Shown here: piece by piece, positions 1-64,000 of the stretch
Numbering within the stretch: the first letter of the stretch is position 1
How the letters are laid out: every line of letters begins with the position of its first letter
Source: Pristiophorus japonicus
Taxonomy: Eukaryota
NCBI RefSeq assembly: GCF_044704955.1
Contig: NC_091995.1
Span: forward strand, 16,120,001-16,184,000
DNA: 64,000 nucleotides
Reading direction: 5' to 3'
Made by a program: the position numbers and the translations under genes
Notes under the pieces: generated by a model
Seen by the model: only the letters and a program-made list of their open reading frames with translations
What the model was told of the DNA's origin: nothing
Databases searched by the model: none

Positions 1-399
1 CCCTTCATGAATCCGTGCTGCGTCTGCTTATTACACTATTCCTATCTAGATGTCCCGCTATTTCTTCCTTAATGATAGTTTCAAGCATTTTCCCCACTAC
101 AGATGTTAAACTAACTGGCCTATAGTTCCCTGCCTTTTCTCTGCCCCCTTGTTTAAACAGAGGCGTTACATTAGCTTATTTCCAATCCCCTCGTACCTCC
201 CCAGAGTCCAGAGACCTTTGGTAGATTATAACGAATGCATCTGCTATAACTTCCGCCATCTCTTTTAATACCCTGGGATGCATTTCATCAGGACCAGGGG
301 ATTGTCTACCTTGAGTCCCGTTAGCCTGTCCAGCATTACCCCCCTAGTGATAGTGATTCGCTCAAGGTCCTCCCTTCCCACATTCCTGTGACCAGCAAT

Positions 400-1272
400 T
401 TATGGCATGGTTTTTGTGTCTTCCACTGTGAAGACCGAAGCAAAATAATTGTTTAAGGTCTCAGCCATTTCCACATTTCCCATTATTAAATCCCCCTTCT
501 CATCTTCTAAGGGACCAACATTTACTTTAGTCACTCTTTTCCGTTTTATATATCTGTAGAAGCTTTTACTATCCGTTTTTATGTTTTGCGCAAGTTTACC
601 TTCGTAATCTATCTTTCCTTTCTTTATTGCTTTCTTAGTCATTCTTTGCTGTCGTTTAAAATTTTCCCAATCTTCTATTTTCCCACTAACCTTGGCCACC
701 TTATATGCATTGTTTTTTAATTTGATACTCTCCTTTATTTCCTTGATTATCCACGGCTGGTTATCCCTTCTCTTACCGCCTTTCTTTTTCACTGGAATAT
801 ATTTGTGTTGAGCACTATCAAAGAGCTCCTTAAAAGTCCTCCAATGTTCCTCAATTGTGCCACCGTTTAGTCTGTGTTTCCAGTCTACTTTAGCCAACTC
901 TGCCCTCATCCCACCGGAGTCCACTTTGTTTAAGCATGGTACGCTCGTTCGAGACACTACTTCCTCATCGTCAATCTGTATTACAAATTCAACCATACTG
1001 TGATGACTCATTCCGAGAGGATCTTTTACTAGGACATCGTTTATTATTCCTGTCTCATTACACAGGACCAGATCTAAGATAGCTTGCTCCCTTGTAGGTT
1101 CTGTAACATACTGTTCTAAGAAACAATCCCGTATGCATTCTATGAATCCCTCCTCCAGGCTACCCCATGCGATTTGATTTGACCAAGAGATATGTAGGTT
1201 AAAATCCCCCATGATTACTGCCGTTCCTTTTTCACATGCCTCCATTATTCCCTTGATTATTGCCCTCCCCAC
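400..1272 (-). pseudogene. CR1 ORF2 fragment (APE endonuclease C-terminal half and tether)
   Basis: Translation VIMGDFNL...PTREQAILDLVLCNE...SKSFYRYIKRKR...LNNYFASVF is typical CR1 ORF2; stops and frameshifts flank it. Confidence 0.9.
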
Positions 1273-1524
1273 CGTGAAGTTATTATTTGGGGGCCTATAA
1301 ACTACTTTTTTGCCTTACTATCTCTAATCTCCGCCCACAATGATTGAACATTTTGTTCATTAGAGCCAATATCGTCTCTCACAACTGCCCTGATATCATC
1401 CTTTATTAACAGAGCTACCCCACCTCCTTTCCCTTCTTGTCTATCTTTCTAAATCGTCAGATACTCCTGAATGTTTAATTCCCAGTCTTGGCCACTCTGC
1501 AACCACGTTTCTGTAATTGCCACT

Positions 1525-1812
1525 AAAAAGGGCCACTGAATATAAAGGGGCTGCAGGAGGCGTCAAAACTAAAAATCATGGTTTAAAAACTAGTATTAAA
1601 ACACTCTACCTGAACGCACGGAGCATTCGAAATAAAGTAAATGAGTTGACGGCACAAATCTTTACCCAGTTGTAATGATTTGTGCCGTCAACTCATTTAC
1701 TTTATTTCGAATGCTCCGTGCGTTTAGGTAGAGTGTTTTAATACTAGTTTTTAAACCATGATTTTTAGTTTTGACCCCTCCTGCAGCCCCTTTTTATTCA
1801 GTGGCCCTTTTT
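1525..1812. repeat. Near-perfect inverted repeat (136-bp arms, 16-bp spacer)
   Basis: 1525..1660 is the reverse complement of 1677..1812 with about 3 mismatches. Confidence 0.95.
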
Positions 1813-1930
1813 GTTTTTTGCCTTGGGTTTCTCTGCCCTCCACTTTTACTCATCTCCTTTCTGTCTTTAGCATTTGTCTCCTTTTTGTTTCCCTCTGTCT
1901 CCCTGCATTGGTTCCCATCTCCCTGCCATA

Positions 1931-2880
1931 TTAGTTTAACTCCTCCCCAACAGCACTAGCAAACACTCCCCCTAGGACATTGATTCCGGTCCTGCCCAGG
2001 TGCAGACCGTCCAGTTTGTACTGGTCCCACCTCCCCCAGAACCGGTTCCAATGCCCCAGGAATTTGAATTCCTCCCTGCTGCACCACTGTTCAAGCCACG
2101 TATTCATCTGAGCTATCCTGCGATTCCTACTCTGACTAGCACGTGGCACTGGTAGCAATCCTGAGATTACTACTTTTGAGGTCCTACGTTTTAATTTAGC
2201 TCATAGCTCCTTAAATTCGTCTTGTAGGACATCATCCCTTTTTTTTAACCTATATCTTTGGTACCAATGTGCACCACGACAACTGGCTGTTCAACCTCCC
2301 TCTTCAGAATGTCCTGCACCCACTCCGAGACATCCTTGACCCTTGCACCAGGGAGGCAACATACCATCCTGGAGTCTCGGTTGCGGCCACAGAAACGCCT
2401 ATCTATTCTCCTTACAATCTAATCCCCTATCACTATCGCTCTCACACTCTTTTTCCTGCCCTCCTGTGCAGCAGAGCCAGCCACGGTGCCATGAACTTGG
2501 CTGCTGCTGCCCTCCCCTGATGAGTCATCCCCCTCAACAGTACTCAAAGCGGTGTATCTGTTTTGCAGGGGAATGACCGCAGGGGACCCCTGTACTACCT
2601 TCCTTGCACTGCTCTTCCTGCTGGTCTTCCATTCCCTAGCTGGCTGTGGACCCTTCACCTGTGGTAAGACCAACTCACTGCACGTGCTACTCACATCATT
2701 CTCAGCATCGTGGATGCTCCAGAGTGAATCCACCCTCAGCTCCAATTCCGCAAAGCGGACGGTCAGGAGCTGGAGGCAGATACACTTCCCGCACACGTAG
2801 TCATCAGGGACACCGGAAGTGTCCCTGAGTTCCCACATGGTACAGGAGGAGCATATCACGTGACCGAGCTCTTCTGCCAT
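1931..2880 (-). pseudogene. CR1 ORF1 (zinc-finger/leucine-zipper N-terminus plus SGNH esterase domain), broken
   Basis: CSSCTMW...CGKC, LQNRY, IVIGD in 2419..2880; DGLHLGRTG in 1931..2158. Confidence 0.85.
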
Positions 2881-3064
2881 GACTTATCCCTTAGATACAC
2901 TTAAATTTCCAACAACAATGTTAAAGTTTACTCATTGTTATAGAAGAGAAAAATGAAAAACTACTCACCAATCCAGCCAATCACTTACCCCGTTGGCTGT
3001 GACATCACCTTTCTGTTTCTTTCTACTTCTTTTTTGCCTTCTCCCTGTAGCTGCACAAGCTCAT

Positions 3065-3285
3065 CTCTCCAACGAAGTCACGACTGCCTCTTTGACGCTC
3101 CTCTCGCCGATGCTGGGCCCCGGATTCCCTGCTGTGCCTATTATAGGCCTCTCCAACGAAGTCCCGACTGCCTCTGCGATGCACCTCTCGCCGACGCTGG
3201 GCCTCGGACTCCCTGCTGTGCCTTTTATAGGCCTCTCCAACGAAGTCCCGACTGCCTCTCCGACGCACTTCTCGCCGACGCTGGG
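3065..3285 (-). repeat. 84-bp tandem monomers (~2.6 copies) at the CR1 5' end
   Basis: CTCTCCAACGAAGTC recurs at 3065, 3149 and 3233. Confidence 0.9.
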
Positions 3286-4310
3286 CAGTTTCTTAAACGT
3301 AAGGGGTTATAAGGAGCGGGCGGAGAAGTGCAGCTGAGTCCATGATCAGATCAGCCATGATCTTATTGAATGGTGGAGCAGGCTCGAGGGGCCGTATGGC
3401 CTACTCCTGTTCCTATTTCATATGTTCTTACGTTCTTATGAAAATATAGACCAGTTACCCTAACATCTGTCATTAGGAAAATGCTAGAGTCCATTATTAA
3501 GGAAGCAGTAGCTGAAAATTTGGAAAAGCATAATTCAATCAAACAGAGTCAGCATGGCTTTATGAAATGGAAATTATGTTTGACAATTTTGCTTCAGTTT
3601 TTGAGGATGTAACTAGCAGGGTGGATCAGTGGGAACCAGTGGATGTAGTATATTTGGATTTCCAGACGGCATTTGATAAGGTGCCACATGAAAGCTTACT
3701 GCACAAGATAAAAGCTCACGGGGTTGGGGACATGGTTAGGAATGGCTAACTAACAGAAAACAGAGAGTCGGAATGAATGGGCAATTTTCCGGTTGGCAAA
3801 CAGTAACTTGCTGCCACAGGGATTAGTGCTGAATCCTCAACTATTTACACTCTATATTAATGACTTGGATGAAGGGACCAAGTATAATGTAGCCAAGCTT
3901 GCTGATGGTGCAAAGATGGGTGGAAAAACAAATTATGAGGCGGACACAAAAAAATCTGCAAATGGATATAGGCAGGCTAAGTGAGTGGGCAAAGATTTAG
4001 CAGATGGAGTATAATGTTAGAAAATGTGAGGTTATCCACTTTGGCAGAAAGAATAAAAAAGCAAATTATAACTTAAATGCAGAAAAATAGCAAAATTTGC
4101 AGTACAGAGGGACCTGGTGGTCCTTGTGCATGAAACACGAACAGTTAATAAGCAGGTACAGCAAGTAACCATGATTTTAAGCGATAAGGGAGTAAAGGGT
4201 TATGGGGGCCAGACAGGGAAGTAGAGCTGAGTCCATGATCTTATTAAATGGCGGAGCAGGCTCGAGGTGCCAAAATAGCCTACTCCTGCTCCTATTTCTT
4301 ATGTTCTTAT
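3286..4310 (+). mobile_element. CR1 fragments (3' tail, RT segment, second 3' tail)
   Basis: VDVVYLDFQTAFDKVPH and ADG (for ADD) motifs; (TTCTTATG)n tails near 3420-3440 and 4295-4310. Confidence 0.85.
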
Positions 4311-4783
4311 GTTGTTAAATTTGGCTACATTACACTCGGTCCCTTCATCCAAGTCATTAAGATACATTGTAAATCGTTGAGGCCCCAGCACTGATCGCTG
4401 TGGCACCCCACTAGTTACAGTTTGCCAACCTGAACATGACTCATTTATCCCAACACCCTGTTTTCTGTTAGTTAGCCAATCGTCTATCGAAGCTAACATA
4501 TTATCCCAATCCCGTGAACTCTTATCTTGTGCAGTAACCTTTTATGCGTCACCTTATCGAATGCTTTCTGGAAATCCAAATACACGACATATAATGGTTC
4601 TGCTTTATCCACCCTGCACACATCCTCAAAGAACTCCAACAAATTTGCCAAACATGATTTCCCTTTCATAAAACCATGCTGACTCTGCTTGATTACATTA
4701 TGATTTTCTAAATGTCCTGCTATTACTTCCTTAATGATGGACTCCAGCATTTTCCAATGACAGATGTTACGCTAACTCGTCTA
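4311..4783 (-). mobile_element. CR1 RT fragment
   Basis: QHGFMKGKSCL, YLDFQKAFDKV and GVPQRSVLGP in ORFs 4493..4750 and 4299..4499. Confidence 0.88.
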
Positions 4784-5157
4784 TTGTAGTCACTGCTGTA
4801 ATGCAGGAAACACAGCAGCCGATTTGCGCACAGCAAGCTGCCACACACAGCAATGTGCTAATGACTAGATAATTTGTTTCTTTCAATAATTTTCGTTGAG
4901 TGATATATATTGACTAGCAAATCAGCGAAAACTTCGCAGCTCTTCTTCAAAATGGTGCCATGGATCTTTTATCCACCTGCGACGGCACACGGCGCCTCGG
5001 TTTAACGTTTCATCTGAAAGACGGAATCTCCGACAGTGCATCACTTCCTCAGCACTGCACTGGAGTGTCAACGTAGATATTCTCTGTTCAAATTTCTGGA
5101 GCCTGGCCTTCTGACCCAGAGGTGAGAGTGCTACCTTCCGAGACAGGGCTACCATTA
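4784..5157 (-). mobile_element. Deu-domain tRNA-head SINE (SacSINE1-like)
   Basis: Deu core GAAACGTTAAACCGAGGC...AAAGATCCATGGCAC on the minus strand; homologous to 62351..62780. Confidence 0.8.
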
Positions 5158-5168
5158 AAACGTTGCAC

Positions 5169-5241
5169 CACCCCAGATGGGATTCAAACCCACAATCCCT
5201 TGCGTAGGAGGCCACTGTTTTATCCATTGGGCCACTAGGTC
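5169..5241 (-). pseudogene. tRNA-Arg(CCT)-derived pseudogene
   Basis: Full-length match to the 11361 copy, with stem mismatches and an altered B box (TTTGAA). Confidence 0.8.
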
Positions 5242-5367
5242 TGCTATTAGCACTGGCCGTGCTATAGGCACACCTCTACGAACTAACTCTACTCCAAGTT
5301 TTAAAGAATGCAGCACATCATTTCCCTCCCCGCCCACGTGCAATCTACGAAGCTTTTAGAACACTAA

Positions 5368-6390
5368 ATGGCCACAGGGCTCAGTGCTGGGACCCCATCT
5401 CTTTACAATATACATCAATGATTTGGATGAAGGAATTGAGTGTAATATGTCCAAGTTTGCAGATGACACTAAACTGGGTGGCGGTGTGAGCTGTGAGGGT
5501 GACGCTAAGAGGCTGCAGGGTGACTTAGATAGGTTAGGTTAGTGGGCAAATGCATGGCAGATGCAATAAAATGTGGATAAATGTGAGGTTATCGATTTTG
5601 AGGGCAAAAACGCGAAGACAGAATATTATCTCAATGGTAGCAGATTAGGAAAAGGGGAGGTGCAACGAGACCTGGGTGTCATGGTTCATCAGTCATTGAA
5701 AGTTAGCATACCAGGTGCGGCAGGTGGTAAAAAAGGCAAATGGTATGTTGGTCTTCATAGCTAGGAGATTTGAGTATAGGAGCAGGGAGGTCTTACTGCA
5801 GTTGTACAGTGCCTTGGTGAGGCCTCACCTGGAATATTGTGTTCAATTTTGGTCTCCAAATCTGAGGAAGGACGTTCTTGCTATTGAGGGAGTACAGCGA
5901 AGGTTCACCAGACTGATTCCCGGACTGACATATGAGGAGAGACTGGATCAACTGGGCCTTTATGCATTGGAGTTTAGAAGATTGGAGAGGGGATCTCATA
6001 GAAACATGCAAGATTCTGACGGGACGGGACAAGTTAGATTCGGTTAGATTGTTCCCGATGTTGGGGAAGTCCAGCACCAGGGGACACAGTCTATGGATAA
6101 GGGGTAGGCCATTTAGGACTGAGATGAGGGGAAACCTCTTCACTCAGAGAGTTGTTAACCTGTGGAATTCCCTGCCGTAGAGAGTTGTTGATGCCAGTTC
6201 ATTGGATATATTCAAGAGGGAGTTAGATATGGCCCTTACAGCTAAAGGGATCAAGGGGTGGGGAGAAAGCAGGAAAGGGGTACTGAGGGAATGATCAGCT
6301 ATGATCTTATCGAATGGTGGTGCAGGCTCGAAGGGCCGAATGGCCTACTCCTGCACCTATTTTCTATGTTTCTATGTTTCTATGTTTCTA
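5368..6390 (+). mobile_element. 5'-truncated CR1 inserted in the tRNA upstream spacer
   Basis: FADD, RPHLEYCVQFWSP and VNLWNSLP motifs; (TTTCTATG)n tail. Confidence 0.9.
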
Positions 6391-6818
6391 GATTGGGCTC
6401 AACGCATTATTACTTGATTTGGCACATCCTCTCCCTTTCACTTTTCAACCTTAGTTTCTCCTTTAATAGTAAGAAACAAATAACATTCTCTTACCGCCTG
6501 TCCCATCTCTTCCATTCTATTGACTACCATACAGGACGGGTGACAGCTCACAGTTCAATCTACTACGTAACATTTTGCAATGTTTTACTTTTTACTTCTA
6601 CAGTTATATATACAGTGGACTTGGTACAAATACGCATGGTTTAAATGTCCATGCAGTTGTACCTTTTGAAACCCTGCTGACGGTCAGTAAGGGATTGATT
6701 TGGCTAATTTAACACTATAAACTTGGGTAGCGTATTAATCTGCTTTTTTTTATTGATATTAGGCTATAAGTCATTCAGAAAGTCAAGTAGTAGAGGAGAC
6801 GTGTTATTTCGTGTAGTA

Positions 6819-6891
6819 TCCTCAGTGGCCTAATTAATAAAGCACTGGCCACTTCAGTCAGGGATTGTGGATTCAAGTCCCATCTGGGGCG
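6819..6891 (+). pseudogene. tRNA-Arg-derived pseudogene
   Basis: CAGTGGCCTAATTAATAAAGCACTGGC...GGGATTGTGGATTCAAGTCCCATCTGGGG; D loop and anticodon loop mutated. Confidence 0.8.
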
Positions 6892-7024
6892 CTTTCGTAT
6901 TTTACCATCAGCCATGGCTCAATGCGTAGCAATCTCACCTCTGCTTCAGCTGTTTGTTGGACCCACTCCAGAAAATTGAACGCAACAATTCTGTCGATCC
7001 AGAGTTTCTTCATTGTGTTGATTT

Positions 7025-7490
7025 TAGAAAGAAAGAAAAACTTGCATTTATATATCGCCTCTCACGACCTCAAGACGTCCCAATGCGCTTAACAGCCAAT
7101 GAAGTACTTTTTGAAGTGTAGTCACTGTTGTAATGCAAGAAAGGCGGCAGCCAATTTGCGCACAGCAAGCTCCCACATATTTGATAATAACCAGATAGTC
7201 GGTTTTGTTTATTTGATGTTGGATGAAGGATCAATATTGGCTAGGACACCAGAGGTAACTCCTCTGCTCTTCATAATAGTGGCATGGGATTTTATACGTG
7301 CACCTAAGATGGCAGACTGGTTTCAGTTTAACATCTCAAGCTGAATGATGGCAGCTCTGACAGTGCAGCACTTCCTCAGTACTGCACTGGAGTGTCAGTC
7401 TGAATTTTTAATGCTCAAGTCTCTGGAATGGGACCCACAACATTCTGAATCTGAGGTGAGAACGAAACCTACTGTGCTACGCCTGACACT
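7025..7490 (-). mobile_element. Deu-domain SINE, near full length
   Basis: 3' tail ...ATATAAATGCAAG and Deu core on the minus strand; head abuts the tRNA at 7496. Confidence 0.8.
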
Positions 7491-7495
7491 ATACT

Positions 7496-7562
7496 CACCG
7501 CAAATGGGACTCGAATCCACAATCCCTGGCTTCGGAGGCCTTATCCTTCAGGCCAGTGGGGC
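7496..7562 (-). pseudogene. tRNA-Arg(CCG)-like pseudogene with internal deletion
   Basis: Minus strand reads CCTCCGAAGCCAGGGATTGTGGATTCGAGTCCCA; about 6 nt missing before the anticodon arm. Confidence 0.75.
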
Positions 7563-8919
7563 AGGTACCTGCAGTCTCTCTACTATCTTATTCTTCTCCA
7601 AATTTCCGAAAATGTGGAACACAATCATCCCTCTTTTTCCCTGCAATTTACGGGCCTTTCCAACAAGTTTGGGCTCATCTAATTATTACTTGATTCACCT
7701 CACCCTCTCCCTTGCTCTTTTCAACCTTGGATTCTGATTTAGAAAGTTAGAAACAAACAACATTCTCTTACCACCTGGCCCTTGTCTTCCATTCGATTGG
7801 CTACAATACAGGACGGGTGAGACTCACAGTTCAACCTACTATTTAATATTTTATTTTAAAGAAATACTTCCTGACATAAGATGAGTGGGTAGACTCTGGC
7901 TTTGAAAGCCATCTTGATTTTGTGTGATAATGTAAAACTCGCCTGCTCTTCTTCAAAGCAGCACCTTGGGATTTTTCACGAGCACCTGAAAGGCCAGACA
8001 GGGTTCTTGGCGTCACGTCTCATCCGAAAGACGGCATCTCCGACGGTGCAGCACTCCCTCAGCACTACACCGGGCGTGTCAGCCTAGATTTATGTGGTCA
8101 AGTCACTGGAATGAAATTACGAACTACTTCTACAAAGGAAGGGTGGTAGAAGTTTGGAATTCTCTTCCAGAAACGGTAATTGATGCTAGTACAACTGTTC
8201 ATTTTAAATCTGAGATTGACAGCTTTCTGTTAACCAAAGGTATTAAGGGATATGGCCCAAAGGTATTAAGGGATATGCTGTATGGAGTTAGGTCATAAAT
8301 CAGAGATTGAATGGGGGAGCAGGCTCGAGGGGCCAAATGCCTTCCTCTCCTTCCAGTGTTCCCATAACCTTCTGACCTGTGGTTCCAAGTTCCATCTCGG
8401 GTGGTGTAGAATTTTAGTGTCAGCCGTGGCTCAGTGCATAGCAATCTCAACTCTGGGTCAGAAGGTTGTCCCAATCCACAAACCTGAGCACTAAAATCTA
8501 GGCGGTAGATTCAGAGTTTCTTCACTATGTTGCAATAAAAAGGAAGAAAAACTTGCAGCACCTTTCACGACATCAGGGCATCCCAAAGCGTTTTACAGCC
8601 AATGAAGTACTTTTTAAAATGTAATCACTGTTGCAATGCAAGAAACGCAACAGCCAATTTGCGCTCAGCAAGCTCTCACAAATGTGATGATGACTAGATA
8701 ATCTCTTTTTTAGTGATGTTGGATGAGTGATAAATATTCGCCAGGACACCAGGGAGAACTCCACAGCTTTCCTTCGACATAGTGCCGAGGGATCTTATAC
8801 ATCCATCTTAGACAGCAGTCGGTTTAACATCTCATCTGAATGAAAGTACATCCGACAGGGCAGAACTTCCTCAGCACTGCACTGGAGTGTCAGCCTGAAT
8901 CATTCGTGCTCACGTTTTC

Positions 8920-11275
8920 AAATTGTCTCTGGCTACAGTTGTGGTGCCAGAGGACTGGAGAACTGCTAAAGTTTTACCATTGTTTACAAAAGGAGAAAGG
9001 GGTAGACTGAGTCATTACAAGTCAGTCAGCCTAACCACGGAGATTGGAAAATTACTGGCAAAAATTTTGAAGAACAGTATAAATCTTCAATTACAAAGAC
9101 ACAGATTAATCAAGGACAGTCAGTGTGGATTTGTCAAGGGAACCCCGTGGCAGACTAAATTCATAGAATTTTATGAGGAGGTAGCACGGAGTGTTTCTGG
9201 ATTTTAGCAAGGCTTTTGATAAGGTTCCACATGGCAGCCTGAACACGAAAGTAAAAGCCCATGGGATCCAAGGCAAAGTGCCAAGTTGGATCCGAAATTG
9301 GCTCAGAGGGAGGTAGCAAAAGGTAATGGTCGATGGCTCTATTTGTGAAGGAAAGGCTGTTTCCAATGGATTTCCACAGGGCTCGGTAATATGTCTCTTG
9401 CTGTTTGAGGTGGAAATCAACGACTTAGGCATGAATGTTTAGGGTATGATTAAGAAGGTTGCAGATGATACAAAAATTGGCCGTGTTGTTGATAATGTTG
9501 AAGAAAGATGTAGATTGCAGGAAGATATCAGTGACCTAGTTAGGTGGGCAGAACAGTGGCAAAAGTAATTCAATCCAATGTGAGAGGTTATGCATTTTGA
9601 GAGAGATAGCAGGGCAAGGGAATACACAATAAACGGCAGGATACTGAGAAGTGTAAATGAACAGAGGGACCTTAGAGTGCATGTCCACAGATCCCTGAAG
9701 GTAACAGGACAGGTTGATAAGCTGGTTAAGAATACATACTGGATACTTGCCTTTATTATATAGTCGACGTATTTACTGAGGCACACGAAAGCATGGGCCT
9801 TATGCTAAACATCCATAAGACAAAGGTCCTCCACCAGCCTGTCCTCGCCGCACAGCACTGCCCCCCCCAGTCATCAAGATCCATGGGATGACCCTGGACA
9901 ACCTGGACCATTTCCCATATATCATGAGCCTCTTATCAACAAAAGCAGACATTGATGAGGAGTTTCAACATTGCCTCCAGTGCACCAGTGCAGCCTTCGG
10001 CTGCCTGAGGAGAAGAGTGTTCGAAGACCAGGCGCTCAAATCTACCATCAAGCTCATGGTCTACAGGGCTGTAATAATACTCGCCCTCCAGTATGGCTCA
10101 GAGGCATGGACAGTAGACATCTCAAGTCGCTGGAGAAATACCATCAATGATGCCTTCGCAAGATCCTACAAATCCCCTGGGAGGACAGATGCACCAACAT
10201 TAGCGTCCTCGACCAGGCTAACACCCCCAACATTGAAGCACTGACCACACTTGATCTGCTCCGCTGGGCAGGCCACATTGTCCACATGCCAGACACGAGA
10301 CTCCCAAAGCAAGCTCTCGACTCGGAACTCCTTCATGGCAAACGAGTCAAGGGTGGACAGAGGAAACATTACAAGGACACACTCAAAGTCTCCCTGATAA
10401 AGGGCGGCATCCCGACCAACACCTGGAAGTCCCTGGCCAAAGATCGCCCTGAGTGGAAGAAGTGCATCTAGGAGGGTGCTGGGCGCCTTGCGTCTTATCG
10501 CCGAGTGCATACAGAAAATAAGCACAGGCAGCAGAAGGAACACGCGGCAAAGCTATCCCTCCCTCCCTTAGCCTCAATGACTGTCTGTCCCACCTGTGAC
10601 AGGGACTGTGGCTCTCGTATTGGACTGTTCAGCCACCTAAGAACTCATTCTAAGAGTGGAAGCAAGTCTTCCTCGATTCCGACGGACTGCCTATGATGAT
10701 GATCATTAGCTGAGGTGTAGATTATAAGAACAGGGAGACCACAGCTGGAGTATTGCTTGCAGTTAAGGTCACCAATTACAGGAAAGATGTGATTACACTA
10801 GAGAGGAGACAGAAGAGATTTACGAGGATGTTGCTTGGACTGGAGAATTTTAGCTACGAGGGAAGATTGGATAGGATGGGGCTTTTTCTCTGGAATAGAA
10901 GAGGAAGACGGGAGACCTGAATGTGGTGTATAAACTTACGAGGTGCCTAGATAGAGTGGACAGGAAGGACCTATTTCTCTTAGCAGAGGGCTCAACAGCC
11001 AGGGGACATAGATTTAAAGTAACTGATAGGATTTTATTGGGGATTTGAGGGCATGGGTGATGGGGGATTGGAACTCACTGCCTGAAAGGATGGTAGAGGC
11101 AGAAAGGCTCATCACATTTAAAAAGTACTTGGATATGCACTTGAAATGCCGTAACTTACAAGGTTACAGACCAGGAGCTGGAAAGTGGGATTAGGCCTGA
11201 TAGCTCTTTATCGGCCGGCATGTACACGATGTGCTGAATGGCTTCCTTCTGTGCTGTAAATTTCTGTGACTGCAA
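8920..11275 (+). mobile_element. CR1 3' region, interrupted by an RTE at ~9762-10705
   Basis: VPEDWRTA, DFSKAFDKVPH and ADDTK motifs; sequence resumes after the RTE (ATTA duplicated). Confidence 0.85.
9762..10705 (+). mobile_element. RTE-clade LINE 3' fragment
   Basis: KLMVYRAV, RWAGHI, CPTCDRDC..RIGLFSHLRTH motifs; (GAT)n tail. Confidence 0.9.
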
Positions 11276-11360
11276 AGTATGTGGAGTGGGACTCACATCA
11301 TTCTGAACCTGAAGTAAGAGTGCTGCACACTGAGCCACAGCTGATAGCAAAATCGTACCT

Positions 11361-11433
11361 CACCCCAGATGGGATTCGAACCCACAATCCCTGACTTAGG
11401 AGGCCAGTGCCTTATCCATTAGGCCACTGGAGC
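11361..11433 (-). tRNA. TRR-CCT: tRNA-Arg(CCT), apparently intact
   Basis: GCTCCAGTGGCCTAATGGATAAGGCACTGGCCTCCTAAGTCAGGGATTGTGGGTTCGAATCCCATCTGGGGTG: 73 nt, all four stems pair (some G-U), intact A and B boxes, TTTT 8 nt downstream. Confidence 0.88.
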
Positions 11434-11767
11434 TGTTGCAGTAAGCAGTTCTACTAACTCATATTTCACCGAGGATTCAGAAATGTGCAACATAATCATG
11501 CCTCTGTTTTTCTGCAATTTACATTCCTTTAAAACACGTTCGAGCACACTTATTTATTACCTGATTTACCTAATCCTCCTCTCTTTTGCACTTTCTAACC
11601 TTGGTTTCTCATTTAGAAAGTTAGAAACAGACAACATTTTCTTACCGCCTGTCCCCTGTCATCCGTTCTATTGGCGACAATACAAGACAGGTGAGACTCA
11701 TAGTTGAACCGATTACGTAACACTTTGCATTTTGTTTATTTTTACTCATGCACTTATACATAACTTG

Positions 11768-11845
11768 GCTGCCTGACCTGCTGAGATTTGCAGCATTTTT
11801 TATTTATCTTTCCGATTCCAGCATCCGCCCATATTTTGCTTTTGG
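11768..11845 (+). mobile_element. Short Penelope-like terminal fragment
   Basis: GCTGCCTGACCTGCTGAG...CAGCATCCGC...TTTTGCTTTTG; absent from paralogous spacers. Confidence 0.55.
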
Positions 11846-12499
11846 ATTTATAACTTGAGCTTAGTTCAATATGCGCTGATTACATTTCCAAGCTGTTGAA
11901 ACCCTGCGGACGGTCAATAGGGAATTAATTTGACAATTTAACACTATAAACTGGCCAGCATACTAATTGCTGGTCTATTAATATTAGCCTATAAATCATT
12001 CCGAAAAACACAAAGCCACAAAATTTAATTCATCCGATAAGAATGCATTGTGACGATGGTGTTACCTACCAAAACCTAGCTATTTTCCACTTTAATGTAA
12101 GGCCTTAAGAAGTCATTTCTGGAACATCAAACATCAGTAGTTCTCAATAACTCATTACAAAACAGAACGTATTGAGGTTCTGATTACTCTTAAATGTTCT
12201 GATAGTTACTGTATTCCACCATGAACCTCTGGGTGAGAAGGCCCCACTCCAGGAATTTTAGCACACAAATATCTAGGTTGAAGCTCCAGTGCAGTACTGA
12301 GGGAGCGCTGCACTGTCGGAGGGGCGGTCTTTCCGATGAGACGTTGAACCGAGGCCCAGTCTGCCCTCTCAGGTGCATGTAAAAGATCCCATGGTATTTT
12401 TCGGAGAAGAGCAGGGGAGATATCTTGACCAATAATTATCCCTCATCCAGCATCACAAAAAAACAAGATGATCTATTCATTAACACCTTACTTTTTGTG

Positions 12500-14382
12500 C
12501 AAGCACTAAGCCTTGTACATGGGCTTCTGTGACCTCACAAAGGCCTTTGACACTGTCAACCGCGGGGTCTATGGAGCGTCCTCCTCCATTTCGGCTGCCC
12601 CCAGCCTCCACCTGCTCCACGACGACTTGCAAGCCATGATCCTGACCAACAGATCCCCACAGACTCGATCCACATCTGGGCCGGGGTCAAGCAGGGCTTC
12701 ATCTTCACGCCAATGCTCTTCTCGATCTTTCTTGCTGCAATGCTCAATCTCACTCTCAACAAGCTCTCCGCTGGAGTGGAACTAAACTGTTGGAGCGTAT
12801 TTTTGGACATATACTTGACTAGTATACGGGACCAAACATTTGTTTTTATTTTCCCCTTTAATTAATTTTGTAAGGGACAATACTGATGCATTATGCTTTA
12901 TATAACAAAAACACAGTTAGACTTCAAGGTATGCTGGCCTTGAGTTATGGAGATAGGAAAGTGAGATAATGAACGACTGGAGAGATAAGTGCCGAGTATG
13001 TTTGTCTATACTGGTGCCAAAAGGGCCTGCCCTTGTTTATAATGCCCTGTCACAATGCAGGCTGGTTTATATCAAGAACTCAGCCTTGGATGAAAAGCTT
13101 TGTAAACCTTGTAATGCGATGATTAGACGTGAGGACTAGTGCTAAAGCATGTGATGTAAAGTGGCGTAATTTGTAAGATAAAAGAACCTCACTGGAGATA
13201 CCAATTTGAGAAGCTGGTTCAAAGACAGGGGTCTTTAACACTTCTCCCAAACTTTGTCTCCGATTTAATAAACCGCTCTTTATATAGTATACAGTCTCAG
13301 AAATATTTTTCCACAACAAAACTATACAACGAATGGGGACCTGTTAAACCTTCATTGCCTTCAGGCTAGATCAAAAGCCCCAACCTCTGTCATCGAACTA
13401 CAGTACACGAATGACACTTGCGTTTGTGCACATTCAGAGGCTGATCTCCAAGCCATCATCAACATCTTCACCAACGCATACGAAAGCATGGGCCTTACAC
13501 TAAACATCCATAAGACAAAGGTCCTCCACCAACCTGACCCCACCTCACGTCATCAAAATCCATGGCGTGGCCTTGGACAACGTGGAACACTTTCCATACC
13601 TCGGGAGCCTACTATCAGCAAGGGAAGACATCGATGACAAAGTCTAACACCGCCTCCATTATGCCAGCACAGCCTTCGGTTACCTGAGGAAGAGAATATT
13701 TGAATATCTGGACCTCAAATCTGGAACGAAGCTTATGGTCTACAGGGCAGTAGTGATACCCACCCTCCTACATGGCTCAGAGACGTGGACCATATACAGT
13801 AGACACCTCAAAGCGCTGGAGAAGTACCACCAGCGCTGCCTCTGCAAAATCCTTCAAATCCATTGGGAGAATAGACATACCAACATCGGTGTTCTCACTC
13901 AGGCCAACATCCCCAGCATCGAAGCACTGACCACACTCGACCAGCTCCATTGGGCGGGCCACATCGTCCTCATGCATGACACGAGACTCATGAAGCTAGT
14001 GCTCTACTCGGAACTCCTACATAGCAAGCATGCCCCAGGTGGGCAGAAGAAACGTTTCAAGGACACCCTCAAAGCCTCCTTGATAAAGTGCAACATCGCC
14101 ACCGACACCTGGGAGTCCCTGGCACAAGACGGCCCTAAGTGGAGGAAGAGCATCCAGGAGGGTGCTGAGCACCTCGAGTCTCGTCACCGAGAACATGCAG
14201 AAAACAAGCGCAGGCAGCGGAAGGAGCGTGCAGCAAACCAGGCTCCCAACCCACCTCTTCCTTCAATGACTGTCTGTCCCACCTGTGACAGAGACTGTAA
14301 TTCCCGTATTGGACTGTAACTGAGAAGTCACTTTTAAAGTGGGAGCAAGTCTTCCTCGATTTCGAGGGACTGCCTATGATTG
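12500..14382 (+). mobile_element. RTE LINE 3' part, inserted in a Deu-SINE (~12227-12499 and ~14385-14525)
   Basis: DLTKAFDTVN and GVKQG motifs, ORF 13735..14319; SINE halves on both sides. Confidence 0.88.
12788..13318 (+). mobile_element. Solo LTR (531 bp) inserted in the RTE
   Basis: TGTTG...CAACA termini; 4-bp TSD AAAC (12784-12787 and 13319-13322); AATAAA near 13267; RTE sequence is continuous across the site. Confidence 0.85.
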
Positions 14383-14551
14383 ATCGCCTCTTGTGGGATC
14401 TTGCTCTGTGCAATTTCGCTGGCCCGTTTCTTACATTACAACAGTGACTACACTTTCACTGTAAAGCACTTTGGGAAATCCTGCGGTCGAGAAAGGCGCT
14501 GAAAATAAAGTCATGTTTTTTTTACTTTTAATTTCAACACTTTGAAGACAC

Positions 14552-15285
14552 GAGGGGGCAGATTTTGGCTTTGGAATGATCTTAACTTCGTGCGATGACG
14601 TCAAACGGGTGATGTCAATGGAAGTAAAAATGGGGAGAGCTGAAAAACGGGCTGCCAATTGGCTATCACCCGTTAAAATATCACCCAACAGTAAGAGCCA
14701 GGCGTATTTTTCCGCCTCACAGAAGTTTTATTGATGTGCCATTAATTAATATTTCAGTAATTCCGCTTGAATAATATGGGTCCAGTTCCTTTGGCCCCTC
14801 CTATGTATTGACATCTTAAAATCGTTGATCAACGTTTCCGGGTGAATCGTCAGCATCTATTCAAAGAATTTCTCGACAATCTGGATAGAAATATTGAATT
14901 GAACGACTCTTTAAGAACGTATTTGCCCCGTCGAATTCTTGTTTACCCGATGATGATTTTAGCCGTACAATTACAGGGCGCACAATCAGAAGGGTGACCC
15001 ATTGACACACACACACACACTTAACAAGGATACACACAGTTTGTCGCTGCCGTGTGCATCCGATCAATGCGAACACATGAGCCAGAAACCTCACAGAACA
15101 GGAGTTAAACTGGTTGCCGCTCTGTCTGCTTATTTCCTCCTTTCTAAGATGACCGACTGATGTCAGTATTTACTCGGGGCTCTAAGAAAATATGTTGGTT
15201 TTTTTTACTTAGCAATGCGGAATACGTATACTTCTAGCGTTAATGCGAAGGAAATGATTATAGATTCGCCTACTCTGCTGCAGGT
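14552..15285 (+). repeat. Unidentified 'X unit', copy 1
   Basis: Homologous to copies at ~20.0, 38.4, 42.8 and 45.9 kb; ORF broken by TGA. Confidence 0.85.
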
Positions 15286-15319
15286 TGTAATCAACTCCCA
15301 AATATATATGTATATATAT

Positions 15320-16512
15320 ATCATCATCATAGGCAGTCCCTCGGAATCGAGGATGACTTGCTTCCACACTAAAAATTAGTACTCAGGTGACTAATGAACT
15401 AATTTTAAACGGTAGAAGATACCCGTGCGTGAATTCTTTTAACGTGGGATGGCATTGCACGCCAGCCACCACACTTGCTTGACGAAGCAATTTCTTGGTC
15501 CAGTGGTAAGGGGATCAAGACGATTTCAGACCAGGGTCTGCGCATGTGCCAATACATACACACAAATTCAAACATACTCCTACTGTCCTCCTTCCTTCCT
15601 CCTTCCCATAGGACCTCTCTCGACATAGAATTCATAGTACGCAATGTGAGCCTCACAACGTCATAGCCTCGTTATTGGCCCATGCTGCACCTTCCTTTGG
15701 TCTTGCCCATGCTGCTCCACCTCTGGGCTCTGACCTCTTTGCGCCTCCGTGCCCCGTCCGTCCTCTCCTCTCCGCCTCTGATCTCCGGAACACACTGGTC
15801 CTCACTGATCCTGACGTCCGGACCTCGCTGGTCACAATCTCTGCTGCTCGTCAGTCCCTCCCCTCTGCTCCTCGCTGGTCCAGACCTCTGGACCTCACCA
15901 GTCACAACCTCCCCTCCTCGCCGCTTCCGGCCTCCACTCCTCACTGCTTTCAAACTCCATTCCACAATCCTGCTGACCTCCCCTCCTCCCCACTTCCGAC
16001 CTCCGCTCCTTGCCGCTTCTGACCTCTTTTCCTTGCCGGTTCTGACCTCCACTTAACACCAATTGCCATCTCCGTTCCTCGCTGCTTCTGTCCTCTGCAT
16101 CTCCCACTCCTGCTCCTAGGTCCCACCTCTCCACTAGGCGCCAGCACGCTCCATGAGATGCCACCAATCATCCACCTGGATTCCGGTGACGTCTAATTTT
16201 GTTGCCCAATTTGGTTTTGTTGCCATCACGTTGTTGATTCTGCTGCTGCAGTGGATAGCTTTTTTGATTTGCCCGCAGCTACAAACTCCAAACTCCAAAC
16301 TGCTCCTCTGTAGTCGGGCATTTTTTGATTTGCCCAGAGCTCCAAACTCCAAACTATTAACTGCTCCTCTGACTGTCCAATGTAGTCGGACTTTTATTGA
16401 TTTACACACAGCTCCAAACTCCAAACTATAAATTGCTCCTCGGACTGTCCCATGAATCGGACATTTTTTGATTTGCCCATAGCTCCAGCCTCGCGCTCCA
16501 AGCTACTCCAAA
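15320..16512 (-). mobile_element. Non-autonomous RTE-derived composite element (VNTR/GC-rich 5' part, RTE 5'UTR piece, RTE 3' end)
   Basis: 15320-15545 matches the RTE 3' tail joined directly to the RTE 5'UTR seen at ~22730-22860; GCTCCAAACTCCAAACT repeats at 16255-16510. Confidence 0.65.
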
Positions 16513-16598
16513 CAGACACACACACAGACACATGTGCACACATATATACATATATATATATAGATCATAGTAGAGGAGATGTGTCAATTCGTGTAGTA

Positions 16599-16688
16599 GC
16601 CGCAGTGGACTAATTCATAAGCCAGTGAGTTAATAAAGCAGTGATGCTCCTAAGCCACAGATTGTGATTTCAAGTCATAGCTAGGGTT
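16599..16688 (+). pseudogene. Degenerate tRNA-Arg(CCT) copy with internal duplication
   Basis: GCCGCAGTGGACTAATTCATAAG...CTCCTAAGCCACAGATTGTG; standard cassette flanks. Confidence 0.65.
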
Positions 16689-16789
16689 GTGCACTGTTTT
16701 AGCACCAGCTGTGGCTCAGTAGTTAGCACTCTTACACTCCAGAAAGTGGCAGTGGATTCAAAGTCTCTTCATTGTGTTGAAATAAAAAA

Positions 16790-17418
16790 TAAGAACATAA
16801 GGAGTAGGCCATTTGGCCCTGCTCAGCCATTCAATGGCTGTTCCGATCATGGACTCAGCTCCAAACTACGTCCCCTAGTTTTAGTTTCTCCTATGAGTGA
16901 AAATATCCTCTCTGCAGCCACCTTGTCGAGACCCCTCATGATCTTATCATCATCACAGGCAGTCCCTCGGAGTCGAGGAAGTTTGCTTCCACTCTAAAAA
17001 TGAGTTCGTAGGTGACTGAACAGTCCAATATGAGAACCACAGTCCCTGTCACAGGTGGGACAGACAGTCGTTGAAGGAACGGGTGGGTGCGGAGTTTGGT
17101 TTGCCGCACGCTCCTTCCACTGCCTGTGCTTTCTTTCTGCATGCTCTCAACGATGAGAGTTAAGGTGCTCAGTGCCCTCCCAGATGCACTTCCTCCGCTT
17201 AGGGCGGTCTTTGACCAGGGACTCCCAGGTGTCAGTGGGGATGTTGCACTTCATCAAGGAGGCTTTGACGGTATCTTATAAGTTTCCATAAGATCACCTC
17301 TCATTCTTCTGAACTCCAATTTGTGTAGGCCCAAACTACTCAATGTATACTCATAAATCAACCCCCTCATCTCCGGAATCAACCTGGTGAACGTTCTCTG
17401 AACAGTCTACAATGCAAC
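16790..17418 (-). mobile_element. CR1 3' fragment containing an RTE 3' fragment (~16948-17272, minus)
   Basis: ATCTTAT duplicated either side of the RTE piece. Confidence 0.75.
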
Positions 17419-17827
17419 AAAAACTTGCATTTATATAGTATCTTTCAGGACTTCAGAACATCATGAAGCTCTTTACCGCAAATTTGTAGTCACTGTTGTA
17501 ATGCAAGAAATCCGGCAGTCAATTTGCACACAGCAAGATCCCACTGACAGTAATGTGGTAATGAATAGATCATTTTATTTTTTTGTGATGTTGGATGAGG
17601 GATAAATATTAGCCAGGACACCGGGAATATCTCCCCTGCTCTTCTCCGAAATAGTGCCGTAGGACCTTTTACATGCACCTGAGAAAGCACACGGGGCCTC
17701 GGTTAAACGTAAAATCGGAAAGACAGCACCTCCTTCAGTGCAGCGGTCCTTCAGTCCTTTTGTGCTCTAATTTCTGGAGTGGGGCCTTCTGACCCAGTGA
17801 GGCACAGCTGTCACTAAAACTTTACCT

Positions 17828-17900
17828 CAGCCCAGATGGGACTCGAACCCACAATCTCTGGCTTAGGAGGCTAGTGCCTTATCCATTAGGGAACAGGGGC
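17828..17900 (-). pseudogene. tRNA-Arg(CCT) copy, probably pseudogene
   Basis: 73 nt with CCT anticodon and intact B box, but D-stem/A-box (GTTCCCTAATGG) and acceptor-stem mismatches. Confidence 0.8.
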
Positions 17901-18192
17901 TGCTGTGCATATCTACACAGCTATCTCACTCTGCTCTAAGTTTTCAATACAGCGTCTTCCTGCAATCTTCGGGACTTTAAAAGTCAAGTTTGACCTCACC
18001 TTATCATTACTTGATTTGCCTCATTAATTCCATTGCTCTTTTCAATCTTGGTTTCTCATTTAGAAAGTTAGGAAGAAACAACATTCTCGTACTGCATGTC
18101 CCATGTCTTCCGTTCTATTAGCTGCAATACAAGACGGGTGATAGCACACCGTTCAACCTATTCCCTAACAGGAGTCAAAGATTGGCAGTGTT

Positions 18193-18700
18193 CATGCTCT
18201 GAAATTTTTGAAATCGACGTTGAAACAAGAAGGCTGCAAAGTGCTTAAACGTAAGATGAGGTGCTAATCCTCGAGCTTGCGTTGAGCTTCATTGGAACAG
18301 TGTAGGAGACCGAAGACAGAGAGGTCAGAGTGGCAATGGAGTGGACAATTAAAGTGACAGGCGACTGGAAGCTCTCAAACTTGCACACTGATCGGAGGTG
18401 CTCCACAAAGCACTCACCCAATCTACGTTTAGTCTCCCCAACGTAGAGGAGACCACATCGTGAGCAGCGAATACAGTATGCTAAATTGAAAGAAGTACAA
18501 GTAAATCACTGATTCACCTGGAAGGAGTTTTTGGGGCCCTGGATAGTGGGAAGGGAGGAGGTAAAAGGACAGGTGTTGCATCTCCTGTGCTTGCATGGAA
18601 AGGTGCCGTGGGAAGGGGAAGGGATTGTTGGCGGTGACTGTGGAATGGGCCACAGAGGGAGCAGTCCCTTCAGAAGGCTGAGGGGGGAGGGGAGGGGAGG
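18193..18700 (-). mobile_element. Penelope-like retroelement, GIY-YIG endonuclease remnant
   Basis: Minus-strand translation RCNTCP...FTCTSFNLAYCIRCSRCGLLYVGETKRRLGECFVEHL...PVACHFN, with stops. Confidence 0.85.
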
Positions 18701-18859
18701 GGAATTACCCTTAAATTGTGAGAACTCTTAAATGTTCTTATAGTTGCTATATTCTTCTGTGTATTTTCAGGTATCCAGTTTAAATGATTTCTTTTTACTT
18801 TGTATTTGAAAACTTGGAGCAAACTGACATAGTAGATGAGAGTACCAATTTGTGTAGGG

Positions 18860-18932
18860 GCCCCAATAGCCTAGTTCATAAGGCAATGAGTTCCTAAGCC
18901 ACAGATTGTGAGTTCCTGTCCCATCTGAGATC
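18860..18932 (+). pseudogene. Degenerate tRNA-Arg(CCT) copy
   Basis: GCCCCAATAGCCTAGTTCATAAGGCAATGAGTTCCTAAGCCACAGATTGTGAG. Confidence 0.7.
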
Positions 18933-19029
18933 GTGCAGTGATTTGGAACCAGCAGTTGTTCAGTAGAATTGCACTCTCACACTCCAAAAACTGGCAGTGC
19001 GTTTAGAGTCTCTTCATTGTGTTGCAATA

Positions 19030-19510
19030 AGAAAAGAAGAGCAGGAACAATTAATTTGGCCGATTGAGCCCTCTCTGCCATTTAATCTGATCATGGACTC
19101 AGCTCGACATCCCTGCTCACTGTCCTTTACTCCCCTATTTCACAAAAATCTGTCTATCTCCGCCTTAAATGTATTGAAAGACCCAGCCTCCACAGCTCGC
19201 TGGGGCAGAGAATTCCATAGATTTACAACCGTCTGAGAGAAGAAATTTTTCGTCATCTCAATTTTAAATGGGCCACACCTTATTCTGAATCTATGTCCCT
19301 TAGTTTTAGTTTCCCCTATGAGTGCAAATATTCTCTCTGCATCCACCTTGTCGAGCTCCCTCATTATCTTATAAGTTTCAATAAGATCACCTCTCATTCT
19401 TCTGAAATCCAATGCGTAGAGGCCCAAACTACTCAACCTATCTTCATAAGTCAACCCCCTCATCTCCGGAATCAACCTAGTGAACCTTCTCTGAACAGCC
19501 TCCAATGGAA
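19030..19510 (-). mobile_element. CR1 3' fragment
   Basis: ORF 19140..19532: EAVQRRFTRLIP...VNLWNSLP. Confidence 0.88.
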
Positions 19511-19994
19511 GTAAAAACTTGCATTTATACATCGCTTTTCACGACTTCAGAGCATCATGAAGCTCTTAACCACCAAAGTGTAGTCACTGTCTAAATGCAA
19601 TAAAGACGACCGCCAATTTTCACACTGCAAGATCCCACTGACATTAATGTGATAATGAATAGATCATCTTTTTTTTAATGTTGGATGAGCGGTAAGTATT
19701 GGTCAGGACACCGGGAATAACTCCCCTGCTCTTCTCCGAAATAGGCCCATGTAATACTATAAATTGGCCTGCATATTAACCTGCTGATATTTATTAATAT
19801 TAGCCTATAAATCATTCGAAAAGCCACAGAATTTAATTCATCTGATAATAATGCATTGTGACGTAGCTGTTATTTACCAAAACCGAGCTATGTTCTACTT
19901 TAATGTAAGGAATTAAGAAGTCGTTGCTGAAATGTTAAACGTCAATAGCTCTCAATATAACGTTGGAAAATAAAACAACCTACTACTTAACATT

Positions 19995-20714
19995 TCATTG
20001 AGAAATACACTTCCTGACATCAGATGAGGGGCAGATTTTGGCTTTGGAATAGATCTTCACTTCGTGAGATAGTGTCAAACGGGTGACGTCAATGGAAGTA
20101 ACAATGGGGAGAGATGGAAAACGGGCTGCTAACTGGCTATCACCCGTTAAATCTCACGCAACAGTCGGAGTCAGACATATGTTTTCCAGCTCACGGAAGT
20201 TTTATTGAAATGCCATTAATTACCAGTTTAATAATCTGCTTCAATAATATCGGTCGAGTTCCTCTGGTCCCTCCTGTGTATCGACAGCTTGAAAGCGCCG
20301 AACAGCTTTTCCAGGTGAATCGGAAGCAGCTGTTCAAAGAATTCCTAGACAATTTGGATAGAAATATTGAACTGAACGACCCTTTAAGAACGTATTTGCC
20401 CCGTCGAATTCTTGTTTCTCCATGGTGATATTAACCGTACAATTACAGGGCGCGCAGTCAGAAGGGCGACCCATTGTCACACACACTTTACATGGGCACA
20501 CAGTTAGTTTGCCACTGCCGTCTGCATGCGAGCCTGTGTTTATACTTACCAATGCAAAATACGTATAATTCACGCAGTAATGAGAAAGGAATGATTAAAG
20601 ATTCGTCTACTCTGCTGCTGGGCTCAATTACACCGATATTTATCAAATAAAAATAAAATTCAGCGCTTTCTATAACCGGCACTCGATCCACAGCGACAGC
20701 TTTGTAGCCGGATA
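19995..20714 (+). repeat. X unit, copy 2 (runs into assembly gap)
   Basis: Homology to the other copies; ORF 20114..20428. Confidence 0.85.
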
Positions 20715-21021
20715 NNNNNNNNNNNNNNNNNNNNNNNNNNNNNNNNNNNNNNNNNNNNNNNNNNNNNNNNNNNNNNNNNNNNNNNNNNNNNNNNNNNNNN
20801 NNNNNNNNNNNNNNNNNNNNNNNNNNNNNNNNNNNNNNNNNNNNNNNNNNNNNNNNNNNNNNNNNNNNNNNNNNNNNNNNNNNNNNNNNNNNNNNNNNNN
20901 NNNNNNNNNNNNNNNNNNNNNNNNNNNNNNNNNNNNNNNNNNNNNNNNNNNNNNNNNNNNNNNNNNNNNNNNNNNNNNNNNNNNNNNNNNNNNNNNNNNN
21001 NNNNNNNNNNNNNNNNNNNNN
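20715..21021. other. Assembly gap (N run)
   Basis: Ns. Confidence 1.
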
Positions 21022-21031
21022 CATATATATA

Positions 21032-21980
21032 TAGTAAATGTTGGTCCCTTAGAGAATGAGACTGTGAAGTTAATAATGGAGAACCGGGAAATGGCAGTGA
21101 GGTTGAACAAATATTTTGTATCGGTCTTCAGAGTAGAAGACAGTAAAAACATCTCAATAGTGGATAACCAAGGGGCTATATGGCGGGAGGAACTGAATAC
21201 AATCACTATCACTAATGAAGTAGTACTTGGTAAAATAATGGGACTAAAGGCAGAAAAGGTTCCTGGACCTGATAGCTTACATCCTAGGGTCTTAACAGAA
21301 GTGGTGGTCGAGTTAATGGATGCATTGGGCTTCTCCGAACAAGCCCGGATTCAACAGCCGGATACCTTGGATAAGTTTCAACGATCTTTTATTCCAGCAC
21401 GTGCAGGTGGAGCATCTCATTTCTCAGCTGCTTGAGAAGATCTCCAATGATCTGTTCAAATTGCACCTTAATTATAGAGGTTTTGGCAAATGAGTGTCCT
21501 CGTGGACATACGTTAACAGTGACGTGATTGGTGTGTGGTTTTAAGCATACCTCTTGGTTAGCCAGCTCGGGGCCTCCACAATAGCCAGATAACATCTTTG
21601 AAAATCAATCTTGCTCTTATAGTTTAATCTACCAAATTCCCTGGATTCTGGTGCAGTCCCAGCGGATTTGAATACCCCAAATGAAACGCCCCAATTTACA
21701 AAAGGAGGCAGACAAAAAGCAGGAAACTATAGACCAGTTACCCTAACATCTGTCATTGAGAAAATGCTGGAGTCCATTATTAAGGAAGCAGTAGCGGGAC
21801 ATTTGGAAAAGCATGATTCAATCAAACAGAATCAGCATGGTTTTATGAAAGGCAAATCATGTTTGACAAATTTACTGTAAATGTTTCAGGATGCATCGAG
21901 CAGGATGGATAAGGGGGAACCAGTGGACATGTTGTATTTGGATTTCCAGAAGGCATTCGATAAGGTGCCACATAAGAGGC
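21032..21980 (+). mobile_element. CR1 ORF2 fragment with a ~294-bp insert at 21328-21621
   Basis: LNKYFVSVF, PGPDSLHPRVL, NYRPVTLTS and LDFQKAFDKVPH motifs. Confidence 0.85.
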
Positions 21981-22239
21981 TGTGGCTGCAGCGAGAGTGC
22001 AGACTATCAAGGGCCGAAAGGACCCCGCACTGGCCTGCTTCTGTCCCAGGCCGAAAGGACCCCGCATTGTCCTGCTTCTATCCTGGGTTGAAAGGAACCC
22101 ACACCGGCCCGTTTCTATTCGGGCCAGAGCGACCCCTGCACCGGCACCGGCTCCTGTTTGGGGCTTGCGGCCTACACCGGGACATCATCCTAGGTAGAGA
22201 AGTTTGGTTGATTAATGTTCCTGCCACTACAGGACAGCG

Positions 22240-22440
22240 GGAGTCTGATACACCAGGAACCAAACACCAGTAGTCCGACACACCGGGAACCAAACACCGG
22301 TAGTCTGACACACCGTGAAGCAAACACCGGGAGTCCGACACACCGGGAACCAAACACTGGGAACCAAACACCAGGAGCCTGACACACCGGGAACCCCCAA
22401 GAGTCAGCGGGAACCAAACACTGGGAGTCCGACCCACCAG
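22240..22440. repeat. ~30-bp minisatellite (GACACACCGGGAACCAAACACCGGTAGTCC-like)
   Basis: Directly visible tandem units. Confidence 0.85.
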
Positions 22441-22544
22441 ACCTTTTAGTCTTTCATTTTAGTCTAACATTTTTAATGTTTCAATATTTCCTTTTAATAT
22501 TTTAATACAAACTTTTTAAAACTCATCATTTTAATACAGACTTT

Positions 22545-25149
22545 TTAAAGTGGCGGCCATTCTTCCTTCAGCGGCGGGCCTTCTTCCCTCCAGTGACGAT
22601 CAGGTATCTCCCCCTCGATGATGGCTGAACCGCAATCAAGCCTCAGACCACCTACCATCAAGAGGCGCAATTCGGCGCTGAGCTTGTGGCCAACATCTCG
22701 CCATAGGCAACTAGGTCTATATAGCAGTGCCTGGTCTCCAGTCGTCTTGAACCGCCTTGGCACTGGACCAAGACCTTGCTCAGCTAAGCCCGTGTGGTTG
22801 CCGGTGTGCAACGGCCACCCCACATTAAAAGAACTCAGGCACAGGCATCTTCCACTCTGTTAACATGAAGCTCGGGACCTGGAACGTCAGGACCGTCATG
22901 AACAACTCCAACAGCAAAAGGCCGGAATGCCGCACCTCCACTGTTGCCCGGCAACTTAGATGCTTCGATATCGACATCACCACCGTAAGTGAGACCTGGT
23001 GTGCAGGGGAGGGCCAGCTCAAGGAACAAGGTGGAGGTTAAATCTTTTTCTGGGAAGGGAAACCAGAGGAAGAACAGCGCCTTCACGGAGTTAGCTTCGA
23101 CATCAAAAACGAGCTGGTCGGCCGCCTCAAAGACTCCCCCTGCAGGGTTAACGAATGCCTCATGATTCTTTGACTCACCCTATCCCTGAACCAATGCACC
23201 ACAGTCATCAGTGCTTATGCCCCAACACGCGATGCAACAGATGAAACCAAAGAGGGTTTTTACTCCAGCCTCGACAAACTGATCCTTCTAGGTTTCTTCA
23301 AAGCCAGGGTCGGCAAAGACACAGGCCTCTGGCGAGGCATGATTGACAGAGAGGGGGTAGGGAAAGCCAACTCCAGTGGTACCCTACTGCTGACAAAATG
23401 CCTAGAACATGAACTTCTTATCACCAACACTCTGTTCCGCCAAAAGGACAAATACAAGGAATCATGGCAGCACCCTCGCTCCAAACACTGGCACCTGCTG
23501 GACTATATCATCGTCCAAGCCAGGGATCGCAAGGATGTGCATATCATCCATGCCATGACAGGAGCTGATGACTGCTGGATGGACTACTGCCTAATCTGAT
23601 CCATCATCGACAACAACATAGGCCCAAAGCGGAGGGGCAACAGAAGCAGTGCCACAAAAAGTCAATGCCAGGGAACTTAAAGACCCAGCTAAGAGAATCC
23701 TATACAGTCAGTGCCTCACAGCTAAGTTGGCGTGCCTTGATGATCCTGAGTCGCAGAATGCCCACAGCACTTGGTCTGCCTCCAGGCCTCCATAACCAAT
23801 GCCTGTGAAGAGATGCTTTGTCACTCAACCAGAAAACACCAGGACTGGTTTGATGAGAATGATCAGGAGATCCAAAAACTAATAGATCGCTAGTGCAGAG
23901 CATTTCTGAGCCTTAAGCAGCAACCCAAATCAGGAGCTGCAAAGTAACATTACAGCGGCTCAAGTCTGAGGTCCAACAAAAAATCCGGACCTAAAGAACA
24001 GGTGGTGAATGGAGAAAGCGCAGGAAATACAACAACTGGCTGACAGCCATGACGTGCGAGGATTCTTCTTCACAGTCAAGTCCACCTACAGTCCAAACTC
24101 CCAAGGCCTTGGAGCTCCCTGTGCCGAGGAGCTCCTCCCGGAATCACTTTGTGGATTCCGTCCCCTATGGGGCAAAACAGACAAGAATTTTCCAGCACGA
24201 TAGATGCAGGAAACATACAGGGAGCAGCGCCAGCCCTTATACATTGCCTTCTTCGAACTTACAAAGGCCTTTGAAACTGTCAACCACGGGGTCAATGGAG
24301 CGTCCTCCTCCATTTTGGGTGTCCCCAAAAGTTCATTAACATCCTCCGCCTGCTCCACGACGACATGCAGGCCGTGATCCTTACCAACGTCTCCATTACA
24401 GACCCTATTCACGTCCGAGGTCACACAGGGCTGTGTCATCATCCCAACCCTCTTCTCAATCTTCGTCGTTGCCATGTTGCACCTCATAGTCAACAAGCAC
24501 CCCGCTGGAGTGGAACTAAACTACAGAACTAGTGGGAAGCTGTTCAAACTTCGCCATCTCCAGCCAGGTCTAAGACCACCCCAACCTCTGTCATCGAGCT
24601 ACAGTACGCAGACGACGCCTACATCTGCGCACACTCACAGGCTGAACTCCAGGATACTGTCGACGTATTTACTGAGGTGTACGAAAGCATGGGTCTTACG
24701 CTAAACATCCGTAAGACAAATGCATTCCACCAGCCTGTCCTCGCCGCAGAGCACTGCCCCCCAGTCATCAAGATCCACAGTGTGGCCCTGGACAACGTAG
24801 ACAATTTCCCGTACCTCGGGAGCCTCTTATAAATAAAAGCAGACATTGATGAGGAGATTCAACATGGCCTCCAGTGCACCAGCGCAGCCTTCGGCCGGCT
24901 GAGGAAAAGAGTGTTCGAAGATGAGGCCCTCAAATCTACAACCAAGCTCATGATCTACAGTGCTGCAATAATACCCGCCCTCCTGTATGGTTCAGAGATA
25001 TGGACCATGAATAGTAGACACCTCAAGTCACTGGAGAAATACAACCAACGATGCTGCCACAAGATCCTACAAATTCCCTGGCAGAACAGAGGCATTAACA
25101 TTAGCGTACTCGATCAGGCCAACATCCCCTGCATTGAAGCACTGACTAC
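22545..25149 (+). mobile_element. Long RTE LINE (5'UTR, endonuclease, RT), degenerate with an internal deletion
   Basis: MKLGTWNVRT at 22865; HPRSKHWHLLDYII, YADD and KLMIYSA motifs; many stops. Confidence 0.9.
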
Positions 25150-25189
25150 ACGTCAAAAAGCTGCTTATGGCGTATTTGTACTTCAGCTA

Positions 25190-26170
25190 TGAACTGCGTT
25201 GTTATATCTACCAGGAAAAGATGAATAGGTTGGGTCCCTCTTCTCTTGAAAAAAGCAGGCTGAGGAATGGCCAAAAAGAGGTCTTTAAACATTATAAAAC
25301 GTTTTGATAGAGTCACAGAGAAAATGTTTCCACTTGTGGGGAAGAGCAAAAATAGAGGCCATCGATATAAGATAGTCACCAAGAAATCTAATCGGGAATT
25401 CAGAAGGAACTTCTTTACCCAGAGAGTGGTGCCAATATAGAACTCGCTACCACAGGGGGTAGTTGAAGTGAACAGTCTAGGGGTCTGGGCATATAGATTA
25501 TTCAAATTTCAAGAACAGGTACAGCAAATAAACAAAAAGGATAGTGGGACGCTGGTCTTTATATCTGGAGGATCAGAGTAAAAGGAGAAGAAGTTATTCT
25601 GCAGCGGTACAAAATCCAGGTTATGGCACACTGTGAGCCGTTCTGGGCATCACACCTTAGGATGGACATATTGGCCTTGGAGGGAGTGCAACATTGATTA
25701 ACCAGAATCATAACCCGACTTAAAGGGTTAAGTTTCAGGGAGAAATTACACAATTTAGGATTTTATTCCCTAGAATTTAGAACGTTAAGGGTGATCGGAT
25801 CGAAGTTTTCAGGATCATTAAGGGGAACAGATAGGGTAGATAGATAGAAGCGATTTCCACTGGTTGAAAATTCTAGGACTAGGGGGCACAGTCAAGAAAT
25901 TTGCGCCAGGCATTTCAGGAGTGAAATTAGGAAACACCTCTACACAGAAAGGGATCTCTCACAAAGTTTGGATCTCTCTTCCACAAATGGCAATTGGTGA
26001 TAGATCAATTGTTAACTTTAAATCTGAGATTTATAGCTTTCTGTTAACCAAAGGTATTGAGGGATAGAGGCCAATGGCGGGTATATGGGTCGTTAATCAT
26101 AGATGATCTCATTGAATAGGAGAACAGGCTAGATGGGCTGAATGACCTCCTCCTCTTCCAATGTTCCCAC
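25190..26170 (+). mobile_element. Two CR1 3' fragments
   Basis: CR1 3' coding remnants and 3'UTR. Confidence 0.75.
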
Positions 26171-26225
26171 ACCCATATATGAGAGTGCTACCCACTGAAC
26201 CACAGCTGGCACTAAAATACAGCTA

Positions 26226-27655
26226 CACCCCAGATGGGACTCGAACCCATAACTCTGCACTTAGCATAAGATACATAAGAATTAGGAACAGTAGTAGGCC
26301 ATCTAGCCCCTCGAGCCTGCTGCACCATTTAACAAGATCATGGCGGATCTGGCCGTGGACTCAGCTCCACTTACCCGCCCGCTCCCTGTAACACTTAATT
26401 CCCTTATTGGTTAAAAATCTATCTGTGACTTGAATATATTCAATGAGCTAGCCTCAACTGCTTCCTTGGGCAGAGAATTCCACAGATTCACAACCCTCTG
26501 GTAGAAGAAATTCCTTCTCAACTCGGTTTTAAATTGGCTCCCCCGTATTTTGAGGCTGTGCCCCCTAGTTCTAGTCTCCCCGACCAGTGGAAACAACCTC
26601 TCTGCCTCTATCTTGTCGATCCCTTTCATTATTTTAAATGTTTCTATAAGATCACCCCTCATCCTTCTGAACTCCAACGAGTAAATACCCAGTCTACTCA
26701 ATCTACCATCATAAGATAACCCCCTCATCTCCGGAATCAGCCTCGTGAATTGTCTCTGTACCCCCTCCAAAGCTAGTACATCCTTCCTTAAGTAAGGTGA
26801 CCAAAACTGCATGCTGTACTCCAGGTGCGGCCTCACCAATACCCTATACAGTTGCAAAAGGACCTCCCTGCTTTTGTACTCCATCCCTCTCGCAATGAAG
26901 GCCAACATTCCATTCGCCTTCCTGATTACCTGCTGCACCTGCAAACTAACTTCTTGGGATCCATGCACAAGGACCCCCAGGTCCCTCTGCACCGCAGCAT
27001 GTTATAATTCCTCCCCATTCAAATAATATTCCCTTTAACTGATTTTTTTCCCAAGGTGGATGACCTCACACTTTCCGACATTGTATTCCATCTGCCAAAC
27101 CTTAGCCCATTCGCTTAACCTATCTAAATCTCTTTGCAGCCTCTCTGTGTCCTCTACACAACCCGCTTTCCCACTAATCTTTGTGTCATCTGCAAATTTT
27201 GTTACACTACGCTCTGTCCCCTCTTCCAGGTCATCTATGTATATTGTAAACAGTTGTGGTCCCAGCACCGATCCCTGTGGCACACCACTAACCATCGATT
27301 TCCAACCCGAAAAGGACCCATTTATCTCGACTCTCTGCTTTCTGTTAGCCAGTCAATTCTCAACCCATGCTAATACATTTCCTCTGACTCTGCGTACCTT
27401 TATCTTCTGCAGTAACCTTTTGTGTGGCACCTTATCGAATGCCTTTTGAAAATCTAAATACACCACATCCATCGGTACACCTCTATCCACCATGCTCATT
27501 ATATCCTCAAAGAATTCCAGTAAATTAGTTAAACCTGATTTCCCCTTCATGAATCCATGCTGCGGCTACTTGATTGCACTATTTCTATCTAGATGTCCCG
27601 CTACTTCTTCCTTAATTATAGCAGGCCAGTGCCTGATCCATTAGGCCACTGAGCG
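26226..27655 (-). pseudogene. tRNA-Arg-derived copy split by a CR1 (3' half 26226-26266; 5' half 27619-27655)
   Basis: The halves rejoin to a full tRNA body; TAGCA occurs on both sides. Confidence 0.85.
26267..27618 (-). mobile_element. 5'-truncated CR1 (1.35 kb), relatively well preserved
   Basis: ORFs 26411..26992 and 27035..27295 ([14 protein letters not shown]); sequence close to the element at window start. Confidence 0.92.
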
Positions 27656-28307
27656 ACCAGCCTATCATCTCCTCTACTCCCACATTCTTCTCTAAGTTTT
27701 CAAAAATGTGGCACACATAATACTTCCTTCTGTAATACCTTCCCCCTGCAACATACAGGCTTTAAAAAAAAAGATTGGCATCTAATTATTACCTGATTTG
27801 CCTCATCATTTTTTAACTCGCATAAATTCTCTTACAGCCTGTCCCATGCCTTATTTTCTATTGGCTTCCATACAAGACGGCTGAGAGCTCCCAATTCAAG
27901 CAACTACATAGTATTCCGCAGTTTTTATCTTTTTACTTATGCTGTTATATATAATTTAGGCTTAGTACTATTATGTACTGATTACATTTCCAAACAGTTG
28001 TACCTTTGAAACTCTGCTAATGGTTATTGGGGATTAATTTGGCCCATTTAACACTATAATCTGGGCAGAGTATAAACCTGCTGATGCTTATTAATATTGC
28101 CCTATAAATCATGCAGTAAAACATACAGCCACAGAGTTTAATTCATTTGATAATGATGCATTGTGTTGGTGTTACCTACAAAACCGAGCTATATTCTACG
28201 TTAATTTAAGGAATTAAGAAGTTATTGCTGAAACATCAAGCCTCAGTAATTCCCAATAGCACATTATACAACAATACGTATTAACGTTCTGATTACTCTT
28301 AAATGTG

Positions 28308-28358
28308 AATGGATAAGGCACTGGCCTCTGAACGTTGGATCATATCCCATCTGGAGTG
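28308..28358 (+). pseudogene. Partial tRNA-Arg remnant
   Basis: AATGGATAAGGCACTGGCCTC...TCCCATCTGGAGTG followed by TTTT and a SINE head. Confidence 0.65.
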
Positions 28359-28736
28359 ATGTGACATTTTAGTGTCAGCCGTAGCTCAGTGGGTAACACA
28401 CTCACCCCTGGGTCAGAAAGTGGTTGGACCCACTCCGCAAACTTAAGCACAAAAATCTACGCAACAGATTCTGAGTTTCTTCATTCGGTTGTAGTTAAAA
28501 TGAAGTAAAAACTTGCCTTCATATACAGCGCCTATTCACGACCTCAGGTCGTTCCAAAAGCGCTTTGCAGCCAAATTGTATTCACTGTTGTAATGCAAGA
28601 AACGCAGCCGTCGCTATTTGTGCACAGCAAGTTCCCACAAATGTGGTAATGACTGGATAATCTGTGCTTGTTTAATCATGCTGAATGTGGTATAAATATT
28701 GGGCAGTTCTCCGGGTTAACTCTGGTTAGTCCGCAG

Positions 28737-28795
28737 CTCAAACACACAATCCCTGGGTGAGGAGGCCAGTGCCTTATTCATTAGGCCACTGGGGC
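28737..28795 (-). pseudogene. 3'-truncated tRNA-Arg(CCT) copy
   Basis: GCCCCAGTGGCCTAATGAATAAGGCACTGGCCTCCTCACCCAGGGATTGTG. Confidence 0.75.
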
Positions 28796-29595
28796 CCCTA
28801 TAGAGAGCTGCTCTTCTATCTCACTCTTCTCTAAGTTTTCAAAAATGCGGCACATATAAGCATCCCCCCATCTTCCTGCTATTCACGGGTTTTTGACCTC
28901 ACCTGATCATTACTTGATTTGCCTCAACATCTCCCTTGCTCTTTTCAACCTTGGTCTCTCATTTAGAAAGCTAGAAACAAACAACATTCTCTTACCACCT
29001 GTATCCTGTCTTCTATTCTATTGGCTGTAATAGAAGACGGGTGGCAGCTCACAGTTCAATCTACCACTTAAAATTTTGCAGATTTTTTTCGTTTTACTCA
29101 TGCAGTTATATACAACTTGGGCTTGGTACAAACATGCGCTGATTAAAATTCCAAGCAGTTGTAGTTTTGAAACCCTGTTGATGGTGAATTGCGGATTAAT
29201 TTGCCCATTTAACACGATAAACTGACCAGCATATAAACCTGCTGATTTTTAAATTAATATTAGCCTAGAAATCATTCAGAAAAACACAACGCCACAGGAT
29301 TTAATTCATCTGATAATGATGTACAGTGATCTTGGTCTTACCTACCAAATCCTAGCTATTTTCTACTTTAACCTAAGGAGTTAAGACGTCATTACTGAAA
29401 AGTCAGGCCTCAGTAGTTCTCAATATCACATTATTAAACAAAACGTATTCAGGTTCTAATTACACTTAAATGTTCTGATAGGTGATAAGGTGCTTCCTGT
29501 TATTAGGTGTCCAGCTTAAACAATTTCTTGAATTTTGTATTTGAAAACTTGGAGCGGTCTGAGATAGAAGAGGAGACAGACCAACTACTGTAGTA

Positions 29596-29668
29596 GTCCC
29601 AGGGGCTTAATGGATAAGGCACTGGCTTCATAAACCAACGATTGTGAGCTCAATTCCCATCTGGGGTG
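29596..29668 (+). pseudogene. tRNA-Arg-derived pseudogene (anticodon position reads CAT)
   Basis: GTCCCAGGGGCTTAATGGATAAGGCACTGGCTTCATAAACC...CCCATCTGGGGTG. Confidence 0.75.
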
Positions 29669-29977
29669 GTGTAGTGTTTTAGCGTCAGCAGTGGGTAGCA
29701 CCCTTACATCTAAGTCAGAAGGTTGTTGGTCCCACTCCAGAAACATAAACACAAACACCGGGGCAATAGACTCAGAGGTTCTTCATTGCGTTGAAATGAA
29801 AAAGAAAGAAAAACGAGCATTTATATGGCGTCTTTCACGACCTCAGGACGTCCCAAATCGCTTTACAGCCATTGTGAAGTCTGCTCACTGTTGTAATGCA
29901 GCAGCCAATTTGCGCCCAGCAAGCTCACTTAAACAGCAATGTAATAATAGCTAGATGATCTGGGTCTTTTTTAATGA

Positions 29978-31695
29978 TCATAGAATCATAGAAATTTACA
30001 GCACAATTGGAGGTCATTTCAGCCCATCGTGTCGCTGCCGCCAACAAGAGGTTATTCAGCCTAATCCCACTTTGCAGCTGTAGGTCCGTAGTCCTGCAAG
30101 TTACAGCACTTCAAGTGAACATCCAAGTACTTTTTAAATGTGGTGAGGGTTTCTGCCTCTACCACCCTTTTAGGTTGTGAATTCCAAACCCCCACAACCA
30201 CTTGGGTAAAGAAATTTCCCCTCAAATCCCCTATAGTCTTCTACCAATTACTTGAAATCTATGACCACTGGTTGTTGACACCTCCGCTAAGGGAAATAGG
30301 TCATTTCTATCCACTATATCTAGGCCTCTCAGAATTTTATACACTTCAATGAGGTCTCCCATCAGCCTCCTCTGTTCCAAGGAAAACAAACCCAATTTGT
30401 CCTCATAGCTAAGATTTTCCACTGCTGGCAACATCCTCGTAAATCTCGTCTGTAATCTCTCCAGTGCAATCACATCCTACCTGTAATGCGGTGACCAGAA
30501 TATAGAAACATAGAAAATAGGTTCAGTAGTAGGCCATTCGGCCCTTCGAGTCTGCACCGCCATTCAATATGATCATGGCTGATCCTCTATCTCAACAACA
30601 TATTCCCACTTTTTCCCTATACCCCTTGATGCATTTTGTTTCTATAAATCCATCTATCTCCCTCTTAAATATATTCAGTGACTTGGCCTGCACAGCCTTC
30701 TGTGGTAGATAATTCCATAGGGAACATCACCCTCTGAGTGAAAAAATTCTCCTCATCTCGGTCCTAATTTTCCTACCTCGTATCCTGATTGTGACCCCTT
30801 GTTTTAGACTTCCGAGCCAGGGGAAGCATCCTCCCAGCATCCAGTCTATCCAACCCAGTCAGAATTTTATACATTTCAATAAGATCCCCTCTCATTCTTC
30901 TAAACTCTAGTGAATATAGGCCTAGTGGACCCAATCTCTCCTCATACGACTGTTCTGCCAGCCCAGGAATCAGTCTGGTGAACCTTCGCTGCACTCCCAC
31001 TATGGAAGGTATATCCTTTCTTACGTAAGGAGACCAAATAGCATGCAGTAATCTAGCTGTAGTCTTAGTAGTATTTTATGCAGTTCAAGCATAACCCCCA
31101 TGATTCTGTATTCTATGCCTCAGTTAATAAAGGCAAACAATACATATGTATTCTTAACCACCTTATCTACCTGGCCTGCTACCTTCAGGGATCTGTGGAC
31201 ATCCACTCCAAGGTCCCTTTGTTCCTCTATGCTTCTCAGTGTCCTACCATTTAATGTGTATTCCCTTTCCTTTTTAGCCCAGCCCAAATGCAGTACCTCA
31301 CACTTCTCTGGATTGAATTCCATTTGCCACTGTTCTGCCCACCTGACCGGTTGATTAATAACGTTCTGCTGTCTACAGCTTTCTTCTTCATTATCGACCA
31401 CACAGCCGATTTCATCTGCAAATTTCTCAATCATACCCTCTATATTCAAGTCTAGATTATTGATGTATACGACAAAAAGCAAGGGACCTAGTCCTGAGCC
31501 CTACTGGAACCACTGGAAACAGACTGCCAGCCACAAAACACCCATCAGCCATTAATCTCTGCTTTCTGCCTTTGAGCCAAATTTGGATTCAACTTGCCAC
31601 GATGCCCTCGATCCCATGGGCTCTTGCTTTCCTGACCAGTCTGCCACGTTGGTCCTAATCAAAAGCCTAGCTAACATCCATATAGAGTACATCAT
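29978..31695 (-). mobile_element. CR1 with a second CR1 (~30501-31038) nested inside, both within a Deu-SINE
   Basis: Two different 3' tails (CATAGAAT and ATAGAAAC repeats); ORFs 30231..30473, 30773..31000 and 31120..31482. Confidence 0.82.
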
Positions 31696-32318
31696 ATGTA
31701 CTGCCCCCATCGACCATCCTGGTTACCTCCACAAAAAATTTAATAACATTATTCTGACACGATGTTCGTTGAGGGATACATATTCGCGAGAACATCGGGG
31801 AAACTTCCCTGCCCTTCCTCAAAATAGCACAAAGGGATCTTTCACGACCACCTGAGAAGGCAGATGGGGCCTCGGTTGAAAGTCTCAGCTGAAAGACGGC
31901 ACCTCCAATGGTGCAAATCTCCCTCAGCACTGCACTGGAGTGTCAGCCTAGATATTTGGTGCTTAAGTATCTGGAGTGAAATTAGGAAGTATTACCAAAC
32001 ATAGGGTGGGTTGCAGTTTGGATCTCTCTTCCACAAACGGCAATTGATGGTAGATCAACTGTGAATTTTAAATCTGAGGCGGGTATATGGAGTTAGGTTG
32101 CAAATGAACCGTCATCTCACTGAAAGGGGGAGAAGGATCGAGGGGCTGAATGATCTCACCCTCGTCCAATGTTCCCATACCGTTCTGACCCAGAGTGCTA
32201 ACCATTACATTGCAATGTGAACTTAAATATTTTGTGCTGAAATTTCTGAAGTGTGGACTTCTGATCCGGAGGTGAGAGTGTTACACACTGAGACACAGCT
32301 GGCACTAAAATTTTACAA

Positions 32319-32390
32319 CACACTAGATGGATTCCAAACGCACACCCCTAGTTTAGGAGGCCATAGCCTTATCCATTAGGCCTCTGGGGC
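32319..32390 (-). pseudogene. Degenerate tRNA-Arg(CCT) copy
   Basis: GCCCCAGAGGCCTAATGGATAAGGCTATGGCCTCCTAAAC. Confidence 0.72.
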
Positions 32391-33750
32391 TGCTTTTTGT
32401 ATTTTTTCTACTATCTCACTCAATCCAAATTATCAAAAATAAGGTACACCTAGTCACTCCCCAGTCTTCCTGCAATCTACATGCATTTAAAAGTCAAGTT
32501 TGACGTGATCCGATTATTTCTGGATTTGCCTCATCATATCCCTTGCTCTGTTCAACCTCGGTCTCTCATTTAGAAAATTGGAAACAAATAAAATTATCAT
32601 ACCGCCTGTCCCATGTGGTCCTTTCTATTGAATGCAGTACAAGATGGTTGACAGCTCACAGCTCAATCTACTATAAAATATTTTGCAGTTTTTTCTTTTT
32701 ACTTATGCAGTTGTATATAACTTGAGCTTGGCACAAATATGCCCCGATTACATTTCCAAGCAGTTATCCTTATGAAACCCTGCTGACGGTCATTAGAGGA
32801 TTAATTTGGCCCATTTAACAGTATAAACTGGCCAGCATATTAACCTGTTTTTGTTTATTAATAATATCCTACAAATTTATATCCTATTTGGGAAAAAAGT
32901 GAAATGGAGATCGAGCGGGAAAGTGAAGTTGAGGTCGATGATCTACCATGATTTTATTTAATGGTGGAGCAGGCTCGAGGGGCCGTAGGGCATAATCCTG
33001 CTCCTATTTCAAATGTCTTAAATCTTAAATCATTCAGAAAAACACAAAGCCACAGAATTTAAATCAGCTGATAATTCGTCAATTTTTTGTCTCAAATTAC
33101 TTCTGTGCCTTGCGACGTTGCACAACGTTAAAGGTGGTAAATAAACACAAGTTGTTTTTGTTGATAATTATGCATTGTGACATTGGTGTTATCTCCCAAA
33201 ACCGAGCTATTTTCTAAAAATATCATAAATTAAGAAGTCATTGCTTAAACATCAAACCTCAGTAATTCTCAATAACACATTATAAAACAAAATATATTCA
33301 GATTCTGATTACTCTTAAATGTTTTCATAGTTGCTGTAGTCCTCCCTGTAATTTTAGCTTTACAGTTTAAATAGTGTTATTATTTTATATTTGAAAACTT
33401 GGAGCAGACTGAGATAGTAGAGGAGACGAACAATTCGTAGCGTTGGCTGTTGGTCCTTCTCCAGGCACTCGCACAGAAATCTAGTCAGCAGATTATGACT
33501 GTCTTCATTGTGTTTAAATTTAAAAGAAACAAAAACTTGCCTTCATATGCTTTGCAATTCACGATCTCGGGATGCCCCAAAGTACTTTGCAGACAAAGCG
33601 TTGTCATTGTTGTAATGCACGAAATGCAGCAGCCAATTTGCACACAGCAAGATTCCACAAACAGTAACGTGATGATGAATAAATAATCTTTCTTTTTGTG
33701 ATGTTGGATGAGATATAAGTATTAGCCAGGACACCGGGGATATCTCCCCT

Positions 33751-33798
33751 ACTCGAGCCCATAATCCCGAGATCTGGAGGCCAGTGGGACACTGAGGC
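33751..33798 (-). pseudogene. Partial tRNA-Arg(CCG)-type remnant
   Basis: Inverted counterpart of 37099..37158. Confidence 0.55.
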
Positions 33799-34025
33799 TG
33801 CTATACACTGCGCCTCTACTCTGCTCCAAGTTTTCAAAATTGCAGCACACATAACCATCCCTCCGTCTTATGGCGTTTAAAAGTCAAGTTTGATCTTACC
33901 AGATCTTTATTTGATTTGCCTCATCAGTTGAAATAGATTTTTTATTTTGTATTTGAAAGCTTGGAGCAGACTGAGAGCTTGGAGCAGACTGAGATAGTAG
34001 AGGAATCAGGCAGCTTTCTGTACTA

Positions 34026-34098
34026 CTCCCGGTGGCCTAATGGATAAGGCATTGGTCTTCTACACCTGGGATTGTGGGCTGGAGTCCCATCTGGGGTA
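34026..34098 (+). pseudogene. tRNA-Arg-derived copy (anticodon position TCT), B box mutated
   Basis: CTCCCGGTGGCCTAATGGATAAGGCATTGGTCTTCTACACCTGGGATTGTGGGCTGGAGTCCCATCTGGGGTA. Confidence 0.78.
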
Positions 34099-34564
34099 GT
34101 ATCGGATTTTTGTATCAGCTGTGGTTCAATGGGTAGCACTCTCAGCTGTTGGACATAAGATTGTTATTCCCACTCAAGACATTTGAGCACAAAAATCGAG
34201 ACAGGAGATTCTGAGTGCCTTCAATGTGTTGAAATTAAAAAGAAATAATAACTTGCCTTTATATACAGCACCTTTCCAGATCTCGGGCTGTCCCAAAGTG
34301 CTTATAGCCAAAGAATAGTCACTGTTGTAAGGCAGTCAATTTTACACAGCTAGATCCCACAAACAGTAATGTGATAATGAATAGATAAACTGAATTTTTT
34401 GTGATATTGAATGAGGGATAAGTATTGGCCAGGATACCAGGGATTACTTCCCATCTCTTCTCCGAGACAGTGCAATGGGATCTTTTACATGCACCTCAGA
34501 ATGTAGAGGAGGCCTTGGTTTATTACCTCATCAAAAAGATGGCACCTCCGACAGGTCGCTATTG

Positions 34565-36750
34565 GTGTGTAGGGTATAGAAGGTGCAGAATTCCTAAAAA
34601 TGCATTCAAGAGAAGTTTTTTAGCCAGCATATAGCAAGCCGAGCACGGGAGAGAACTGTTTTGGATTTAGTTTTCGGGAATGAAGCGGGGCACGTGGAAG
34701 GGGTATCAATGCCAGGGCATTTAGGTGCTAGTGACCATAATTCAGTTAGATTTAAGGTCGTTCTGGAAAAGTACAAGGTTAGTTCATGAATAAAAGTTCT
34801 AAATTGTGGAAAAGCCAACTTTGCTAAGCTGAGAGGTGATTTAGCCATGGTGGACTGGAAACAGTTATTGAAGGTAAATCAGTGTCATAGCAGTAGGAGG
34901 CAATCAACAAGGAAATCCGCAGGATTCAGGCCAAATATGTACCCTTAAAAAAAAAAGGTGAGACTAACAAATCTAGAGCCCCCTGAATGTCTTGGGACAT
35001 ACAGAGTAGGATAAAGAAAAAAAGGGAAGCTCATGACAGATACCGAGGGCTAAATTCTGCAGAATTTCTCGAGGAGTTTAGAAAGTCCAGGGGTGAGAAC
35101 AAAAAGGATATTAGGAAAGCAAAGAGAAAGCATGAAAAATTCTTGGCAAGTAAAATCAAGGAAAACCCAGAGATGTTTTATACATATATTAAGAGCAATA
35201 GGATAAGTAAAGCAAAGGTAGAGCCTATTAGAGACCATGAGAGTAATCTGTGTGTGGAGCCGGAAAATGTGGGTATGGTTTTTAATGAATCCTTTGAATC
35301 GGTTTTCATAAAAAACAGGGACGATGCAGACACTGCTATCGAGGAGGAGTGTGAAATATTAGATGAAATAAACATACTGAGAGAGAGGGTATTCAGGGTT
35401 TTAGTAGCTTTCAAAGTGGATAAGTCCCCAGGCCTGGATGAAATGTATCCCAGGCTGTTAAGCGAAATAGCAGATGCTTTGACGATCATTTTCCCATCCT
35501 CTCTGGCTTCAGGTGTGGTGCCAGAGGACTGGAGGACTGCTAATGTGGAACCTTTGTTTAATAAGGGAGAAAGGGAGAGAACAAGTAATTACAGGCACTC
35601 AGCCTAACCACAGCTGTGGGGAAATTATTGGGAAAAAATCCTAAAGGACAGGTTAATCTACATTTAGAAAGACACGGGTTAATCAGGGACAGTCAGCACG
35701 GATTTCTTAATGGAAGATTGTTTCTGAATAACTTGATTGAATTTTTCGAGGAGGTAGCCAGGTGAGTCGATGAAGGTAGTGCATATGATGTAGTGTACAT
35801 GGATTTTAGCAAAGCTTTCGGTAACGCACCACATGGCAGACTGGTCACGAATGTAAAAGCCCATGGGATCCAGGGCAACGTGGCAAATTGGATCGAAAAT
35901 TGGCTTAGAGGCAGCAATCAAAGGGTACTGGTTGATGGGTGTTTTTGTGAGAGGAAGGATGTTTCCAGTGGGGTTTCAAAGGGCTCAGTGCTAGATCCCT
36001 TGCTTTTTGTGATATACTTCCAGGCTCTTGACTTCAATATAGGAGCTATGATTAAGAAGTTTGCAGATGATACAAAAATAGGCTGTGTGGTTGATAATGA
36101 AGAAGAAAGCTGCGGACTGCAGGAAGATGTCAATCAACTGGTCAGGTGGCCAGAACAATGGCAAATGGAATTTAATCCAGAGAAGTGTGAGGTAATGCAT
36201 TTGGGGAGTGCTAACAAGGAAAGTGAATACACATTAAATGGTAGGACATTGAGAAGTGTAGAGGAACAAAGGGACCTTGGAGTGCATGTCCACAGATCCT
36301 TTAAAGTTGCAGGTCAGGTCGATAAGGTGGTTAAGAAGGCATACGTAATGCTTGCCTTTATTAGATGAGACATAGAATACAAGAGCATGAGGGTTATGCT
36401 TGAATTGCATTAAACACTAGTTAGGTCACAGCTTGAGTACTGCGCGCAGTTCTGGTCACCACATTACAGGAAGGACGTGATTTCACTGCAGAGGGTACAG
36501 GGGAGATTTACGAGGATGTTGCGGGGAGTGGAAAGTCTTAGTTGTGAGGACAGATTGGATAGGCTGGGTTTGTTTTCCTTGGAACAGAAGAGGCTTAGGT
36601 GAGACCTCTTTGACGTTATTAAGGGCCTAGTGGACAGGATAGAAAGGACCTATTTCCCTGAGCAGCGGGGTCAACAACAACGGGGCATAAATTTAAAGTA
36701 ACTGGAAGAAGGTTTAGAGGGGAATTTTTTTCACTTAGAGGGTTATGAGG
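34565..36750 (+). mobile_element. CR1 ORF2 segment (~2.2 kb) between the inverted arms
   Basis: ORFs 34987..35607 and 35793..36368 (MDFSKAF, FADD). Confidence 0.9.
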
Positions 36751-36810
36751 GTCTGACCCACATGTGAGAGCACTACTTATTGCACCACAGTCGATACTAA
36801 AATCCGACAC

Positions 36811-36883
36811 CACATATGGTGGGACTCCAGCCCACAATCCCAGGTTTAGAAAGCTATTGCCTTATCCATTAGGCCACCGGAAG
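36811..36883 (-). pseudogene. tRNA-Arg-derived copy, inverted partner of 34026
   Basis: Shares CCGGTGGCC, TCT loop and the GGGCTGGAGTCCC variant. Confidence 0.75.
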
Positions 36884-37098
36884 TACTACAGAACGTGCTT
36901 TGTCCCCTCCATTATCTCAGTCTGCTTCAAGTTTCAAAATACAAAATAAAAAATCTATTGCAACTGATGAGGCAAATCAAATAATGATTCGTTGAGATCA
37001 AACTTTTAAATGCCCAAAGATTGCAGGAAGACGGAGGGATGGTTAAGTGTGCCGCATTTCTGAACACTTGGAGCAAAGTAGAAGCGAAGTTTACAGCA

Positions 37099-37158
37099 TC
37101 CCCAGTGGCCGAATGGATCAGGCACTGATGTCCAGAGCCGGGGACTGTGGGCTCGAGT
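37099..37158 (+). pseudogene. 3'-truncated tRNA-Arg(CCG)-type remnant
   Basis: CCCAGTGGCCGAATGGATCAGGCACTGATGTCCAGAGCCGGGGACTGTGGGCTCGAGT. Confidence 0.65.
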
Positions 37159-37523
37159 AAGAAAGTTATTCCCGGTGTCCTGGCCAATTCTTATACCTCA
37201 TCCAACATCACCAAAAAAACGGTTATTTATTCATCATCACGTTCCTGTTTGTGGGATCTTGCTTTGTGCAAATTGGCTGCCGCATTTCGTGCAATATAAC
37301 AATGACAACACTTTGGCTGCGAAGCACTTTGGGGCATCCTGAGGTCGCGAATGGCGTTGCATTTGAAGCCAAGTTCTTGTTTCTTTTAAATTTCAACACA
37401 ATGGAGACAGTCATAATCTGCTGACTAGATTTTTGTGCTAGTGTCTGGAGTGGGACCAACAGCCTCTGACCCAGAGCTGAGAGTGTTAACCACTGAGCCG
37501 TGGCAGGTGGTCAAATATTAAAT

Positions 37524-37596
37524 CATCCTAAATGAGAGGCAAACCCAGTATCCCTGATTTCGGAGGCCAGTGCCTTATGCATTAGACCACTCGGTT
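37524..37596 (-). pseudogene. Degenerate tRNA-Arg(CCG) copy
   Basis: GTGGTCTAATGCATAAGGCACTGGCCTCCGAAATCAGGGATA. Confidence 0.7.
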
Positions 37597-38369
37597 GACG
37601 ATACGAAATGTTCGTCTCCTCTACTATCTCAGTCTACTCCAAGTTTTCAAATATAAAATAATAACACTATTTAAACTGGAAGCTAAAATTACAGGGAGGA
37701 CTACAGCAACTATCAGAACATTTAAGGGTAATCAGCATGTGAAGATATTTTGTTTTACAATGTGTTATTGAGAGCTACTGAGGTTTGACGTTTCAGCAAT
37801 GACTTCTTAATTTCTGATATTGAAGTAGAAAATAGCTCGGTTTTCGGATGTAGCACCAACGTCAGAGTGCATCATTATCAACAACTATATGTAGCTTTTA
37901 ACGTAATGAAATGTCCCAAGGCACAGGAGTATTATGAGACAAAACATTGACGAATTATCAGATGATTTAAATTATGTGGCTTGTGGATGATTTAAGACAT
38001 AAGACATAAGAAATAGGAGCTGGATTCGGCCCCGACTGCCCCTCGAGGCTCCTCCGCCATTCAATAAAATCATGGCCTGTCATCGACCTCAACTTCACCT
38101 TCCCGCCTTATCTCCATATACTTTGTTCCCATAGAGAATGCAAATTTGTGGGATATTATTAATAAACAAAAGCAGGTTAATATGTTGGCCAGTTTATATT
38201 GTTAAATGAGCCAAATTAATCCCATTTTGATCATCAGCAGGGTTTCATAAGGATAGCTGCTTGGAAATGTAATCGGGGCATATTTGTACCAAGCTCAAGT
38301 TATTTATAAGTGCATAAATAAAAAGAAAAAGCTGCAAAATGTTACGTAGTAGATTGAACTCTGAGCTGT

Positions 38370-39075
38370 CACCCAACAATTGGAGTCAGATATATGTTGT
38401 CCGCCTCACAGAAGGTTTATTAAAACGCCATTAATTATCATTTCAATAACTCTGGTTGAAGAATATGGATCGTGTTCCTCTGGTCCCTACTATGTATCGA
38501 CATCTTCAAAACGTTGATCAGCGTTTCTGGGTGAATCGTAAGCATCCGTTCAAAGAATTCCTAGACAATTTGGATAGAAATATTGAACTGAAGGACGCTT
38601 TAAGAACATATTTGTCCCGTGGAATATTTGTTTTCCCGATGGTGATTTTAACCGTACAATTACAGGGCGCACATTCAGAAGGGTGTCCCACTAGTACACA
38701 CAGTTTAAAGGGGCATACAGTTAGTTTACCATTGCCGGCTGCATGCGAGCATTGCGAGCAGAAGAGCCAAAAACCTCGGTGCGCGCGCGGAACAGGAGTT
38801 AAACTGGTTGCCGCTCTGTCTGCTTATTTCCTCCTTCCTAAGATGACCGACTAATGTCAGTATTTACTCGGTGCTCTGAGGAAACACATTGCCTTTTTTT
38901 TTACGTAACAATGCAGAATACGTATAATTCACGGTTAGAGATTCGTATGCTCTGCTGCAGGGCTCAATTGCACCGATATTTATCAAATAAAATTAAAATT
39001 CGGCGCTTTCTACAACTGGCATTCATTGGCAACGACAGGTTTGCAGCCGCAGTGCATTTGGAAATCAATCCACAT
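38370..39075 (+). repeat. X unit, copy 3 (ORF intact: ATG 38465 to 38854, 129 aa)
   Basis: ORF track 38456..38854; homology to the other copies. Confidence 0.85.
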
Positions 39076-39130
39076 ATATATTTACATGTATATATAAACC
39101 AGACACACTCACACGTATATACATGTATCG

Positions 39131-40162
39131 ACACACCAGCGAGTTTACACTAGGGAGAAGTCGTTCACCCGCTCCATGTTTGGGAAGGGATTCACTCGGC
39201 CATCCACAGTTCTAAAGCACCAGCTGGTTCATATCAGGGATAGATCATTCACCTACTCTGAGTGTTGGAAGGGATTCATTCGGTCAACGAGACTGCCTAC
39301 ACACCAGCGAGTTCACACTGGGGAGAGGCCATTCACCTGCTCCACGTGTGGTAAGGGATTCACTCACTTTTCCAGCCTGCTAAAACACCAGCGAGTTCAC
39401 ACTGGGGAGAGACCTTTTATCTGCTCAGTGTGTGGGAAGGGATTCACTCACTTTTCCAGCCTGCTAAAACACCAGCGAGTTCACACTGGGGAGAGACCAT
39501 TCACCTGCTCCACGTGTGGGAAGGGATTCACTCACTTTTCCAGCCTGCTAAAACACCAGCGAGTTCACACTGGGGAGAGACCTTTTATCTGCTCAGTGTG
39601 TGGGAAGGGATTCACTCACTTTTCCAGCCTGCTAAAACACCAGCGAGTTCACACTGGGGAGAGACCATTCACCTGCTCCACGTGTGGGAAGGGATTCACT
39701 CACTTTTCCAGCCTGCTAAAATACCAGCGAGTTCACACTGGGGAGAGACCTTTTATCTGCTCAGTGTGTGGGAAGGGATTCACTCAGTCACCCAATCTGC
39801 TGACACACCAGCGCGTTCACACTGGGCAGAGGCCATTCACCTGCTCCACGTGTGGGAAGGGATTCACTCACTTTTCCAGCCTGCTAAAACACCAGCGAGT
39901 TCACACTGGGGAGAGACCTTTTATCTGCTCAGTGTGTGGGAAGGGATTCACTCAGTCACCCAATCTGCTGACACACCAGCGAGTTCACACTGGGGAGAGA
40001 CCTTTTATCTGCTCAGTGTGTGGGAAGGGATTCACTCAGTCACCCAATCTGCTGAAACACCAGCGAGTTCACACTGGGGAGAGATCGTTTATCTGCTCAG
40101 TGTGTGGGAAGGGATTCACTCAGTCACCCAATCTGCTGAGGCACCTGCGAGTTCACAAGTGA
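39131..40162 (+). pseudogene. C2H2 (Krueppel-type) zinc-finger array, 5'-truncated gene or pseudogene; open frame 39176..40162
   Basis: Ten CxxC...HxxxH-type fingers with TGERP linkers (one His to Tyr), preceded by two degenerate fingers; begins mid-finger directly after a microsatellite. Confidence 0.85.
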
Positions 40163-40349
40163 TTGCAGTGTTTGGATTCTGCTGTTATTGCTGCTGTTAT
40201 TCACATCCTACTGAATCGTGTTCATTCTGTTAGTTGGTGTTTGTTTCTGCTGCTGTTAATGAACCTTTAACTAGGTTGGAGTTTAGTATTTTGATATTTC
40301 AATTAACGGTGCGTCGATATTTGATGACTCCAAGATAAGAGGAGACCAA

Positions 40350-40800
40350 CTAATGTCCTGTTACTGACTGCTCCATTTTTGATCGGGGAGGAGGAGTCGT
40401 GAGAGATCGGGGTCCAGGAGCATTGTGATCGGGGCCCAGGAAAGGCGAGGGTTCAGGGCCCAGAAGAGGCGAGGGCCCATGGGGAGCACGGGCCAGCCCA
40501 CGTTGCGATCTATGGATAGTAGAAGCATGTGTGCGCACTAGGTCCATGCAGCAGAGCTTGGTCTCCAGTCGTCTTGGTTAACCCTTGCCAGTGAATCTAG
40601 ACCTATCTCTTTCAAGCCCGTGTGGTGGCTGGTGTACAACGGCCACCCCACGTTAAAAGAATCCATGCACAGGCATCTTCCACCCTTCAGTAAGTCGTTC
40701 GGGACCTAGAATGTCAGGTCCATCATGAAAATACCTGTGGACTCATCCCTTTTTGGTGTGAAAGCGTGTCATCCTCGATTCGAGGGACTGCCTAATACTT
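40350..40800 (+). mobile_element. Non-autonomous RTE-derived element (GC-rich 5' part, RTE 5'UTR, RTE 3' end)
   Basis: GGTCTCCAGTCGTCTTG...GGCCACCCCACGTTAAAAGAA joined to CCTCGATTCGAGGGACTGCCTA. Confidence 0.7.
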
Positions 40801-40887
40801 TACTCATACATGTATATACTCATAATTATAAATATTTTAATGTATATATATATATACATATACACAAATATATATACAAACACGCAC

Positions 40888-41812
40888 ATTTTGTGGTATA
40901 TGTCAATGACTTAGACTTGAATGTATGGGGTATGATTAAGAAGTTTCTATGATACCAAAATAGGCTGTGTGGTTGCGAATGAAGAAGAAAGCTGCGGACT
41001 GCAACATGGTATCAATCAACTGCTCAGGTTGGCAGAAGAGTGGCAAATGGATTTCAATCCAGAGAAGAATAAGGTAATGCATTTGCGGAGGGCTAACAAG
41101 GCATGGGAATACCCATTAAATGGTACGACACTGAGAAGCGTAGAGGAACAAAGGGCACGTTGGAGTGAATGTCCACAGATCCCTGAAAGTTGCAGGCCAG
41201 GTAGATAAGATGGTTAAGAAGGCACACGGATTATTTGCCTTTATTAGCCGAGGCATATAATACAACAGGGTGGTTATGCTTGAACTGTATACAACATTAC
41301 TTATGCCAGTTAGAGTACTGCAATCAGTTCTGGTCACCACATTACAGGAAAGATGTGATTGCACTAGAGACGGTGCAGAGAAGGTTTAACGAGGATGTTA
41401 CCTCGTGTGGAGAATTTTAGCAATGAGGAAAGATTGGATCGGCTGGGTTTATTTTCTTTGGAACGGAGGAGGCTGTGGGGAAAAGCTATTGATGAGTATA
41501 CATTTATATGGGGCCAAGATAGAGTGGATAGGAAGGACTTGTTTCCCTTGGCAGAGGGATCAACAGCCATGGGGCATAAATACTAAGTAATTGGTAGGAG
41601 GTTTAGGGGGGAATGAGGGGACATTTTTTCACCCAGAGGGTGGTCTGAGTCTGGAACTTACTTGGATGTGCACTTGAAGTGACGTAACCTACAAGGCTAC
41701 GGACCTGTCGCTGAAAAGTGGGAATCGGCCGGATAGCTCTTTGTCGGCCGGAGATGATACAATGGGACGAAATGGCTTCTTTCCGTATTGTAAATTTCTA
41801 TGACTCTATGAT
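40888..41812 (+). mobile_element. 5'-truncated CR1 (tandem duplicate 1)
   Basis: CR1 RT C-terminus and 3' tail. Confidence 0.88.
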
Positions 41813-42382
41813 TTTACATGCACACAATCATATATGCATGCACACACACGTATGTATTATATACATGTATTTATATATACACACACACATATACATATAC
41901 ATATATATATCAGAATAAAATTGAATTATGTTATGTCAAAATTCAGTTACCACTTACGCCTGGTTTCCAGTTTGGTCATATTGGTTAAGCCCCATCTTGC
42001 TTTCCCGTTAACTATACACACTGAAAATAAAGAAAATGAAGAATTGCATTTATATAGCACATTTCACAACCAAATTAAATAATTTTTGAAGTGCAGTCGC
42101 TGTTGTAATGTAGGAAATGCGGCTGCAAGTTGCGCACTGCAAGCTCCCACAAAGTTGATAACCACTGGATAATCTGTTCTTTTTTGTGATGTTGGATGAG
42201 GGATGACCAGAACACCGGGGAAGACTTCGTGGGATCTATTGCGACCACCTCAGAGAGCAGATGGGGGTCTCGGTTTAAAGTCTCATCCGAAAGACGGCAC
42301 TCTGTGAGTCAGCCTGGATATTTCTGGTCCCAGAGATGAGAGTGCTGCCCACTGAGACACGGCTGCTACTAAAATGTCAATT

Positions 42383-42455
42383 CACCTCAAATGGGACTCG
42401 AACCCACAAGCCCTCAGTAAGGAGACCAGTGCCTTATTCATTAGGCCACTGGGAC
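42383..42455 (-). pseudogene. tRNA-Arg(CCT)-derived copy
   Basis: GTCCCAGTGGCCTAATGAATAAGGCACTGGTCTCCTTACTGAGGGCTTGTGGGTTCGAGTCCCATTTGAGGTG; anticodon stem broken. Confidence 0.8.
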
Positions 42456-42754
42456 TGGTAGACGCAATCCCCTTACTATCTCACTCTACTTTTAACGTAT
42501 TCAAAAATGCGGCACACATAATCATCCTCCGTCTTCTTGCAATCTTCGGGCTTTTAAAAGTCAAATTTGAGCTCATCTGATAATTACTTGATTTGCCTCA
42601 TCCTCTCCCCTGCTCGTTTCAACCTCGGTTCCTCATTTAGAAAGTTAGAAACATACAGCACTCTCTCTTTCCGCCTGTCCCATGTCTTCCGTTTATGTTA
42701 GCTCCAACACAAGACGGGTGAGAGCTCACAGTTCAACCTAACACTTAACATTTC

Positions 42755-43640
42755 ATTAAAAAATATGCTTCCTGACATCAGATGAGGGGCAGATTTTGGC
42801 TTTGGTATAGATGTTAACTTCGTGCGATAACGTCAAACGGGCGATGTCAATGAAAATATCAATGGCTAGAGATGGAAAACGGACTGCAATTGGCTATCAC
42901 CCGTAAAAATCTTACCCAACAGTCGGAGTCAGATATATGTTTTCCGCCTCACAGAAATTTTATTAAAATGCTATTAATTATCATTTCGGTAATTCTGGTT
43001 GAATAATATGGGTCGAATTCCTCTGGTCCCTCCTATGTATCGACATCTTGAAAACGTTGATCAGCATTTCTCGGTGAATCGGAAGCATTTGTTCAAAGAA
43101 TTCCTAGACAATCTGGATAGAATATTGAAACCTTTAAGAACGTATTTGCCCCGGTCGAATTCGTGTTTCTCCGCGGTGATTTTAAGCGAACAATTACAGG
43201 GCGCACAGTTAGGAGGGTGTCCCATTAACGCACACACTTTACAAGGGCACACAGTTAGTTTATCATCGCCGTCTATATGCGAGCGTTGCGAGCACAAGAG
43301 CCAGAAACCTCGATGCGCCGCACGGAACAGGAGTTAAACTGATTACCGCTCTGTCTGCTCATTTCCTCCTTCCTAAGATGACCGACTGATGTTAGTGTTT
43401 ACTCGGTGCTCTAAGAAAACACATTTTTTGTTTAACTTAGCAATGCAGAATACATATAATTCACACGTTAATGAGAAGGACATGGTTATAGATTTGCCTG
43501 TTCTGCTGCAGGGCTCCCACTGCACCGATATTTATCAAATAAAATTAATCATAAAATTAATCTTCGGCGCTTTCTATCATCGGCACTCGACCCGCAGCGA
43601 TAGGTTTATAGCCGGACAACATTTGGATATCAACCCACAC
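42755..43640 (+). repeat. X unit, copy 4
   Basis: ORF 42999..43337 (frameshifted relative to copy 3). Confidence 0.85.
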
Positions 43641-43769
43641 ACACATATATATATTATATATATATATATATACACATATGTATATATATATATATATGGA
43701 CATATAAAGCAGACACACTCACAGGTATATACATATATTTACACATACTTATATATATACAAACACACA

Positions 43770-44843
43770 CTTTTTGTGGTATATATCAATGATTTAGACT
43801 TGAATATACGGGGTATGATTAAGAAGTTTGCAGATGATACAAAAATAGGCTGTGTGGTTGATAATGAAGAAGAAAGCTGCGGACTGCGGGAAGATATCAA
43901 TCAACTGCTCAGTTGGGCAGAACAGTGCCACGTGGAATTCAATCCGGGTAAATGTGAGGTAATGCATTTGGGGAGTGCTAACAAGGGAAGGGAATACACA
44001 TTAAATAGTACGACACCGAGAAGGGTAGAGGAACAAAGAGACCTTGGAATGCATGTCCACAGATCCCTGAACGTAGCAGGCCAGGTGGTTAAGAAGACAT
44101 ACGATATATTTGACTTTATAAGCCGAGGCATAGAATACAAGAGCAGGGAGGTTATGCTTGAACTGCATTAAACACTAGTTAGGCCACAGCTAGACTACTG
44201 CAATCAGTTCTGTTCATCACATTACAGGAAAGATGTGATTGCACTCGACAGGGCGCAGAGGAGGTTTACGAGAATGTTGCCTGGACTGGAGAATTTTAGC
44301 TATGAGGAACAATTGGATAGGCTGGGTTTATTTTCTTTGGAACAGAGGAGGCTGAGGGGAAACCTTTTTGAAGTCTATAATATAATGAGGGTCCAAGATA
44401 GAATGGATAGGAAGAACCTATTTCCCTTGCCAGAGGCATCAACAGACAAGGGGCATAGATAACAAATAATTGGTAGGAGGTTTAGAGGGGATTTGGTGGC
44501 ACATTTTCTCACCCAGAGGGTGATGGGAGTCTGGAACTCGCTTGGATGTGCACTTGAAGTGATGTAACCTACAAGGCTCAGGACCATGAGCTGGAAAGTT
44601 GCAAACGCATTTCCTATATTACAACAGTGACTGCACTTCAAATAGTATTTAATTTGGTTGTGAAAGGTGCTATATAAATGTAATGTTTATTTTCAGTATG
44701 TAAAGTTAATGGGAACAGGATAGGGAGATAGCTATGCTACCAAACTGGAAACCAGGCGTAAGTGGTAATTGCATTTTTCATATAACATAATTATGTTTTA
44801 ATTCTGAATTATATATGTGTGTGTATATAAATATATGTGCGTG

Positions 44844-44881
<38 letters not shown>

Positions 44882-45085
44882 CGTGTGTGTGTGTATCAAT
44901 GTGTATATAAATACATGCATATATTTATATATTTAGACGTGTGTGTGTATGTGTGTGCGTGTGTGCGTGTGTCTGTATGTATATATGTGTGGATTAGGTT
45001 GGATAGCTCTTTGTTGGCTGGCGGGGACACAATGGGAAGAAATGTCTTCTTTCCATGATGTAAATTTCTATGATTGTATGATTCT
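43770..45085 (+). mobile_element. 5'-truncated CR1 (tandem duplicate 2) with an inverted local insert at ~44600-44988
   Basis: Same 5' truncation point and internal deletion as 40888..41812. Confidence 0.85.
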
Positions 45086-45706
45086 GCATACACACACAAA
45101 CACACACACGTACACATATATATACATGTATTTATATACACAAAGATACACATACACACATATATATATATATATATACACACATATTTATATACACACA
45201 CGTATATATTTCAGAATTAGAACAGAATTATGTTATATGAAAAATGCAGTTACCACTTACGCCTGGTTTCCAGTTTGGTTGCATTGCTACCTCCCCATCC
45301 GTTTCCCATTAACTTTTCGCGCTGAAAATAAAGAAAATAAAGAATTGCATTTATATAGCACCTTTACAAACAAATTAAATACTTTTTGAAGTGTAGTTAC
45401 CGTTGTAAAGTAGGAAATGAGGCTACAACTTGCGCAGAGCAAGCTCCCTCAAAAGTGATAATGGCTTGGTTATCTGTCTTTTTGTGATGTTGGATGAGGG
45501 AGGGCCAGGACACCGGGGAAGATTTCAAAAATACTTCAAGGGGTATTTTACAACCACCTCAGAGAGCAGACGGGGTCTCGCTTTAAAGTCTCATCCGAAA
45601 GACGACACCTGCGCTTTGCTACACTGTGTGTGTCAGCCTGGATATTTCTGATCCCAGAGATGAGGGTGCTGCCCACTGAGACACGGCTGCTACTAAAATG
45701 TTAATT

Positions 45707-45779
45707 CACGCAAGACGGGACTCAAACCCACAATCCCTGGCTTTGGAGGTCAGCGCCATATCTATTAAGCCGCTGGAGC
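45707..45779 (-). pseudogene. Degenerate tRNA-Arg copy (anticodon position CCA)
   Basis: GCTCCAGCGGCTTAATAGATATGGCGCTGACCTCCAAAGCCAGGGATTGTGGGTTTGAGTCCCG. Confidence 0.72.
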
Positions 45780-45865
45780 TGCTAAACGGTTCGCTTCTAC
45801 TATCTCACTCTACTTCAAGTTTTCAAAAATGCGGCACACATAACCATTCCCCGTCTTCTTGCAAT

Positions 45866-46697
45866 CAGATGAGAGGCAAATTTTGGCTTTAGGAATGGAT
45901 CTCGACTTCGTGCGATAGCGTCGAAAGGATGACGTCAATGGGGAAAGATGGAAAACGGGCTACCAATTGGCTATCACCCATTAAAATCGCACCTGACAGT
46001 CGGAGTCAGATGTATGTTTCCAGTCTCACAGAAGTTTTATTGAAATGCCATTAATTATTATTTCAATAATTCTGGTTGATTAATATGGGTCGAGTTCCTC
46101 AGGTCCCTCCTGTGTAGCGACATCTTGACAGCGTTTCTGGGTGAATCGTAAGCATCTGTTCAAAGAATTCCTAGACAATCTGGATAGAATTGTTGAACTG
46201 AAGGATCTTTTAAGAACGTATTTGCCCCGGCGAATTCTTGTTTACCCGATGGTAATTTTTACCGTACAATAACAGGGCGCACAGTCAGAAGGGCACTGAC
46301 AGGTACACACATTACAAGGGCACACTCAGTTAGTTTGCCATTGCCATCAGTATGCGAGGATTGCGAGCACAAGAGCCAGAAACCTCGGTGTGCCCAGCCG
46401 AACAGGAGTTAAACTGATTGCCGTTCTGTCTGCTTATGTCCTCCTTCCTAAGTTGGCCGACTGATGTCAGTATTTACTCGGGGCTCTAAGAAAACACGTT
46501 ATTCTACTTACCAATGCAGAATTCGTATAATTCGCACGTTAATGAGGAGGGAATAGTTATAGATTCGTCTGCTCTGCTGCAGGGTTCCCATTGCACCGTT
46601 ATTTATCAAATAAAATTAAAATTCGGCGTTTTCTTTTACCGGCACTCGACCCGCAGCGATAGGTTTGTAGCTGGACTGCATGTTGGAAGCAACACCC
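45866..46697 (+). repeat. X unit, copy 5
   Basis: Homology to the other copies; early TAG stop. Confidence 0.85.
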
Positions 46698-46773
46698 ATA
46701 TACAAATATATACACACATACATGCACGCACACTTATATATAAATGCATATACATATATACATAAACACACAC

Positions 46774-46804
<31 letters not shown>

Positions 46805-46847
46805 TACACACACACACACACAATACATGCACAAATATATACTCACA

Positions 46848-46979
46848 NNNNNNNNNNNNNNNNNNNNNNNNNNNNNNNNNNNNNNNNNNNNNNNNNNNNN
46901 NNNNNNNNNNNNNNNNNNNNNNNNNNNNNNNNNNNNNNNNNNNNNNNNNNNNNNNNNNNNNNNNNNNNNNNNNNNNNNN
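46848..46979. other. Assembly gap within (TA/CA)n microsatellite
   Basis: Ns flanked by TA/CA repeats. Confidence 1.
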
Positions 46980-47194
46980 TATATATACACGCGCATATAT
47001 ATACACACACGCACACATATATACACATGTACATACCTATATACACATATACACATACATATATATATATATATATATCAGAATTAAAACAAAATTATGA
47101 TAAATGAAAAATGCAATTACCACTTACGACTCGCTTGCAATTTGGTCGGTCGCATAGCCGTCTCTCCATCCCTTTCCCTTAACTTTACGCGCTG

Positions 47195-47530
47195 AAAAGA
47201 AAGAAAAGAAAGGTTTTCATTTTAAAAGCGCCTTTCGTCTCCCCAAGACGTCCCATAGTTACAACAAATGAACTACTTTTTGAAGTATCGTCACTGTCGT
47301 AATGAAGTAAAATCGAATGTCAACTTGTGCACAGCATGTTTCCGGAAACAGCAAATGTGATCATGACTAGATAATCTGTTTTTGTGATGTTGATTGAGGG
47401 ATAAATATTGGTTAGGACACCGGAGATAACTCTCGGCTCTTCTTCGAAATAGCGGCGGTAGGGTCTTTTACACCCATCTGTGAGAGCAGACGGGGCCTCG
47501 GATTAACGTCTCATCCGAAATACCAGCAGG
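47195..47530 (-). mobile_element. Deu-SINE fragment
   Basis: Deu core and 3' tail. Confidence 0.75.
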
Positions 47531-48219
47531 TGTCTGAGACTCCCTCAGGTCGGAGATTGTAATGAAAATTCTAACCTTGTTAAAAGAACTGATGTCCGAC
47601 TTTTCCAGCCACCCTTTAAGAAATCCGACTTTTGCGCAAATCACCAGCGTTTTTTTCAACTCGTGTCCGCGGGACTGTGGGGATCATTCAACCCTCCTCC
47701 GCCATAACTCACGGCGCAGCTCAGTGGCACTGACTCTCCCTCCACTGCAGTTGTGAAGTTAGCAAACTGGAATACGGTGAGACTCAATCTCTGACCGTCT
47801 ATAAAGTAAAGGCAGTTTTAATTCAAACCCGTCCGTGTTGCATTCCGAGTCTATCAAACGAGAAACTATAAATTTAGATCATATCAAACATTAAAATAAA
47901 AAATGCGAAATTATTCGGTTTTCGACAGTGGCGCCTATATGGAAATATTTCCCATTTAATTGCGTTCACCGGCGAATTTAGTTTGTTGCAATGCTATAAA
48001 TGTTTGAATCTTGCATTATTTCACATTGTTACGCTTCTTATTTAGCTGCGGATGTCTCAGTATATCACACCGTCTTGAGTAGCCGCAGATCGGTTATCTC
48101 CGCAGTGACTCGGAGCCTGTGACGTTTGCGTGCAATTGGGGCAATTAATGATGCTAAGATCGGGCTCGCCATTCATATGTGCAAATCAAATGGCGACTTG
48201 TGGCGAATGTGCCCTGCAG

Positions 48220-49652
48220 CTATGTAATTCGAGGGTATATCTATCAGGAATAAACGAACAGGCTGGGTCTCTTTTCGCTTGAAAAGAGAAGGCTGAGGGG
48301 TGACCTAATAGAGATCTTTTAAATTATGAAAGGTTATGATAGAGAGAATGTTTCCACTTGTGGAGAAGAGCATAACTAGAGGCCATCAATATAAGATCGT
48401 CACCAAGAAATCAAATAGGGAATTCAGAAGAAACATCTTTACCCAGAGAGTGAGAATGTGGAACTCACTACCACAGGGAGTAGTTGAGAGAGTAGCAAAT
48501 ATGCATTTGAGGGGCAGTTAGACAGGCATATGATGGAGAACGGAATAGCGGGTTCTGCTGATAGAGTTAGATGAGGAAAGATGGGAGGAGGCTCAGTGGA
48601 GCATAATCGCTGGCATGGGGTGGTTGGGTCGAATGGCCTGTTTCTGTGCTGTATGTCCTATTTAATCCTGTGTAATCCTATGTTAGCTAGACGGTCTGAG
48701 GCTTATTGCTGCGATCAGAGTCCCGTCAGGAAGATGTCTGTTTACATTGCACAAGCCTGCAGTTCATTCAATAACGGGCACGGCTGCTTTCTGGTCAACC
48801 TCGACCCAACCTGCTGCTGCCTACATGAATTCAGTGAAAGCTCGGATATGTTTACTTGCGTCACGAATTGATTGTGAATTTTTAAGGAGAAACACTAATC
48901 TTGTCCCTTGTAATGTAACACTTCGCTGAGGGTACCCGGCGCCACAGTATTAAAACTTCGCAGACTGACGCATGAACAGTATTCTAACTGTTCTGCTGCT
49001 GTACAGAAAAGGGTTGAGTGTTTGGACTGAATGTTTAAGATTGCGAAATACATTCAAGAGCTGTTCAAAAATATGAATGACATGAATGAATGAATGAAAG
49101 AAATGAAATGAAAGACCGAAGGAATTAATGTACAGTCCCAGGTTTAGAATCTCCATATAAAGATCTTAGAGAGGGTGCAGAAAAGATTTACGAGAATGGC
49201 TCCAGGAATGAGGGACTTCAGTTCCGTGGATAGACTGGAGAAGCTGGGATTCTTCTCCTTAGAGCAGAGAAGGTTGAGAGAAGATTTGATCGACGTGTTC
49301 AAAATCATGAGGGCTCTGGACAGAATAGATGGAAAGAAGTTGTTCCCATTGGCGGAAGGGTCGAGAACCAGAGGACACAGATTTGAGGTGATTGATAAAA
49401 GAACCAAAGGTGACATGATGAAAAACTGTTTTACGCACTGATTGGTTAGGAACTGTAATGCACTGCCTGAAAGGGTGGTGGAGGCACACTCAAACCCAGC
49501 TTTCAAAAGGGGATTGGATAAATACCTGAACGAAAAAGGTGTAGGTCTATGGGGAAAAGGCGGGGTAATGGGACTAGCTGAGAGCTGGCACGGGCTCGAT
49601 GGGCCGAATGGCCTCATTTTGTGTTATAACCATTCTATGATTCCTTATGATT
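48220..49652 (+). mobile_element. Two CR1 3' fragments (~48220-48685 and ~49160-49652)
   Basis: ORFs 48336..48521 and 49175..49441; 3' tails. Confidence 0.8.
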
Positions 49653-49744
49653 CCAACGAAACATTGAATGAATTGTATCTATTTTCAAATGTTGTGCATT
49701 TAACGGGAATGTGGAGCAGGGCCTCCATTACTTCCAGCAGTAGG

Positions 49745-50330
49745 GTACGGTATGGTACGGTAGTGTAGTAGTTATGTTGTTATGTTGCTGGATTAGTAAT
49801 CCCAAGGTTTAGAGTAATAACGTTTAGACAATGTGGGTTCAAATCCCACAATGGCAAATTGAGACTTTTATATCCAGTTTTGTAAAAACGTCTGAAAACA
49901 TAAAGGTGGCATTATTAAAAGTGACCAGAATGTGTTGTCGTAAAACACCCAATTATTTATCCAATGTCCTTCAGGGAAGGACTCCTTACTTGGTTCAAAT
50001 CCCACCACGGCAAATTGAGACTTTGATATTTTCTTTCAAAAATTCTGAAAATAAAAATACAGTATCAGTAAAAGTGACCATGAAGCTGTTGTAAAAAAAA
50101 AACTTTTACGAATGTCCCTCAAGAAAGGAGTCCTTACCTGGCATGGTCCATAGGTGACTCCAGTTCCACTTCAACGTGATTGACGCTTAATTGTGCTCTG
50201 AAGTACCCTGACAAGCCATTCAGTTGTATCAAACGGCTACATTGTAAAAGGTCAAGGAGAAGGTCTACCTTCTCAAGGTAACCAGGGATTAGGCACTAAA
50301 AGCGATGCCCGTATCCCAAGAATGATTTGT
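49745..50330 (+). mobile_element. Second tRNA-head SINE family with internal duplication; related copy at ~51975-52335 (minus)
   Basis: B-box GGTTCAAATCCC twice; tail ...CTTCTCAAGG...GATGCCC.TATCCCA shared with 51975 and 63525 copies. Confidence 0.6.
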
Positions 50331-52951
50331 GTTTGTTGTTGCAGGTAGCTGAACTTGGTGTACAATGGTATTTTTGAAGCCGTCCGTTAAGCTCTCTCGA
50401 ATAGATATTAGTGAGTTCGATGAGCGGACACAACGACGAGTATTATAAATAGCCACGCTGGTTCGAAAATAACTAACATCACCCAGCAGTACACGGCCTG
50501 CACAGACTTGGTGTTCATGTGAGCGCAGTCACGTACGAGGTAAATTTACCTCATGCGTACAGGTCGGTTTACAAGGCTTGCAGACATAAATGAGTTAATG
50601 TGCGAAATACGTGCAAATTTCAACACCAGCAACACTTCAATTCACTGTGAACACTTTTAAAGATAATCTATCTTTACTGTACCTGCCCTACACTGTGACC
50701 ATTTGTGAACGCAATATTCGTGTCAATTTCATGTCATTTAATGTTATCTTTCCACCAATTTTTAGACAGAGACTTATTTTGTGAGGTCATTGCATTTGCT
50801 TCCGTGGATGGTAATGTGCTGGGAGATTTCCGTAAAGCAACCCGCTGCAAATGAAATGCAATTATATTTCAACGCAGAATCAGAGAGAAAAAATCATTCA
50901 AATTTACTGCACAGAAGGAGGCCATTCGGCCCATCGTGTCTGTGCTGGCAGAAACAAGAGCTATCCAGCCTAATCCCGCTTTCCAGCTCTAGGTCCGAAG
51001 CCCTCTAGGTTACGGCACTTCAAGTGCATATTCAAGTATTTTTAAATATGAGGAGGGTTTCTGCCTCTACCACGTTTTCAGGCAGTGAGCTCCAGGCCCC
51101 ACCACCCTCTGGGTGAAAAACGATCTCCTCAACTCCCTTCTAATCCGTCTACCATTACAGGTACCTGAATACATCACAACTGTTTTTCCCCTTGTTATAT
51201 TGACATAAAAGGGAGGCCGTTTGGTGGGGCGGGGGGAGGATGGAATTCGCAAAATATTTCAATACTTTCAATTCGAATTGAGGATTCTTCCACATCGCCA
51301 AATACGCCATAATAGCTTGTTGAAATGTAGGATGCATATAGACGGTGAGAAGAACCATCATATTACACCGCCCTACGAATACATCAGAACGCCAGGGCGT
51401 CACATTCGCCTGTGGCTAATAAGTTTCTGCCTCGCTGAAAAATAATACAGATTCCATCTTCTTAGTTGCATTAAATCAATCATTAAAACATGGAAATAGA
51501 AACTAGTATTTGAATCCTTTACATGTTCTTTGTTCTCTTCATTCCTTGGTCCCTTTCGGCTGCACCGCCAATCTCCAATGCTGCGCGTTCAATCCGAGGA
51601 CCAAAAGGTCTTCACATGCAATGGGTGAGACTTGGCCACCGGCGGCACTTGGTGCGAGGAGGGAGCGTCTAGTTATTGATCGCAGCCTCCACTAAATAAC
51701 AGGAATTGGATCAAAATGGAAGTTCGAAGCCGTTTGAACCCTGTGATATTTCACACTGGAGCACGCTGTGTACATTTTATAATCTCATTTTCGATGTAAT
51801 GCTGTGTAATTTTATTAAAAATATGAACAATTGATTGTTATCACGGCGTTCACTTTTGAATGAGCTCCAGTTCACGGAAGGTCTAAGCTGTGGAAGCCAG
51901 CCAGGAAATGCATCTTCTCACTTTCACCTCTTCCCAATGGTCCTCTTTATCCCCAGCCCTAACAAACCCCATCTTTTTATTCATGGGATGTGGGTGTCGC
52001 TGGCAAGGCCGGCATTCGTTCCCCATCCCTAATTGCCCTTGAGAAGGTGGTGGCGAGCTGCCTTCTTGAACTGCAGAGGGCAGTTATGTGTCAACCACGT
52101 TGCTGTTGTTCTGGTGTTACATATAGGCCAGACCAGGTAAGGACGGCAGATTTCCTTCCCTAAAGGGCATTAATGAAACAGATGAGTTTTTACGACAATC
52201 CGGTAATGTCATGGTCACCATTACAGATACTATTACAGATTTATTCAACTGAATTTAAATTCAGCTGCCGTGGTGGAATTTGTACTCACATCCTCCAGAT
52301 CATTAGTCCAGTTAATTACAAGTTCAGTAAATAACCACTACTGTACCCCCTACCCTGCGTGAGCCCCAGATCCGCTCACTTGTTCTCCCCCTCATCTCTA
52401 CCCTCAACTATGATTGACTTACCCTCTCTCTCCACTCTGAGTTTCTTTCCATTATCCCATTAGCTTCTTACACATTCGTGCATCCTCGGTCCATAACACA
52501 ACCTCTGCCGCTCAGGTTCAGCCCTATATCCCACTCAAACACCATCACCTTCCGTTCACCAACCTGGGATTATAGCCCCACTCCCTTACACCCTGCCTCC
52601 TCCCACCAGAAGTGTAATGTGAAAATCCTCCATTAGTCTCCAGTCCCTCCAAGAGTTCCTTCCTCATCGGCGTGTTGCTCAGCTCTGGGAGTGAACAATT
52701 TGTTTATTAAAGATTTAAAACGCTTCAGTTAGAACATGGTGTTATAAACACTTTGGAAAAAGAACACGAATTGATAGTTCCCGGTGCTGAGAGACGGACG
52801 AGAATCACCAGGGGATACGGGGAGGAAGCGCGCAAAGACGGGCATGCCACGGCCGAAGGACATAAGACAGGTCAGGGCAGAAGGAAGTTACTTTGATGCT
52901 GGGTTTTAGAAGCGGTCGAGTACCTGAGAGACATCAGAATGAGGAGCAGCG

Positions 52952-52965
52952 GCGCCACCTTGTGG
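52952..52965 (-). promoter_or_regulatory. Candidate CTCF site
   Basis: Minus strand CCACAAGGTGGCGC closely matches the CTCF core consensus, in non-repeat CpG-containing DNA. Confidence 0.5.
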
Positions 52966-53234
52966 AAGGTCCGCATATTACTGCAGCGTGACTGGCAAAT
53001 GCTGACTCATATTTTTGCAGTGTCTGTTGACAAAAACAGGTACTGAAAAAAAATATGAAACAAGAAATAACTGGATTGTTAACAGATAGTGTTCACTTAA
53101 CCCAAGGTATTATAGGTAGTTTTACCAATAGGATTTCATACGTAGATTCCTCAATTTTTCGCAGAATATCAAAATAATGATGCTAAGACAATAAAGAAAA
53201 GTAGTGCAACTAGAATCAGGAAGATTATCAAACT

Positions 53235-53880
53235 CGTAGGCAACAGGTTACAGAAAATAATCAAAAAGGCTAGAGGACTAGAACACAAGAGGTTATGCTG
53301 CAGCTATACAAAACCTTGGTTGGACCACATCTGGAATACTGTGAGCAGTTCTGGGCACCACACCTTTGGAAGGATATATTGGCCTTGAAGGGAGTGCAGC
53401 GTAGGTTTACCAGAATGATTCCCGGACTTCAAGGGTTAAGTTACCAGGAGAGATTACACAAATTGCGGTTGCATTGCTTGGAATTTAGAAGTTTAAGTGG
53501 TGATCCGATCGAAGTTTTCAAGCTATTAAGGGGGACAGATAGGGTAGATGGAGAGAAGCTACTTCCGCTGATTGAGGATTCTGGGACCAGGGGGCATAGT
53601 CTAAAAATTAGAACCAGACCTTTCAGGAGTGGTGTTAGGAAACACTTCTACACACAGGGTGGTAGAGGTTTGAAACTCTCTTCAGCAAACAGCAAAAGAT
53701 GTAAGGTCAATTGTTAATTTTAAATCTGAGCTTTTTGTTTATAGCTTTCTGTTAACCAAAAGTATTAAGGGATCTGGGGCAAAGGCGGATGGAGTTAGGT
53801 CGCAGATCAGCCATGATCTCATTGAATGGCGGTGCAGCATCCAGGGGCTGAATGGCCTCCTTGTGTTCCGATGTTGCTAT
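53235..53880 (+). mobile_element. CR1 3' fragment
   Basis: ORF 53295..53717. Confidence 0.85.
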
Positions 53881-55819
53881 GAGCGGTGGATGACAGATTC
53901 ATTTTAATATTCATAAGTGTAAAGCAATTATTATGAATCAAGATACCAAAAGAAGGAACATTTGTTAAATACTACAATGGGCACGACAATCAGGAAATAG
54001 ATCTAAGCATTATATAATGGATACATATATCAAATCAAAAGCAAAGCCTTTCACTGCAGTGATAAAAATGCCAAATACTCGGTTGTATTAGCAGAGAGGC
54101 GGGGTGTAATTCTAAAGACATGTATCATTGTACAAGGAACTGGCCATAGCTTATGCAGTGTTGTATGAAGTGCTGATTATTTAACTGTAAGATATTATTC
54201 CCTTGATATAGTACAGAGCCAAGCAATGAAAATGGTCACAGGCATCAACATCTTAATTATCAGTAAATTTTAATCAGTGGACCTTGCTTCTTTCCTTAAA
54301 TTGCTAGAAATTGCAATGGAAGATATGGTCATTTGGTCCCTCATGCCTGCGCCAGTAACAGTTCCACATTACAGCTATCTTCTCTAATCCCATTGATTTC
54401 TCCCGCTAATAATGTGTTTCTTCGCCTTAATTAATACCACACTTTGAAGGTTTAAGACCCACTGCAAGAATTAAACTCATAACCTAGGGTGATACGTTAG
54501 CAAAGTATTGCATAGTTAAAGGTTCTGGCCAACATTCCTCCCGAACCAACAGAAAAAAAGATCGGATGTATATTCGGATGCATATTAATGTGAATATACA
54601 ATGTGAAAAATCATAATAGCAATTCTTGTACTTCCAAAAATAATGAATTGATTGTGAATTACTTTGGAAAGTCCTAAGAAGACCTAATATGGCTCTCTGA
54701 ATACATGTTTGTTTTTTTCTTTGTCTCTTCAAGAATTTCAAGAACGTTCCCCTAAATAGTGCCATTGGCTTTGCTTCAAAATGTACGTGTGGCCGCTCAT
54801 TGCGCTTCCTTTGCTTGAAAAAACCCTTCTCCAATGTTTTTAAGATCCCCTTAATATTCTCTACCCCAGTGAATGGCTCATTTAATCTCTCATCGTGAAT
54901 CTATCCACATATAATCCCATGAATCGCAGATGCAACCTTTCCATAACTCCAGTATTCTTTCTCTAAAGTTGTACTTAACGCTGGACTCAGTACTCTATTA
55001 CTCCATGAAGGCGTATTCACTCGTATTACAGATTTTTATTCAGTATATAAAAAGCCCAGAATCACACCTTCGTTTAATGGCTTAATACAACTCTAGATTT
55101 TATAAAACAAACCGCGAATCTTTATTCCTAGATCGCTGTGGTCCTCTCCAACTCCACTTAGAATGCTAGTTTTATTATATTTCCTATGATTTTTTCTGAA
55201 AATGATCGACATCATATTTGCAAAAATTGGTATATGTTTCCTCCTCTCCTCTTGCAATCTCTTTCTCAATTTTCCACCTTGTGCAATTAGATGCAGTCAT
55301 CACTTTTTGCAGACTGAGTTCTACTTTCCTGCACTGTTCATTTGTGTGCATTGCAAACGAGAATAATGTCAATTACTGGTGAGTCCTAAACCCAACCTGG
55401 GAACTACACACCAGGGAGCATTGCTCCATTTCTCACATCAGTTATTTTAATGCTGCGTTTCAATATGATTGTCAATTTGGTGTTCATATATATTAAACTA
55501 TAGGTGCGCTATTCTGTAGGCACTGTCTAAGTTAATTACAATAGGCGCCTTATACATGGCAGATGATGGAGACTTTCCCCATCAGTCTCAGGAAACAACT
55601 TCAGAATCACAGTCAGGAGATTGCATCTTTTCTCACTGTTCTCGCAACAAGCTAGTGATTCGAGTGTTGATTTTATTGTTGATACGTTTCAAGGACACTA
55701 TAACATACAGTTTTACTGAAAATGTGCACATGAACGCGTTTCAGTTGCGGTTGCTTTTTTAACAGGAATACAGAAAATGCATGTACTCGTCAGCATAACT
55801 ATATAACAAAACAATATAA

Positions 55820-58800
55820 CTGTTTCCCTTTGCAGAGGGGCCAATAACCATGGGACATAGATTTAAAGTAGTTGGTTGAAGGTCTAGAGGGGAGATGAGG
55901 AAAAACATTCACCTAGAGGGTGGTGGGGGTCTGGAACTCACTGCCTGAAAGGGTGGTAGAGGCCGAAACCCTAATCACATTTTAAAAGTACTTGGATATG
56001 CAATTAAAGAGTCGTAACCTACAGGGCTACGGACCTAGTGCTGGAAAGTGGGATTAGGCTGGCTCGGGCTTTTTCGACCATCGCGGACATGATGAGCCGC
56101 TTTCCGTGTCGTAATTTTTCTAAGATTCTATGATTTCTAAAAGATTGGAAAATTTAAATTGTTCGACCAGGGTGTGTGGTCATCAATTGCTCCAGGCATT
56201 TGAATATATGTGAGCTGGAGGTGAGGTTTTCTGCATACATATAAAAAGAGGAACAAAAATTTGTCAATTTAGAACTGAATTATACGTGTCAGTCATCCGT
56301 CCGTCTATATCAATGTAGATCGATAATCAGAGCTAAGATAAGCGATCGGGTTCTGGAGATCAGTGGCGCCTGCAGAAAACGGCCAAGAACAGCTCATATA
56401 GATTTCTCTGTGACTATTACCATAATCAGTAACCGAGTTGTATTGAGACCGAGTACATCTCACCGGCCGACATGGTTCCATCTGCCTTTTGGTTTTAACC
56501 GGAGTGGTCGAAATTTGGCTCGGTTGTGCTCTGTTGCTGTTTGGATGTTCACGGCAGACACGTGGCGAAGGCTTGCCCCCACAGATAAGTGTTACCTTGC
56601 TCATACTGTTGCTGAATTCATAGAACCAGGATTAGCAGAATGGAAGGCAGCTAGTCTGCAGTCCAACTGGTCATTTCTTTCCTCAACTTTATCATCTTCA
56701 CGTCAATCGTCACTGAACAACATGCAGTTTGGGGAGGTTGCATCTACTGTACAAGAATAGAACCGCGGATAGCATGGAACTTTGGTACTATCGACCGGGG
56801 TGTCATTTCTTATGCTGTGTACTTATCAGAAGCCATCAAACTGCTTTTCTTTAGAAAATTCCCGAACGCTAAAACAAAAAGCGGCTTTAAAGACTAACAC
56901 CATTTAATTCCGTGCATCGCTGAAGTTTGCGCATCCTGTGTTGTCACTGTGGAGACCGCAAATAATTCCACTCACCCTTTATTTGGTTTGGTGCTAAATG
57001 CACCGCTCACCTTGCTTGCGCTGTTCGCCCAGGGGCTCATTGTTTCCAACCTCTCCACTTGTGCACCGACGATGCTGTTCACTCGCCAGCTTGCGTTAAT
57101 GCAGCTGATTAATTTTGCAACATGCGCGGGTGAGTTAATGGCGTTTATGCCCGTCGCGGATAACGTCCATCGGCTTAGAGAATAACGTCCATTTAAATTG
57201 GACCGTTTGCAGAAAACGGACATTTTTTGAAGAACAATTATAATATTTCCAGCTTCTAATTAGTATTTTCATTATTTGCTAGCAGGGCTGGGTGAGAAAA
57301 CAGTTAAAAATACTTAAGGAACCCTGGGCTTCATATATAGAGGTATAGAGTACAAAAGTGTGGAAATTATGATGAACCTGTACAAACCACTGGTTCAGCC
57401 CCAACTGGGCACCACACATGAAGAAAGATGGAAAGGCCTTAGTGAAGTTGCAGAAAAGAATCACGAGAATGATTCCAGGAATGAGGGAGTTCAGTTAAAT
57501 TGATAAGCTGGTGTTGTTCTCCTTGGAGCAGACACGGTTGAGAGGAGATTTGATAAGAGGTGTTCAAAATCATGAGCGGTCTGGACAGAGTAGATAGAGA
57601 GAAACGGTTTCCATTGACAGAAGTGTGGAGAACCAGAGGACACAGATTTAAGTTAATTGGCAAAAAACCAAAGGCTACGGGTAAGAAAAAACCTTTTTTA
57701 TGCAGCGAGTGATCTAGAATGCACTGCCTGAAAGGGTGGTGGAGGCAGACTCAAGCGTGGCTTTCAAAAGTGGCTTGGATAAGTATCTGAAGAAGGAAAA
57801 AAATGCAGGGCTACGGGGCAAGGGCAGGGGAGTGGGACTAATTGAGAGCCGGCACGGGCCTTCCTCTTGTGTTGTAACCATTCTACGATTCTATGGTTTG
57901 AGACAACCTCACAAACGCTAATGGGTACCGTCTGTTAACATGATTTTTTTTCTGCAACTTACGTACAGCTGTCGCACGAACATGAAATAACGGGGTCACT
58001 GTGCTATAAGAATACAAGTCTTTCTAATCATTGGGGGTGAGTTGGGGAGGAAACCAACTTAACTTTAAGGCTCTGCAAATTTTATCTCAAGGTTTAAATC
58101 AACCTGCACCTGCACTTAGTTTATGCTGCTGAGTCTGATGCATTATATATCTGTGCCTGGCTTTAAATGCACAAAGCACATGCAATCATAACATATTTGC
58201 ATAGGGGGGAAAAATTCAGGTCAAAAAGGGTCGATGACCAGAGTGCACACATTTAAGGTAATTGGCAAATGAACCAGTGGGGACGATGAGGAAACAAATG
58301 TTTATGCAGCGAGTTGTAATGACATGGAATGCACTGCCTGATAGGGAGGTGGAGGCAGATTCAAAAGGGAATTGGATGTAAACTTGAAAAGGAACTAATT
58401 TTCAGGGCTATGGCGGAAGAGCAGGTCGGGAGGGGGCTTGTCGGACTAATTCAACAGCTCTTTCAAAGGGCCGACGGGCAGGATGAGCCGAATGACCTCC
58501 TTCTGTGCTGTATCTTTCTATGATTCTATGTTTCACTGTGCTTAGCAATTAGTCCATCCTTCTCCATGCAGAGTTACAGTATGTTCTAGACCTGAGCGCA
58601 TATCGGGCAGAACTGCCGCAATCTTCTCCCGATCTCCCGCCATAGCTTTAGAATCATAGAATGGTTACAGCACAGAAGGAGGCCATTCGGCCCTTCGACC
58701 CGTGCCGGCTCTCTCCAACTAGTTCCACTCTCCCGCCCTTTCCCCGTAGCCCTGATTGTTTTATTTTCCCTTCAGGTATTATACAATTCCCGTTTGAAAA

Positions 58801-59320
58801 CCACGATTATGTTTTCCTCCACCACCCTGTCAGGCAGTGAATTCCAGATCCTAACCATTCACTGCATGCTAAGTTTTTCCTGATGTCGCCTTTGGATATT
58901 CTACCAATCACCTTAAATCTGTGTCCTCTGGTTTTCTATCTTTCTGCCACGCGAACAGTTTCTCTTGCTCTACTCTGTCTGGAACCCTCATGATTTTGAA
59001 CACTACTATCAAATCTCCTCTCAAACTTCTCTGCTCTAAGGAGAACAAGCCCCAGCTTCTCCAGTCTATCCACGTTATTGAAGTCCCTCAGCCTTGGAAC
59101 CATTCTTGTAATTCTTTCCTGCACCCTCTCTAAAGCCTTCACATCTTTCCTAAAGTGCAGTGCCCAGAATTGGACACAGTACTCCAGTTGTAGCCAAACC
59201 AGTGTTTTATAAAGGTTTATCATAACTTCCTTGCTTTTGACTCTCTGCCTCTATTTATGAAGCCCAGGATCCCATAAGCTTTTTTAACTGCTTTCACAAC
59301 CTGCCTTGCCACCTTTAACA
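55820..59320. mobile_element. Scattered CR1 3' fragments (~55820-56135 +, ~57285-57895 +, ~58220-58530 +, ~58648-59320 -)
   Basis: CR1 3' coding remnants and (ATTCTATG) tails. Confidence 0.75.
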
Positions 59321-60034
59321 ATGGTGGAAGATTGGCTGTGTTTAACCGAAGTTATGACGGGAGATGGAGATGAGCCCGCCACAAAAATTCCAGGCAAAAC
59401 TTTTCATTTGATTTAAGCTGTCTGTGGGGCGTTCCTCGCAGTAAATGACTGCTGCATCTGCTTTCCGAACAATAGTGGTTGCACTCCAGAAAGTAACTGG
59501 GAAACACTTTGATATGTTTCGACCATGTGGTAGGGCACTGTACAAATTCAATGGCTTTTTTTATAAATGCAAGTGTGATTATTATTACGTAATCGGAATT
59601 TTTTTTCATTCGCGGGATGTGGGCATCACTGGCTCTTGTGTGGTGCAAATGTAACTTATCACTATCAGCCCAAGCCTGGAAGCTGTCCAGATCTTGTTGC
59701 ATGCGGGTGCGGACTGCTTCCTTATCTGGGGAGTTGCGAATGGAACGGAACGCTGTGCAATCATCAGTGAACATCCCCACAATATACGCTCCACAAAATG
59801 TTCTCGCCAAAACAGGATCTTTCTACCAATCCGTTTCAATTGCATCCGAATAATGGCCACTTCTCAGTATCAGAAAAAATCATTCATCTTCCGCGCTGGT
59901 CATACTCAAATTTTAAAAAGTAAAGTATGACTTCCTGTATCTATCTCAGTGCTTGTCTCCTTTTTCTCATCCTCCCTTCTCCTTCCCCCTTTCCTTCCCT
60001 CTGTCTTTGTCTTTCTCTTCTGCTATCCCTTTCA

Positions 60035-61318
60035 CAATTCCATGCTCTGATGTGGGGCGATCCCAGCAGATTGTAAAACCGCAAATGTAATGCCCATATT
60101 TAAAAAAGGAGGCAGACAAAAAGCAGGAAACTATAGACCAATTAGCCTAACTTCTGTCCATTATTAAAGAAGCAGTAGCGGGACATTTGGAAAAGCATGA
60201 TTCAATCAAGCAGAGTCAGCATGGTTTTATGAAAGTGAAATTATGTTTGACAAATTTGCTGCAGTTCTTTGAGGATGTAACAAGCAGTGTGGATAAGAGG
60301 GAACCAGTGGATGTGGTCTATTTGGATTTCCAGAAGGCATTTGATAAGATGCCACATAAGAGGTTACTGCACAAGATGAAAACTCACGGGGTTGGGGGTA
60401 ATATATTAGCATGGATAGAAGATTGCCTAACGAACAGAAAACAGAGAATTGGGATAAATGAGTCATTTTCCGGTTGGCAAACAGTGACTAGTGGCAGATG
60501 GAGTATAATGTGGGAAAATATGAGGTTATCCATTTTGGCATAGGTAACAGAAAAGCAAATTATAATTTAAATGGAGAAAAATTGCAAAGTGTGGGTCCTT
60601 GTGCATGACACACAAGAAGTTAGTATGCAGGTGGAGCAAATAATCAGGAAGGTAAATGAAATGTTGGCCTTTATTGCAAGGGGGATAGAGTATAAAAGCA
60701 GAGAAGTCCTGCTACAACTGTACAGAGATTGGTGAGGCCACACCTGGACTACTACGTAAAGTTTCTGTCTCTGTATTTAAGGAGGGGTATACTTGCATTG
60801 GAGGCTGTTCAGAGAAGGTTCACTAGATTGATTCCAGAGATGAGGGGCTTGACTTATGAGGATACGTTGAGTAGGTTGGGCCTATGTACATTGGAGTTCA
60901 GAAGAATGAGAGGTGATCTTATTGAAACTTATAAGATATGAGGGGGCTCGACAAGGTGGATGCAGAGAGGATATTTCCACTCATAGAGGAACTAAAACTA
61001 GGGGATGTAGTCTTAGAATAAGGGGCCGCCCATTTAAAACTGAGACGAGGAGAAATTTCTTCTCTCAGATGACTGTACATCTATGGAGTTCCCTGCCCCA
61101 GAGAGCTGTGGAGGCTGAGTCATTGAATATATTTAAGGCGGAGATAGGCAGATTTTTGAGCGATAAATGAGTAAAGGGTTATGGGGAGCCGGCAGGGTGG
61201 AGGGCAGAGAATTGGAGCTGTGTCCATGATCAGATCAGCCATAATCTTATTGAATGGCGGAGCAGGCTCGAGGGACCAAATGGCCTACTCCTGCTCCTAT
61301 TTCTTATGGTCTTATGTT
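60035..61318 (+). mobile_element. CR1 RT to 3' end with internal deletions
   Basis: ORFs 60187..60543 and 60729..60941. Confidence 0.88.
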
Positions 61319-61881
61319 TATCCGCGTTCTCTTTCTGACGTCTCAGTATTAGCCCCGATTCCTTTTCTCAGTCCGTCACTCTACTTTTGTGCATTTCTCT
61401 TTCTCGACTCCTTTCCTTCCGACTCACAATACTCCGTCTTTGTCCCGCACTGGTAGAAAGCAACCGGCATTATAAAACGGTTGTTGAATGAAAGGAGACA
61501 ATGAAACTTTGGATGCCATGTCGTTCGGGTAATCGATCGCAGGTTGTCGATCTGCCGTCACAATTTTATCAGTTCGGCTCTTGACGTTTGCGGTTTGCTT
61601 GTATTCCCCGCTGCTGAGTGACTCTGGGCGGGATGCTTTCAGTCGTGGAGACAGCGAGACGGAGCAGCACAACCAACCTATCTTTTCCTTTCAGACCCTG
61701 GCTCACTTGCTATATATTTGCAACACTTTCTCTGTGTGTTTTTCACGTTTCCAGTATTCGCTGTTTTACTTCTTATCTCTGTATCTACATAATGTGGAAT
61801 GATAATTAACTTTACCTACAAATAATGCCGATCAGTGTTCGACAGGTGTGGCGTGCAGTCATTATCCGTTTTACTTTTCAG

Positions 61882-62220
61882 CAGGTGGGACGGATACCAC
61901 GGTCTACCAGTTACCTCCCTTTATAACTGCAACAGAAGGGGAGTCGGTGAAACTGAACTGTGCCGTGGCTACTGCAGGAAACCTATCTTCGATGGGCTCA
62001 GCTCAGTGGACACGGGGTGAACCAAATGGGTACAAACTGGATAATAGTCCATTTTATGGAGACCGGCTGGAGAAATCGGACAAAGATTCATTTTTCAACA
62101 ACAGAGTATTTATTATTATCTCCAACTTGATTGAGAAAGACTCAGACACCTATTACTGCTGGATAAACTTAATGCGAGAAGGGCAGAGTTGCGGAAATGG
62201 CACCAAATTGGAAGTGACGC
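61882..62220 (+). CDS. NCR3: Internal exon encoding a VJ-type Ig V-set domain, NKp30/NCR3-like
   Basis: VYQLPPFITATEGESVKLNC...GSAQWTR...PFYGDRL...DSDTYYC...GNGTKLEV; polypyrimidine TTTTCAG|CAG acceptor (61882 or 61885) and C|GTAAGT donor, both phase 1; motif spacing resembles NKp30 (orthology not established). Confidence 0.85.
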
Positions 62221-62350
62221 GTAAGTTGCAACTTATTGGTTGATAAAGCATGTGTTTTCATTTTCTATTCAAACAGAGCAGGATGAGTTTTGGTCCAATT
62301 TTCCGGACTTGTGATAGGCTGGCTGACCCCAGCAATCTGGGCGCCGATTA

Positions 62351-62780
62351 GTGTCAGCTATGGCTCAGTGGTGGCACCCTCGCTTGTGAGCCAGACGTCA
62401 TGGGTTAAAGTCCCACTCCAAGGACTTGAGCGCAAAAGTCTAGGCTGACGCTCCAGTGCGGTGCTGCGCTGTCGGACGTGCCGTCATTCGGATGAGACGT
62501 TTGCCCTCTCAGGTGGGTGCAAAAGATCGTTTGGCTCTATTTGGAAGAAGAGTTAATCCCCGGTGTCCTGGGGTCAATATTTATCCCTCAATCAACATCA
62601 CTAAAAACAGATTACTTGGCCATTATCACATTGCTATTTGTGGGAGCTTGCTGTGCGCAAATTGGTTCCAAGTTTCCCAGTTTACAACAATGACTACACT
62701 CCAAAATAGTACTTCATTGGCTGCAAAATGCCTTGGGACGTCTCGTGGTCGCTAAATAAATTCAAGTCTTTCTTTCTTTC
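62351..62780 (+). mobile_element. Near full-length Deu-domain SINE
   Basis: tRNA-like head GTGTCAGCTATGGCTCAGTGG, Deu core, 3' tail ending TTCAAGTCTTTCTTTC. Confidence 0.85.
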
Positions 62781-62949
62781 ACGGGGATGGGAATACAATC
62801 TCAAGTCGCTCCTCTTTGCCATACTCAAATCTTTTTTCTCCTGGAAGGTGCTTGTATGTTTGTGAGTATCAGAGGATAAAATTGGAAGCAAAACGGGTGG
62901 ATTAGCATTGGCTGGCTATTATACCACACACCAGATATTCTGTTCTATT

Positions 62950-63437
62950 GAAGAATGATTCCTGGGATGGGGGGTTGTCCTATGAGGTGAAATTGAGGAG
63001 ACTAGGCCTATCTTCTCTAGAGCTTAGAAGAATGAGAGGTGATCTCATTGAAACATACAACATTCTCACAGGGCTTGACCGGATTGATGCAAGGAGGATG
63101 TTACTTCTGGCTGGGGAATCCGGAACCAGCGGTCACAGCCTCAGAATAAGTGGTCGACCATTTAGGACTGAGATGAGGAGAAATTTATTCACTCAGAGGG
63201 TGGTGAATCTTTGGAATTCTCTACCACAGAAAGCTGTGGAAGCTCCGTTGTTGAGTACATTTAAGAAAGAGATCAATAGATGTTTTGGATATTAAGCGAA
63301 TCAAGGGATATGGGGATAATGCAGGAAAGTGGAGTTGAGGTAGAAGATTTGTCGTGATCTTATTGAATGGTGGAGCAGGCTTGAGGGGCCTAATGGCCGA
63401 ATCCTGCTCCTACCTCTTATCTTCTTATGTCCTTATG
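62950..63437 (+). mobile_element. CR1 3' fragment
   Basis: ORF 62948..63295; (CTTATG) tail. Confidence 0.88.
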
Positions 63438-63524
63438 AAATAAATATCATCTGAACCTGTAACGGGCTCCCAATACCGCTTGTGTTGCCAACCTGCTCAT
63501 GCCCAAGGTGCCTACTTTGATTTA

Positions 63525-63860
63525 ATTTGTTTCTGGGATGTGGGCATCACTGGCATGGCCGACATTTATTACCCATCCATAATTGCCCTTGAACAGGTGG
63601 TGGTGAGCCGCCTTCTTGAACCGCTGCAGTCTGCGTGGCAAATGTACTCCCCCACAGTGCTGTTAGGGAGGGAGTTCCAAGATTTTGACCCAGCGCCGAT
63701 GAAGGAAAGGCCGATATATTTTCAAGTCAGGATGGTGTGTGTGACTTGGAGGTGATCTTGGAGGTGGTGGTGTCCCCATGCGTCTGCTGCCCTTGTCCTT
63801 CGAGGCGGCAGAGGTCGTGGGTTTGGGAAGTGCTGCTGAAGAAGCTTGGCAGAGCAGGAT
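63525..63860 (-). mobile_element. LINE/SINE 3' fragment
   Basis: Tail shared with the SINEs at 49745 and 51975. Confidence 0.6.
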
Positions 63861-64000
63861 TGTGATGCTTTTTAGAGTCAAATAGCCAAACTCACCTTCT
63901 GGGCTTAACTTTGAATAATCACCATTAAATTGATATCTTGGGCGCTCCAAGTGAAGAAAAAATCCATGAAGATTCCATGTAATGAGAACATGGGACAAAA

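What the first reader, a model, noticed from the sequence alone, without database searches (positions are those of the whole stretch)
5169..45779. A ~40-kb birth-and-death array of about 20 tRNA-Arg copies, nearly all dead
Seen: tRNA-Arg(CCT/CCG)-derived bodies at 5169, 6819, 7496, 8378 (part), 11361, 16599, 17828, 18860, 26226/27619, 28308, 28737, 29596, 32319, 33751, 34026, 36811, 37099, 37524, 42383 and 45707, in largely alternating orientation. Hundreds of bases of shared 5' flank and no CCA or poly(A) show DNA-level duplication rather than retroposition. Inference: a tRNA cassette amplified by repeated inverted and tandem duplication and then decayed. Residual A/B boxes might still recruit TFIIIC as a boundary.
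Basis: partly seen in the sequence, partly recalled or inferred. Interest (0 to 1): 0.7.

Follow-up and report, generated by a model that had tools for sequence, protein, structure and literature searches.

The report
Fossil tRNA array bearing transcription scars
Twenty copies of one arginine tRNA gene, nearly all broken, lie in a 40-kb stretch that was likely built by tandem copying of a two-gene unit, and extra mutations just in front of the copies suggest they were likely transcribed before decaying; this is an ordinary kind of gene turnover, preserved unusually clearly.

Summary
Confirmed: 20 tRNA-Arg(CCT)-derived copies at the stated places; 16 of 19 neighbours alternate in strand. CCG/TCT/CCA anticodons are point mutations of a CCT body. 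The overlaps define a ~1.55-kb monomer: tRNA A, 800-bp spacer, tRNA B, SINE head, full SINE. One fold-back duplication likely made the pair; tandem copying, a few later inversions, LINE insertions and deletions followed. The spacer is local only, so this is no transposon. New: the 20 bases upstream of A copies diverged about four times faster than the spacer (JC 1.13 vs 0.28), matching the transcription-mutagenesis mark of active tRNA genes (PMC6130373). Dead bodies are not conserved (15%). Copy 11361 keeps a cloverleaf, both boxes and a terminator (3 of 71 changes vs 59 of 271 in its flank) and may be alive. The TFIIIC-boundary idea is unsupported: only 3 of 20 B boxes survive. The array sits in an NKp30-like V-exon cluster on a contig carrying MHC class I exons. 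No scan note covers this locus or matched all my search words.

The parts
5169..5241 (-). tRNA-Arg(CCT) pseudogene, class A; B box broken
   Evidence: 10 of 73 differ from the intact gene in L003
6819..6891 (+). pseudogene, class B; anticodon CTT, B box broken
6910..7026 (+). B-side SINE head (B box deleted) plus about 35-bp junction shared by 9 of 9 B-side segments (8 bodies and one segment whose body is deleted)
7027..7480 (-). full-length (~455 bp) tRNA-headed SINE behind class A copy (reference; SacSINE1/DeuSINE-like by recall, name not tested)
   Evidence: dispersed genome-wide
7496..7562 (-). pseudogene, class A; 6-nt deletion, anticodon mutated to CCG
8378..8403 (+). 3' fragment of a class B copy
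11361..11433 (-). near-intact tRNA-Arg(CCT), class A: C3T, C40T, G59A; cloverleaf, A and B boxes, T4 terminator; candidate survivor
   Evidence: (62 bits)
12226..14527 (+). inverted A-type SINE split by LINE insertion; tRNA body lost
16599..16688 (+). pseudogene, class B, with internal insertion
17828..17900 (-). pseudogene, class A; B box intact but stems broken
18860..18932 (+). pseudogene, class B
26226..27655 (-). class A copy split in the anticodon loop by a young 1.36-kb CR1-type LINE (26266-27617)
   Evidence: (LINE 94% to other copies)
28308..28358 (+). pseudogene, class B, 5' and internal deletions
28737..28795 (-). pseudogene, class A, 3' end deleted
28796..29595 (.). reference 800-bp spacer between head-to-head A and B; locus-specific; first 20 bp next to A hypervariable
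29596..29668 (+). pseudogene, class B, anticodon CAT
32319..32390 (-). pseudogene, class A
33751..33810 (-). pseudogene, class A, deletions
34026..34098 (+). pseudogene, class B, anticodon TCT, B box broken (ARAGORN still calls it)
36754..38375 (-). later inverted duplicate of 32645-34155 (79-85%), holding copies 36811 (B, -), 37099 (A, +), 37524 (B, -)
39098..40162 (+). C2H2 zinc-finger array (12 x 84 bp) inside the locus; left end of the 50-kb triplication at about 38.6 kb
42383..42455 (-). pseudogene, class A; B box intact, stems broken
42781..43620 (.). module X: locus-specific 840-bp sequence in a second repeat unit (also at 14555, 20023, 38367, 45868); no protein homologue
45707..45779 (-). 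pseudogene, class A, anticodon CCA, B box broken

Best explanation
The locus is a decayed array of 20 tRNA-Arg(CCT) copies that was likely built by tandem duplication of a ~1.55-kb two-gene monomer, whose copies were likely transcribed for a while without being kept by selection, leaving at most one candidate survivor (11361). Steps: (1) inferred: a SINE landed about 18 nt behind an ancestral tRNA-Arg gene; (2) inferred: a fold-back duplication of about 250 bp (55 bp upstream, tRNA, terminator, SINE head) was placed about 35 bp beyond the SINE tail, giving the A/B pair; (3) shown as anatomy, inferred as process (unequal crossing-over): the monomer was repeated some 12-14 times, followed by a second unit with module X, about three inversions, LINE insertions and deletions; (4) shown: the 20 bp upstream of A copies diverged about fourfold faster than the spacer; inferred: this is transcription-associated mutagenesis, so the copies were born live; (5) shown: bodies decayed at or above the neutral rate; inferred: redundancy with a large young tRNA-Arg array on the same contig relaxed selection; (6) shown: a recent 50-kb triplication copied the last two pseudogenes again.
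For: Module map; identical SINE-head/SINE-tail junction in 9 of 9 B-side segments; SINE at the same offset behind every copy with a kept 3' end and a B-box deletion in these heads that 1 of 21 dispersed heads shares; spacer local only; A and B form the two sides of one branch in the arm tree (1 change vs 5.1 shuffled; support only 63/82). Inner flank pairwise difference 0.58 vs 0.23 (20 vs 235 columns, six A copies, P=5e-8; no other 20-column window above 0.37; JC ratio 4.06); holds for transversions alone (0.31 vs 0.11) and without 11361. PMC6130373 (passages) reports about fourfold divergence in the same 20 bp, higher for active genes. Dead bodies 182 of 1197 non-CpG sites changed (15.2%) vs 12.7% expected from the spacer. 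11361: 3 of 71 vs 59 of 271 in its own flank, P=0.0002; cloverleaf is its MFE fold, unlike the four other copies folded. At least 34 near-identical intact copies at C19:73.04-73.13 Mb.
Against: No expression or second-species data. The B-class peak is weaker (0.41 over -20..-1; 0.58 over -20..-9; four copies) and two other 20-bp windows of the full unit alignment reach 0.47 in indel-rich parts. 34026 and 36811 share a broken B box yet still differ in the inner flank, which a strict 'needs B box' model does not predict. Against the array-wide neutral rate 11361 gives P=0.016, not significant over 20 copies; gene conversion from an intact gene would look the same; its fold z-score is only -0.5. 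The SINE tree is star-like and does not show the array's SINEs as one clade. The modern gene was used as stand-in for the ancestor. No complete monomer survives; it is pieced from overlaps.
Confidence: 0.72

Rival explanations
1. The decayed copies are kept as a TFIIIC-bound boundary (ETC-like sites) inside the V-exon gene cluster.
For: ETC sites with B-box motifs act as barriers (PMC12409998 passages); three copies (11361, 17828, 42383) keep a B-box core; the array lies between V-exon genes.
Against: B-box core intact in 3 of 20; B box 48 of 202 changed vs 135 of 862 elsewhere in all dead copies, 19 of 83 vs 83 of 561 in 12 independent ones; A box neutral (0.14); SINE B boxes deleted. One live tRNA gene could still insulate, but that needs no array.
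Confidence: 0.07
2. The tRNA-plus-SINE cassette is a mobile element (composite SINE or pre-tRNA retrocopies) that inserted locally many times.
For: Earlier scan notes describe many pre-tRNA/LINE chimeras in this genome (unchecked); one 722-bp piece of the array does occur 17.8 Mb away.
Against: Copies share 280-800 bp of non-transcribed spacer; spacer and 5' flank are local only; of 40 scored hits to the tRNA-SINE junction only the query and one distant copy span it, and that copy is a LINE-led piece of the LINE-split pseudogene.
Confidence: 0.04
3. The copies were dead on arrival, and the variable 20 bp upstream reflects sequence context (CpG decay, a mutable ancestor) rather than transcription.
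For: Bodies show no conservation beyond the spacer; the ancestral inner flank may have held CpGs; the weak excess beside triplicated 42383 (2 variable sites in 20 vs 0.28 expected, P=0.03) includes a CpG.
Against: Excess persists for transversions (P=2e-6) and for columns with three or more bases (13 of 20 vs 21 of 235); it falls in the window defined beforehand by PMC6130373.
Confidence: 0.15

Closest known systems
tRNA clusters formed by tandem duplication with escape from concerted evolution and pseudogenisation (primates, Drosophila; PMC4981973, passages)
   Same: Local duplication, rapid loss, anticodon changes in copies that are already pseudogenes.
   Different: Here one isoacceptor, a two-gene head-to-head monomer with a SINE, about 20 relics still readable at 66-84% flank identity, and 19 of 20 broken.
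Transcription-associated mutagenesis at tRNA loci (PMC6130373, passages)
   Same: About fourfold excess divergence in the 20 bp upstream of the gene.
   Different: Seen there between orthologues and in polymorphism of current genes; seen here between paralogues that are now dead, as a record of past activity.
Young homogeneous tRNA-Arg array of the same genome (C19:73.0-73.14 Mb, 2297-bp unit)
   Same: Same tRNA body, two genes per unit, same contig.
   Different: Co-oriented, near-identical units, intact genes, unrelated flanks (no spacer or X match).
SacSINE1 / DeuSINE family (PMC5499810, passages)
   Same: The SINE in the unit is tRNA-headed, about 455 bp and dispersed genome-wide.
   Different: It is a passenger here; the family name is recalled and was not tested against a consensus.

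Membership tests
Birth-and-death tandem gene array | Copies arise by local duplication with flanks | tested here: met
Birth-and-death tandem gene array | Copies diverge independently, not homogenised | tested here: met
   flank identity 0.66-0.84, 7 of 11 inner branches open
Birth-and-death tandem gene array | Most copies become pseudogenes | tested here: met
   17 of 20 lack the B-box core, 2 more have broken stems
Birth-and-death tandem gene array | Some copies kept by selection | tested here: inconclusive
   11361: P=0.0002 vs own flank, P=0.016 vs mean neutral rate before correction for 20 copies
Birth-and-death tandem gene array | Copies group by orthology across species | not testable with these tools
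   no relatives held; only one species among listed runs
Functional cytosolic tRNA gene (copy 11361) | Cloverleaf, anticodon, A and B boxes, oligo-T terminator | tested here: met
   two stems carry a new G-U pair
Functional cytosolic tRNA gene (copy 11361) | Transcribed, processed and charged | not testable with these tools
   no expression data obtained
Composite SINE / transposon | Unit dispersed genome-wide | tested here: not met
   (searches give lower bounds)
Composite SINE / transposon | Target-site duplications around each unit | not tested
   units too old and fragmented; no systematic search run
Concertedly evolving tRNA tandem array | Near-identical units | tested here: not met
   vs the live array
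ETC / TFIIIC boundary | Conserved B-box motifs | tested here: not met
ETC / TFIIIC boundary | TFIIIC bound without Pol III; barrier activity | not testable with these tools
   needs ChIP and contact maps

The most novel reading that the evidence does not exclude
The array records a self-limiting death route for redundant tRNA genes: each duplicate stayed transcribed but unselected, and Pol III-linked mutagenesis accelerated its decay until a hit in the B box switched the mutagenesis off. The inner-flank scar then works as a clock of how long each dead copy lived, the two structurally dead copies with intact B boxes (17828, 42383) would still be transcribed, and the locus is the fossil stage of the kind of array now alive at 73 Mb on the same MHC-bearing chromosome.
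Probability: 0.3. Interest if true: 0.55.

Novelty: new member of a known kind. Interest (0 to 1): 0.33.

Why it matters
tRNA gene turnover is usually inferred from presence and absence across species because dead copies vanish quickly. Here about 20 relics keep alignable flanks, so birth, activity and death can be read in one genome, next to a live array of the same gene. The upstream mutation scar offers a sequence-only way to tell whether a pseudogene was ever transcribed. It is a clean natural example of known processes, not a new system; the proposed boundary function has no support.

Tried and rejected
Relaxed ARAGORN gave mostly noise and was not used for counts. SINE tree (40 rows) was star-like and uninformative on single origin; 6 rows labelled dispersed were triplication copies of array SINEs. 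Common flank ancestry with the 73-Mb array: no spacer or X match. Sequencing runs: no RNA holder listed, no evidence either way; a read-level check of the locus was not obtained, so polymorphism and assembly support remain open. A search for longer named homologues of the V exon found none, so 'NKp30-like' rests on PDB hits near E 2e-6 that are matched by antibody V domains and on the unsplit VJ-type exon. No usable shark substitution rate was found, so the array is not dated in years. Searches for a printed description of such a shark array (listings only) found none; the library lacks most subscription journals, and no supplements were read.
Full report
Observation. ARAGORN calls three tRNA-Arg genes in the window and Rfam five above its gathering score. 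Aligned to an intact gene from elsewhere on the same contig (L003), all bodies derive from tRNA-Arg(CCT); CCG, TCT, CCA, CAT and CTT anticodons are single changes. Strand alternates at 16 of 19 steps (P=0.002). In 464 kb around the locus only four further copies score well, all in a 98-99% identical 50-kb triplication starting near window position 38.6 kb.

Anatomy. About 56% of 5-46 kb matches repeats found in the flanking background; the rest contains locus-specific repeated modules. Mapping these gives two classes of copy. Class A (11) is followed by a T run and a full ~455-bp tRNA-headed SINE and preceded by one end of an 800-bp spacer; class B (9) is preceded by the other end of the spacer and followed by the T run, only the head of the same SINE, and a ~35-bp junction that runs into the tail of the next A-side SINE. 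This junction is the same in 9 of 9 B-side segments. A and B share only about 55 bp upstream. The SINE heads carry a deletion through their B box that 1 of 21 dispersed heads shows. The economical reading (inference) is one SINE insertion, one fold-back duplication of ~250 bp, then tandem repetition of a ~1.55-kb monomer. Later events are visible: an inverted duplicate (32645-34155 vs 36754-38375), inverted pieces at 12.2-14.5 and 44.6-45.0 kb, a second unit with module X, LINE insertions, one of them into an anticodon loop, and the triplication.

Not a transposon. Genome searches with a 5' flank (9 of 9 hits local), the spacer (23 of 25 local, two 39-50-bp strays) and module X (12 long hits, all local; 8 short hits to one 60-bp part) find no dispersed family; these searches give lower bounds. 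The tRNA-SINE junction recurs once elsewhere among 40 scored hits: a 722-bp, 96% copy of window 25975-26692 at C19:33.99 Mb, made of the LINE 3' end, the tRNA 3' half and 250 bp downstream, sitting inside another LINE and ending in a short LINE-type tail. It is likely a single 3' transduction or template jump, not mobility of the cassette. Earlier scan notes report many pre-tRNA/LINE chimeras in this genome (unchecked); hundreds of bases of shared upstream spacer exclude that route for the amplification, though not for the first ancestral gene.

Were the copies alive? Flanks are 66-84% identical and the tree is mostly unresolved: an old, roughly star-like expansion; no date in years is offered. 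In six A copies the 20 columns upstream of +1 differ at 0.58 per pair against 0.23 in 235 spacer columns (P=5e-8; JC ratio 4.06; highest other window 0.37). The excess holds for transversions, for columns with three or more bases, and without 11361. PMC6130373 (passages) reports that this window is about four times more divergent than reference DNA and more so in active genes. B copies show a weaker peak at -9..-20 (four copies); in the all-pieces alignment it ranks first of 40 windows for A, while two indel-rich windows reach 0.47. Dead bodies changed at 15.2% against 12.7% expected, so they were not protected. I infer live birth without lasting selection. Against this: 34026 and 36811 share a broken B box yet differ in the inner flank. 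In the triplication, B-box-intact 42383 has 2 variable sites in its inner flank (0.28 expected, P=0.03, one at a CpG) and B-box-broken 45707 none: weak.

The survivor. Copy 11361 differs from the intact gene at 3 sites, two giving G-U pairs; it folds to a cloverleaf, keeps both boxes and a T4 terminator. Its body is 4% diverged and its flank 22%, the highest in the set (P=0.0002). Against the mean neutral rate P=0.016 and against the pooled dead rate P=0.003, both before correction for 20 copies; gene conversion is an alternative. I put about even odds on current activity. The genome has ample supply: at least 34 near-identical copies in a 2297-bp array at C19:73 Mb.

Boundary idea. TFIIIC is anchored by the B box, and ETC sites carry conserved B boxes (PMC12409998, passages). 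The B-box core survives in 3 of 20 copies; B boxes are more changed than the rest in all copies (0.24 vs 0.16, P=0.009, non-independent) and not significantly so in 12 independent ones (P=0.075). There is no sign of retention.

Context. The array lies within a cluster of unsplit Ig V exons (38 hits, all C19:15.67-18.0 Mb; Pfam V-set; weak PDB hits to NKp30 and antibodies) on a contig with MHC class I-like exons at 40-57 Mb. PMC10751288 (passages) places NKp30-type VJ genes in the MHC and does not mention tRNA.

Verdict. Real, and explained by known processes: tandem duplication, escape from homogenisation and pseudogenisation (PMC4981973, passages). Paper searches (listings) found no description of such a shark array. 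New member of a known kind; interest 0.33, mainly for the transcription scar in dead paralogues.

Noticed in passing
G000:C19:73.03-73.14 Mb (L005, L007, L070, L071; also L069): Young tandem array (2297-bp unit) alternating tRNA-Arg(CCT) and an intronless tRNA-Arg(TCT) that has a CCT-type body: an amplified anticodon switch.
   Followed up: partly
G000:C19:33,987,580-33,988,301 (L063) vs window 25975-26692: Likely 3' transduction by a CR1-type LINE of half a tRNA pseudogene plus 250 bp, ending in a short LINE-type tail.
   Followed up: partly
window 38617 onward; G000:C19:16.159-16.309 Mb: 50-kb tandem triplication (97-99%) with a zinc-finger array of 9, 8 and 6 canonical fingers, two tRNA pseudogenes and an NKp30-like V exon.
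   Followed up: partly
window 61881-62228 (+); G000:C19:15.67-18.0 Mb: Cluster of at least 38 unsplit VJ-type Ig V exons, NKp30-like, on the contig that carries MHC class I-like exons.
   Followed up: partly
G000:C3:316.6-319.3 Mb: Nine near-identical intronless MHC class I-like matches (alpha1+alpha2 in one open frame of 419-777 aa), unlike the exon-split matches on C19.
   Followed up: no
window 42781-43620 and four other copies: Module X: CpG-retaining, locus-specific 840-bp sequence of unknown origin; one copy lies directly before the zinc-finger array.
   Followed up: partly
G000:C19 about 16.198 Mb and its triplicates (L012): Open frame of about 383-417 aa resembling a Harbinger-type transposase (recalled resemblance, untested).
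   Followed up: no

What the first reader, a model, noticed from the sequence alone, without database searches (positions are those of the whole stretch)
61882..62220. Germline-joined VJ Ig exon resembling NKp30/NCR3, with an extra cysteine and a NAGNAG acceptor
Seen: canonical B-strand Cys, C-strand Trp, DxxxYYC and a J-like GNGTKLEV in one phase-1/1 exon, with no RSS heptamer, so it is non-rearranging. A third Cys sits at the J Phe/Trp position (CGNG), there are N-glycosylation sequons NLS and NGT, and the tandem acceptor CAG|CAG allows plus or minus one residue. Known: NKp30 and its amphibian and shark homologues are VJ-type receptors discussed as relatives of the ancestral antigen receptor. 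Inference: a shark NCR3-family member, possibly disulfide-linked.
Basis: partly seen in the sequence, partly recalled or inferred. Interest (0 to 1): 0.7.

Follow-up and report, generated by a model that had tools for sequence, protein, structure and literature searches.

The report
Shark NKp30-family receptor, likely inhibitory
This is the outer, antibody-like domain of an intact seven-exon shark gene of the already known NKp30 (NCR3) immune-receptor family, present as three near-identical tandem copies in a cluster of about 35 related exons, and its uncharged membrane anchor and two inhibitory-type tyrosine motifs mean it likely acts as a brake on immune cells rather than a trigger.

Summary
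The exon is real and as described (61882/61885-62220, +, phase 1/1, V and J joined, no RSS). It belongs to the shark NCR3/NKp30 family. Its best hit is nurse shark NCR3 QTT61901.1 (65%, E 7e-37; 100/99 clade). Human NKp30 takes the top four fold matches. PRRC2 and BAG6, NCR3's neighbours in human MHC class III, lie 0.4 and 0.8 Mb away. I found the rest of the gene: a leader at 57072-57129 and five exons past the window end, giving an open 238-aa frame. It has a 23-residue uncharged membrane span and two ITIM-type motifs, so it is likely inhibitory, unlike human NKp30. The gene sits in a 50-kb unit repeated three times (0.8-1.1% apart) among 35 related exons. The extra J-position Cys is rare (these copies, two catshark loci, one other domain) and has no partner in the mature ectodomain; a disulfide dimer is possible but untested. 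The NAGNAG is ordinary (7 of 35 exons). Against: dN/dS to the nearest paralogue is 1.0; ligand and expression are unknown. This scan found the same family before in other shark genomes. Verdict: new member of a known family, low interest.

The parts
57072..57129 (+). Exon 1: ATG and 19-codon leader (signal peptide), phase-1 donor GTGAGT
   Evidence: tblastn with catshark homologue, 52% over 25 aa; sequence and splice site
61882..62220 (+). Exon 2: germline-joined VJ V-set domain (start 61882 or 61885 by NAGNAG), phase 1/1
61879..61884 (+). Tandem acceptor CAG|CAG (adds or omits one Ala at the leader boundary)
   Evidence: 7 of 35 cluster exons have one
62190..62192 (+). Extra Cys codon (TGC) at the J Phe/Trp position; no partner Cys in the predicted mature ectodomain
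62221..64000 (+). Intron 2, running off the window end. The other five exons lie beyond the window on G000:C19: stalk/TM 16184197-16184316; micro-exons 16184695-16184713, 16184805-16184833, 16190437-16190462; last exon with both ITIM-type motifs and the stop 16196327-16196455
   Evidence: the third micro-exon is the weakest call (third in its scan, chosen by splice sites and frame)

Best explanation
The exon encodes the single non-rearranging VJ-type V domain of an intact seven-exon shark NCR3/NKp30-family gene whose product is predicted to be a 238-aa type I membrane receptor that likely inhibits immune cells. Shown: joined V-J exon without RSS, seven exons in one open frame with GT-AG sites, uncharged 23-residue TM, two ITIM-consensus motifs, family membership, three tandem copies. 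Inferred: the leader is cleaved after its Cys, the V domain binds a cell-surface ligand (by analogy a B7-H6-like protein), the tail tyrosines are phosphorylated and recruit SHP-1/SHP-2-type phosphatases (established ITIM biology, not tested). It would be an inhibitory member of a family that also holds charged-TM members. The extra Cys is most likely a lineage-level substitution at a variable, outward-facing position; it may be free or may link two chains.
For: Best hit nurse shark NCR3 QTT61901.1, 65%, E 7.4e-37; all 7 hits of the two single-sequence searches are shark proteins at 60-65%. Tree of 61 V domains: clade with QTT61901.1, bamboo shark and catshark proteins at 100/99. Foldseek ranks 1-4 of 500 are NKp30, TM 0.80-0.84, model pLDDT 87. 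A profile of 34 sequences scores human NKp30 at 78 bits, the best among single-domain chains. PRRC2-type gene at C19:16.58-16.60 Mb and BAG6 at 17.01 Mb; 22 of 41 MHC class I matches and 1 of 2 class II alpha matches lie on the same contig at 40-57 Mb. 717-nt frame open in 3 of 3 copies. Both tail motifs occur in catshark and bamboo shark homologues; nurse shark keeps the second only. Human NKp30 signals through a TM Arg and has no signalling tail (PMC6514059, passages).
Against: dN/dS to the nearest paralogue L004 is 1.0 over 112 codons (dN 0.196, dS 0.197), so purifying selection is not shown there; it is 0.5 and 0.3 to more distant paralogues. The whole NCR3 group is separated from own-genome outgroups at only 70/62 with 114 columns, and human NKp30 was not in the tree. 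With the single sequence, human NKp30 (29.7 bits) does not outscore a two-domain antibody scFv (31.3). Of the three human B7-H6 contact residues named in PMC7409301 (passages), Gly51 is kept, Val53 is Ala and Glu111 is Asn (alignment). The nurse shark orthologue has Cys in place of the first motif's Tyr, and copy A has Asp for Ala in the second motif. An Arg follows the TM directly. The exon model is from genome homology only.
Confidence: 0.8

Rival explanations
1. Same gene, but it works as a disulfide-linked dimer: the Cys at the J Phe/Trp position joins two V domains face to face (homodimer, or heterodimer among the three copies), bringing four ITIM-type motifs together. This is compatible with the best explanation and adds a step.
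For: The Cys has no partner in the predicted mature ectodomain (Cys 18 is in the leader; 45 and 111 form the core bond; 122 is odd). It lies on the G strand in the model, at the position that packs in the VH/VL interface (recalled). Two catshark loci have the same Cys and one further NCR3-like domain has it too (P0030).
Against: The closest orthologues lack it (nurse shark Asp, bamboo sharks His, paralogue L004 Tyr). TAC to TGC is one base, so recurrence can be chance. Only 2 of 33 own-genome rows and 5 of 87 database domains have Cys. The NGT sequon two residues away could crowd the site (inference). Human NKp30 dimers described in PMC7409301 (passages) are held by hydrogen bonds and salt bridges and depend on the Asn42 glycan and stalk.
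Confidence: 0.2
2. The copies are recent, drifting duplicates on the way to becoming pseudogenes (birth-and-death evolution), or part of the triplication is an assembly artefact.
For: dN/dS 1.0 to L004. All four codons that differ among the copies change the amino acid. The cluster holds broken exons, one inside each 50-kb unit.
Against: All seven exons, twelve splice sites and the stop are intact in 3 of 3 copies. The units differ by 0.8-1.1% over 35 kb, and three versions cannot all be the two alleles of one locus. Coding differences (3-4 of 717 nt per pair) are below the unit-wide rate, though the numbers are small.
Confidence: 0.1
3. It is a different non-rearranging VJ family (CD28H-like, PRARP-like, UrIg, XMIV-like) or a germline-joined Ig/TCR gene that only resembles NKp30.
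For: Weak support for the deep NCR3 branch (70/62). Architecture (V, uncharged TM, ITIMs) is closer to PD-1 or CD28HL3 as described in PMC11599192 (passages) than to human NKp30.
Against: 65% identity to a deposited nurse shark NCR3; fold and profile both prefer NKp30; position beside PRRC2/BAG6; no C1 exon appears in the gene model (the stalk exon follows the V exon, as in the homologues); no EIP or PPP CDR3 motif of the CD28 family; 15 own-genome outgroup V domains fall outside.
Confidence: 0.05

Closest known systems
Nurse shark NCR3 family, subtype of QTT61901.1 (Kinlein et al. 2021, Immunogenetics 73:333; seen only as a reference-list title in PMC10450919, with accession range MT914154-914161 cited in PMC12227049; content recalled)
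   Same: 65% V-domain identity, same 238-aa length and layout (leader, VJ, uncharged TM, tail ending in a VEYxTI motif), one 100/99 clade.
   Different: Extra Cys where nurse shark has Asp; two intact ITIM-type motifs where nurse shark has one; three recent tandem copies.
Human NKp30 (NCR3)
   Same: Single VJ-type domain, same fold (TM-score 0.80-0.84), G-strand NGT sequon (human Asn121), Gly-Ser before the C-strand Trp, neighbours PRRC2 and BAG6 (human gene order recalled).
   Different: About 30% identity; human has a TM Arg pairing with CD3zeta/FcRgamma, activates and is single-copy (copy number recalled); this gene has an uncharged TM and ITIM-type motifs; the Asn42 sequon is not at the same site; Glu111 is not kept.
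Catshark LOC119976539 / LOC119976781 and bamboo shark LOC122541531
   Same: 60-62% identity, same layout and two tail motifs; the catshark pair shares the J-position Cys.
   Different: Annotated only as uncharacterized; catshark models include isoforms without the TM segment; bamboo shark has His at the Cys position.
UrIg / UrIg2 and germline-joined Ig genes of sharks (PMC12227049, passages)
   Same: Non-rearranging VJ exon; UrIg is MHC-linked.
   Different: Those carry C domains and are closer to Ig/TCR; the paper uses NCR3 as the more distant root and names UrIg2 as the better candidate relative of the RAG-invaded gene.
Type I IgNAR V domain (PMC8151367, passages)
   Same: A non-canonical Cys in FR4 (that it is this exact position is recalled).
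   Different: In IgNAR it bonds within the domain to a CDR3 Cys; here no such partner exists, and the gene does not rearrange.

Membership tests
NCR3/NKp30 family (jawed vertebrates) | Single exon encoding V and J strands, no RSS | tested here: met
NCR3/NKp30 family (jawed vertebrates) | Closest named relatives are NCR3 by sequence and tree | tested here: met
   QTT61901.1 65%, E 7e-37; 100/99 subtype clade; family-wide branch only 70/62
NCR3/NKp30 family (jawed vertebrates) | NKp30-like fold | tested here: met
   Foldseek ranks 1-4; profile best single-domain hit
NCR3/NKp30 family (jawed vertebrates) | MHC class III synteny (PRRC2A, BAG6) and MHC linkage | tested here: met
   (0.4 and 0.8 Mb); class I and class II alpha on the same contig 24-41 Mb away; class II beta search rang nowhere
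NCR3/NKp30 family (jawed vertebrates) | Binds B7-H6 | not testable with these tools
   1 of 3 named contact residues identical; shark B7-H6 not sought
Mammalian-type activating NKp30 | Charged Arg in the TM for CD3zeta/FcRgamma, no signalling tail | tested here: not met
   23 uncharged residues, Arg only after them; 74-residue tail with two ITIM-type motifs
ITIM-bearing inhibitory receptors | (S/I/V/L)xYxx(I/V/L) motifs in the tail, uncharged TM | tested here: met
   LHYAKV and VEYDTI/VEYATI; both in catshark and bamboo shark; consensus recalled
ITIM-bearing inhibitory receptors | Phosphatase recruitment and inhibition of activation | not testable with these tools
   needs experiment
CD28 family | PPP or EIP motif in the CDR3 loop | tested here: not met
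   absent; motifs from PMC11599192; own-genome EIP-bearing domains L072/L073 fall outside. PD-1 lacks the motif too, so this row does not test PD-1
Rearranging or germline-joined Ig/TCR, UrIg | RSS and/or C1 domains after the V | tested here: not met
   no RSS; V exon joins a stalk/TM exon in the model
Disulfide-linked V-domain dimers | Interchain disulfide through the odd Cys | not testable with these tools
   odd Cys present; needs non-reducing gel

The most novel reading that the evidence does not exclude
A shark NCR3 lineage has put a Cys at the V-V interface position used by antibody and T-cell receptor pairs, more than once, so that germline VJ domains from three recently duplicated, slightly different genes pair covalently as homo- or heterodimers. 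That would be a non-rearranging, two-chain inhibitory receptor with combinatorial pairing, a living model of the paired V-domain state before RAG.
Probability: 0.08. Interest if true: 0.6.

Novelty: new member of a known kind. Interest (0 to 1): 0.22.

Why it matters
It adds a fully mapped, probably inhibitory member to the shark NCR3 family and shows how large the family is in this genome: 35 matches over 2.3 Mb on both sides of PRRC2-BAG6, with a fresh 50-kb triplication. This fits the view that NKp30's ancestors were a paired activating/inhibitory multigene family in MHC class III, of which humans kept one activating gene (inference; the shark family paper could not be read, so it may already say this). 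The odd Cys gives a cheap test of covalent V-V pairing in a non-rearranging VJ receptor. None of this changes current views on antigen-receptor origins.

Tried and rejected
RNA evidence: no RNA holder listed; no reads were laid. Homodimer prediction of the V domain: no verdict, score 0.00 in two runs, alignment not used; not evidence either way. First search for one 26-aa exon between TM and tail found nothing convincing; the segment is three micro-exons. MHC class II beta search rang nowhere, controls included. Rfam scan of 40000-64000 gave one weak tRNA-like match at 45707-45779 and nothing at the exon. Papers not held: Kinlein 2021, Flajnik 2012, Ohta and Flajnik 2015; whether ITIM subtypes or the Cys are already described there, or in their supplements, is open. 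Searches for shark NCR3 listed no paper on its signalling in the held library. Tree: 22 of the own-cluster exons were used (near-duplicates and broken ones left out), one domain per database protein, no human NKp30, no test_one_clade run. Rejected: RSS or rearrangement; activating NKp30-type signalling; NAGNAG as a special feature (PMC1449888, abstract only, treats such variation as stochastic splicing). Earlier findings near this place and by sequence: none.

Full report
Observation. The window sequence and its translation show an open 112-codon frame between a tandem acceptor (exon start 61882 or 61885) and a GTAAGT donor after 62220, phase 1/1. Pfam V-set scores 34.4 bits against a cut-off of 26. 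No heptamer-nonamer pair lies in 61700-64000 on either strand.

Family. The best protein hit is nurse shark 'natural cytotoxicity triggering receptor 3' QTT61901.1 (65%, E 7.4e-37); the other 6 hits of two searches are catshark and bamboo shark proteins at 60-63%. Alone, the domain matches human NKp30 weakly, among antibodies. A profile of 33 own-genome exons plus one bamboo shark domain scores human NKp30 at 78 bits, first among single-domain chains, and pulls out proteins labelled NCR3 in Xenopus, Leptodactylus, Pleurodeles, sturgeon and sharks. The AlphaFold model (pLDDT 87) has NKp30 as Foldseek ranks 1-4. In a 61-row tree the exon groups with QTT61901.1 at 100/99; the family as a whole is set apart from 15 own-genome outgroup V domains at only 70/62, and the tool warns of few columns.

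Place. The window is G000:C19:16120001-16184000. All 35 matches at E 0.001 or better lie on C19 between 15.67 and 18.00 Mb. A PRRC2-type gene lies at 16.58-16.60 Mb (one of three loci in the genome) and the only BAG6 match at 17.01 Mb, inside the cluster. In humans NCR3 is in MHC class III (PMC6514059, passages) next to PRRC2A and BAG6 (recalled). MHC class I exons (22 of 41 matches) and one of two class II alpha matches are on the same contig at 40-57 Mb. So orthology to the NCR3 locus rests on synteny as well as likeness.

Gene. Homology scans gave a leader at 57072-57129, a stalk/TM exon 197 bases past the window end (C19:16184197-16184316), three micro-exons of 19, 29 and 26 nt, and a last exon at C19:16196327-16196455. 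Joined, they give 717 nt and 238 aa with GT-AG sites throughout, the length of the nurse shark protein. The TM is 23 uncharged residues, followed by an Arg at the cytoplasmic edge. The tail holds LHYAKV and VEYDTI, both fitting the ITIM consensus (consensus recalled). Catshark and bamboo shark homologues have both motifs; nurse shark keeps the second. Human NKp30 works through a TM Arg and has no signalling tail. Other shark NCR3-like proteins have a TM Arg or Lys, for example QTT61904.1 and a bamboo shark two-domain protein, so both signalling types likely exist in the family.

Copies. The gene lies in a unit of about 50 kb present three times in tandem, 0.8-1.1% apart over 35 kb. All three frames are intact; four codons differ, all changing the residue, one removing the NLS sequon and one giving copy A Asp in the second motif. 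dN/dS is 1.0 to the nearest paralogue L004, 0.5 to L005 and 0.3 to L006. The first value fits either relaxed selection or a mix of purifying and diversifying selection, and no leader, TM or tail exon of this subtype was found for L004, so L004 may be the drifting side.

The two special features. The position before GxG is variable: Tyr 17, Thr 6, Cys 2, Phe 1 among 33 own rows (the identical second copy was left out), and Cys in 5 of 87 database domains, four of them catshark isoforms of two loci. L004 has TAC where this gene has TGC. The Cys has no partner once the leader is cleaved (cleavage after Cys18 is inferred from the small-residue rule). It may be free or form an interchain bond; this is untested. 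NAGNAG acceptors occur in 7 of 35 cluster exons, four of them this subtype, and here would add or omit one Ala at the leader boundary. By residue count the nurse and bamboo shark proteins have one residue more at this junction than the catshark ones, which fits use of either acceptor (inference from protein only).

Mechanism. Most likely a germline-encoded inhibitory receptor on NK-like cells or T cells: ligand binding by the V domain, tail phosphorylation, phosphatase recruitment. Gene structure and motifs are shown; expression, ligand and signalling are inferred. B7-H6 is the ligand by analogy only: of Gly51, Val53 and Glu111 named in PMC7409301 (passages) only the Gly is identical.

What is known. 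The shark NCR3 family is in print (Kinlein et al. 2021; title seen in the reference list of PMC10450919; accessions cited in PMC12227049). NKp30 as an MHC-linked VJ relic is stated in PMC10751288 and PMC12227049 (passages), the latter ranking UrIg2 above NCR3 as a relative of the RAG-invaded gene. Earlier notes of this scan report the same family, with inhibitory members, in other shark genomes; my reading was written before I saw them.

Verdict. Observation confirmed, family call supported, signalling likely inhibitory. New member of a known kind; interest 0.22.

Noticed in passing
window 47800-47100 (-), with further pieces at 45335-45236 (-), 44686-44782 (+), 42034-41938 (-): A dead NCR3 paralogue: its V part is frameshifted and cut near the F-strand Cys by a repeat of about 335 bp (29 matches in 264 kb, likely a SINE). 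The J-like remainder with its donor follows the repeat and occurs four times per 50-kb unit, three times without a V part, each behind a TTTTCAG. One V and four J-like pieces made by an ordinary repeat insertion, a loose echo of the RAG split; no RSS was looked for here, and the break is 5' of CDR3.
   Followed up: partly
G000:C19:16159299-16308907 (first unit starts at about window 39300): Tandem triplication of about 50 kb holding the gene and the dead paralogue; units 0.8-1.1% apart.
   Followed up: partly
L004, G000:C19:16098321-16098653 (-): Intact VJ exon, 65-67% identical to the finding, with good splice sites and the same NAGNAG, but no leader, TM or tail exon of this subtype was found for it in 16.02-16.37 Mb; the next gene (L005) has its own candidate leader, TM and two-Tyr tail.
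   Followed up: partly
G000:C19:17395081-17400862 (+); also 15986294-15988578 (-) and 17735779-17742536 (-): Four VJ exons in tandem about 1.6-2.3 kb apart, and other close pairs: probably multi-V-domain members, like the 2- and 3-domain shark and ray proteins.
   Followed up: no
G000:C3:316.6-319.3 Mb: Nine MHC class I matches with alpha1 and alpha2 in one unbroken frame of 419-777 codons, i.e. without the usual intron, with nearly equal scores; one broken relative at C13:26.08 Mb.
   Followed up: no
L064, G000:C20:97931546-97931842 (-): A VJ-type exon outside the NCR3 group with five Cys, including a Cys before GNG at the same J position, and a NAGNAG acceptor.
   Followed up: no
G000:C13:85.3-111.4 Mb (L066, L067, L068, L074, L077) and C2 (L072, L073): Other non-rearranging VJ exons: a C13 group with GNGT in the J strand (four of them form a 98/97 clade) and two with the EIP motif of CD28H-like genes.
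   Followed up: no
window 39098-40159 (+): Open frame of 354 codons made of tandem C2H2 zinc-finger-like repeats.
   Followed up: no
catshark records P0004, P0008: Isoforms that lack the TM segment in frame, possible soluble forms; in the gene here the TM exon is 120 nt, phase 1/1, so the same skip would keep frame.
   Followed up: no
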